DNA of 64,000 nt from Eledone cirrhosa (Eukaryota), in the NCBI GenBank assembly GCA_964016885.1, contig OZ024741.1, positions 247,318,001 to 247,382,000 on the forward strand, given 5' to 3'. Below are positions 1 to 64,000 of this stretch, one piece after another. Positions within the stretch are counted from its first letter, which is position 1. The number at the start of each line of letters is the position of its first letter. The notes below the pieces were generated by a model. It saw only the letters and a program-made list of their open reading frames with translations, was not told where the DNA came from and ran no database searches. The position numbers were made by a program, and so were the translations under genes.

Positions 1-2007
1 TCCTTGGACGGCTGGATATTATCTCCCCTTGGACGGCTGGAAATTATCTCCCCTTGGACGGCTGGAAATTATCTCCCCTTGGATGGCTAGATATTACCTC
101 CCCTTGGACGGCTGGAAATTATCTCCCCTTGATTTTTTTTACAAATTATCTCCCCCTGATTTTTTTTACAAATTATCTCCCCCTGATTTTTTTTTACAAA
201 TTATCTCCCCCTGATTTTTGTTTACAAATTATCTCCGCCTGATTTTTTTAAATATTATCTCTCCTTGGCTGGCGGGAAATTATCTCCCCTTGGACGGCTG
301 GAAATTATCTCCCCTTGGAAGGATGGAAATTATCTCCCCTTGGACGGCTGGAAATTATCTACCCCTGATTTTTTTTACAAATTATCTCCCCCTGATTTTT
401 TTTACAAATTATCTCCCCCTGATTTTTTTTACAAATTATCTACCCCTGATTTTTTTTACAAATAATCTCCCCCTGATTTTTTTTACAAATTATCTCCCCC
501 TGATTTTTTTTTTACAAATTATCTCCCCCTGATTTTTTTACAAATTATCTCCCCCTGATTTTTTTTACAAATTATCTCCGCCTGATTTTTTTAAATATTA
601 TCTTCCCTTGGCTGGCTGGAAATTATCTCCCCTTGGACGGCTAGAAATTACCTCTCCTTGGACGGCTGGAAATTATCTCCCCTTGGACGGCTGGAAATTA
701 TCTCCCCTTGGACGGATAGATATTACCTCCCCTTGGACGGCTGGAAATTATCTCCCCTTGATTTTTTTACAAATTATCTCCCCCTGATTTATTTTACAAA
801 TCTCCCAATGATTTTTAAAAAAAAATTATCTCCCCTTCGCTGGCTGGAAATTATCTCCCCTTGGACGCTGGAAATTATCTCCCCTTGGACGGCTGAAAAT
901 TATCTCCCCTTGGACGGCTGGAAATTATCTCCCCTTGATTTTTTTTACAAATTATCTCCCCCTGATTTTTTTTTACAAATTATCTCCGCCTGATTTTTTT
1001 TACAAATTATCTCCCCCTGATTTTTTTTTACAAATTATCTCCCCCTGATTTTTTTACAAATTATCTCCCCCTGATTTTTTTTACAAATTATCTCCGCCTG
1101 ATTTTTTAAAATATTATCTTCCCTTGGCTGGCGGGAAATTATCTCCCCTTGGACGGCTGGAAATTATCTGCCCTTGATTTTCTTTTTACAAATTATCTTC
1201 CACTGATTTTTTTTACAAATTATCTCCACCTGATTTTTTAAAAAATTATCTCCCCTTGGACGGCTGGAAATTATCTCCCCTTGGACGGCTGGAAATTATC
1301 TCCCCTTGGACGGCTGGAAATTATCTCTCCTTGGACGGCTAGAATTTACCTCTCCTTGGACGGCTGAAAATTATCTCCCCTTGGACGGCTGGAAATTATC
1401 TCCCCTTGATTTTTTTTACAAATTATCTCCCCCTGATTTTTTTTTACAAATTATCTCCCCCTGATTTTTTTTTACAAATTATCACCCCCTGATTTTTTTT
1501 TACAAATTATCTCCCCCTGATTTTTTTTACAAATTATCTCCCCTTGGCTGGCTGGAAATTATCTCCCCTTGGAGGCTGGAACTTATCTCCCCTTGGACGG
1601 CTAGAAATTACCTCTCCTTGGACGGCTGGAAAATATGTCTCCTTGGACGGCTGGATATTATCTCCCCTTGGACGGCTGGAAATTATCTCCCCTTGGACGG
1701 CTGGAAATTATCTCCCCTTGGATGGCTAGATATTACCTCCCCTTGGACGGCTGGAAATTATCTCCCCTTGATTTTTTTACAAATTATCTCCCCCTGATTT
1801 TTTTTTACAAATTATCTCCCCCTGATTTTTTTTTACAAATTATCTCCCCCTGATTTTTGTTTACAAATTATCTCCGCCTGATTTTTTTTTTAAAATTATC
1901 TCCCCTTGGACGGCTGGAAATTATCTCCCCTTGGACGGCTAGAAATTACCTCTCCTTGGACGGCTGAAAATTATCTCCCCTTGGACGGCTGGAAATTATC
2001 TCCCCTT

Positions 2008-2300
2008 GATTTTTTTACAAATTATCTCCCCCTGATTTTTTTTTTACAAATTATCTCCCCCTGATTTTTTTTTACAAATTATCTACCCCTGATTTTTTTT
2101 TACAAATTATCTCCCCCTGATTTTTTTTTACAAATTATCTACCCCTGATTTTTTTTACAAATTATCTCCCCCTGATTTTTTTTACAAATTATCTCCCCCT
2201 GATTTTTTTTTTACAAATTATCTCCCCCTGATTTTTTTACAAATTATCTCCCCTTGATTTTTTTTTACAACTTATCTGCGCCTGATTTTTTTTTAAAAAT
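2008..2300 (+). repeat. Representative type-B block; consensus GATTTTTTTTACAAATTATCTCCCCCT, 27 bp with T7-T10 length variants, 8/27 GC
   Basis: Read directly: ~10 consecutive B monomers differing mainly in poly-T length and an occasional TCTACCCCT core. Confidence 0.95.
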
Positions 2301-5300
2301 TATCTCCCCTTGGACGGCTGGAAATTATCTCCCCTTGGACGGCTGGAAATTATCTCTCCTTGGACGGCTAGAATTTACCTCTCCTTGGACGGCTGAAAAT
2401 TATCTCCCCTTGGACGGCTGGGAATTATCTCCCCTTGATTTTTTTTACAAATTATCTCCCCCTGATTTTTTTTTACAAATTATCTCCCCCTGATTTTTTT
2501 TTACAAATTATCTCCCCCTGATTTTTTTTACAAATTATCTCCCCCTGATTTTTTTACAAATTATCTCCCCTTGGCTGGCTGGAAATTATCTCCCCTTGGA
2601 GCCTGGAACTTATGTCCCCTTGGACGGCTAGAAATTACCTCTCCTTGGACGGCTGGAAAATATGTCTCCTTGGACGGCTGGATATTATCTCCCCTTGGAC
2701 GGCTGGAAATTATCTCCCCTTGGACGGCTGGAAATTATCTCCCCTTGGATGGCTAGATATTACCTCCCCTTGGACGGCTGGAAATTATCTCCCCTTGATT
2801 TTTTTTACAAATTATCTCCCCCTGATTTTTTTTTACAAATTATCTCCCCCTGATTTTTTTTTACAAATTATCTCCCCCTGATTTTTGATTACAAATTATC
2901 TCCGCCTATTTTTTTTTAAAAATTATCTCCCCTTGGACGGCTGGAAATTATCTCCCCTTGGACGGCTAGAAATTACCTCTCCTTGGACGGCTGAAAATTA
3001 TCTCCCCTTGGACGGCTGGAAATTATCTCCCCTTGATTTTTTTACAAATTATCTCCCCCTGATTTTTTTTTTACAAATTATCTCCCCCTGATTTTTTTTT
3101 TACAAATTATCTCCCCCTGATTTTTTTACAAATTATCTCCCCCTAATTTTTTTTACAAATTATCTCCGCCTGATTTTTTTAAATATTATCTCTCCTTGGC
3201 TGGCGGGAAATTATCTCACCTTGGACGGCTGGAAATTATCTCCCCTTGGAAGAATGGAAATTATCTCCCCTTGGACGGCTGGAAATTATCTACCCCTGAT
3301 TTTTTTTACAAATTATCTCCCCCTGATTTTTTTTACAAATTATCTCCCCCTGATTTTTTTTTACAAATTATCTACCCCTGATTTTTTTTACAAATTATCT
3401 CCCCCTGATTTTTTTTACAAATTATCTCCCCCTGATTTTTTTTTACAAATTATCTACCCCTGATTTTTTTTACAAATTATCTCCCCCTGATTTTTTTTTA
3501 CAAATTATCTCCCCCTGATTTTTTTACAAATTATCTCCCCCTGATTTTTTTTACAATCTCCGCCTGATTTTTTTAAAAATTATCTTCTCTTGGCTGGCTG
3601 GAAATTATCTCCCCTTGGACACTGGAAATTATAGCCACTTGGAGGGCTGGAAATTATCTTCCCTTGGACGGCTGGAAATTATCTCCCCTTGATTTTTTTT
3701 ACAAATTATCTCCGCCTGATTTTTTTTTACAAATTATCTCCCCCTGATTTTTTTTTACAAATTATCTACCCCTGATTTTTTTTTACAAATTATCTCCCCC
3801 TGATTTTTTTTACAAATTATCTCCCCCTGATTTCTCTTTTACAAATTATCTCCCCCTGATTTTTTTACAAATTATCTCCCCCTGATTTTTTTTACAAATT
3901 ATCTCCGCCTGATTTTTTTAAATATTATCTTCCCTTGGCTGGCGGGAAATTATCTCCCCTTGGACGGCTGGAAATTATCTACCCTTGATTTTCTTTTTAC
4001 AAATTATCTTCCACTGATTTTTTTTACAAATTATCTCCACCTGATTTTTTAAAAAATTATCTCCCCTTGGAAGGCTGGAAATTATCTCCCCTTGGCTGGA
4101 AATTATCTCCCCTTGGACGGCTAGAAATTATCTCTCTTTGGACGGCTGGAAATTATCACCCCTTGAGTTTTTTACAAATTATCTCCCCCTGATTTTTTTA
4201 CAAATTATCTCCCCCTGATTTTTTTTACAAATTATCTCCGCCTGATTTTTTTAAATATTATCTTCCCTTGGCTGGCGGGAAATTATCTCCCCTTGGACGG
4301 CTGAAAATTATCTCCCCTTGGACGGCTGGAAATTATCTCCCCTTGATTTTTTTTACAAATTATCTCCCCCTGATTTTTTTTTACAAATTATCTCCCCCTG
4401 ATTTTTTTACAAATTATCTCCCCCTGATTTTTTTTTACAAATTATCTCCCCCTGATTTTTTTTACAAATTATCTCCCTCTGATTTTTTTACAAATTATCT
4501 CCCCTTGGCTGGCTGGAAATTATCTCCCCTTGGACGGCTAGAAATTACCTCTCCTTGGACGGCTGGAAAATATGTCTCCTTGGACGGCTGGATATTATCT
4601 CCCCTTGGACGGCTGGAAATTATCTCCCCTTGGACGGCTGGAAATTATCTCCCCTTGGACGGATATATATTACCTCCCCTTGGACGGCTGGAAATTATCT
4701 CCCCTTGATTTTTTTACAAATTATCTCCCCCTGATTTATTTTACAAATCTCCCAATGATTTTAAAAAAAAAATTATCTCCCCTTCGCTGGCTGGAAATTA
4801 TCTCCCCTTGGACGCTGGAAATTATAGCCCCTTGGAGGGCTGGAAATTATCTTCCCTTGGACGGCTGGAAATTATCTCCCCTTGATTTTTTTTACAAATT
4901 ATCTCCCCCTGATTTTTTTTACAAATTATCTCCCCCTGATTTTTTTTACAAATTATCTACCCCTGATTTTTTTTACAAATTATCTCCCCCTGATTTTTTT
5001 TTACAAATTATCTCCCCCTGATTTTTTTTTACAAATTATCTCCCCCTGATTTTTTTACAAATTATCTCCCCCTGATTTTTTTTACAATCTCCGCCTGATT
5101 TTTTTAAAAATTATCTTCTCTTGGCTGGCTGGAAATTATCTCCCCTTGGACACTGGAAATTATAGCCACTTGGAGGGCTGGAAATTATCTTCCCTTGGAC
5201 GGCTGGAAATTATCACCCCTTGATTTTTTTTACAAATTATCTCCGCCTGATTTTTTTTTACAAATTATCTCCCCCTGATTTTTTTTTACAAATTATCTAA

Positions 5301-6699
5301 CCCTGATTTTTTTTTACAAATTATCTCCCCCTGATTTTTTTTACAAATTATCTCCCCCTGATTTCTCTTTTACAAATTATCTCCCCCTGATTTTTTTACA
5401 AATTATCTCCCCCTGATTTTTTTTACAAATTATCTCCGCCTGATTTTTTTAAATATTATCTTCCCTTGGCTGGCGGGAAATTATCTCCCCTTGGACGGCT
5501 GGAAATTATCTACCCTTGATTTTCTTTTTACAAATTATCTTCCACTGATTTTTTTTACAAATTATCTCCACCTGATTTTTTAAAAAATTATCTCCCCTTG
5601 GAAGGCTGGAAATTATCTCCCCTTGGCTGGAAATTATCTCCCCTTGGACGGCTAGAAATTATCTCTCTTTGGACGGCTGGAAATTATCACCCCTTGAGCT
5701 TTTTACAAATTATCTCCCCCTGATTTTTTTTACAAATCTCCCTGTGATTTTTTAAAAAAAATTATCTCCCCTTCGCTGGCTGGAAATTATCTCCCCTTGG
5801 ACGCTGGAAATTATAGCCCCTTGGAGGGCTGGAAATTATCTTCCCTTGGACGGCTGGAAATTATCTCCCCTTGATTTTTTTTACAAATTATCTCCCCCTG
5901 ATTTTTTTTTACAAATTATCTCCCCCTGATTTTTTTTACAACTTATCTGCGCCTGATTTTTTTTTTAAAATTATCTCCCCTTGGACGGCTGGAAATTATC
6001 TCCCCTTGGACGGCTGGAAATTATCTCTCCTTGGACGGCTAGAATTTACCTCTCCTTGGACGGCTGAAAATTATCTCCCCTTGGACGGCTGGAAATTATC
6101 TCCCCTTGATTTTTTTTACAAATTATCTCCCCCTGATTTTTTTTTACAAATTATCTCCCCCTGATTTTTTTTTACAAATTATCTCCCCCTGATTTTTTTT
6201 TACAAATTATCTACCCCTGATTTTTTTTTACAAATTATCTCCCCTTGGCTGGCTGGAAATTATCTCCCCTTGGAGGCTGGAACTTATCTCCCCTTGGACG
6301 GCTAGAAATTACCTCTCCTTGGACGGCTGGAAAATATGTCTCCTTGGACGGCTGGATATTATCTCCCCTTGGACGGCTGGAAATTATCTCCCCTTGGACG
6401 GCTGAAAATTATCTCCCCTTGATTTTTTTTACAAATTATCTCCCCCTGATTTTTTTTTACAAATTATCTCCCCCTGATTTTTGTTTACAAATTATCTCCG
6501 CCTGATTTTTTAAAAAAATTATCTCCCCTTGGACGGCTGGAAATTATCTCCCCTTGGACGGATAGAAATTACCTCTCCTTGGACGGCTGGAAATTATCTC
6601 CCCTTGATTTTTTTACAAATTATCTCCCCCTGATTTTTTTTTTACAAATTATCTCCCCCTGATTTTTTTTTACAAATTATCTACCCCTGATTTTTTTTT

Positions 6700-9600
6700 A
6701 CAAATTATCTCCCCCTGATTTTTTTTACAAATTATCTCCCCCTGATTTTTTTTTACAAATTATCTCCCCCTGATTTTTTTACAAATTATCTCCCCCTGAT
6801 TTTTTTTACAAATTATCTCCGCCTGATTTTTTTAAATATTATCTCTCCTTGGCTGGCGGGAAATTATCTCCCCTTGGACGGCTGGAAATTATCTCCCCTT
6901 GGAAGGATGGAAATTATCTCCCCTTGGACGGCTGGAAATTATCTACCCCTGATTTTTTTTACAAATTATCTCCCCCTGATTTTTTTTACAAATTATCTCC
7001 CCCTGATTTTTTTTACAAATTATCTACCCCTGATTTTTTTTACAAATTATCTCCCCCTGATTTTTTTTACAAATTATCTCCCCCTGATTTTTTTTTTACA
7101 AATTATCTCACCCTGATTTTTTTACAAATTATCTCCCCCTGATTTTTTTTACAAATTATCTCCGCCTGATTTTTTTAAATATTATCTTCCCTTGGCTGGC
7201 GGGAAATTATCTCCCCTTGAAGGGCTGAAAATTATCTCCCCTTGGACGGCTGGAAATTATCTCCCCTTGATTTTTTTTACAAATTATCTCCCCCTGATTT
7301 TTTTTTACAAATTATCTCCCCCTGATTTTTTTTACAAATTATCTCCCCCTGATTTTTTTTTACAAATTATCTGCCGCTGATTTTTTTTACAAATTATCTC
7401 CCCCTGATTTTTTTACAAATTATCTCCCCTTGGCTGGCTGGAAATTACCTCCCCTTGGAGGCTGGAATTTATCTCCCCTTGGACGGCTAGAAATTACCTC
7501 TCCTTGGACGGCTGGAAAATATGTCTCCTTGGAAGGCTGGATATTATCTCCCCTTGGACGGCTGGAAATTATCTCCCCTTGGACGGCTGGAAATTATCTC
7601 CCCTTGGACGGATAGATATTACCTCCCCTTGGACGGCTGGAAATTATCTCCCCTTGGACGGCTGGAAATTATCTCCCCATGGACGGCTGGAAATTATCTC
7701 CCCTTGGACGGCTAGAAATTATCTCTCCTTGGACGGCTGAAAATTATCTCCCCTTGGACGGCTGGAAATTATCTCCCGTTGGACGGCTGGAAATTATCTC
7801 GCCTTGGACGGCTAGAATTTACCTCTCCTTGGACGGCTGAAAATTATCTCCCCTTGGACGGCTGGAAATTATCTCCCCTTGATTTTTTTTACAAATTATC
7901 TCCCCCTGATTTTTTTTTACAAATTATCTCCCCCTGATTTTTTTTTACAAATTATCTCCCCCTGATTTTTTTTTACAAATTATCTCCCCCTGATTTTTTT
8001 TACAAATTATCTCCCCCCTGATTTTTTAACAAATTATCTCCCCTTGGCTGGCTGGAAATTATCTCCCCTTGGAGGCTGGAACTTATCTCCCCTTGGACGG
8101 CTAGAAATTACCTCTCCTTGGACGGCTGGAAAATATGTCTCCTTGGACGGCTGGATATTATCTCCCCTTGGACGGCTGGAAATTATCTCCCCTTGGACGG
8201 CTGGAAATTATCTCCCCTTGGATGGCTAGATATTACCTCCCCTTGGACGGCTGGAAATTATCTCCCTTTGATTTTTTTTACAAATTATCTCCCCCTGATT
8301 TTTTTTTACAAATTATCTCCCCCTGATTTTTTTTACAAATTATCTACCCCTGATTTTTTTTTACAAATTATCTCCCCCTGATTTTTTTACAAATTATCTC
8401 CCCCTGATTTTTTTTTACAAATTATCTCCCCCTGATTTTTTTACAAATTATCTCCCCCTGATTTTTTTTACAAATTATCTCCGCCTGATTTTTTTAAATA
8501 TTATCTCTCCTTGGCTGGCGGGAAATTATCTCCCCTTGGACGGCTGGAAATTATCTCCCCTTGGAAGGATGGAAATTATCTCCCCTTGGACGGCTGGAAA
8601 TTATCTACCCCTGATTTTTTTTACAAATTATCTCCCCCTGATTTTTTTTACAAATTATCTCCCCCTGATTTTTTTTACAAATTATCTACCCCTGATTTTT
8701 TTTACAAATTATCTCCCCCTGATTTTTTTTACAAATTATCTCCCCCTGATTTTTTTTTTACAAATTATCTCACCCTGATTTTTTTACAAATTATCTCCCC
8801 CTGATTTTTTTTACAAATTATCTCCGCCTGATTTTTTTAAATATTATCTTCCCTTGGCTGGCGAGAAATTATCTCCCCTTGAAGGGCTGAAAATTATCTC
8901 CCCTTGGACGGCTGGAAATTATCTCCCCTTGAATTTTTTTAAAAATTATCTCCCCCTGATTTTTTTTTACAAATTATCTCCCCCTGATTTTTTTTACAAA
9001 TTATCTCCCCCTGATTTTTTTTTACAAATTATCTGCCGCTGATTTTTTTTACAAATTATCTCCCCCTGATTTTTTTACAAATTATCTCCCCTTGGCTGGC
9101 TGGAAATTACCTCCCCTTGGAGGCTGGAATTTATCTCCCCTTGGACGGCTAGAAATTACCTCTCCTTGGACGGCTGGAAAATATGTCTCCTTGGACGGCT
9201 GGATATTATCTCCCCTTGGACGGCTGGAAATTATCTCCCCTTGGACGGCTGGAAATTATCTCCCCTTGGACGGATAGATATTACCTCCCCTTGGACGGCT
9301 GGAAATTATCTCCCCTTGGACGGCTGGAAATTATCTCCCCATGGACGGCTGGAAATTATCTCCCCTTGGACGGCTAGAAATTATCTCTCCTTGGACGGCT
9401 GAAAATTATCTCCCCTTGGACGGCTGGAAATTATCTCCCGTTGGACGGCTGGAAATTATCTCGCCTTGGACGGCTAGAATTTACCTCTCCTTGGACGGCT
9501 GAAAATTATCTCCCCTTGGACGGCTGGAAATTATCTCCCCTTGATTTTTTTTACAAATTATCTCCCCCTGATTTTTTTTTACAAATTATCTCCCCCTGAT

Positions 9601-9980
9601 TTTTTTTTAGAAATTATCTCCCCCTGATTTTTTTTTACAAATTATCTCCCCCTGATTTTTTTTACAAATTATCTCCCCCCTGATTTTTTAACAAATTATC
9701 TCCCCTTGGCTGGCTGGAAATTATCTCCCCTTGGAGGCTGGAACTTATCTCCCCTTGGACGGCTAGAAATTACCTCTCCTTGGACGGCTGGAAAATATGT
9801 CTCCTTGGACGGCTGGATATTATCTCCCCTTGGACGGCTGGAAATTATCTCCCCTTGGACGGCTGGAAATTATCTCCCCTTGGATGGCTAGATATTACCT
9901 CCCCTTGGACGGCTGGAAATTATCTCCCTTTGATTTTTTTTACAAATTATCTCCCCCTGATTTTTTTTTACAAATTATCT
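6700..9980. repeat. Higher-order tandem duplication, period 1,662 bp (2 copies, approximate ends)
   Basis: Matching ORF-track landmarks at a constant offset of 1,662: 6849/8511, 7192/8854, 7430/9092, 8044/9706. Shared rare variants CTGCCGCTGA, TTGAAGGGCTG and TCTCACCCTG. Confidence 0.9.
7430..7880 (+). repeat. Representative long type-A block (~18 monomers); consensus GGACGGCTGGAAATTATCTCCCCTT, 25 bp, 13/25 GC
   Basis: Read directly. It carries an ordered set of variant monomers (GGAGGCTGG, CTAGAAATTACCTCTCC, AAAATATGTCTCC, GGATATT, GATAGATATTACC, CCCCATGG, CCCGTTGG, TCGCCTTGG). The same set recurs at 9092, 12110, 26310, 27974, 29638, 43875, 45539 and 60412. Confidence 0.95.
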
Positions 9981-12900
9981 CCCCCTGATTTTTGTTTACA
10001 AATTATCTCCGCCTGATTTTTTTTTAAAAATTATCTCCCCTTGGACGGCTGGAAATTATCTCCCCTTGGACGGCTAGAAATTACCTCTCCTTGGACGGCT
10101 GAAAATTATCTCCCCTTGGACGGCTGGAAATTATCTCCCCTTGATTTTTTTACAAATTATCTCCCCCTGATTTTTTTTTTACAAATTATCTCCCCCTGAT
10201 TTTTTTTTACAAATTATCTACCCCTGATTTTTTTTTACAAATTATCTCCCCCTGATTTTTTTTACAAATTATCTCCCCCTGATTTTTTTTTACAAATTAT
10301 CTCCCCCTGATTTTTTTACAAATTATCTCCCCCTGATTTTTTTTACAAATTATCTCCGCCTGATTTTTTTAAATATTATCTCTCCTTGGCTGGCGGGAAA
10401 TTATCTCCCCTTGGACGGCTGGAAATTATCTCCCCTTGGAAGGATGGAAATTATCTCCCCTTGGACGGCTAGAAATTATCTCTCTTTGGACGGCTGGAAA
10501 TTATCACCCCTTGAGTTTTTTACAAATTATCTCCCCCTGATTTTTTTTACAAATCTCCCAGTGATTTTTAAAAAAAAATTATCTCCCCTTCGCTGGCTGG
10601 AAATTATCTCCCCTTGGACGCTGGAAATTATAGCCCCTTGGAGGGCTTGAAATTATCTTCCCTTGGACGGCTGGAAATTATCTCCCCTTGATTTTTTTTA
10701 CAAATTATCTCCCCCTGATTTTTTTTTACAAATTATCTCCCCCTGATTTTTTTTTACAACTTATCTGCGCCTGATTTTTTTAAAAAAATTATCTCCCCTT
10801 GGACGGCTGGAAATTATCTCCCCTTGGACGGCTGGAAATTATCTCTCCTTGGACGGCTAGAATTTACCTCTCCTTGGACGGCTGAAAATTATCTCCCCTT
10901 GGACGGCTGGAAATTATCTCCCCTTGATTTTTTTTACAAATTATCTCCCCCGGATTTTTTTTTACGAATTATCTCCCCCTGATTTTTTTTTACAAATTAT
11001 CTCCCCCTGATTTTTTTTTACAAATTATCTCCCCCTGATTTTTTTACAAATTATCTCCCCTTGGCTGGCTGGAAATTATCTCCCCTAGGAGGCTGGAACT
11101 TATCTCCCCTTGGACGGCTAGAAATTACCTCTCTTTGGACGGCTGGAAAATATGTCTCCTTGGACGGCTGGATATTATCTCCCCTTGGACGGCTGGAAAT
11201 TATCTCCCCTTGGACGGCTGGAAATTATCTCCCCTTGGATGGCTAGATATTACCTCCCCTTGGACGGCTGGAAATTATCTCCCTTTGATTTTTTTTACAA
11301 ATTATCTCCCCCTGATTTTTTTTTACAAATTATCTCCCCCTGATTTTTTTTACAAATTATCTACCCCTGATTTTTTTTTACAAATTATCTCCCCCTGATT
11401 TTTTTTACAAATTATCTCCCCCTGATTTTTTTTTACAAATTATCTCCCCCTGATTTTTTTACAAATTATCTCCCCCTGATTTTTTTTACAAATTATCTCC
11501 GCCTGATTTTTTTAAATATTATCTCTCCTTGGCTGGCGGGAAATTATCTCCCCTTGGACGGCTGGAAATTATCTCCCCTTGGAAGGATGGAAATTATCTC
11601 CCCTTGGACGGCTGGAAATTATCTACCCCTGATTTTTTTTACAAATTATCTCCCCCTGATTTTTTTTACAAATTATCTCCCCCTGATTTTTTTTACAAAT
11701 TATCTACCCCTGATTTTTCTTACAAATTATCTCCCCCTGATTTTTTTTACAAATTATCTCCCCCTGATTTTTTTTTTACAAATTATCTCACCCTGATTTT
11801 TTTACAAATTATCTCCCCCTGATTTTTTTTACAAATTATCTCCGCCTGATTTTTTTAAATATTATCTTCCCTTGGCTGGCGAGAAATTATCTCCCCTTGA
11901 AGGGCTGAAAATTATCTCCCCTTGGACGGCTGGAAATTATCTCCCCTTGAATTTTTTTAAAAATTATCTCCCCCTGATTTTTTTTTACAAATTATCTCCC
12001 CCTGATTTTTTTTACAAATTATCTCCCCCTGATTTTTTTTTACAAATTATCTGCCGCTGATTTTTTTTACAAATTATCTCCCCCTGATTTTTTTACAAAT
12101 TATCTCCCCTTGGCTGGCTGGAAATTACCTCCCCTTGGAGGCTGGAATTTATCTCCCCTTGGACGGCTAGAAATTACCTCTCCTTGGACGGCTGGAAAAT
12201 ATGTCTCCTTGGACGGCTGGATATTATCTCCCCTTGGACGGCTGGAAATTATCTCCCCTTGGACGGCTGGAAATTATCTCCCCTTGGACGGATAGATATT
12301 ACCTCCCCTTGGACGGCTGGAAATTATCTCCCCTTGGACGGCTGGAAATTATCTCCCCATGGACGGCTGGAAATTATCTCCCCTTGGACGGCTAGAAATT
12401 ATCTCTCCTTGGACGGCTGAAAATTATCTCCCCTTGGACGGCTGGAAATTATCTCCCGTTGGACGGCTGGAAATTATCTCGCCTTGGACGGCTAGAATTT
12501 ACCTCTCCTTGGACGGCTGAAAATTATCTCCCCTTGGACGGCTGGAAATTATCTCCCCTTGATTTTTTTTACAAATTATCTCCCCCTGATTTTTTTTTAC
12601 AAATTATCTCCCCCTGATTTTTTTTTAGAAATTATCTCCCCCTGATTTTTTTTTACAAATTATCTCCCCCTGATTTTTTTTACAAATTATCTCCCCCCTG
12701 ATTTTTTAACAAATTATCTCCCCTTGGCTGGCTGGAAATTATCTCCCCTTGGAGGCTGGAACTTATCTCCCCTTGGACGGCTAGAAATTACCTCTCCTTG
12801 GACGGCTGGAAAATATGTCTCCTTGGACGGCTGGATATTATCTCCCCTTGGACGGCTGGAAATTATCTCCCCTTGGACGGCTGGAAATTATCTCCCCTTG

Positions 12901-14270
12901 GATGGCTAGATATTACCTCCCCTTGGACGGCTGGAAATTATCTCCCTTTGATTTTTTTTACAAATTATCTCCCCCTGATTTTTTTTTACAAATTATCTCC
13001 CCCTGATTTTTGTTTACAAATTATCTCCGCCTGATTTTTTTTTAAAAATTATCTCCCCTTGGACGGCTGGAAATTATCTCCCCTTGGACGGCTAGAAATT
13101 ACCTCTCCTTGGACGGCTGAAAATTATCTCCCCTTGGACGGCTGGAAATTATCTCCCCTTGATTTTTTTACAAATTATCTCCCCCTGATTTTTTTTTTAC
13201 AAATTATCTCCCCCTGATTTTTTTTTACAAATTATCTACCCCTGATTTTTTTTTACAAATTATCTCCCCCTGATTTTTTTTACAAATTATCTCCCCCTGA
13301 TTTTTTTTTACAAATTATCTCCCCCTGATTTTTTTACAAATTATCTCCCCCTGATTTTTTTTACAAATTATCTCCGCCTGATTTTTTTAAATATTATCTC
13401 TCCTTGGCTGGCGGGAAATTATCTCCCCTTGGACGGCTGGAAATTATCTCCCCTTGGAAGGATGGAAATTATCTCCCCTTGGACGGCTAGAAATTATCTC
13501 TCTTTGGACGGCTGGAAATTATCACCCCTTGAGTTTTTTACAAATTATCTCCCCCTGATTTTTTTTACAAATCTCCCAGTGATTTTTAAAAAAAAATTAT
13601 CTCCCCTTCGCTGGCTGGAAATTATCTCCCCTTGGACGCTGGAAATTATAGCCCCTTGGAGGGCTTGAAATTATCTTCCCTTGGACGGCTGGAAATTATC
13701 TCCCCTTGATTTTTTTTTACAAATTATCTCCCCCTGATTTTTTTTTACAAATTATCTCCCCCTGATTTTTTTTTACAACTTATCTGCGCCTGATTTTTTT
13801 AAAAAAATTATCTCCCCTTGGACGGCTGGAAATTATCTCCCCTTGGACGGCTGGAAATTATCTCTCCTTGGACGGCTAGAATTTACCTCTCCTTGGACGG
13901 CTGAAAATTATCTCCCCTTGGACGGCTGGAAATTATCTCCCCTTGATTTTTTTTACAAATTATCTCCCCCGGATTTTTTTTTACGAATTATCTCCCCCTG
14001 ATTTTTTTTTACAAATTATCTCCCCCTGATTTTTTTTTACAAATTATCTCCCCCTGATTTTTTTACAAATTATCTCCCCTTGGCTGGCTGGAAATTATCT
14101 CCCCTAGGAGGCTGGAACTTATCTCCCCTTGGACGGCTAGAAATTACCTCTCTTTGGACGGCTGGAAAATATGTCTCCTTGGACGGCTGGATATTATCTC
14201 CCCTTGGACGGCTGGAAATTATCTCCCCTTGGACGGCTGGAAATTATCTCCCCTTGGATGGCTAGATATT
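8130..14270. repeat. Higher-order tandem duplication, period ~3,018 bp (2 copies)
   Basis: Landmarks 8511/11529, 8854/11872, 9092/12110, 9706/12724 and 10411/13429 at offset 3,018; 11061/14080 at 3,019. Shared variants TTTTAGAAATT, GGGCTTGAAA, CCCCGGATTTTTTTTTACGAATT and CCCCTAGGAGG. Confidence 0.92.
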
Positions 14271-15279
14271 ACCTCCCTTTGGACGGCTGGAAATTATCTC
14301 CCCTTGATTTTTTTTACAAATTATCTCCCCCTGATTTTTTTTTACAAATTATCTCCCCCGATTTTTTTTTACAAATTATCTCCCCCTGATTTTTTTTTAC
14401 AAATTATCTCCCCCTGATTTTTTTTACAAATTATCTCCCCTTGGACGGCTGGAAATTATCTCCCCTTGGACGGCTAGAAATTACCTCTCCTTGGACGGCT
14501 GAAAATTATCCTCCCTTGGACGGCTGGAAATTATCTCCCCTTGATTTTTTTACAAATTATCTCCCCCTGATTTTTTTTTTACAAATTATCTCACCCTGAT
14601 TTTTTTTACAAATTATCTACCCCTGATTTTTTTTTACAAATTATCTCCCCCTGATTTTTTTTACAAATTATCTCCCACTGATTTTTTTTTTACAAATTAT
14701 CTCCCCCTGATTTTTTTACAAATTATCTCCCCCTGATTTTTTTTACAAATTATATCCGCCTGATTTTTTTAAATATTATCTCTCCTTGGCTGGCGGGAAA
14801 TTATCTCCCCTTGGACGGCTGGAAATTATCTCCCCTTGGAAGGATGGAAATTATCTCCCCTTGGACGGCTAGAAATTATCTCTCTTTGGACGGCTGGAAA
14901 TTATCACCCCTTGAGTTTTTTACAAATTATCTCCCCCTGATTTTTTTTACAAATCTCCCAGTGATTTTTTAAAAAAAATTATCTCCCCTTCGCTGGCTGG
15001 AAATTATCTCCCCTTGGACGCTGGAAATTATAGCACCTTGGAGGGCTGGAAATTATCTTCCCTTGGACGGCTGGAAATTATCTCCCCTTGATTTTTTTTA
15101 CAAATTATCTCCCCCTGATTTTTTTTTACAAATTATCTCCCCCTGATTTTTTTTTACAACTTATCTGCGCCTGATTTTTTTAAAAAAATTATCTCCCCTT
15201 GGACGGCTGGAAATTATCTCCCCTTGGACGGCTGGAAATTATCTCTCCTTGGACGGCTAGAATTTACCTCTCCTTGGAC

Positions 15280-17896
15280 GGCTGAAAATTATCTCCCCTT
15301 GGACGGCTGGAAATTATCTCCCCTTGATTTTTTTTACAAATTATCTCCCCCTGATTTTTTTTTACAAATTATCTCCCCCTGATTTTTTTTACAAATTATC
15401 TCCCCCTGATTTTTTTTTACAAATTATCTCCCCCTGATTTTTTTTACAAATTATCTCCCCCTGATTTTCTTACAAATTATCTCCCCTTGGCTGGCTGGAA
15501 ATTATCTCCCCTTGGAGGCTGGAACTTATGTCCCCTTGGACGGCTAGAAATTACCTCTCCTTGGACGGCTGGATGATATGTCTCCTTGGACGGCTGGATA
15601 TTATCTCCCCTTGGACGGCTGGAAATTATCTCCCCTTGGACGGCTGGAAATTATCTCCCATTGGATGGCTAGATATTACCTCCCCTTGGACGGCTGGAAA
15701 TTATCTCCCCTTGATTTTTTTTACAAATTATCTCCCCCTGATTTTTTTTACAAATTATCTCCCCCTGATTTTTTTTTACAAATTATCTCCCCCTGATTTT
15801 TGTTTACAAATTATCTCCGCCTGATTTTTTTTAAAAAATTATCTCCCCTTGGACGGCTGGAAATTATCTCTCCTTGGACGGCTGAAAATTATCTCCCCTT
15901 GGACGGCTGGAAATTATCTCCCGTTGGACGGCTGGAAATTATCTCGCCTTGGACGGCTAGAATTTACCTCTCCTTGGACGGCTGAAAATTATCTCCCCTT
16001 GGACGGCTGGAAATTATCTCCCCTTGGACGGATAGATATTACCTCCCCTTGGACGGCTGGAAATTATCTCCCCTTGGACGGCTGGAAATTATCTCCCCAT
16101 GGACGGCTGGAAATTATCTCCCCTTGGACGGCTAGAAATTATCTCTCCTTGGACGGCTGAAAATTATCTCCCCTTGGACGGCTGGAAATTATCTCCCGTT
16201 GGACGGCTGGAAATTATCTCGCCTTGGACGGCTAGAATTTACCTCTCCTTGGACGGCTGAAAATTATCTCCCCTTGGACGGCTGGAAATTATCTCCCCTT
16301 GATTTTTTTTACAAATTATCTCCCCCTGATTTTTTTTTACAAATTATCTCCCCCTGATTTTTTTTTACAAATTATCTCCCCCTGATTTTTTTTTACAAAT
16401 TATCTCCCCCTGATTTTTTTTACAAATTATCTCCCCCCTGATTTTTTAACAAATTATCTCCCCTTGGCTGGCTGGAAATTATCTCCCCTTGGAGGCTGGA
16501 ACTTATCTCCCCTTGGACGGCTAGAAATTACCTCTCCTTGGACGGCTGGAAAATATGTCTCCTTGGACGGCTGGATATTATCTCCCCTTGGACGGCTGGA
16601 AATTATCTCCCCTTGGACGGCTGGAAATTATCTCCCCTTGGATGGCTAGATATTACCTCCCCTTGGACGGCTGGAAATTATCTCCCTTTGATTTTTTTTA
16701 CAAATTATCTCCCCCTGATTTTTTTTTACAAATTATCTCCCCCTGATTTTTTTTACAAATTATCTACCCCTGATTTTTTTTTACAAATTATCTCCCCCTG
16801 ATTTTTTTTACAAATTATCTCCCCCTGATTTTTTTTTACAAATTATCTCCCCCTGATTTTTTTACAAATTATCTCCCCCTGATTTTTTTTACAAATTATC
16901 TCCGCCTGATTTTTTTAAATATTATCTCTCCTTGGCTGGCGGGAAATTATCTCCCCTTGGACGGCTGGAAATTATCTCCCCTTGGAAGGATGGAAATTAT
17001 CTCCCCTTGGACGGCTGGAAATTATCTACCCCTGATTTTTTTTACAAATTATCTCCCCCTGATTTTTTTTACAAATTATCTCCCCCTGATTTTTTTTACA
17101 AATTATCTACCCCTGATTTTTTTTACAAATTATCTCCCCCTGATTTTTTTTACAAATTATCTCCCCCTGATTTTTTTTTTACAAATTATCTCACCCTGAT
17201 TTTTTTACAAATTATCTCCCCCTGATTTTTTTTACAAATTATCTCCGCCTGATTTTTTTAAATATTATCTTCCCTTGGCTGGCGAGAAATTATCTCCCCT
17301 TGAAGGGCTGAAAATTATCTCCCCTTGGACGGCTGGAAATTATCTCCCCTTGATTTTTTTTACAAATTATCTCCCCCTGATTTTTTTTTACAAATTATCT
17401 CCCCCTGATTTTTTTTACAAATTATCTCCCCCTGATTTTTTTTTACAAATTATCTCCCCCTGATTTTTTTTACAAATTATCTCCCCCTGATTTTCTTACA
17501 AATTATCTCCCCTTGGCTGGCTGGAAATTATCTCCCCTTGGAGGCTGGAACTTATGTCCCCTTGGACGGCTAGAAATTACCTCTCCTTGGACGGCTGGAT
17601 GATATGTCTCCTTGGACGGCTGGATATTATCTCCCCTTGGACGGCTGGAAATTATCTCCCCTTGGACGGCTGGAAATTATCTCCCATTGGATGGCTAGAT
17701 ATTACCTCCCCTTGGACGGCTGGAAATTATCTCCCCTTGATTTTTTTTACAAATTATCTCCCCCTGATTTTTTTTACAAATTATCTCCCCCTGATTTTTT
17801 TTTACAAATTATCTCCCCCTGATTTTTGTTTACAAATTATCTCCGCCTGATTTTTTTTTAAAAATTATCTCCCCTTGGACGGCTGGAAATTATCTC
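15280..17896. repeat. ~590-bp direct repeat pair (15280-15870 and 17306-17896, offset 2,026) flanking a segment related to the 1.66-kb unit
   Basis: Variants TTTTCTTACA, GGATGATATG and CTCCCATTGG occur at both sites. ORF landmarks 15528/17554 and 15578/17604. The intervening 16020-17330 matches 7600-8910 (16464/8044 at offset 8,420; 16932/8511 at 8,421). Confidence 0.85.
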
Positions 17897-18174
17897 CCCC
17901 TGGACGGCTAGAAATTACCTCTCCTTGGACGGCTGAAAATTATCTCCCCTTGGACGGCTGGAAATTATCTCCCCTTGATTTTTTTACAAATTATCTCCCC
18001 CTGATTTTTTTTTTACAAATTATCTCCCCCTGATTTTTTTTTTACAAATTATCTCCCCCTGATTTTTTTACAAATTATCTCCCCCTAATTTTTTTTACAA
18101 ATTATCTCCGCCTGATTTTTTTAAATATTATCTCTCCTTGGCTGGCGGGAAATTATCTCCCCTTGGACGGCTGG

Positions 18175-21100
18175 AAATTATCTCCCCTTGGAAGGATGGA
18201 AATTATCTCCCCTTGGACGGCTGGAAATTATCTACCCCTGATTTTTTTTACAAATTATCTCCCCCTGATTTTTTTTACAAATTATCTCCCCCTGATTTTT
18301 TTTTACAAATTATCTACCCCTGATTTTTTTTACAAATTATCTCCCCCTGATTTTTTTTACAAATTATCTCCCCCTGATTTTTTTTTACAAATTATCTACC
18401 CCTGATTTTTTTTACAAATTATCTCCCCCTGATTTTTTTTTACAAATTATCTCCCCCTGATTTTTTTACAAATATTCTCCCCCTGATTTTTTTTACAATC
18501 TCCGCCTGATTTTTTTAAAAATTATCTTCTCTTGGCTGGCTGGAAATTATCTCCCCTTGGACACTGGAAATTATAGCCACTTGGAGGGCTGGAAATTATC
18601 TTCCCTTGGACGGCTGGAAATTATCTCCCCTTGATTTTTTTTACAAATTATCTCCGCCTGATTTTTTTTTACAAATTATCTCCCCCTGATTTTTTTTTAC
18701 AAATTATCTACCCCTGATTTTTTTTTACAAATTATCTCCCCCTGATTTTTTTTACAAATTATCTCCCCCTGATTTCTCTTTTACAAATTATCTCCCCCTG
18801 ATTTTTTTACAAATTATCTCCCCCTGATTTTTTTTACAAATTATCTCCGCCTGATTTTTTTAAATATTATCTTCCCTTGGCTGGCGGGAAATTATCTCCC
18901 CTTGGACGGCTGGAAATTATCTACCCTTGATTTTCTTTTTACAAATTATCTTCCACTGATTTTTTTTACAAATTATCTCCACCTGATTTTTTAAAAAATT
19001 ATCTCCCCTTGGAAGGCTGGAAATTATCTCCCCTTGGCTGGAAATTATCTCCCCTTGGACGGCTAGAAATTATCTCTCTTTGGACGGCTGGAAATTATCA
19101 CCCCTTGAGTTTTTTACAAATTATCTCCCCCTGATTTTTTTACAAATTATCTCCCCCTGATTTTTTTTACAAATTATCTCCGCCTGATTTTTTTAAATAT
19201 TATCTTCCCTTGGCTGGCGGGAAATTATCTCCCCTTGGACGGCTGAAAATTATCTCCCCTTGGACGGCTGGAAATTATCTCCCCTTGATTTTTTTTACAA
19301 ATTATCTCCCCCTGATTTTTTTTTACAAATTATCTCCCCCTGATTTTTTTACAAATTATCTCCCCTTGGCTGGCTGGAAATTATCTCCCCTTGGACGGCT
19401 AGAAATTACCTCTCCTTGGACGGCTGGAAAATTTGTCTCCTTGGACGGCTGGATATTATCTCCCCTTGGACGGCTGGAAATTATCTCCCCTTGGACGGCT
19501 GGAAATTATCTCCCCTTGGACGGATATATATTACCTCCCCTTGGACGGCTGGAAATTATCTCCCCTTGATTTTTTTACAAATTATCTCCCCCTGATTTAT
19601 TTTACAAATCTCCCAATGATTTTTAAAAAAAAATTATCTCCCCTTCGCTGGCTGGAAATTATCTCCCCTTGGACGCTGGAAATTATAGCCCCTTGGAGGG
19701 CTGGAAATTATCTTCCCTTGGACGGCTGGAAATTATCTCCCCTTGATTTTTTTTACAAATTATCTCCCCCTGATTTTTTTTACAAATTATCTCCCCCTGA
19801 TTTTTTTTACAAATTATCTACCCCTGATTTTTTTTACAAATTATCTCCCCCTGATTTTTTTTTACAAATTATCTCCCCCTGATTTTTTTTTACAAATTAT
19901 CTCCCCCTGATTTTTTTACAAATTATCTCCCCCTGATTTTTTTTACAATCTCCGCCTGATTTTTTTAAAAATTATCTTCTCTTGGCTGGCTGGAAATTAT
20001 CTCCCCTTGGACACTGGAAATTATAGCCACTTGGAGGGCTGGAAATTATCTTCCCTTGGACGGCTGGAAATTATCACCCCTTGATTTTTTTTACAAATTA
20101 TCTCCGCCTGATTTTTTTTACAAATTATCTCCCCCTGATTTTTTTTTACAAATTATCTAACCCTGATTTTTTTTTACAAATTATCTCCCCCTGATTTTTT
20201 TTACAAATTATCTCCCCCTGATTTCTCTTTTACAAATTATCTCCCCCTGATTTTTTTACAAATTATCTCCCCCTGATTTTTTTTACAAATTATCTCCGCC
20301 TGATTTTTTTAAATATTATCTTCCCTTGGCTGGCGGGAAATTATCTCCCCTTGGACGGCTGGAAATTATCTACCCTTGATTTTCTTTTTACAAATTATCT
20401 TCCACTGATTTTTTTTACAAATTATCTCCACCTGATTTTTTAAAAAATTATCTCCCCTTGGAAGGCTGGAAATTATCTCCCCTTGGCTGGAAATTATCTC
20501 CCCTTGGACGGCTAGAAATTATCTCTCTTTGGACGGCTGGAAATTATCACCCCTTGAGCTTTTTACAAATTATCTCCCCCTGATTTTTTTTACAAATCTC
20601 CCTGTGATTTTTTAAAAAAAATTATCTCCCCTTCGCTGGCGGGAAATTATCTCCCCTTGGACGCTGGAAATTATAGCCCCTTGGAGGGCTGGAAATTATC
20701 TTCCCTTGGACGGCTGGAAATTATCTCCCCTTGATTTTTTTTACAAATTATCTCCCCCTGATTTTTTTTTACAAATTATCTCCCCCTTATTTTTTTTACA
20801 ACTTATCTGCGCCTGATTTTTTTTTTAAAATTATCTCCCCTTGGACGGCTGGAAATTATCTCCCCTTGGACGGCTGGAAATTATCTCTCCTTGGACGGCT
20901 AGAATTTACCTCTCCTTGGACGGCTGAAAATTATCTCCCCTTGGACGGCTGGAAATTATCTCCCCTTGATTTTTTTTACAAATTATCTCCCCCTGATTTT
21001 TTTTTACAAATTATCTCCCCCTGATTTTTTTTTACAAATTATCTCCCCCTGATTTTTTTTTACAAATTATCTACCCCTGATTTTTTTTTACAAATTATCT

Positions 21101-24100
21101 CCCCTTGGCTGGCTGGAAATTATCTCCCCTTGGAGGCTGGAACTTATCTCCCCTTGGACGGCTAGAAATGACCTCTCCTTGGACGGCTGGAAAATATGTC
21201 TCCTTGGACGGCTGGATATTATCTCCCCTTGGACGGCTGGAAATTATCTCCCCTTGGACGGCTGAAAATTATCTCCCCTTGATTTTTTTTACAAATTATC
21301 TCCCCCTGATTTTTTTTTACAAATTATCTCCCCCTGATTTTTGTTTACAAATTATCTCCGCCTGATTTTTTAAAAAAATTATCTCCCCTTGGACGGCTGG
21401 AAATTATCTCCCCTTGGACGGATAGAAATTACCTCTCCTTGGACGGCTGAAAATTATCTCCCCTTTGACGGCTGGAAATTATCTCCCCTTGATTTTTTTA
21501 CAAATTATCTCCCCCTGATTTTTTTTTTACAAATTATCTCCCCCTGATTTTTTTTTACAAATTATCTACCCCTGATTTTTTTTTACAAATTATCTCCCCC
21601 TGATTTTTTTTACAAATTATCTCCCCCTGATTTTTTTTTACAAATTATCTCCCCCTGATTTTTTTACAAATTATCTCCCCCTGATTTTTTTTACAAATTA
21701 TCTCCGCCTGATTTTTTTAAATATTATCTCTCCTTGGCTGGCGGGAAATTATCTCCCCTTGGACGGCTGGAAATTATCTCCCCTTGGAAGGATGGAAATT
21801 ATCTCCCCTTGGACGGCTGGAAATTATCTACCCCTGATTTTTTTTACAAATTATCTCCCCCTGATTTTTTTTACAAATTATCTCCCCCTGATTTTTTTTA
21901 CAAATTATCTACCCCTGATTTTTTTTACAAATTATCTCCCCCTGATTTTTTTTACAAATTATCTCCCCCTGATTTTTTTTTTACAAATTATCTCACCCTG
22001 ATTTTTTTACAAATTATCTCCCCCTGATTTTTTTTACAAATTATCTCCGCCTGATTTTTTTAAATATTATCTTCCCTTGGCTGGCGGGAAATTATCTCCC
22101 CTTGGAAGGATGGAAATTATCTCCCCTTGGACGGCTGGAAATTATCTACCCCTGATTTTTTTTACAAATTATCTCCCCCTGATTTTTTTTACAAATTATC
22201 TCCCCCTGATTTTTTTTTACAAATTATCTACCCCTGATTTTTTTTACAAATTATCTCCCCCTGATTTTTTTTACAAATTATCTCCCCCTGATTTTTTTTT
22301 ACAAATTATCTACCCCTGATTTTTTTTACAAATTATCTCCCCCTGATTTTTTTTTACAAATTATCTCCCCCTGATTTTTTTACAAATTATCTCCCCCTGA
22401 TTTTTTTTACAATCTCCGCCTGATTTTTTTAAAAATTATCTTCTCTTGGCTGGCTGGAAATTATCTCCCCTTGGACACTGGAAATTATAGCCACTTGGAG
22501 GGCTGGAAATTATCTTCCCTTGGACGGCTGGAAATTATCTCCCCTTGATTTTTTTTACAAATTATCTCCGCCTGATTTTTTTTTACAAATTATCTCCCCC
22601 TGATTTTTTTTTACAAATTATCTACCCCTGATTTTTTTTTACAAATTATCTCCCCCTGATTTTTTTTACAAATTATCTCCCCCTGATTTCTCTTTTACAA
22701 ATTATCTCCCCCTGATTTTTTTACAAATTATCTCCCCCTGATTTTTTTTACAAATTATCTCCGCCTGATTTTTTTAAATATTATCTTCCCTTGGCTGGCG
22801 GGAAATTATCTCCCCTTGGACGGCTGGAAATTATCTACCCTTGATTTTCGTTTTACAAATTATCTTCCACTGATTTTTTTTACAAATTATCTCCACCTGA
22901 TTTTTTAAAAAATTATCTCCCCTTGGAAGGCTGGAAATTATCTCCCCTTGGCTGGAAATTATCTCCCCTTGGACGGCTAGAAATTATCTCTCTTTGGACG
23001 GCTGGAAATTATCACCCCTTGAGTTTTTTACAAATTATCTCCCCCTGATTTTTTTACAAATTATCTCCCCCTGATTTTTTTTACAAATTATCTCCGCCTG
23101 ATTTTTTTAAATATTATCTTCCCTTGGCTGGCGGGAAATTATCTCCCCTTGGACGGCTGAAAATTATCTCCCCTTGGACGGCTGGAAATTATCTCCCCTT
23201 GATTTTTTTTACAAATTATCTCCCCCTGATTTTTTTTTACAAATTATCTCCCCCTGATTTTTTTACAAATTATCTCCCCCTGATTTTTTTTTACAAATTA
23301 TCTCCCCCTGATTTTTTTTACAAATTATCTCCCTCTGATTTTTTTACAAATTATCTCCCCTTGGCTGGCTGGAAATTATCTCCCCTTGGACGGCTAGAAA
23401 TTACCTCTCCTTGGACGGCTGGAAAATTTGTCTCCTTGGACGGCTGGATATTATCTCCCCTTGGACGGCTGGAAATTATCTCCCCTTGGACGGCTGGAAA
23501 TTATCTCCCCTTGGACGGATATATATTACCTCCCCTTGGACGGCTGGAAATTATCTCCCCTTGATTTTTTTACAAATTATCTCCCCCTGATTTATTTTAC
23601 AAATCTCCCAATGATTTTTAAAAAAAAATTATCTCCCCTTCGCTGGCTGGAAATTATCTCCCCTTGGACGCTGGAAATTATAGCCCCTTGGAGGGCTGGA
23701 AATTATCTTCCCTTGGACGGCTGGAAATTATCTCCCCTTGATTTTTTTTACAAATTATCTCCCCCTGATTTTTTTTACAAATTATCTCCCCCTGATTTTT
23801 TTTACAAATTATCTACCCCTGATTTTTTTTACAAATTATCTCCCCCTGATTTTTTTTTACAAATTATCTCCCCCTGATTTTTTTTTACAAATTATCTCCC
23901 CCTGATTTTTTTACAAATTATCTCCCCCTGATTTTTTTTACAATCTCCGCCTGATTTTTTTAAAAATTATCTTCTCTTGGCTGGCTGGAAATTATCTCCC
24001 CTTGGACACTGGAAATTATAGCCACTTGGAGGGCTGGAAATTATCTTCCCTTGGACGGCTGGAAATTATCACCCCTTGATTTTTTTTACAAATTATCTCC

Positions 24101-26090
24101 GCCTGATTTTTTTTACAAATTATCTCCCCCTGATTTTTTTTTACAAATTATCTAACCCTGATTTTTTTTTACAAATTATCTCCCCCTGATTTTTTTTACA
24201 AATTATCTCCCCCTGATTTCTCTTTTACAAATTATCTCCCCCTGATTTTTTTACAAATTATCTCCCCCTGATTTTTTTTACAAATTATCTCCGCCTGATT
24301 TTTTTAAATATTATCTTCCCTTGGCTGGCGGGAAATTATCTCCCCTTGGACGGCTGGAAATTATCTACCCTTGATTTTCTTTTTACAAATTATCTTCCAC
24401 TGATTTTTTTTACAAATTATCTCCACCTGATTTTTTAAAAAATTATCTCCCCTTGGAAGGCTGGAAATTATCTCCCCTTGGCTGGAAATTATCTCCCCTT
24501 GGACGGCTAGAAATTATCTCTCTTTGGACGGCTGGAAATTATCACCCCTTGAGCTTTTTACAAATTATCTCCCCCTGATTTTTTTTACAAATCTCCCTGT
24601 GATTTTTTAAAAAAAATTATCTCCCCTTCGCTGGCGGGAAATTATCTCCCCTTGGACGCTGGAAATTATAGCCCCTTGGAGGGCTGGAAATTATCTTCCC
24701 TTGGACGGCTGGAAATTATCTCCCCTTGATTTTTTTTACAAATTATCTCCCCCTGATTTTTTTTTACAAATTATCTCCCCCTTATTTTTTTTACAACTTA
24801 TCTGCGCCTGATTTTTTTTTTAAAATTATCTCCCCTTGGACGGCTGGAAATTATCTCCCCTTGGACGGCTGGAAATTATCTCTCCTTGGACGGCTAGAAT
24901 TTACCTCTCCTTGGACGGCTGAAAATTATCTCCCCTTGGACGGCTGGAAATTATCTCCCCTTGATTTTTTTTACAAATTATCTCCCCCTGATTTTTTTTT
25001 ACAAATTATCTCCCCCTGATTTTTTTTTACAAATTATCTCCCCCTGATTTTTTTTTACAAATTATCTACCCCTGATTTTTTTTTACAAATTATCTCCCCT
25101 TGGCTGGCTGGAAATTATCTCCCCTTGGAGGCTGGAACTTATCTCCCCTTGGACGGCTAGAAATGACCTCTCCTTGGACGGCTGGAAAATATGTCTCCTT
25201 GGACGGCTGGATATTATCTCCCCTTGGACGGCTGGAAATTATCTCCCCTTGGACGGCTGAAAATTATCTCCCCTTGATTTTTTTTACAAATTATCTCCCC
25301 CTGATTTTTTTTTACAAATTATCTCCCCCTGATTTTTGTTTACAAATTATCTCCGCCTGATTTTTTAAAAAAATTATCTCCCCTTGGACGGCTGGAAATT
25401 ATCTCCCCTTGGACGGATAGAAATTACCTCTCCTTGGACGGCTGAAAATTATCTCCCCTTTGACGGCTGGAAATTATCTCCCCTTGATTTTTTTACAAAT
25501 TATCTCCCCCTGATTTTTTTTTTACAAATTATCTCCCCCTGATTTTTTTTTACAAATTATCTACCCCTGATTTTTTTTTACAAATTATCTCCCCCTGATT
25601 TTTTTTACAAATTATCTCCCCCTGATTTTTTTTTACAAATTATCTCCCCCTGATTTTTTTACAAATTATCTCCCCCTGATTTTTTTTACAAATTATCTCC
25701 GCCTGATTTTTTTAAATATTATCTCTCCTTGGCTGGCGGGAAATTATCTCCCCTTGGACGGCTGGAAATTATCTCCCCTTGGAAGGATGGAAATTATCTC
25801 CCCTTGGACGGCTGGAAATTATCTACCCCTGATTTTTTTTACAAATTATCTCCCCCTGATTTTTTTTACAAATTATCTCCCCCTGATTTTTTTTACAAAT
25901 TATCTACCCCTGATTTTTTTTACAAATTATCTCCCCCTGATTTTTTTTACAAATTATCTCCCCCTGATTTTTTTTTTACAAATTATCTCACCCTGATTTT
26001 TTTACAAATTATCTCCCCCTGATTTTTTTTACAAATTATCTCCGCCTGATTTTTTTAAATATTATCTTCCCTTGGCTGGCGGGAAATTAT
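18175..26090. repeat. Higher-order tandem duplication, units 3,914 bp and 3,995 bp (differing by three B monomers, 81 bp)
   Basis: Landmarks 19210/23124 at 3,914; then 19433/23428, 20731/24726, 21105/25100 and 21734/25729 at 3,995. Shared variants AAAATTTGTCTCC, CCCCCTTATTTT, CTAGAAATGACC and CTTCGCTGGCGGG. Confidence 0.92.
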
Positions 26091-29000
26091 CTCCCCTTGA
26101 AGGGCTGAAAATTATCTCCCCTTGGACGGCTGGAAATTATCTCCCCTTGATTTTTTTTACAAATTATCTCCCCCTGATTTTTTTTTACAAATTATCTCCC
26201 CCTGATTTTTTTTACAAATTATCTCCCCCTGATTTTTTTTTACAAATTATCTGCCGCTGATTTTTTTTACAAATTATCTCCCCCTGATTTTTTTACAAAT
26301 TATCTCCCCTTGGCTGGCTGGAAATTACCTCCCCTTGGAGGCTGGAATTTATCTCCCCTTGGACGGCTAGAAATTACCTCTCCTTGGACGGCTGGAAAAT
26401 ATGTCTCCTTGGACGGCTGGATATTATCTCCCCTTGGACGGCTGGAAATTATCTCCCCTTGGACGGCTGGAAATTATCTCCCCTTGGACGGATAGATATT
26501 ACCTCCCCTTGGACGGCTGGAAATTATCTCCCCTTGGACGGCTGGAAATTATCTCCCCATGGACGGCTGGAAATTATCTCCCCTTGGACGGCTAGAAATT
26601 ATCTCTCCTTGGACGGCTGAAAATTATCTCCCCTTGGACGGCTGGAAATTATCTCCCGTTGGACGGCTGGAAATTATCTCGCCTTGGACGGCTAGAATTT
26701 ACCTCTCCTTGGACGGCTGAAAATTATCTCCCCTTGGACGGCTGGAAATTATCTCCCCTTGATTTTTTTTACAAATTATCTCCCCCTGATTTTTTTTTAC
26801 AAATTATCTCCCCCTGATTTTTTTTTACAAATTATCTCCCCCTGATTTTTTTTTACAAATTATCTCCCCCTGATTTTTTTTACAAATTATCTCCCCCCTG
26901 ATTTTTTAACAAATTATCTCCCCTTGGCTGGCTGGAAATTATCTCCCCTTGGAGGCTGGAACTTATCTCCCCTTGGACGGCTAGAAATTACCTCTCCTTG
27001 GACGGCTGGAAAATATGTCTCCTTGGACGGCTGGATATTATCTCCCCTTGGACGGCTGGAAATTATCTCCCCTTGGACGGCTGGAAATTATCTCCTCTTG
27101 GATGGCTAGATATTACCTCCCCTTGGACGGCTGGAAATTATCTCCCTTTGATTTTTTTTACAAATTATCTCCCCCTGATTTTTTTTTACAAATTATCTCC
27201 CCCTGATTTTTTTTTACAAATTATCTACCCCTGATTTTTTTTTACAAATTATCTCCCCCTGATTTTTTTTACAAATTATCTCCCCCTGATTTTTTTTTAC
27301 AAATTATCTCCCCCTGATTTTTTTACAAATTATCTCCCCCTGATTTTTTTTACAAATTATCTCCGCCTGATTTTTTTAAATATTATCTCTCCTTGGCTGG
27401 CGGGAAATTATCTCCCCTTGGACGGCTGGAAATTATCTCCCCTTGGAAGGATTGAAATTATCTCCCCTTGGACGGCTGGAAATTATCTACCCCTGATTTT
27501 TTTTACAAATTATCTCCCCCTGATTTTTTTTACAAATTATCTCCCCCTGATTTTTTTTACAAATTATCTACCCCTGATTTTTTTTACAAATTATCTCCCC
27601 CTGATTTTTTTTACAAATTATCTCCCCCTGATTTTTTTTTTACAAATTATCTCACCCTGATTTTTTTACAAATTATCTCCCCCTGATTTTTTTTACAAAT
27701 TATCTCCGCCTGATTTTTTTAAATATTATCTTCCCTTGGCTGGCGAGAAATTATCTCCCCTTGAAGGGCTGAAAATTATCTCCCCTTGGACGGCTGGAAA
27801 TTATCTCCCCTTGATTTTTTTTACAAATTATCTCCCCCTGATTTTTTTTTACAAATTATCTCCCCCTGATTTTTTTTACAAATTATCTCCCCCTGATTTT
27901 TTTTTACAAATTATCTGCCGCTGATTTTTTTTACAAATTATCTCCCCCTGATTTTTTTACAAATTATCTCCCCTTGGCTGGCTGGAAATTACCTCCCCTT
28001 GGAGGCTGGAATTTATCTCCCCTTGGACGGCTAGAAATTACCTCTCCTTGGACGGCTGGAAAATATGTCTCCTTGGACGGCTGGATATTATCTCCCCTTG
28101 GACGGCTGGAAATTATCTCCCCTTGGACGGCTGGAAATTATCTCCCCTTGGACGGATAGATATTACCTCCCCTTGGACGGCTGGAAATTATCTCCCCTTG
28201 GACGGCTGGAAATTATCTCCCCATGGACGGCTGGAAATTATCTCCCCTTGGACGGCTAGAAATTATCTCTCCTTGGACGGCTGAAAATTATCTCCCCTTG
28301 GACGGCTGGAAATTATCTCCCGTTGGACGGCTGGAAATTATCTCGCCTTGGACGGCTAGAATTTACCTCTCCTTGGACGGCTGAAAATTATCTCCCCTTG
28401 GACGGCTGGAAATTATCTCCCCTTGATTTTTTTTACAAATTATCTCCCCCTGATTTTTTTTTACAAATTATCTCCCCCTGATTTTTTTTTACAAATTATC
28501 TCCCCCTGATTTTTTTTTACAAATTATCTCCCCCTGATTTTTTTTACAAATTATCTCCCCCCTGATTTTTTAACAAATTATCTCCCCTTGGCTGGCTGGA
28601 AATTATCTCCCCTTGGAGGCTGGAACTTATCTCCCCTTGGACGGCTAGAAATTACCTCTCCTTGGACGGCTGGAAAATATGTCTCCTTGGACGGCTGGAT
28701 ATTATCTCCCCTTGGACGGCTGGAAATTATCTCCCCTTGGACGGCTGGAAATTATCTCCTCTTGGATGGCTAGATATTACCTCCCCTTGGACGGCTGGAA
28801 ATTATCTCCCTTTGATTTTTTTTACAAATTATCTCCCCCTGATTTTTTTTTACAAATTATCTCCCCCTGATTTTTTTTTACAAATTATCTACCCCTGATT
28901 TTTTTTTACAAATTATCTCCCCCTGATTTTTTTTACAAATTATCTCCCCCTGATTTTTTTTTACAAATTATCTCCCCCTGATTTTTTTACAAATTATCTC

Positions 29001-30530
29001 CCCCTGATTTTTTTTACAAATTATCTCCGCCTGATTTTTTTAAATATTATCTCTCCTTGGCTGGCGGGAAATTATCTCCCCTTGGACGGCTGGAAATTAT
29101 CTCCCCTTGGAAGGATTGAAATTATCTCCCCTTGGACGGCTGGAAATTATCTACCCCTGATTTTTTTTACAAATTATCTCCCCCTGATTTTTTTTACAAA
29201 TTATCTCCCCCTGATTTTTTTTACAAATTATCTACCCCTGATTTTTTTTACAAATTATCTCCCCCTGATTTTTTTTACAAATTATCTCCCCCTGATTTTT
29301 TTTTTACAAATTATCTCACCCTGATTTTTTTACAAATTATCTCCCCCTGATTTTTTTTACAAATTATCTCCGCCTGATTTTTTTAAATATTATCTTCCCT
29401 TGGCTGGCGAGAAATTATCTCCCCTTGAAGGGCTGAAAATTATCTCCCCTTGGACGGCTGGAAATTATCTCCCCTTGAATTTTTTTAAAAATTATCTCCC
29501 CCTGATTTTTTTTTACAAATTATCTCCCCCTGATTTTTTTTACAAATTATCTCCCCCTGATTTTTTTTTACAAATTATCTGCCGCTGATTTTTTTTACAA
29601 ATTATCTCCCCCTGATTTTTTTACAAATTATCTCCCCTTGGCTGGCTGGAAATTACCTCCCCTTGGAGGCTGGAATTTATCTCCCCTTGGACGGCTAGAA
29701 ATTACCTCTCCTTGGACGGCTGGAAAATATGTCTCCTTGGACGGCTGGATATTATCTCCCCTTGGACGGCTGGAAATTATCTCCCCTTGGACGGCTGGAA
29801 ATTATCTCCCCTTGGACGGATAGATATTACCTCCCCTTGGACGGCTGGAAATTATCTCCCCTTGGACGGCTGGAAATTATCTCCCCATGGACGGCTGGAA
29901 ATTATCTCCCCTTGGACGGCTAGAAATTATCTCTCCTTGGACGGCTGAAAATTATCTCCCCTTGGACGGCTGGAAATTATCTCCCGTTGGACGGCTGGAA
30001 ATTATCTCGCCTTGGACGGCTAGAATTTACCTCTCCTTGGACGGCTGAAAATTATCTCCCCTTGGACGGCTGGAAATTATCTCCCCTTGATTTTTTTTAC
30101 AAATTATCTCCCCCTGATTTTTTTTTACAAATTATCTCCCCCTGATTTTTTTTTAGAAATTATCTCCCCCTGATTTTTTTTTACAAATTATCTCCCCCTG
30201 ATTTTTTTTACAAATTATCTCCCCCCTGATTTTTTAACAAATTATCTCCCCTTGGCTGGCTGGAAATTATCTCCCCTTGGAGGCTGGAACTTATCTCCCC
30301 TTGGACGGCTAGAAATTACCTCTCCTTGGACGGCTGGAAAATATGTCTCCTTGGACGGCTGGATATTATCTCCCCTTGGACGGCTGGAAATTATCTCCCC
30401 TTGGACGGCTGGAAATTATCTCCCCTTGGATGGCTAGATATTACCTCCCCTTGGACGGCTGGAAATTATCTTCCTTTGATTTTTTTTACAAATTATCTCC
30501 CCCTGATTTTTTTTTACAAATTATCTCCCC
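25550..30530. repeat. Higher-order tandem triplication, period 1,664 bp
   Basis: Landmarks 26072/27736/29400, 26310/27974/29638 and 26924/28588/30252, all 1,664 apart. Confidence 0.92.
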
Positions 30531-32430
30531 CTGATTTTTTTTTACAAATTATCTCCCCCTGATTTTTGTTTACAAATTATCTCCGCCTGATCTTTTTTTA
30601 AAAATTATCTCCCCTTGGACGGCTGGAAATTATCTCCCCTTGGACGGCTAGAAATTACCTCTCCTTGGACGGCTGAAAATTATCTCCCCTTGGACGGCTG
30701 GAAATTATCTCCCCTTGATTTTTTTACAAATTATCTCCCCCTGATTTTTTTTTTACAAATTATCTCCCCCTGATTTTTTTTTACAAATTATCTACCCCTG
30801 ATTTTTTTTTACAAATTATCTCCCCCTGATTTTTTTTACAAATTATCTCCCCCTGATTTTTTTTTACAAATTATCTCCCCCTGATTTTTTTACAAATTAT
30901 CTCCCCCTGATTTTTTTTACAAATTATCTCCGCCTGATTTTTTTAAATATTATCTCTCCTTGGCTGGCGGGAAATTATCTCCCCTTGGACGGCTGGAAAT
31001 TATCTCCCCTTGGAAGGATGGAAATTATCTCCCCTTGGACGGCTAGAAATTATCTCTCTTTGGACGGCTGGAAATTATCACCCCTTGAGTTTTTTACAAA
31101 TTATCTCCCCCTGATTTTTTTTACAAATCTCCCAGTGATTTTTAAAAAAAAATTATCTCCCCTTCGCTGGCTGGAAATTATCTCCCCTTGGACGCTGGAA
31201 ATTATAGCCCCTTGGAGGGCTTGAAATTATCTTCCCTTGGACGGCTGGAAATTATCTCCCCTTGATTTTTTTTTACAAATTATCTCCCCCTGATTTTTTT
31301 TACAAATTATCTCCCCCTGATTTTTTTTTACAACTTATCTGCGCCAGATTTTTTTAAAAAAATTATCTCCCCTTGGACGGCTGGAAATTATCTCCCCTTG
31401 GACGGCTGGAAATTATCTCTCCTTGGACGGCTAGAATTTACCTCTCCTTGGACGGCTGAAAATTATCTCCCCTTGGACGGCTGGAAATTATCTCCCCTTG
31501 ATTTTTTTTACAAATTATCTCCCCCTGATTTTTTTTTACGAATTATCTCCCCCTAATTTTTTTTTACAAATTATCTCCCCCTGATTTTTTTTTACAAATT
31601 ATCTCCCCCTGATTTTTTTTACAAATTATCTCCCTCTGATTTTTTTACAAATTATCTCCCCTTGGCTGGCTGGAAATTATCTCCCCTAGGAGGCTGGAAC
31701 GTATCTCCCCTTGGACGGCTAGAAATTACCTCTCTTTGGACGGCTGGAAAATATGTCTCCTTGGACGGCTGGATATTATCTCTCCTTGGACGGCTGGAAA
31801 TTATCTCCCCTTGGACGGCTGGAAATTATCTCCCCTTGGATGGCTAGATATTACCTCCCCTTGGACGGCTGGAAATTATCTCCCCTTGATTTTTTTTTAC
31901 AAATTATCTCCCCCTGATTTTTTTTTACAAATTATCTCCCCCGATTTTTTTTTACAAATTATCTCTCCCTGATTTTTTTTTACAAATTATCTCCCCCTGA
32001 TTTTTGTTTACAAATTATCTCCCCTTGGACGGCTGGAAATTATCTCCCCTTGGACGGCTAGAAATTACCTCTCCTTGGACGGCTGAAAATTATCCTCCCT
32101 TGGACGGCTGGAAATTATCTCCCCTTGATTTTTTTACAAATTATCTCCCCCTGATTTTTTTTTTACAAATTATCTCACCCTGATTTTTTTTACAAATTAT
32201 CTACCCCTGATTTTTTTTTACAAATTATCTCCCCCTGATTTTTTTTACAAATTATCTCCCACTGATTTTTTTTTTACAAATTATCTCCCCCTGATTTTTT
32301 TACAAATTATCTCCCCCTGATTTTTTTTACAAATTATATCCGCCTGATTTTTTTAAATATTATCTCTCCTTGGCTGGCGGGAAATTATCTCCCCTTGGAC
32401 GGCTGGAAATTATCTCTCCTTGGAAGGATG

Positions 32431-35400
32431 GAAATTATCTCCCCTTGGACGGCTGGAAATTATCTACCCCTGATTTTTTTTACAAATTATCTCCCCCTGA
32501 TTTTTTTTACAAATTATCTCCCCCTGATTTTTTTTTTACAAATTATCTCCCCCTGATTTTTTTACAAATTATCTCACCCGGATTTTTTTTACAAATTATC
32601 TCCGCCTGATTTTTTAAAATATTATCTTACCTTGGCTGGCGGGAAATTATCTCCCCTTGGACGGCTGAAAATTATCTCCCCTTGGACGGCTGGAAATTAT
32701 CTCCCCTTGATTTTTTTTACAAATTATCTCCCCCTGATTTTTTTTTACAAATTATCTCCCCCTGATTTTAAAAAAAAAATTATCTCCCCTTCGCTGGCTG
32801 GAAATTATCTCCCCTTGGACGCTGGAAATTATAGCCCCTTGGAGGGCTGGAAATTATCTTCCCTTGGACGGCTGGAAATTATCTCCCCTTGATTTTTTTT
32901 TACAAATTATCTCCCCCTGATTTTTTTTTACAAATTATCTCCCCCTGATTTTTTTTTACAAATTATCTCCCCCTGATTTTTTTTTTACAAATTATCTCCG
33001 CCTGATTTTTTTTTTTAAATTATCTACCCTTGGACGGCTGGAAATTATCTCCCCTTGGACGGCTGGAAATTATCTCCCCTTGGACGGCTAGAAATTATCT
33101 CTCCTAGGACGGCTGAAAATTATCTCCCCTTGGACGGCTGCAAATTATCTCCCCTTGATTTTTTTTACAAATTATCTCCCCCTGATTTTTTTTACAAATT
33201 ATCTCCCCCTGATTTTTTTTACAAATTATCTACCCCTGATTTTTTTTACAAATTATCTCCCCCTGATTTTTTTTTACAAATTATCTCCCTCTGATTTTTT
33301 TTTACAAATTATCTCCCCCTGATTTTTTTTTACAAATTATCTCCCCCTGATTTTTTTACAAATTATCTCCCCCTGATTTTTTTTACAATCTCCGCCTGAT
33401 TTTTTTAAAAATTATCTTCCCTTGGCTGGCGGGAAATTATCTCCCCTTGGACGGCTGGAAATTATCTCCCCTTGGAAGGATGGAAATTATCTGCCCTTGG
33501 ACGGCTGGAAATTATCTCCCCTTGCACGGCTGGAAATTATCTCCCCTTGGCTGGAAATTATCTCCCCTTGGACGGCTAGAAATTATCTCTCTTTGGACGG
33601 CTGGAAATTATCTCCCTTTGATTTTTTTTACAAATTATCTCCCTCTGATTTTTTTTACAAATCTCCCCCTGATTTTTTAAAAAAAATTATCTCCCCTTCG
33701 CTGGCTGGAAATTATCTCCCCTTGGACACTGGAAATTATAGCCCCTTGGAGGGCTGGAAATTATCTTCTCTTGGACGGCTGGAAATTATCTCCCCTTGAT
33801 TTTTTTTACAAATTATCTCCGCCTGATTTTTTTTTAAAATTATCTCTCCTTGGACGGCTGGAAATTATCTCCCCTTGATTTTTTTTACAAATTATCTCCC
33901 CCTGATTTTTTTTACAAATTATCTCCCACTGATTTTTTTTTACAAATTATCTACCCCTGATTTTTTTTTACAAATTATCTCCCCCTGATTTTTTTTACAA
34001 ATTATCTCACCCTGATTTTTCTTTTACAAATTATCTCCCCCTGATTTTTTTACAAATTATCTCCCCCTGATTTTTTTTACAAATTATCTCCGCCTGATTT
34101 TTTTAAATATTATCTTTCCTTGGCTGGCGGGAAATTATCTCCCCTTGGACGGCTGGAAATTATCTGCCCTTGATTTTCTTTTTACAAAATATCTTCCACT
34201 GATTTTTTTTACAAATTATCTCCACCTGATTTTTTAAAAAATTATCTCCCCTTGGAAGGCTGGAAATTATCTCCCCTTGGCTGGAAATTATCTCCCCTTG
34301 GAAGGCTAGAAATTATCTCTCTTTGGACGGCTGGAAATTATCACCCCTTGAGTTTTTTTACAAATTATCTCCCCCTGATTTTTTTTACAAATCTCCCAGT
34401 GATATTTAAAAAAAAATTATCTCCCCTTCGCTGGCTGGAAATTATCTCCCCTTGGACGCTGGAAATTATAGCCCCTTGGAGGGCTGGAAATTATCTTCCC
34501 TTGGACGGCTGGAAATTATCTCCCCTTGATTTTTTTTACAAATTATCTCCCCCTGATTTTTTTTACAAATTATCTCCCCCTGATTTTTTTGACAACTTAT
34601 CTGCGCCTGATTTTTTTTTAAAAATTATCTCCCCTTGGACGGCTGGAAATTATCTCCCCTTGGACGGCTGGAAATTATCTCTCCTTGGACGGCTAGAATT
34701 TACCTCTCCTTGGACGGCTGAAAATTATCTCCCCTTGGACGGCTGGAAATTACCTCCCCTTGATTTTTTTACAAATTATCTCCCCCTGATTTTTTTTTAC
34801 AAATTATCTCCCCCTGATTTTTGTTTACAAATTATCTCCCCTTGGACGGCTGGAAATTATCTCCCCTTGGACGGCTAGAAATTACCTCTCCTTGGACGGC
34901 TGAAAATTATCTCCCCTTGGACGGCTGGAAATTATCTCCCCTTGATTTTTTTACAAATTATCTCCCCCTGATTTTTTTTTTACAAATTATCTCAGCCTGA
35001 TTTTTTTTACAAATTATCTACCCCTGATTTTTTTTTACAAATTATCTCCCCCTGATTTTTTTTACAAATTATCTCCCCCTGATTTTTTTTTTACAAATTA
35101 TCTCCCCCTGATTATTTTACAAATTATCTCACCCTGATTTTTTTTACAAATTATCTCCGCCTGATTTTTTTAAATATTATCTCTCCTTGGCTGGCGGGAA
35201 ATTATCTCCACTTGGACGGCTGGAAATTATCTCCCCTTGGAAGGATGGAAATTATCTCCCCTTGGACGGCTGGAAATTATCTACCCCTGATTTTTTTTAC
35301 AAATTATCTCCCCCTGATTTATTTTACAAATTATCTCCCCCTGATTTTTTTTTTAAAAATTATCTCCCCCTGATTTTTTTACAAATTATCTCCCCCTGAT

Positions 35401-38400
35401 TTTTTTTACAAATTATCTCCGCCTGATTTTTTTAAATATTATCTTACCTTGGCTGGCGGGAAATTATCTCCCCTTGGACGGCTGAAAATTATCTCCCCTT
35501 GGACGGCTGGAAATTATCTCCCCCTGATTTTTTTTACAAATTATCTCCCCCTGATTTTTTTTTTACAAATTATCTCCGCCTGATTTTTTTTAAAAAATTA
35601 TCTCCCCTTGGACGGCTGGAAATTATCTCCCCTTGGACGGCTGGAAATTATCTCCCCTTGGACGGCTAGAAATTATCTCTCCTTGGACGGCTGAAAATTA
35701 TCTCCCCTTGGACGGCTGCAAATTATCTCCCCTTGATTTTTTTTACAAATTATCTCCCCCTGATTTTTTTTACAAATTATCTCCCCCTGATTTTTTTTAC
35801 AAATTATCTACACCTGATTTTTTTTACAAATTATCTCCCCCTGATTTTTTTTTACAAATTATCACCCTCTGATTTTTTTTTACAAATTATCTCCCCCTGA
35901 TTTTTTTTTTACAAATTATCTCCCCCTGATTTTTTTACAAATTATCTCCCCCTGATTTTTTTTACAATCTCCGCCTGATTTTTTTAAAAATTATCTTCTC
36001 TTGGCTGGCTGGAAATTATCTCCCCTTGGACACTGGAAATTATAGCCACTTGGAGGGCTGGAAATTATCTTCCCTTGGACGGCTGGAAATTATCACCCCT
36101 TGATTTTTTTTACAAATTATCTCCGCCTGATTTTTTTTTACAAATTATCTCCCCCTGATTTTTTTTTACAAATTATCTAACCCTGATTTTTTTTTACAAA
36201 TTATCTCCCCCTGATTTTTTTTACAAATTATCTCCCCCTGATTTCTCTTTTACAAATTATCTCCCCCTGATTTTTTTACAAATTATCTCCCCCTGATTTT
36301 TTTTACAAATTATCTCCGCCTGATTTTTTTAAATATTATCTTCCCTTGGCTGGCGGGAAATTATCTCCCCTTGGACGGCTGGAAATTATCTACCCCTGAT
36401 TTTTTTTACAAATTATCTCCCCCTGATTTTTTTTACAAATTATCTCCCCCTGATTTTTTTTTTACAAATTATCTCCCCCTGATTTTTTTACAAATTATCT
36501 CACCCGGATTTTTTTTACAAATTATCTCCGCCTGATTTTTTAAAATATTATCTTACCTTGGCTGGCGGGAAATTATCTCCCCTTGGACGGCTGAAAATTA
36601 TCTCCCCTTGGACGGCTGGAAATTATCTCCCCTTGATTTTTTTTACAAATTATCTCCCCCTGATTTTTTTTTACAAATTATCTCCCCCTGATTTTAAAAA
36701 AAAAATTATCTCCCCTTCGCTGGCTGGAAATTATCTCCCCTTGGACGCTGGAAATTATAGCCCCTTGGAGGGCTGGAAATTATCTTCCCTTGGACGGCTG
36801 GAAATTATCTCCCCTTGATTTTTTTTTACAAATTATCTCCCCCTGATTTTTTTTTACAAATTATCTCCCCCTGATTTTTTTTTACAAATTATCTCCCCCT
36901 GATTTTTTTTTTACAAATTATCTCCGCCTGATTTTTTTTTTTAAATTATCTACCCTTGGACGGCTGGAAATTATCTCCCCTTGGACGGCTGGAAATTATC
37001 TCCCCTTGGACGGCTAGAAATTATCTCTCCTAGGACGGCTGAAAATTATCTCCCCTTGGACGGCTGCAAATTATCTCCCCTTGATTTTTTTTACAAATTA
37101 TCTCCCCCTGATTTTTTTTACAAATTATCTCCCCCTGATTTTTTTTACAAATTATCTACCCCTGATTTTTTTTACAAATTATCTCCCCCTGATTTTTTTT
37201 TACAAATTATCTCCCTCTGATTTTTTTTTACAAATTATCTCCCCCTGATTTTTTTTTACAAATTATCTCCCCCTGATTTTTTTACAAATTATCTCCCCCT
37301 GATTTTTTTTACAATCTCCGCCTGATTTTTTTAAAAATTATCTTCCCTTGGCTGGCGGGAAATTATCTCCCCTTGGACGGCTGGAAATTATCTCCCCTTG
37401 GAAGGATGGAAATTATCTGCCCTTGGACGGCTGGAAATTATCTCCCCTTGCACGGCTGGAAATTATCTCCCCTTGGCTGGAAATTATCTCCCCTTGGACG
37501 GCTAGAAATTATCTCTCTTTGGACGGCTGGAAATTATCTCCCTTTGATTTTTTTTACAAATTATCTCCCTCTGATTTTTTTTACAAATCTCCCCCTGATT
37601 TTTTAAAAAAAATTATCTCCCCTTCGCTGGCTGGAAATTATCTCCCCTTGGACACTGGAAATTATAGCCCCTTGGAGGGCTGGAAATTATCTTCTCTTGG
37701 ACGGCTGGAAATTATCTCCCCTTGATTTTTTTTACAAATTATCTCCGCCTGATTTTTTTTTAAAATTATCTCTCCTTGGACGGCAGGAAATTATCTCCCC
37801 TTGATTTTTTTTACAAATTATCTCCCCCTGATTTTTTTTACAAATTATCTCCCACTGATTTTTTTTTACAAATTATCTACCCCTGATTTTTTTTTACAAA
37901 TTATCTCCCCCTGATTTTTTTTACAAATTATCTCACCCTGATTTTTCTTTTACAAATTATCTCCCCCTGATTTTTTTACAAATTATCTCCCCCTGATTTT
38001 TTTTACAAATTATCTCCGCCTGATTTTTTTAAATATTATCTTTCCTTGGCTGGCGGGAAATTATCTCCCCTTGGACGGCTGGAAATTATCTGCCCTTGAT
38101 TTTCTTTTTACAAAATATCTTCCACTGATTTTTTTTACAAATTATCTCCACCTGATTTTTTAAAAAATTATCTCCCCTTGGAAGGCTGGAAATTATCTCC
38201 CCTTGGCTGGAAATTATCTCCCCTTGGAAGGCTAGAAATTATCTCTCTTTGGACGGCTGGAAATTATCACCCCTTGAGTTTTTTTACAAATTATCTCCCC
38301 CTGATTTTTTTTACAAATCTCCCAGTGATATTTAAAAAAAAATTATCTCCCCTTCGCTGGCTGGAAATTATCTCCCCTTGGACGCTGGAAATTATAGCCC

Positions 38401-40320
38401 CTTGGAGGGCTGGAAATTATCTTCCCTTGGACGGCTGGAAATTATCTCCCCTTGATTTTTTTTACAAATTATCTCCCCCTGATTTTTTTTACAAATTATC
38501 TCCCCCTGATTTTTTTGACAACTTATCTGCGCCTGATTTTTTTTAAAAAATTATCTCCCCTTGGACGGCTGGAAATTATCTCCCCTTGGACGGCTGGAAA
38601 TTATCTCTCCTTGGACGGCTAGAATTTACCTCTCCTTGGACGGCTGAAAATTATCTCCCCTTGGACGGCTGGAAATTACCTCCCCTTGATTTTTTTACAA
38701 ATTATCTCCCCCTGATTTTTTTTTACAAATTATCTCCCCCTGATTTTTGTTTACAAATTATCTCCCCTTGGACGGCTGGAAATTATCTCCCCTTGGACGG
38801 CTAGAAATTACCTCTCCTTGGACGGCTGAAAATTATCTCCCCTTGGACGGCTGGAAATTATCTCCCCTTGATTTTTTTACAAATTATCTCCCCCTGATTT
38901 TTTTTTTACAAATTATCTCAGCCTGATTTTTTTTACAAATTATCTACCCCTGATTTTTTTTTACAAATTATCTCCCCCTGATTTTTTTTACAAATTATCT
39001 CCCCCTGATTTTTTTTTTACAAATTATCTCCCCCTGATTATTTTACAAATTATCTCACCCTGATTTTTTTTACAAATTATCTCCGCCTGATTTTTTTAAA
39101 TATTATCTCTCCTTGGCTGGCGGGAAATTATCTCCACTTGGACGGCTGGAAATTATCTCCCCTTGGAAGGATGGAAATTATCTCCCCTTGGACGGCTGGA
39201 AATTATCTACCCCTGATTTTTTTTACAAATTATCTCCCCCTGATTTATTTTACAAATTATCTCCCCCTGATTTTTTTTTTAAAAATTATCTCCCCCTGAT
39301 TTTTTTACAAATTATCTCCCCCTGATTTTTTTTACAAATTATCTCCGCCTGATTTTTTTAAATATTATCTTACCTTGGCTGGCGGGAAATTATCTCCCCT
39401 TGGACGGCTGAAAATTATCTCCCCTTGGACGGCTGGAAATTATCTCCCCCTGATTTTTTTTACAAATTATCTCCCCCTGATTTTTTTTTTACAAATTATC
39501 TCCGCCTGATTTTTTTTAAAAAATTATCTCCCCTTGGACGGCTGGAAATTATCTCCCCTTGGACGGCTGGAAATTATCTCCCCTTGGACGGCTAGAAATT
39601 ATCTCTCCTTGGACGGCTGAAAATTATCTCCCCTTGGACGGCTGCAAATTATCTCCCCTTGATTTTTTTTACAAATTATCTCCCCCTGATTTTTTTTACA
39701 AATTATCTCCCCCTGATTTTTTTTACAAATTATCTACACCTGATTTTTTTTACAAATTATCTCCCCCTGATTTTTTTTTACAAATTATCACCCTCTGATT
39801 TTTTTTTACAAATTATCTCCCCCTGATTTTTTTTTTACAAATTATCTCCCCCTGATTTTTTTACAAATTATCTCCCCCTGATTTTTTTTACAATCTCCGC
39901 CTGATTTTTTTAAAAATTATCTTCTCTTGGCTGGCTGGAAATTATCTCCCCTTGGACACTGGAAATTATAGCCACTTGGAGGGCTGGAAATTATCTTCCC
40001 TTGGACGGCTGGAAATTATCACCCCTTGATTTTTTTTACAAATTATCTCCGCCTGATTTTTTTTTACAAATTATCTCCCCCTGATTTTTTTTTACAAATT
40101 ATCTAACCCTGATTTTTTTTTACAAATTATCTCCCCCTGATTTTTTTTACAAATTATCTCCCCCTGATTTCTCTTTTACAAATTATCTCCCCCTGATTTT
40201 TTTACAAATTATCTCCCCCTGATTTTTTTTACAAATTATCTCCGCCTGATTTTTTTAAATATTATCTTCCCTTGGCTGGCGGGAAATTATCTCCCCTTGG
40301 ACGGCTGGAAATTATCTACC
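32431..40320. repeat. Higher-order tandem duplication, period 3,926 bp (2 copies)
   Basis: Landmarks 32632/36558, 33055/36981, 33422/37348, 34252/38178, 35187/39113 and 35633/39559. Variants CTCACCCGGA, CTCCTAGGAC, GGCTGCAAATT, CTTGCACGG, GATATTTAAA, CTCAGCCTGA and CTACACCTGA. Confidence 0.95.
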
Positions 40321-41499
40321 CTTGATTTTCTTTTTACAAATTATCTTCCACTGATTTTTTTTACAAATTATCTCCACCTGATTTTTTAAAAAATTATCTC
40401 CCCTTGGAAGGCTGGAAATTATCTCCCCTTGGCTGGAAATTATCTCCCCTTGGACGGCTAGAAATTATCTCTCTTTGGACGGCTGGAAATTATCACCCCT
40501 TGAGCTTTTTACAAATTATCTCCCCCTGATTTTTTTTACAAATCTCCCTGTGATTTAAAAAAAAAATTATCTCCCCTTCGCTGGCTGGAAATTATCTCCC
40601 CTTGGACGCTGGAAATTATAGCCCCTTGGAGGGCTGGAAATTATCTTCCCTTGGACGGCTGGAAATTATCTCCCCTTGATTTTTTTTACAAATTATCTCC
40701 CCCTGATTTTTTTTTACAAATTATCTCCCCCTGATTTTTTTTACAACTTATCTGCGCCTGATTTTTTTTTAAAAATTATCTCCCCTTGGACGGCTGGAAA
40801 TTATCTCCCCTTGGACGGCTGGTAATTATCTCTCCTTGGACGGCTAGAATTTACCTCTCCTTGGACGGCTGAAAATTATCTCCCCTTGGACGGCTGGAAA
40901 TTATCTCCCCTTGATTTTTTTTACAAATTATCTCCCCCTGATTTTTTTTTACAAATTATCTCCCCCTGATTTTTTTTTACAAATTATCTCCCCCTGATTT
41001 TTTTTTACAAATTATCTACCCCTGATTTTTTTTTACAAATTATCTCCCCTTGGCTGGCTGGAAATTATCTCCCCTTGGAGGCTGGAACTTATCTCCCCTT
41101 GGACGGCTAGAAATTACCTCTCCTTGGACGGCTGGAAAATATGTCTCCTTGGACGGCTGGATATTATCTCCCCTTGGACGGCTGGAAATTATCTCCCCTT
41201 GGACGGCTGAAAATTATCTCCCCTTGATTTTTTTTACAAATTATCTCCCCCTGATTTTTTTTTACAAATTATCTCCCCCTGATTTTTGTTTACAAATTAT
41301 CTCCGCCTGATTTTTTAAAAAAATTATCTCCCCTTGGACGGCTGGAAATTATCTCCCCTTGGACGGATAGAAATTACCTCTCCTTGGACGGCTGAAAATT
41401 ATCTCCCCTTTGACGGCTGGAAATTATCTCCCCTTGATTTTTTTACAAATTATCTCCCCCTGATTTTTTTTTTACAAATTATCTCCCCCTGATTTTTTT

Positions 41500-44400
41500 T
41501 TACAAATTATCTACCCCTGATTTTTTTTTACAAATTATCTCCCCCTGATTTTTTTTACAAATTATCTCCCCCTGATTTTTTTTTACAAATTATCTCCCCC
41601 TGATTTTTTTACAAATTATCTCCCCCTGATTTTTTTTACAAATTATCTCCGCCTGATTTTTTTTAAATATTATCTCTCCTTGGCTGGCGGGAAATTATCT
41701 CCCCTTGGACGGCTGGAAATTATCTCCCCTTGGAAGGATAGAAATTATCTCCCCTTGGACGGCTGGAAATTATCTACCCCTGATTTTTTTTACAAATTAT
41801 CTCCCCCTGATTTTTTTTACAAATTATCTCCCCCTGATTTTTTTTACAAATTATCTACCCCTGATTTTTTTTACAAATTATCTCCCCCTGATTTTTTTTA
41901 CAAATTATCTCCCCCTGATTTTTTTTTTACAAATTATCTCACCCTGATTTTTTTACAAATTATCTCCCCCTGATTTTTTTTACAAATTATCTCCGCCTGA
42001 TTTTTTTAAATATTATCTTCCCTTGGCTGGCGGGAAATTATCTCCCCTTGAAGGGCTGAAAATTATCTCCCCTTGGACGGCTGGAAATTATCTCCCCTTG
42101 ATTTTTTTTACAAATTATCTCCCCCTGATTTTTTTTTACAAATTATCTCCCCCTGATTTTTTTTACAAATTATCTCCCCCTGATTTTTTTTTACAAATTA
42201 TCTGCCGCTGATTTTTTTTACAAATTATCTCCCCCTGATTTTTTTACAAATTATCTCCCCTTGGCTGGCTGGAAATTACCTCCCCTTGGAGGCTGGAATT
42301 TATCTCCCCTTGGACGGCTAGAAATTACCTCTCCTTGGACGGCTGGAAAATATGTCTCCTTGGACGGCTGGATATTATCTCCCCTTGGACGGCTGGAAAT
42401 TATCTCCCCTTGGACGGCTGGAAATTATCTCCCCTTGGACGGCTGGAAATTATCTCCCCATGGACGGCTGGAAATTATCTCCCCTTGGACGGCTAGAAAT
42501 TATCTCTCCTTGGACGGCTGAAAATTATCTCCCCTTGGACGGCTGGAAATTATCTCCCGTTGGACGGCTGGAAATTATCTCGCCTTGGACGGCTAGAATT
42601 TACCTCTCCTTGGACGGCTGAAAATTATCTCCCCTTGGACGGCTGGAAATTATCTCCCCTTGATTTTTTTTACAAATTATCTCCCCCTGATTTTTTTTTA
42701 CAAATTATCTCCCCCTGATTTTTTTTTACAAATTATCTCCCCCTGATTTTTTTTTACAAATTATCTCCCCCTGATTTTTTTTACAAATTATCTCCCCCCT
42801 GATTTTTTAACAAATTATCTCCCCTTGGCTGGCTGGAAATTATCTCCCCTTGGAGGCTGGAACTTATCTCCCCTTGGACGGCTAGAAATTACCTCTCCTT
42901 GGACGGCTGGAAAATATGTCTCCTTGGACGGCTGGATATTATCTCCCCTTGGACGGCTGGAAATTATCTCCCCTTGGACGGCTGGAAATTATCTCCTCTT
43001 GGATGGCTAGATATTACCTCCCCTTGGACGGCTGGAAATTATCTCCCTTTGATTTTTTTTACAAATTATCTCCCCCTGATTTTTTTTTACAAATTATCTC
43101 CCCCTGATTTTTTTTTACAAATTATCTACCCCTGATTTTTTTTTACAAATTATCTCCCCCTGATTTTTTTTACAAATTATCTCCCCCTGATTTTTTTTTA
43201 CAAATTATCTCCCCCTGATTTTTTTACAAATTATCTCCCCCTGATTTTTTTTACAAATTATCTCCGCCTGATTTTTTTAAATATTATCTCTCCTTGGCTG
43301 GCGGGAAATTATCTCCCCTTGGACGGCTGGAAATTATCTCCCCTTGGAAGGATTGAAATTATCTCCCCTTGGACGGCTGGAAATTATCTACCCCTGATTT
43401 TTTTTACAAATTATCTCCCCCTGATTTTTTTTACAAATTATCTCCCCCTGATTTTTTTTACAAATTATCTACCCCTGATTTTTTTTACAAATTATCTCCC
43501 CCTGATTTTTTTTACAAATTATCTCCCCCTGATTTTTTTTTTACAAATTATCTCACCCTGATTTTTTTACAAATTATCTCCCCCTGATTTTTTTTACAAA
43601 TTATCTCCGCCTGATTTTTTTAAATATTATCTTCCCTTGGCTGGCGAGAAATTATCTCCCCTTGAAGGGCTGAAAATTATCTCCCCTTGGACGGCTGGAA
43701 ATTATCTCCCCTTGATTTTTTTTACAAATTATCTCCCCCTGATTTTTTTTTACAAATTATCTCCCCCTGATTTTTTTTACAAATTATCTCCCCCTGATTT
43801 TTTTTTACAAATTATCTGCCGCTGATTTTTTTTACAAATTATCTCCCCCTGATTTTTTTACAAATTATCTCCCCTTGGCTGGCTGGAAATTACCTCCCCT
43901 TGGAGGCTGGAATTTATCTCCCCTTGGACGGCTAGAAATTACCTCTCCTTGGACGGCTGGAAAATATGTCTCCTTGGACGGCTGGATATTATCTCCCCTT
44001 GGACGGCTGGAAATTATCTCCCCTTGGACGGCTGGAAATTATCTCCCCTTGGACGGATAGATATTACCTCCCCTTGGACGGCTGGAAATTATCTCCCCTT
44101 GGACGGCTGGAAATTATCTCCCCATGGACGGCTGGAAATTATCTCCCCTTGGACGGCTAGAAATTATCTCTCCTTGGACGGCTGAAAATTATCTCCCCTT
44201 GGACGGCTGGAAATTATCTCCCGTTGGACGGCTGGAAATTATCTCGCCTTGGACGGCTAGAATTTACCTCTCCTTGGACGGCTGAAAATTATCTCCCCTT
44301 GGACGGCTGGAAATTATCTCCCCTTGATTTTTTTTACAAATTATCTCCCCCTGATTTTTTTTTACAAATTATCTCCCCCTGATTTTTTTTTACAAATTAT

Positions 44401-46430
44401 CTCCCCCTGATTTTTTTTTACAAATTATCTCCCCCTGATTTTTTTTACAAATTATCTCCCCCCTGATTTTTTAACAAATTATCTCCCCTTGGCTGGCTGG
44501 AAATTATCTCCCCTTGGAGGCTGGAACTTATCTCCCCTTGGACGGCTAGAAATTACCTCTCCTTGGACGGCTGGAAAATATGTCTCCTTGGACGGCTGGA
44601 TATTATCTCCCCTTGGACGGCTGGAAATTATCTCCCCTTGGACGGCTGGAAATTATCTCCTCTTGGATGGCTAGATATTACCTCCCCTTGGACGGCTGGA
44701 AATTATCTCCCTTTGATTTTTTTTACAAATTATCTCCCCCTGATTTTTTTTTACAAATTATCTCCCCCTGATTTTTTTTTACAAATTATCTACCCCTGAT
44801 TTTTTTTTACAAATTATCTCCCCCTGATTTTTTTTACAAATTATCTCCCCCTGATTTTTTTTTACAAATTATCTCCCCCTGATTTTTTTACAAATTATCT
44901 CCCCCTGATTTTTTTTACAAATTATCTCCGCCTGATTTTTTTAAATATTATCTCTCCTTGGCTGGCGGGAAATTATCTCCCCTTGGACGGCTGGAAATTA
45001 TCTCCCCTTGGAAGGATTGAAATTATCTCCCCTTGGACGGCTGGAAATTATCTACCCCTGATTTTTTTTACAAATTATCTCCCCCTGATTTTTTTTACAA
45101 ATTATCTCCCCCTGATTTTTTTTACAAATTATCTACCCCTGATTTTTTTTACAAATTATCTCCCCCTGATTTTTTTTACAAATTATCTCCCCCTGATTTT
45201 TTTTTTACAAATTATCTCACCCTGATTTTTTTACAAATTATCTCCCCCTGATTTTTTTTACAAATTATCTCCGCCTGATTTTTTTAAATATTATCTTCCC
45301 TTGGCTGGCGAGAAATTATCTCCCCTTGAAGGGCTGAAAATTATCTCCCCTTGGACGGCTGGAAATTATCTCCCCTTGAATTTTTTTAAAAATTATCTCC
45401 CCCTGATTTTTTTTTACAAATTATCTCCCCCTGATTTTTTTTACAAATTATCTCCCCCTGATTTTTTTTTACAAATTATCTGCCGCTGATTTTTTTTACA
45501 AATTATCTCCCCCTGATTTTTTTACAAATTATCTCCCCTTGGCTGGCTGGAAATTACCTCCCCTTGGAGGCTGGAATTTATCTCCCCTTGGACGGCTAGA
45601 AATTACCTCTCCTTGGACGGCTGGAAAATATGTCTCCTTGGACGGCTGGATATTATCTCCCCTTGGACGGCTGGAAATTATCTCCCCTTGGACGGCTGGA
45701 AATTATCTCCCCTTGGACGGATAGATATTACCTCCCCTTGGACGGCTGGAAATTATCTCCCCTTGGACGGCTGGAAATTATCTCCCCATGGACGGCTGGA
45801 AATTATCTCCCCTTGGACGGCTAGAAATTATCTCTCCTTGGACGGCTGAAAATTATCTCCCCTTGGACGGCTGGAAATTATCTCCCGTTGGACGGCTGGA
45901 AATTATCTCGCCTTGGACGGCTAGAATTTACCTCTCCTTGGACGGCTGAAAATTATCTCCCCTTGGACGGCTGGAAATTATCTCCCCTTGATTTTTTTTA
46001 CAAATTATCTCCCCCTGATTTTTTTTTACAAATTATCTCCCCCTGATTTTTTTTTAGAAATTATCTCCCCCTGATTTTTTTTTACAAATTATCTCCCCCT
46101 GATTTTTTTTACAAATTATCTCCCCCCTGATTTTTTAACAAATTATCTCCCCTTGGCTGGCTGGAAATTATCTCCCCTTGGAGGCTGGAACTTATCTCCC
46201 CTTGGACGGCTAGAAATTACCTCTCCTTGGACGGCTGGAAAATATGTCTCCTTGGACGGCTGGATATTATCTCCCCTTGGACGGCTGGAAATTATCTCCC
46301 CTTGGACGGCTGGAAATTATCTCCCCTTGGATGGCTAGATATTACCTCCCCTTGGACGGCTGGAAATTATCTTCCTTTGATTTTTTTTACAAATTATCTC
46401 CCCCTGATTTTTTTTTACAAATTATCTCCC
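41500..46430. repeat. Second instance of the ~1,664-bp triplication (first unit 50 bp shorter)
   Basis: Landmarks 42825/44489/46153 and 43637/45301 at 1,664; 42261 to 43875 is 1,614. Confidence 0.88.
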
Positions 46431-48331
46431 CCTGATTTTTTTTTACAAATTATCTCCCCCTGATTTTTGTTTACAAATTATCTCCGCCTGATCTTTTTTT
46501 AAAAATTATCTCCCCTTGGACGGCTGGAAATTATCTCCCCTTGGACGGCTAGAAATTACCTCTCCTTGGACGGCTGAAAATTATCTCCCCTTGGACGGCT
46601 GGAAATTATCTCCCCTTGATTTTTTTACAAATTATCTCCCCCTGATTTTTTTTTTACAAATTATCTCCCCCTGATTTTTTTTTACAAATTATCTACCCCT
46701 GATTTTTTTTTACAAATTATCTCCCCCTGATTTTTTTTACAAATTATCTCCCCCTGATTTTTTTTTACAAATTATCTCCCCCTGATTTTTTTACAAATTA
46801 TCTCCCCCTGATTTTTTTTACAAATTATCTCCGCCTGATTTTTTTAAATATTATCTCTCCTTGGCTGGCGGGAAATTATCTCCCCTTGGACGGCTGGAAA
46901 TTATCTCCCCTTGGAAGGATGGAAATTATCTCCCCTTGGACGGCTAGAAATTATCTCTCTTTGGACGGCTGGAAATTATCACCCCTTGAGTTTTTTACAA
47001 ATTATCTCCCCCTGATTTTTTTTACAAATCTCCCAGTGATTTTTAAAAAAAAATTATCTCCCCTTCGCTGGCTGGAAATTATCTCCCCTTGGACGCTGGA
47101 AATTATAGCCCCTTGGAGGGCTTGAAATTATCTTCCCTTGGACGGCTGGAAATTATCTCCCCTTGATTTTTTTTTACAAATTATCTCCCCCTGATTTTTT
47201 TTACAAATTATCTCCCCCTGATTTTTTTTTACAACTTATCTGCGCCAGATTTTTTTAAAAAAATTATCTCCCCTTGGACGGCTGGAAATTATCTCCCCTT
47301 GGACGGCTGGAAATTATCTCTCCTTGGACGGCTAGAATTTACCTCTCCTTGGACGGCTGAAAATTATCTCCCCTTGGACGGCTGGAAATTATCTCCCCTT
47401 GATTTTTTTTACAAATTATCTCCCCCTGATTTTTTTTTACGAATTATCTCCCCCTAATTTTTTTTTACAAATTATCTCCCCCTGATTTTTTTTTACAAAT
47501 TATCTCCCCCTGATTTTTTTTACAAATTATCTCCCTCTGATTTTTTTACAAATTATCTCCCCTTGGCTGGCTGGAAATTATCTCCCCTAGGAGGCTGGAA
47601 CGTATCTCCCCTTGGACGGCTAGAAATTACCTCTCTTTGGACGGCTGGAAAATATGTCTCCTTGGACGGCTGGATATTATCTCTCCTTGGACGGCTGGAA
47701 ATTATCTCCCCTTGGACGGCTGGAAATTATCTCCCCTTGGATGGCTAGATATTACCTCCCCTTGGACGGCTGGAAATTATCTCCCCTTGATTTTTTTTTA
47801 CAAATTATCTCCCCCTGATTTTTTTTTACAAATTATCTCCCCCGATTTTTTTTTACAAATTATCTCTCCCTGATTTTTTTTTACAAATTATCTCCCCCTG
47901 ATTTTTGTTTACAAATTATCTCCCCTTGGACGGCTGGAAATTATCTCCCCTTGGACGGCTAGAAATTACCTCTCCTTGGACGGCTGAAAATTATCCTCCC
48001 TTGGACGGCTGGAAATTATCTCCCCTTGATTTTTTTACAAATTATCTCCCCCTGATTTTTTTTTTACAAATTATCTCACCCTGATTTTTTTTACAAATTA
48101 TCTACCCCTGATTTTTTTTTACAAATTATCTCCCCCTGATTTTTTTTACAAATTATCTCCCACTGATTTTTTTTTTACAAATTATCTCCCCCTGATTTTT
48201 TTACAAATTATCTCCCCCTGATTTTTTTTACAAATTATATCCGCCTGATTTTTTTAAATATTATCTCTCCTTGGCTGGCGGGAAATTATCTCCCCTTGGA
48301 CGGCTGGAAATTATCTCTCCTTGGAAGGATG

Positions 48332-51300
48332 GAAATTATCTCCCCTTGGACGGCTGGAAATTATCTACCCCTGATTTTTTTTACAAATTATCTCCCCCTG
48401 ATTTTTTTTACAAATTATCTCCCCCTGATTTTTTTTTTACAAATTATCTCCCCCTGATTTTTTTACAAATTATCTCACCCGGATTTTTTTTACAAATTAT
48501 CTCCGCCTGATTTTTTAAAATATTATCTTACCTTGGCTGGCGGGAAATTATCTCCCCTTGGACGGCTGAAAATTATCTCCCCTTGGACGGCTGGAAATTA
48601 TCTCCCCTTGATTTTTTTTACAAATTATCTCCCCCTGATTTTTTTTTACAAATTATCTCCCCCTGATTTTAAAAAAAAAATTATCTCCCCTTCGCTGGCT
48701 GGAAATTATCTCCCCTTGGACGCTGGAAATTATAGCCCCTTGGAGGGCTGGAAATTATCTTCCCTTGGACGGCTGGAAATTATCTCCCCTTGATTTTTTT
48801 TTACAAATTATCTCCCCCTGATTTTTTTTTACAAATTATCTCCCCCTGATTTTTTTTTACAAATTATCTCCCCCTGATTTTTTTTTTACAAATTATCTCC
48901 GCCTGATTTTTTTTTTTAAATTATCTACCCTTGGACGGCTGGAAATTATCTCCCCTTGGACGGCTGGAAATTATCTCCCCTTGGACGGCTAGAAATTATC
49001 TCTCCTAGGACGGCTGAAAATTATCTCCCCTTGGACGGCTGCAAATTATCTCCCCTTGATTTTTTTTACAAATTATCTCCCCCTGATTTTTTTTACAAAT
49101 TATCTCCCCCTGATTTTTTTTACAAATTATCTACCCCTGATTTTTTTTACAAATTATCTCCCCCTGATTTTTTTTTACAAATTATCTCCCTCTGATTTTT
49201 TTTTACAAATTATCTCCCCCTGATTTTTTTTTACAAATTATCTCCCCCTGATTTTTTTACAAATTATCTCCCCCTGATTTTTTTTACAATCTCCGCCTGA
49301 TTTTTTTAAAAATTATCTTCCCTTGGCTGGCGGGAAATTATCTCCCCTTGGACGGCTGGAAATTATCTCCCCTTGGAAGGATGGAAATTATCTGCCCTTG
49401 GACGGCTGGAAATTATCTCCCCTTGCACGGCTGGAAATTATCTCCCCTTGGCTGGAAATTATCTCCCCTTGGACGGCTAGAAATTATCTCTCTTTGGACG
49501 GCTGGAAATTATCTCCCTTTGATTTTTTTTACAAATTATCTCCCTCTGATTTTTTTTACAAATCTCCCCCTGATTTTTTAAAAAAAATTATCTCCCCTTC
49601 GCTGGCTGGAAATTATCTCCCCTTGGACACTGGAAATTATAGCCCCTTGGAGGGCTGGAAATTATCTTCTCTTGGACGGCTGGAAATTATCTCCCCTTGA
49701 TTTTTTTTACAAATTATCTCCGCCTGATTTTTTTTTAAAATTATCTCTCCTTGGACGGCTGGAAATTATCTCCCCTTGATTTTTTTTACAAATTATCTCC
49801 CCCTGATTTTTTTTACAAATTATCTCCCACTGATTTTTTTTTACAAATTATCTACCCCTGATTTTTTTTTACAAATTATCTCCCCCTGATTTTTTTTACA
49901 AATTATCTCACCCTGATTTTTCTTTTACAAATTATCTCCCCCTGATTTTTTTACAAATTATCTCCCCCTGATTTTTTTTACAAATTATCTCCGCCTGATT
50001 TTTTTAAATATTATCTTTCCTTGGCTGGCGGGAAATTATCTCCCCTTGGACGGCTGGAAATTATCTGCCCTTGATTTTCTTTTTACAAAATATCTTCCAC
50101 TGATTTTTTTTACAAATTATCTCCACCTGATTTTTTAAAAAATTATCTCCCCTTGGAAGGCTGGAAATTATCTCCCCTTGGCTGGAAATTATCTCCCCTT
50201 GGAAGGCTAGAAATTATCTCTCTTTGGACGGCTGGAAATTATCACCCCTTGAGTTTTTTTACAAATTATCTCCCCCTGATTTTTTTTACAAATCTCCCAG
50301 TGATATTTAAAAAAAAATTATCTCCCCTTCGCTGGCTGGAAATTATCTCCCCTTGGACGCTGGAAATTATAGCCCCTTGGAGGGCTGGAAATTATCTTCC
50401 CTTGGACGGCTGGAAATTATCTCCCCTTGATTTTTTTTACAAATTATCTCCCCCTGATTTTTTTTACAAATTATCTCCCCCTGATTTTTTTGACAACTTA
50501 TCTGCGCCTGATTTTTTTTTAAAAATTATCTCCCCTTGGACGGCTGGAAATTATCTCCCCTTGGACGGCTGGAAATTATCTCTCCTTGGACGGCTAGAAT
50601 TTACCTCTCCTTGGACGGCTGAAAATTATCTCCCCTTGGACGGCTGGAAATTACCTCCCCTTGATTTTTTTACAAATTATCTCCCCCTGATTTTTTTTTA
50701 CAAATTATCTCCCCCTGATTTTTGTTTACAAATTATCTCCCCTTGGACGGCTGGAAATTATCTCCCCTTGGACGGCTAGAAATTACCTCTCCTTGGACGG
50801 CTGAAAATTATCTCCCCTTGGACGGCTGGAAATTATCTCCCCTTGATTTTTTTACAAATTATCTCCCCCTGATTTTTTTTTTACAAATTATCTCAGCCTG
50901 ATTTTTTTTACAAATTATCTACCCCTGATTTTTTTTTACAAATTATCTCCCCCTGATTTTTTTTACAAATTATCTCCCCCTGATTTTTTTTTTACAAATT
51001 ATCTCCCCCTGATTATTTTACAAATTATCTCACCCTGATTTTTTTTACAAATTATCTCCGCCTGATTTTTTTAAATATTATCTCTCCTTGGCTGGCGGGA
51101 AATTATCTCCACTTGGACGGCTGGAAATTATCTCCCCTTGGAAGGATGGAAATTATCTCCCCTTGGACGGCTGGAAATTATCTACCCCTGATTTTTTTTA
51201 CAAATTATCTCCCCCTGATTTATTTTACAAATTATCTCCCCCTGATTTTTTTTTTAAAAATTATCTCCCCCTGATTTTTTTACAAATTATCTCCCCCTGA

Positions 51301-54300
51301 TTTTTTTTACAAATTATCTCCGCCTGATTTTTTTAAATATTATCTTACCTTGGCTGGCGGGAAATTATCTCCCCTTGGACGGCTGAAAATTATCTCCCCT
51401 TGGACGGCTGGAAATTATCTCCCCCTGATTTTTTTTACAAATTATCTCCCCCTGATTTTTTTTTTACAAATTATCTCCGCCTGATTTTTTTTAAAAAATT
51501 ATCTCCCCTTGGACGGCTGGAAATTATCTCCCCTTGGACGGCTGGAAATTATCTCCCCTTGGACGGCTAGAAATTATCTCTCCTTGGACGGCTGAAAATT
51601 ATCTCCCCTTGGACGGCTGCAAATTATCTCCCCTTGATTTTTTTTACAAATTATCTCCCCCTGATTTTTTTTACAAATTATCTCCCCCTGATTTTTTTTA
51701 CAAATTATCTACACCTGATTTTTTTTACAAATTATCTCCCCCTGATTTTTTTTTACAAATTATCACCCTCTGATTTTTTTTTACAAATTATCTCCCCCTG
51801 ATTTTTTTTTTACAAATTATCTCCCCCTGATTTTTTTACAAATTATCTCCCCCTGATTTTTTTTACAATCTCCGCCTGATTTTTTTAAAAATTATCTTCT
51901 CTTGGCTGGCTGGAAATTATCTCCCCTTGGACACTGGAAATTATAGCCACTTGGAGGGCTGGAAATTATCTTCCCTTGGACGGCTGGAAATTATCACCCC
52001 TTGATTTTTTTTACAAATTATCTCCGCCTGATTTTTTTTTACAAATTATCTCCCCCTGATTTTTTTTTACAAATTATCTAACCCTGATTTTTTTTTACAA
52101 ATTATCTCCCCCTGATTTTTTTTACAAATTATCTCCCCCTGATTTCTCTTTTACAAATTATCTCCCCCTGATTTTTTTACAAATTATCTCCCCCTGATTT
52201 TTTTTACAAATTATCTCCGCCTGATTTTTTTAAATATTATCTTCCCTTGGCTGGCGGGAAATTATCTCCCCTTGGACGGCTGGAAATTATCTACCCCTGA
52301 TTTTTTTTACAAATTATCTCCCCCTGATTTTTTTTACAAATTATCTCCCCCTGATTTTTTTTTTACAAATTATCTCCCCCTGATTTTTTTACAAATTATC
52401 TCACCCGGATTTTTTTTACAAATTATCTCCGCCTGATTTTTTAAAATATTATCTTACCTTGGCTGGCGGGAAATTATCTCCCCTTGGACGGCTGAAAATT
52501 ATCTCCCCTTGGACGGCTGGAAATTATCTCCCCTTGATTTTTTTTACAAATTATCTCCCCCTGATTTTTTTTTACAAATTATCTCCCCCTGATTTTAAAA
52601 AAAAAATTATCTCCCCTTCGCTGGCTGGAAATTATCTCCCCTTGGACGCTGGAAATTATAGCCCCTTGGAGGGCTGGAAATTATCTTCCCTTGGACGGCT
52701 GGAAATTATCTCCCCTTGATTTTTTTTTACAAATTATCTCCCCCTGATTTTTTTTTACAAATTATCTCCCCCTGATTTTTTTTTACAAATTATCTCCCCC
52801 TGATTTTTTTTTTACAAATTATCTCCGCCTGATTTTTTTTTTTAAATTATCTACCCTTGGACGGCTGGAAATTATCTCCCCTTGGACGGCTGGAAATTAT
52901 CTCCCCTTGGACGGCTAGAAATTATCTCTCCTAGGACGGCTGAAAATTATCTCCCCTTGGACGGCTGCAAATTATCTCCCCTTGATTTTTTTTACAAATT
53001 ATCTCCCCCTGATTTTTTTTACAAATTATCTCCCCCTGATTTTTTTTACAAATTATCTACCCCTGATTTTTTTTACAAATTATCTCCCCCTGATTTTTTT
53101 TTACAAATTATCTCCCTCTGATTTTTTTTTACAAATTATCTCCCCCTGATTTTTTTTTACAAATTATCTCCCCCTGATTTTTTTACAAATTATCTCCCCC
53201 TGATTTTTTTTACAATCTCCGCCTGATTTTTTTAAAAATTATCTTCCCTTGGCTGGCGGGAAATTATCTCCCCTTGGACGGCTGGAAATTATCTCCCCTT
53301 GGAAGGATGGAAATTATCTGCCCTTGGACGGCTGGAAATTATCTCCCCTTGCACGGCTGGAAATTATCTCCCCTTGGCTGGAAATTATCTCCCCTTGGAC
53401 GGCTAGAAATTATCTCTCTTTGGACGGCTGGAAATTATCTCCCTTTGATTTTTTTTACAAATTATCTCCCTCTGATTTTTTTTACAAATCTCCCCCTGAT
53501 TTTTTAAAAAAAATTATCTCCCCTTCGCTGGCTGGAAATTATCTCCCCTTGGACACTGGAAATTATAGCCCCTTGGAGGGCTGGAAATTATCTTCTCTTG
53601 GACGGCTGGAAATTATCTCCCCTTGATTTTTTTTACAAATTATCTCCGCCTGATTTTTTTTTAAAATTATCTCTCCTTGGACGGCAGGAAATTATCTCCC
53701 CTTGATTTTTTTTACAAATTATCTCCCCCTGATTTTTTTTACAAATTATCTCCCACTGATTTTTTTTTACAAATTATCTACCCCTGATTTTTTTTTACAA
53801 ATTATCTCCCCCTGATTTTTTTTACAAATTATCTCACCCTGATTTTTCTTTTACAAATTATCTCCCCCTGATTTTTTTACAAATTATCTCCCCCTGATTT
53901 TTTTTACAAATTATCTCCGCCTGATTTTTTTAAATATTATCTTTCCTTGGCTGGCGGGAAATTATCTCCCCTTGGACGGCTGGAAATTATCTGCCCTTGA
54001 TTTTCTTTTTACAAAATATCTTCCACTGATTTTTTTTACAAATTATCTCCACCTGATTTTTTAAAAAATTATCTCCCCTTGGAAGGCTGGAAATTATCTC
54101 CCCTTGGCTGGAAATTATCTCCCCTTGGAAGGCTAGAAATTATCTCTCTTTGGACGGCTGGAAATTATCACCCCTTGAGTTTTTTTACAAATTATCTCCC
54201 CCTGATTTTTTTTACAAATCTCCCAGTGATATTTAAAAAAAAATTATCTCCCCTTCGCTGGCTGGAAATTATCTCCCCTTGGACGCTGGAAATTATAGCC

Positions 54301-56221
54301 CCTTGGAGGGCTGGAAATTATCTTCCCTTGGACGGCTGGAAATTATCTCCCCTTGATTTTTTTTACAAATTATCTCCCCCTGATTTTTTTTACAAATTAT
54401 CTCCCCCTGATTTTTTTGACAACTTATCTGCGCCTGATTTTTTTTAAAAAATTATCTCCCCTTGGACGGCTGGAAATTATCTCCCCTTGGACGGCTGGAA
54501 ATTATCTCTCCTTGGACGGCTAGAATTTACCTCTCCTTGGACGGCTGAAAATTATCTCCCCTTGGACGGCTGGAAATTACCTCCCCTTGATTTTTTTACA
54601 AATTATCTCCCCCTGATTTTTTTTTACAAATTATCTCCCCCTGATTTTTGTTTACAAATTATCTCCCCTTGGACGGCTGGAAATTATCTCCCCTTGGACG
54701 GCTAGAAATTACCTCTCCTTGGACGGCTGAAAATTATCTCCCCTTGGACGGCTGGAAATTATCTCCCCTTGATTTTTTTACAAATTATCTCCCCCTGATT
54801 TTTTTTTTACAAATTATCTCAGCCTGATTTTTTTTACAAATTATCTACCCCTGATTTTTTTTTACAAATTATCTCCCCCTGATTTTTTTTACAAATTATC
54901 TCCCCCTGATTTTTTTTTTACAAATTATCTCCCCCTGATTATTTTACAAATTATCTCACCCTGATTTTTTTTACAAATTATCTCCGCCTGATTTTTTTAA
55001 ATATTATCTCTCCTTGGCTGGCGGGAAATTATCTCCACTTGGACGGCTGGAAATTATCTCCCCTTGGAAGGATGGAAATTATCTCCCCTTGGACGGCTGG
55101 AAATTATCTACCCCTGATTTTTTTTACAAATTATCTCCCCCTGATTTATTTTACAAATTATCTCCCCCTGATTTTTTTTTTAAAAATTATCTCCCCCTGA
55201 TTTTTTTACAAATTATCTCCCCCTGATTTTTTTTACAAATTATCTCCGCCTGATTTTTTTAAATATTATCTTACCTTGGCTGGCGGGAAATTATCTCCCC
55301 TTGGACGGCTGAAAATTATCTCCCCTTGGACGGCTGGAAATTATCTCCCCCTGATTTTTTTTACAAATTATCTCCCCCTGATTTTTTTTTTACAAATTAT
55401 CTCCGCCTGATTTTTTTTAAAAAATTATCTCCCCTTGGACGGCTGGAAATTATCTCCCCTTGGACGGCTGGAAATTATCTCCCCTTGGACGGCTAGAAAT
55501 TATCTCTCCTTGGACGGCTGAAAATTATCTCCCCTTGGACGGCTGCAAATTATCTCCCCTTGATTTTTTTTACAAATTATCTCCCCCTGATTTTTTTTAC
55601 AAATTATCTCCCCCTGATTTTTTTTACAAATTATCTACACCTGATTTTTTTTACAAATTATCTCCCCCTGATTTTTTTTTACAAATTATCACCCTCTGAT
55701 TTTTTTTTACAAATTATCTCCCCCTGATTTTTTTTTTACAAATTATCTCCCCCTGATTTTTTTACAAATTATCTCCCCCTGATTTTTTTTACAATCTCCG
55801 CCTGATTTTTTTAAAAATTATCTTCTCTTGGCTGGCTGGAAATTATCTCCCCTTGGACACTGGAAATTATAGCCACTTGGAGGGCTGGAAATTATCTTCC
55901 CTTGGACGGCTGGAAATTATCACCCCTTGATTTTTTTTACAAATTATCTCCGCCTGATTTTTTTTTACAAATTATCTCCCCCTGATTTTTTTTTACAAAT
56001 TATCTAACCCTGATTTTTTTTTACAAATTATCTCCCCCTGATTTTTTTTACAAATTATCTCCCCCTGATTTCTCTTTTACAAATTATCTCCCCCTGATTT
56101 TTTTACAAATTATCTCCCCCTGATTTTTTTTACAAATTATCTCCGCCTGATTTTTTTAAATATTATCTTCCCTTGGCTGGCGGGAAATTATCTCCCCTTG
56201 GACGGCTGGAAATTATCTACC
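48332..56221. repeat. Second instance of the 3,926-bp tandem duplication, nested in the 15.9-kb duplicate
   Basis: Landmarks 48533/52459, 48956/52882, 50153/54079 and 51534/55460, all at 3,926. Confidence 0.93.
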
Positions 56222-59200
56222 CTTGATTTTCTTTTTACAAATTATCTTCCACTGATTTTTTTTACAAATTATCTCCACCTGATTTTTTAAAAAATTATCT
56301 CCCCTTGGAAGGCTGGAAATTATCTCCCCTTGGCTGGAAATTATCTCCCCTTGGACGGCTAGAAATTATCTCTCTTTGGACGGCTGGAAATTATCACCCC
56401 TTGAGCTTTTTACAAATTATCTCCCCCTGATTTTTTTTACAAATCTCCCTGTGATTTAAAAAAAAAATTATCTCCCCTTCGCTGGCTGGAAATTATCTCC
56501 CCTTGGACGCTGGAAATTATAGCCCCTTGGAGGGCTGGAAATTATCTTCCCTTGGACGGCTGGAAATTATCTCCCCTTGATTTTTTTTACAAATTATCTC
56601 CCCCTGATTTTTTTTTACAAATTATCTCCCCCTGATTTTTTTTACAACTTATCTGCGCCTGATTTTTTTTTAAAAATTATCTCCCCTTGGACGGCTGGAA
56701 ATTATCTCCCCTTGGACGGCTGGTAATTATCTCTCCTTGGACGGCTAGAATTTACCTCTCCTTGGACGGCTGAAAATTATCTCCCCTTGGACGGCTGGAA
56801 ATTATCTCCCCTTGATTTTTTTTACAAATTATCTCCCCCTGATTTTTTTTTACAAATTATCTCCCCCTGATTTTTTTTTACAAATTATCTCCCCCTGATT
56901 TTTTTTTACAAATTATCTACCCCTGATTTTTTTTTACAAATTATCTCCCCTTGGCTGGCTGGAAATTATCTCCCCTTGGAGGCTGGAACTTATCTCCCCT
57001 TGGACGGCTAGAAATTACCTCTCCTTGGACGGCTGGAAAATATGTCTCCTTGGACGGCTGGATATTATCTCCCCTTGGACGGCTGGAAATTATCTCCCCT
57101 TGGACGGCTGAAAATTATCTCCCCTTGATTTTTTTTACAAATTATCTCCCCCTGATTTTTTTTTACAAATTATCTCCCCCTGATTTTTGTTTACAAATTA
57201 TCTCCGCCTGATTTTTTAAAAAAATTATCTCCCCTTGGACGGCTGGAAATTATCTCCCCTTGGACGGATAGAAATTACCTCTCCTTGGACGGCTGAAAAT
57301 TATCTCCCCTTTGACGGCTGGAAATTATCTCCCCTTGATTTTTTTACAAATTATCTCCCCCTGATTTTTTTTTTACAAATTATCTCCCCCTGATTTTTTT
57401 TTACAAATTATCTACCCCTGATTTTTTTTTACAAATTATCTCCCCCTGATTTTTTTTACAAATTATCTCCCCCTGATTTTTTTTTACAAATTATCTCCCC
57501 CTGATTTTTTTACAAATTATCTCCCCCTGATTTTTTTTACAAATTATCTCCGCCTGATTTTTTTTAAATATTATCTCTCCTTGGCTGGCGGGAAATTATC
57601 TCCCCTTGGACGGCTGGAAATTATCTCCCCTTGGAAGGATAGAAATTATCTCCCCTTGGACGGCTGGAAATTATCTACCCCTGATTTTTTTTACAAATTA
57701 TCTCCCCCTGATTTTTTTTACAAATTATCTCCCCCTGATTTTTTTTACAAATTATCTACCCCTGATTTTTTTTACAAATTATCTCCCCCTGATTTTTTTT
57801 ACAAATTATCTCCCCCTGATTTTTTTTTTACAAATTATCTCACCCTGATTTTTTTACAAATTATCTCCCCCTGATTTTTTTTACAAATTATCTCCGCCTG
57901 ATTTTTTTAAATATTATCTTCCCTTGGCTGGCGGGAAATTATCTCCCCTTGAAGGGCTGAAAATTATCTCCCCTTGGACGGCTGGAAATTATCTCCCCTT
58001 GATTTTTTTTACAAATTATCTCCCCCTGATTTTTTTTTACAAATTATCTCCCCCTGATTTTTTTTACAAATTATCTCCCCCTGATTTTTTTTTACAAATT
58101 ATCTGCCGCTGATTTTTTTTACAAATTATCTCCCCCTGATTTTTTTACAAATTATCTCCCCTTGGCTGGCTGGAAATTACCTCCCCTTGGAGGCTGGAAT
58201 TTATCTCCCCTTGGACGGCTAGAAATTACCTCTCCTTGGACGGCTGGAAAATATGTCTCCTTGGACGGCTGGATATTATCTCCCCTTGGACGGCTGGAAA
58301 TTATCTCCCCTTGGACGGCTGGAAATTATCTCCCCTTGGACGGCTGGAAATTATCTCCCCATGGACGGCTGGAAATTATCTCCCCTTGGACGGCTAGAAA
58401 TTATCTCTCCTTGGACGGCTGAAAATTATCTCCCCTTGGACGGCTGGAAATTATCTCCCGTTGGACGGCTGGAAATTATCTCGCCTTGGACGGCTAGAAT
58501 TTACCTCTCCTTGGACGGCTGAAAATTATCTCCCCTTGGACGGCTGGAAATTATCTCCCCTTGATTTTTTTTACAAATTATCTCCCCCTGATTTTTTTTT
58601 ACAAATTATCTCCCCCTGATTTTTTTTTACAAATTATCTCCCCCTGATTTTTTTTTACAAATTATCTCCCCCTGATTTTTTTTACAAATTATCTCCCCCC
58701 TGATTTTTTAACAAATTATCTCCCCTTGGCTGGCTGGAAATTATCTCCCCTTGGAGGCTGGAACTTATCTCCCCTTGGACGGCTAGAAATTACCTCTCCT
58801 TGGACGGCTGGAAAATATGTCTCCTTGGACGGCTGGATATTATCTCCCCTTGGACGGCTGGAAATTATCTCCCCTTGGACGGCTGGAAATTATCTCCCCT
58901 TGGATGGCTAGATATTACCTCCCCTTGGACGGCTGGAAATTATCTCCCTTTGATTTTTTTTACAAATTATCTCCCCCTGATTTTTTTTTACAAATTATCT
59001 CCCCCTGATTTTTTTTTACAAATTATCTACCCCTGATTTTTTTTTACAAATTATCTCCCCCTGATTTTTTTTACAAATTATCTCCCCCTGATTTTTTTTT
59101 ACAAATTATCTCCCCCTGATTTTTTTACAAATTATCTCCCCCTGATTTTTTTTACAAATTATCTCCGCCTGATTTTTTTAAATATTATCTCTCCTTGGCT

Positions 59201-59429
59201 GGCGGGAAATTATCTCCCCTTGGACGGCTGGAAATTATCTCCCCTTGGAAGGATGGAAATTATCTCCCCTTGGACGGCTGGAAATTATCTACCCCTGATT
59301 TTTTTTACAAATTATCTCCCCCTGATTTTTTTTACAAATTATCTCCCCCTGATTTTTTTTACAAATTATCTACCCCTGATTTTTTTTACAAATTATCTCC
59401 CCCTGATTTTTTTTACAAATTATCTCCCC

Positions 59430-62400
59430 CTGATTTTTGTTTACAAATTATCTCCGCCTGATTTTTTAAAAAAATTATCTCCCCTTGGACGGCTGGAAAT
59501 TATCTCCCCTTGGACGGATAGAAATTACCTCTCCTTGGACGGCTGAAAATTATCTCCCCTTTGACGGCTGGAAATTATCTCCCCTTGATTTTTTTACAAA
59601 TTATCTCCCCCTGATTTTTTTTTTACAAATTATCTCCCCCTGATTTTTTTTTACAAATTATCTACCCCTGATTTTTTTTTACAAATTATCTCCCCCTGAT
59701 TTTTTTTACAAATTATCTCCCCCTGATTTTTTTTTACAAATTATCTCCCCCTGATTTTTTTACAAATTATCTCCCCCTGATTTTTTTTACAAATTATCTC
59801 CGCCTGATTTTTTTTAAATATTATCTCTCCTTGGCTGGCGGGAAATTATCTCCCCTTGGAAGGCTGGAAATTATCTCCCCTTGGAAGGATGGAAATTATC
59901 TCCCCTTGGACGGCTGGAAATTATCTACCCCTGATTTTTTTTACAAATTATCTCCCCCTGATTTTTTTTACAAATTATCTCCCCCTGATTTTTTTTACAA
60001 ATTATCTACCCCTGATTTTTTTTACAAATTATCTCCCCCTGATTTTTTTTACAAATTATCTCCCCCTGATTTTTTTTTTACAAATTATCTCACCCTGATT
60101 TTTTTACAAATTATCTCCCCCTGATTTTTTTTACAAATTATCTCCGCCTGATTTTTTTAAATATTATCTTCCCTTGGCTGGCGGGAAATTATCTCCCCTT
60201 GAAGGGCTGAAAATTATCTCCCCTTGGACGGCTGGAAATTATCTCCCCTTGATTTTTTTTACAAATTATCTCCCCCTGATTTTTTTTTACAAATTATCTC
60301 CCCCTGATTTTTTTTACAAATTATCTCCCCCTGATTTTTTTTTACAAATTATCTGCCGCTGATTTTTTTTACAAATTATCTCCCCCTGATTTTTTTACAA
60401 ATTATCTCCCCTTGGCTGGCTGGAAATTACCTCCCCTTGGAGGCTGGAATTTATCTCCCCTTGGACGGCTAGAAATTACCTCTCCTTGGACGGCTGGAAA
60501 ATATGTCTCCTTGGACGGCTGGATATTATCTCCCCTTGGACGGCTGGAAATTATCTCCCCTTGGACGGCTGGAAATTATCTCCCCTTGGACGGATAGATA
60601 TTACCTCCCCTTGGACGGCTGGAAATTATCTCCCCTTGGACGGCTGGAAATTATCTCCCCATGGACGGCTGGAAATTATCTCCCCTTGGACGGCTAGAAA
60701 TTATCTCTCCTTGGACGGCTGAAAATTATCTCCCCTTGGACGGCTGGAAATTATCTCCCGTTGGACGGCTGGAAATTATCTCGCCTTGGACGGCTAGAAT
60801 TTACCTCTCCTTGGACGGCTGAAAATTATCTCCCCTTGGACGGCTGGAAATTATCTCCCCTTGATTTTTTTTACAAATTATCTCCCCCTGATTTTTTTTT
60901 ACAAATTATCTCCCCCTGATTTTTTTTTACAAATTATCTCCCCCTGATTTTTTTTTACAAATTATCTCCCCCTGATTTTTTTTACAAATTATCTCCCCCC
61001 TGATTTTTTAACAAATTATCTCCCCTTGGCTGGCTGGAAATTATCTCCCCTTGGAGGCTGGAACTTATCTCCCCTTGGACGGCTAGAAATTACCTCTCCT
61101 TGGACGGCTGGAAAATATGTCTCCTTGGACGGCTGGATATTATCTCCCCTTGGACGGCTGGAAATTATCTCCCCTTGGACGGCTGGAAATTATCTCCCCT
61201 TGGATGGCTAGATATTACCTCCCCTTGGACGGCTGGAAATTATCTCCCTTTGATTTTTTTTACAAATTATCTCCCCCTGATTTTTTTTTACAAATTATCT
61301 CCCCCTGATTTTTTTTTACAAATTATCTCCCCCTGATTTTTGTTTACAAATTATCTCCGCCTGATTTTTTTTTAAAAATTATCTCCCCTTGGACGGCTGG
61401 AAATTATCTCCCCTTGGACGGCTAGAAATTACCTCTCCTTGGACGGCTGAAAATTATCTCCCCTTGGACGGCTGGAAATTATCTCCCCTTGATTTTTTTA
61501 CAAATTATCTCCCCCTGATTTTTTTTTTACAAATTATCTCCCCCTGATTTTTTTTTACAAATTATCTACCCCTGATTTTTTTTTACAAATTATCTCCCCC
61601 TGATTTTTTTTACAAATTATCTCCCCCTGATTTTTTTTTACAAATTATCTCCCCCTGATTTTTTTACAAATTATCTCCCCCTGATTTTTTTTACAAATTA
61701 TCTCCGCCTGATTTTTTTAAATATTATCTCTCCTTGGCTGGCGGGAAATTATCTCCCCTTGGACGGCTGGAAATTATCTCCCCTTGGAAGGATGGAAATT
61801 ATCTCCCCTTGGACGGCTAGAAATTATCTCTCTTTGGACGGCTGGAAATTATCACCCCTTGAGTTTTTTACAAATTATCTCCCCCTGATTTTTTTTACAA
61901 ATCTCCCAGTGATTTTTAAAAAAAAATTATCTCCCCTTCGCTGGCTGGAAATTATCTCCCCTTGGACGCTGGAAATTATAGCCCCTTGGAGGGCTTGAAA
62001 TTATCTTCCCTTGGACGGCTGGAAATTATCTCCCCTTGATTTTTTTTTACAAATTATCTCCCCCTGATTTTTTTTTACAAATTATCTCCCCCTGATTTTT
62101 TTTTACAACTTATCTGCGCCAGATTTTTTTAAAAAAATTATCTCCCCTTGGACGGCTGGAAATTATCTCCCCTTGGACGGCTGGAAATTATCTCTCCTTG
62201 GACGGCTAGAATTTACCTCTCCTTGGACGGCTGAAAATTATCTCCCCTTGGACGGCTGGAAATTATCTCCCCTTGATTTTTTTTACAAATTATCTCCCCC
62301 TGATTTTTTTTTACGAATTATCTCCCCCTAATTTTTTTTTACAAATTATCTCCCCCTGATTTTTTTTTACAAATTATCTCCCCCTGATTTTTTTTACAAA

Positions 62401-64000
62401 TTATCTCCCTCTGATTTTTTTACAAATTATCTCCCCTTGGCTGGCTGGAAATTATCTCCCCTAGGAGGCTGGAACGTATCTCCCCTTGGACGGCTAGAAA
62501 TTACCTCTCTTTGGACGGCTGGAAAATATGTCTCCTTGGACGGCTGGATATTATCTCTCCTTGGACGGCTGGAAATTATCTCCCCTTGGACGGCTGGAAA
62601 TTATCTCCCCTTGGATGGCTAGATATTACCTCCCCTTGGACGGCTGGAAATTATCTCCCCTTGATTTTTTTTTACAAATTATCTCCCCCTGATTTTTTTT
62701 TACAAATTATCTCCCCCGATTTTTTTTTACAAATTATCTCTCCCTGATTTTTTTTTACAAATTATCTCCCCCTGATTTTTGTTTACAAATTATCTCCCCT
62801 TGGACGGCTGGAAATTATCTCCCCTTGGACGGCTAGAAATTACCTCTCCTTGGACGGCTGAAAATTATCCTCCCTTGGACGGCTGGAAATTATCTCCCCT
62901 TGATTTTTTTACAAATTATCTCCCCCTGATTTTTTTTTTACAAATTATCTCACCCTGATTTTTTTTACAAATTATCTACCCCTGATTTTTTTTTACAAAT
63001 TATCTCCCCCTGATTTTTTTTACAAATTATCTCCCACTGATTTTTTTTTTACAAATTATCTCCCCCTGATTTTTTTACAAATTATCTCCCCCTGATTTTT
63101 TTTACAAATTATATCCGCCTGATTTTTTTAAATATTATCTCTCCTTGGCTGGCGGGAAATTATCTCCCCTTGGACGGCTGGAAATTATCTCCCCTTGGAA
63201 GGATGGAAATTATCTCCCCTTGGACGGCTGGAAATTATCTACCCCTGATTTTTTTTACAAATTATCTCCCCCTGATTTTTTTTACAAATTATCTCCCCCT
63301 GATTTTTTTTTTACAAATTATCTCCCCCTGATTTTTTTACAAATTATCTCCCCCTGATTTTTTTTACAAATTATCTCCGCCTGATTTTTTAAAATATTAT
63401 CTTATCTTGGCTGGCGGGAAATTATCTCCCCTTGGACGGCTGAAAATTATCTCCCCTTGGACGGCTGGAAATTATCTCCCCTTGATTTTTTTTACAAATT
63501 ATCTCCCCCTGATTTTTTTTTACAAATTATCTCCCCCTGATTTTAAAAAAAAAATTATCTCCCCTTCGCTGGCTGGAAATTATCTCCCCTTGGACGCTGG
63601 AAATTATAGCCCCTTGGAGGGCTGGAAATTATCTTCCCTTGGACGGCTGGAAATTATCTCCCCTTGATTTTTTTTTACAAATTATCTCCCCCTGATTTTT
63701 TTTTACAAATTATCTCCCCCTGATTTTTTTTTACAAATTATCTCCCCCTGATTTTTTTTTTACAAATTATCTCCGCCTGATTTTTTTTTTAAAATTATCT
63801 ACCCTTGGACGGCTGGAAATTATCTCCCCTTGGACGGCTGGAAATTATCTCCCCTTGGACGGCTAGAAATTATCTCTCCTAGGACGGCTGAAAATTATCT
63901 CCCCTTGGACGGCTGCAAATTATCTCCCCTTGATTTTTTTTACAAATTATCTCCCCCTGATTTTTTTTACAAATTATCTCCCCCTGATTTTTTTTACAAA
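59430..64000. repeat. More diverged partial paralogue of the ~15-16-kb unit, running off the window end
   Basis: Landmarks 45539/60412, 46153/61026 and 46886/61759 at 14,873; 47563/62437, 48271/63145 and 48533/63407 at 14,874. It lacks some private SNPs of the two 15.9-kb copies (e.g. CTCACCCGGA, GATCTTTTT, TCTTCCTTTG). Confidence 0.85.

What the first reader, a model, noticed from the sequence alone, without database searches (positions are those of the whole stretch)
1..64000. Binary satellite: one invariant 15-bp core with two alternative, compositionally opposite spacers
Seen: the array reads as core plus spacer, where the spacer is either GGACGGCTGG (80% GC, one CpG) or GA(T)7-10AC (poly-T), arranged in alternating blocks. 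The two spacers cannot be aligned to each other, yet the core is almost identical in both contexts and its ~25-28-bp spacing is kept. Inference: a core kept across two unrelated spacers suggests a constrained protein-binding box on a fixed lattice, analogous in principle to the CENP-B box in alpha satellite. A neutral origin from a small ancestral A-B cassette is also possible. I do not recognise this as a named satellite family.
Basis: partly seen in the sequence, partly recalled or inferred. Interest (0 to 1): 0.75.

Follow-up and report, generated by a model that had tools for sequence, protein, structure and literature searches.

The report
Hybrid satellite from two sister repeats
This window is part of a real repeat of roughly 18 million bases, likely in an octopus, where short runs of two related 25-28-base units alternate; their shared part mutates as fast as the rest and relatives of both units lie elsewhere in the genome, so it is likely a hybrid of two sister repeats rather than a grid of protein-binding sites.

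Summary
The binary array is real: 2,454 units (1,157 A, 25 bp; 1,297 B, mostly 26-29 bp) in blocks of 1-18 fill the window. It belongs to an estimated 18-19 Mb family on at least seven large contigs of a likely octopod genome. The core is not invariant: 1,447 of 2,452 units carry it exactly, position 14 differs between A and B, and independent substitutions per site are alike in core and spacer (13.9 vs 16.4 in A; 16.7 vs 14.8 in B). The lattice is not fixed: sister repeats keep the same 13 bases at periods 19, 21 and 25. A B-only array, arrays of an A-like unit and a graded 19-to-27-bp edge in a 2.4-kb mini-array survive elsewhere. Junction-specific marks show that the A/B joins are mostly inherited. 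Best reading: two sister minisatellites joined through their shared ancestral core, then amplified by kilobase duplications. A protein box is not excluded, because the core outlasted every tail change. No paper on the sequence was found. The scan reached a similar conclusion before on other DNA of this array (e1-10323831).

The parts
1..64000 (+). Uninterrupted two-monomer satellite array, 2,454 units; part of a 2.7-Mb same-strand arm (G000:C2:245.586-248.283 Mb)
1268..1292 (+). Example A monomer, 25 bp: 15-bp core with T14, then GGACGGCTGG
1420..1447 (+). Example mid-block B monomer, 28 bp: core with C14, then GA-T9-AC
1393..1419 (+). Example A-to-B junction unit: first B of a block, carrying the A-type T14 (187 of 218 first B units; 1 of 858 mid-block units)
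1085..1135 (+). Example B-to-A junction: last B ending in AA instead of AC (157 of 218), followed by a first A of the GGCTGG type
26521..59207 (+). Tandem duplication with offset 15,901 bp; 16,786 bp align at 99.994% with 1 mismatch and no gap (very recent, or an assembly duplicate)
32432..40284 (+). Nested 3,926-bp higher-order duplication (151 units, 2 mismatching)
8130..14240 (+). Nested 3,017-bp higher-order duplication (120 units, 1 mismatching; end approximate)

Best explanation
The array is likely a hybrid of two sister minisatellites that share a 13-base core by descent and were likely joined in register through that core, after which the small A-block/B-block cassette was likely amplified by serial kilobase duplications into about 18 Mb of probably passive heterochromatic satellite. 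Shown: the unit structure, the equal substitution density of core and spacer, the junction marks, the nested duplications, and the sister arrays. Inferred: the order of steps. A lineage: 19-bp unit with tail GGCT, then 21-bp unit, then 25-bp unit by a 4-base duplication of GGCT, then GGCC and GGAC variants. B lineage: 19-bp unit with a pyrimidine tail, then a 25-bp unit with tail GTTCTTCCCC, then G-T8-AC, then GA-T8-AC. Block lengths likely change by misaligned exchange inside a block, which keeps the marked first and last units. The 25-28-bp spacing is then a by-product of in-register joining, not a selected lattice.
For: (1) Independent substitution events in 14,483 units from 47 A/B loci: 801 events; per site core 13.9 vs spacer 16.4 in A and 16.7 vs 14.8 in B (rank tests p 0.29 and 0.92); the C run of the core is the most mutable part. 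Amplified variants show no consistent contrast either (core 0.053 vs spacer 0.084 in A, 0.035 vs 0.029 in B). (2) Junction marks in 49 loci: first B has T14 in 1,220 of 1,404, mid B in 104 of about 5,070; last B ends AA in 996 of about 1,400, mid B in 30 of about 5,050; first A is of the GGCTG type in 925 of about 1,330, mid A in fewer than 10 of about 4,360. Fresh exchange anywhere in the core would give C14 in most new A-to-B joins; 159 of 1,404 have it. (3) Parents survive: a B-only array on C5 (942 units sampled, 0 A; 274 distinct types per 500 units against 50-79 in A/B arrays); arrays of an A-like GGCCGG unit without B on C1, C3 and C25, joined directly to the A/B array on C1; a 21-bp array on C25; 19-bp arrays on C17, C25, C2 and C3. 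(4) A 2.4-kb A/B mini-array on C27 has a graded 5' edge from 19-bp units to B and holds variants of both parents that are absent or rare in the large arrays. (5) Nested duplications of 1.7, 3.0, 3.9 and 15.9 kb. (6) No hairpin excess, no canonical G4 pattern, no Rfam match in the first 20,000 bases.
Against: Across the six consensus monomers the 13-bp core has one fixed change while the tails differ widely; part of this is ascertainment, as relatives were found through the core, but a core-free search with the 19-bp GGCT tail returned core-like sequence in 33 of 33 hits (14 exact). In the small 19-bp GGCT and 21-bp arrays the core varies less than the rest (0.049 vs 0.078, n=60; 0.027 vs 0.089, n=28). 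A/T sites of the B core take fewer events than A/T sites of the B spacer (83 in 9 vs 127 in 10 sites, p 0.027, uncorrected), and B core positions 1-9 vary by 1.2% or less. Rare-variant counts cannot see selection that acts on whole arrays. The A share stays at 0.39-0.57 in all 49 loci. The direction of the C27 gradient is not proved, and C27 may be a copy that landed beside a 19-bp array.
Confidence: 0.72

Rival explanations
1. The core is a selected protein-binding box (for instance for a GATA-type or zinc-finger factor; the minus strand reads AGATAA, motif recalled) that tolerates different tails, as the 19-bp box of Meloidogyne centromeres does.
For: One fixed core change across six monomer types; TTATCT/A intact in 5,570 of 7,068 A and 7,335 of 7,708 B units; weak deficit at A/T sites of the B core; arrays lie at 43-60% of the four giant chromosomes.
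Against: Equal event density in core and spacer; 45% of A and 31% of B units lack the exact core; four different periods; 0 CENP-B-box matches with one mismatch against 11.7 by chance; parents are close relatives, so a shared core needs no selection.
Confidence: 0.1
2. The core is neutral, but alternation of GC-rich and poly-T blocks is favoured because it positions nucleosomes in centromeric or pericentromeric chromatin.
For: No block exceeds 18 units and the A share stays near one half; the hybrid reached about 18 Mb while the sampled parents are small (B-only about 60 kb; 124 perfect GGCCGG dimers); the GGCCGG arrays also alternate with an AT-rich module.
Against: A+B cycle lengths spread from 50 to 700 bp with several peaks (180, 210, 240, 260, 340, 360) and no single period; C4 carries two arrays 65 Mb apart; arrays were located on only seven large contigs; earlier notes name other repeats as stronger centromere candidates (not tested here).
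Confidence: 0.1
3. The poly-T spacer was captured from the neighbouring 12-bp satellite (ATGGA-T5-9-A) through TGGA/TGA microhomology.
For: That satellite flanks the window's arm on C2 on both sides and the C3 arm in the same orientation; the C2 3' edge joins it inside a B T-tract; last B units end in TTAA.
Against: The diverse B-only array ends its units mostly in AC and holds the G-T8-AC form (252 of 942 units) that the C27 gradient derives from the 19-bp pyrimidine-tail unit; the 5' junction on C2 is an assembly gap.
Confidence: 0.05
4. The pattern or its size is an assembly or homopolymer artefact.
For: The 16.8-kb copy pair differs at one base; scaffold gaps border several arms.
Against: Other samples hold both units and their variants; T-tract lengths agree between copies.
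Confidence: 0.03

Closest known systems
Meloidogyne chitwoodi/fallax satellites with Box 1 and Box 2 (PMC3694981; abstract and section 13 read)
   Same: Different monomers share a short motif, occur both as pure arrays and as mixed arrays, and the switches between monomer types fall in the shared motif.
   Different: There the monomers are 32-64% alike and Box 1 resembles the CENP-B box and lies in a low-variability domain; here monomers are 25-28 bp, the core is over half the unit, shows no lower substitution density and has no CENP-B motif.
Meloidogyne incognita CenH3-associated repeats with a 19-bp box (PMC8097292; passages read)
   Same: A short shared box in otherwise different short tandem repeats, in pure and mosaic arrays.
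   Different: That box is about 80% GC, folds as a dyad, is kept in a distant species and is tied to CenH3 by ChIP and cytology; none of this is shown here, and the units fold no better than shuffles.
Tribolium madens TmSat1/TmSat2 (PMC13081366; abstract and first part of section 7 read)
   Same: Two satellites of common origin intermixed over megabases, with conserved transition zones and arrays in both orientations.
   Different: Monomers of 225 and 704 bp and blocks of kilobases, against 25-28 bp and blocks of 25-480 bp; no strand switch inside this window.
Human alpha satellite A- and B-type monomers (PMC9549924; passages read)
   Same: Two monomer types that differ in one alternative module and alternate within higher-order repeats.
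   Different: In alpha satellite the protein sites (CENP-B, pJalpha) lie in the variable 17-bp module, not in the shared body, so the analogy points to the spacer rather than to the core; monomer length differs about sevenfold.
Sub-nucleosomal and ditypic centromeric satellites of the 325-species atlas (bioRxiv 10.64898/2026.09.17.752431; passages read)
   Same: Long homogeneous arrays on several chromosomes with irregular higher-order repeats; 32 of 263 families there are under 100 bp.
   Different: The main text has no hit for octopus or mollusc (supplements not seen); centromere status here is untested.

Membership tests
Satellite DNA with higher-order repeats | Long head-to-tail array, shared across chromosomes, with nested near-identical duplications | tested here: met
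CENP-B-box satellite | CENP-B box essential bases (motif recalled) at regular positions | tested here: not met
   0 matches with up to 1 mismatch, 11.7 expected by chance
Conserved-box satellites (Meloidogyne type) | Monomer switches lie in the shared motif | tested here: met
   1 mixed-spacer unit in 15,511
Conserved-box satellites (Meloidogyne type) | Box varies less than the rest of the monomer | tested here: not met
   weak opposite signals are listed under evidence against
Conserved-box satellites (Meloidogyne type) | Box forms a stable dyad | tested here: not met
   A and B tetramers fold no better than shuffled-monomer tetramers on either strand
Conserved-box satellites (Meloidogyne type) | Box kept in distant species with diverged monomers | tested here: inconclusive
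   Runs under other organism labels hold near-identical pieces; relatives and cross-contamination cannot be told apart
Centromeric satellite | CENP-A/CenH3 binding | not testable with these tools
   no ChIP or cytology available
Centromeric satellite | One array per chromosome on most chromosomes | tested here: inconclusive
   A/B arrays located on C1, C2, C3, C4 (two sites), C7, C21, C27 and unplaced C123, C134; listings stop at 100 places, so other sites may be missed
Structured RNA repeat (ribozyme or other Rfam family) | Rfam match at gathering score | tested here: not met
   0 matches in window 1-20,000 of 64,000

The most novel reading that the evidence does not exclude
The 13-bp core is a true binding box kept through six successive satellite families, and its hybrid A/B array is part of the still undescribed octopod centromere or pericentromere: a box-plus-interchangeable-tail centromeric repeat in a mollusc, with every stage of its birth still readable in one genome.
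Probability: 0.12. Interest if true: 0.72.

Novelty: new variant of a known kind. Interest (0 to 1): 0.38.

Why it matters
As it stands it is an unusually complete record of how a megabase satellite can arise: 19-, 21- and 25-bp stages, both pure parents, a small hybrid with a graded edge and the 18-Mb product all lie in one genome, so models of satellite birth, fusion through short homology and layered turnover can be tested on it. It also shows that a core shared by unrelated-looking spacers need not signal function. It would matter more if the array proved centromeric, since the paper searches made here found no description of cephalopod centromeric DNA.

Tried and rejected
Full-text search for four 12-13-base motifs of the monomers: 3 unrelated papers (search listing only). 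Searches on octopus or coleoid satellites and centromeres, and on composite satellites: nothing on this repeat (listings only). CENP-C family search in the genome: 0 matches among 30 candidates, uninformative because the first look is loose and exons are short. Hairpin and G4 readings: rejected; G4Hunter never reaches 1.2, 0 canonical four-run patterns, 332 long-loop C-run patterns that are weak evidence at best. CpG methylation decay: C19>T 9 and G20>A 7 events, within the range of other C and G sites (1-18 and 3-9), in line with low repeat methylation in octopus (PMC9476566, abstract only). Fixed nucleosome-sized cycle: not seen. Transcription: the only RNA run (X20, a gut metatranscriptome) gave 3 contigs and is no evidence. 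Presence in other species: 15 other organism labels hold small shares; four runs laid (X5, X6, X9, X7) show near-identical pieces, and X7's depth profile follows that of the source organism, so carry-over is as likely as kinship; not used as support. The exon-like piece beside the C27 mini-array had no Pfam match. Look-up of earlier notes by sequence returned only unrelated bacterial notes; look-up near the window returned none.

Full report
What is there. The window is pure satellite. A two-monomer decomposition gives 2,454 units: 1,157 A (AAATTATCTCCCCTTGGACGGCTGG) and 1,297 B (AAATTATCTCCCCCTGA-T7-10-AC), in 438 alternating blocks. With poly-T length collapsed there are only 79 A and 72 B types, because the array is built of nested duplications of about 1.7, 3.0, 3.9 and 15.9 kb; the largest pair aligns over 16,786 bp with one mismatch and no gap. 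Contigs of a second sample and raw reads of two further samples with the same organism label cover the tested 600 bases throughout, so the unit structure is real.

Where it lies. The window is G000:C2:247.318-247.382 Mb in a 3.0-Gb assembly. The genome encodes mollusc hemocyanin, whose tested unit scores best on chains 6r83, 4yd9 and 1js8 (that these are squid and octopus proteins is recalled, as is the rule that seven units per gene, as on C26, fit octopods). The host is therefore likely an octopod. The A-to-B junction 48-mer occurs 14,965 times; at the density in my samples (274 in 342 kb) this is 18-19 Mb, about 0.6% of the assembly. Rare-variant searches and fetched stretches place A/B arrays on C1 (251.19-252.10 Mb of 443), C2 (245.59-248.28 plus strand, 248.49-251.13 minus strand, of 416), C3 (162.7-169.0 of 379, both strands), C4 (140.1 and 205.5-206.3 of 379), C7, C21, C27 and unplaced C123 and C134. 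Listings stop at 100 places, so this is a lower bound. Neighbours are other satellites and, on C2 and C7, telomeric hexamer tracts.

Is the core constrained? It is not invariant: 1,447 of 2,452 window units carry AAATTATCTCCCCYT exactly, and position 14 is T in A but C in most B. To avoid counting amplified copies, I counted distinct single substitutions against a commoner unit in the same neighbour context, in 14,483 units from 47 A/B loci (units with more than 8 edits dropped; two near-duplicate loci and the four B-only loci left out). Of 801 events, the core took 13.9 per site against 16.4 in the A spacer, and 16.7 against 14.8 in the B spacer; a wider context (541 events) and the window alone (66 events) agree. 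Base type explains most of the variation: C and G sites take two to three times the events of A and T sites, and the core's C run is the hottest part. At the level of amplified variants the contrast changes sign between A and B. Against this: A/T sites of the B core are somewhat below those of the B spacer (p 0.027, one of six uncorrected tests), while G/C sites of the A core are above those of the A spacer (p 0.044). Such counts cannot detect selection on whole arrays.

Is the lattice fixed? No. A search with the edge of the C27 array found sister repeats with the same 13 bases: a 19-bp unit with tail TTCC (C17, C25), a 19-bp unit with tail GGCT inside a composite repeat (C2:192 Mb, C3:165.86 Mb), a 21-bp unit (C25) and a 25-bp GGCCGG unit (C1, C3, C25) in which the core is at times followed by a third, long AT-rich module. 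A B-only array of about 60 kb lies on C5; 942 sampled units held no A, and it is far more diverse than B in the hybrid.

How it likely arose. The monomers form two short series. The 21-bp unit plus a duplication of GGCT gives GGCTGGCTGG, which is the usual first A of a block; single changes give the GGCC and GGAC forms. The 5' edge of the 2.4-kb mini-array on C27 reads 19, 19, 19, 19, 19, 25, 25, 26 bp and then B, with the tail passing from TTCT/TGCT through GTTCTTCCCC and G-T8-AC to GA-T8-AC. That mini-array holds 3 GGCCGG units (5 in 15,511 units of the large arrays) and 3 units without A17 (252 of 942 in the B-only array, 0 of 2,461 in three large-array samples), as an early hybrid would. 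In the large arrays the first and last units of blocks carry marks that inner units lack, so most joins descend from a few founding joins. Exchange anywhere in the shared stretch would put C14 into most new A-to-B joins; 159 of 1,404 have it, and at least 108 of these share one further variant, so re-joining through the core happens but is rare. The order of steps is inference; the sequences are shown.

Function. No CENP-B motif, no hairpin or G4 excess, no CpG decay, no Rfam match in the 20 kb tested. Mid-chromosome position on the four giant chromosomes fits a pericentromeric role, but C4 has two arrays 65 Mb apart and earlier notes name other repeats as wider-spread candidates (not tested). 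I put a centromere-core role at about one in four and a core-specific protein box at about one in ten. The strongest remaining argument for the box is that the core has one fixed change across six monomer types, and that a core-free search with one tail found no changed-core family (33 of 33 hits core-like, 14 exact).

What is known. Motif searches of the paper library found no description, nor did topic searches. Repbase, Dfam and nt could not be searched, and the supplements of the centromere atlas preprint were not seen and might list such a repeat. The design has precedents: mixed Meloidogyne satellites that switch at a shared box (PMC3694981, abstract and section 13; PMC8097292, passages), intermixed sister satellites of Tribolium madens (PMC13081366, abstract and part of section 7) and alpha-satellite A/B monomers, where the protein sites lie in the variable module (PMC9549924, passages). 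It works like the Meloidogyne mosaics as to junctions but fails their box-conservation test. The scan noted this array before on DNA 0.8 Mb away with a similar verdict (e1-10323831); my reading was written before I saw it, and that note is not independent support.

Verdict. Observation largely real, 'invariant core' and 'fixed lattice' not; an apparently undescribed hybrid satellite, a new variant of a known kind; interest 0.38.

Noticed in passing
L034:2166-4640 (G000:C27:1.682-1.685 Mb): Complete 2.4-kb A/B mini-array with a graded 19-to-27-bp 5' edge, lying between two exon-like pieces (donor at about L034:384; AG/GT-bounded open piece L034:7605-7707), so apparently intronic.
   Followed up: partly
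L005 (G000:C2:243.30 Mb) and L094 (G000:C7:29.40 Mb): Interstitial TTAGGG tracts 2.3 Mb and 0.17 Mb from A/B arrays; C1-C4 are 379-443 Mb while C5 is 135 Mb, so these regions may be fusion scars.
   Followed up: no
L004, L061, L062, L117-L119, L109, L152, L153: A 12-bp satellite ATGGA-T5-9-A of at least 280 kb sits upstream of A/B arms on C2 and C3 in the same orientation; a decayed copy joins the C2 arm's 3' end inside a T tract (L134:3230).
   Followed up: partly
L046, L047 (G000:C2:192.17 Mb; C3:165.86 Mb): Composite repeat of 19-bp units, an AT-rich module and a GC-rich module with many GCGCATGCGC palindromes; on C3 it lies at the 3' end of the layered series A/B, GGCCGG form, 19-bp form.
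   Followed up: partly
G000:C2:245.6-251.1 Mb and C3:162.7-169.0 Mb: Megabase arms in opposite orientation; several are bounded by scaffold gaps, so the orientation may not be reliable.
   Followed up: no
L146:1520-1960 (G000:C21:17.54 Mb) and L140:4285 (G000:C2:251.134 Mb): Array ends join directly to other simple satellites (a 9-bp AT-rich unit with a short graded edge; a 7-bp unit), each at a short microhomology in a B unit.
   Followed up: no
L051:215-465 (G000:C25:17.478 Mb): GGCCGG units on the minus strand abut the 21-bp array on the plus strand, which then passes into the 19-bp array: three family members within 1.5 kb.
   Followed up: partly
L013:1-5190 (G000:C1:251.18 Mb), L095, L097: AT-rich satellites with 91-bp and longer periods next to the C1 and C7 arrays; possibly the repeats that earlier notes favour as centromere candidates.
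   Followed up: no
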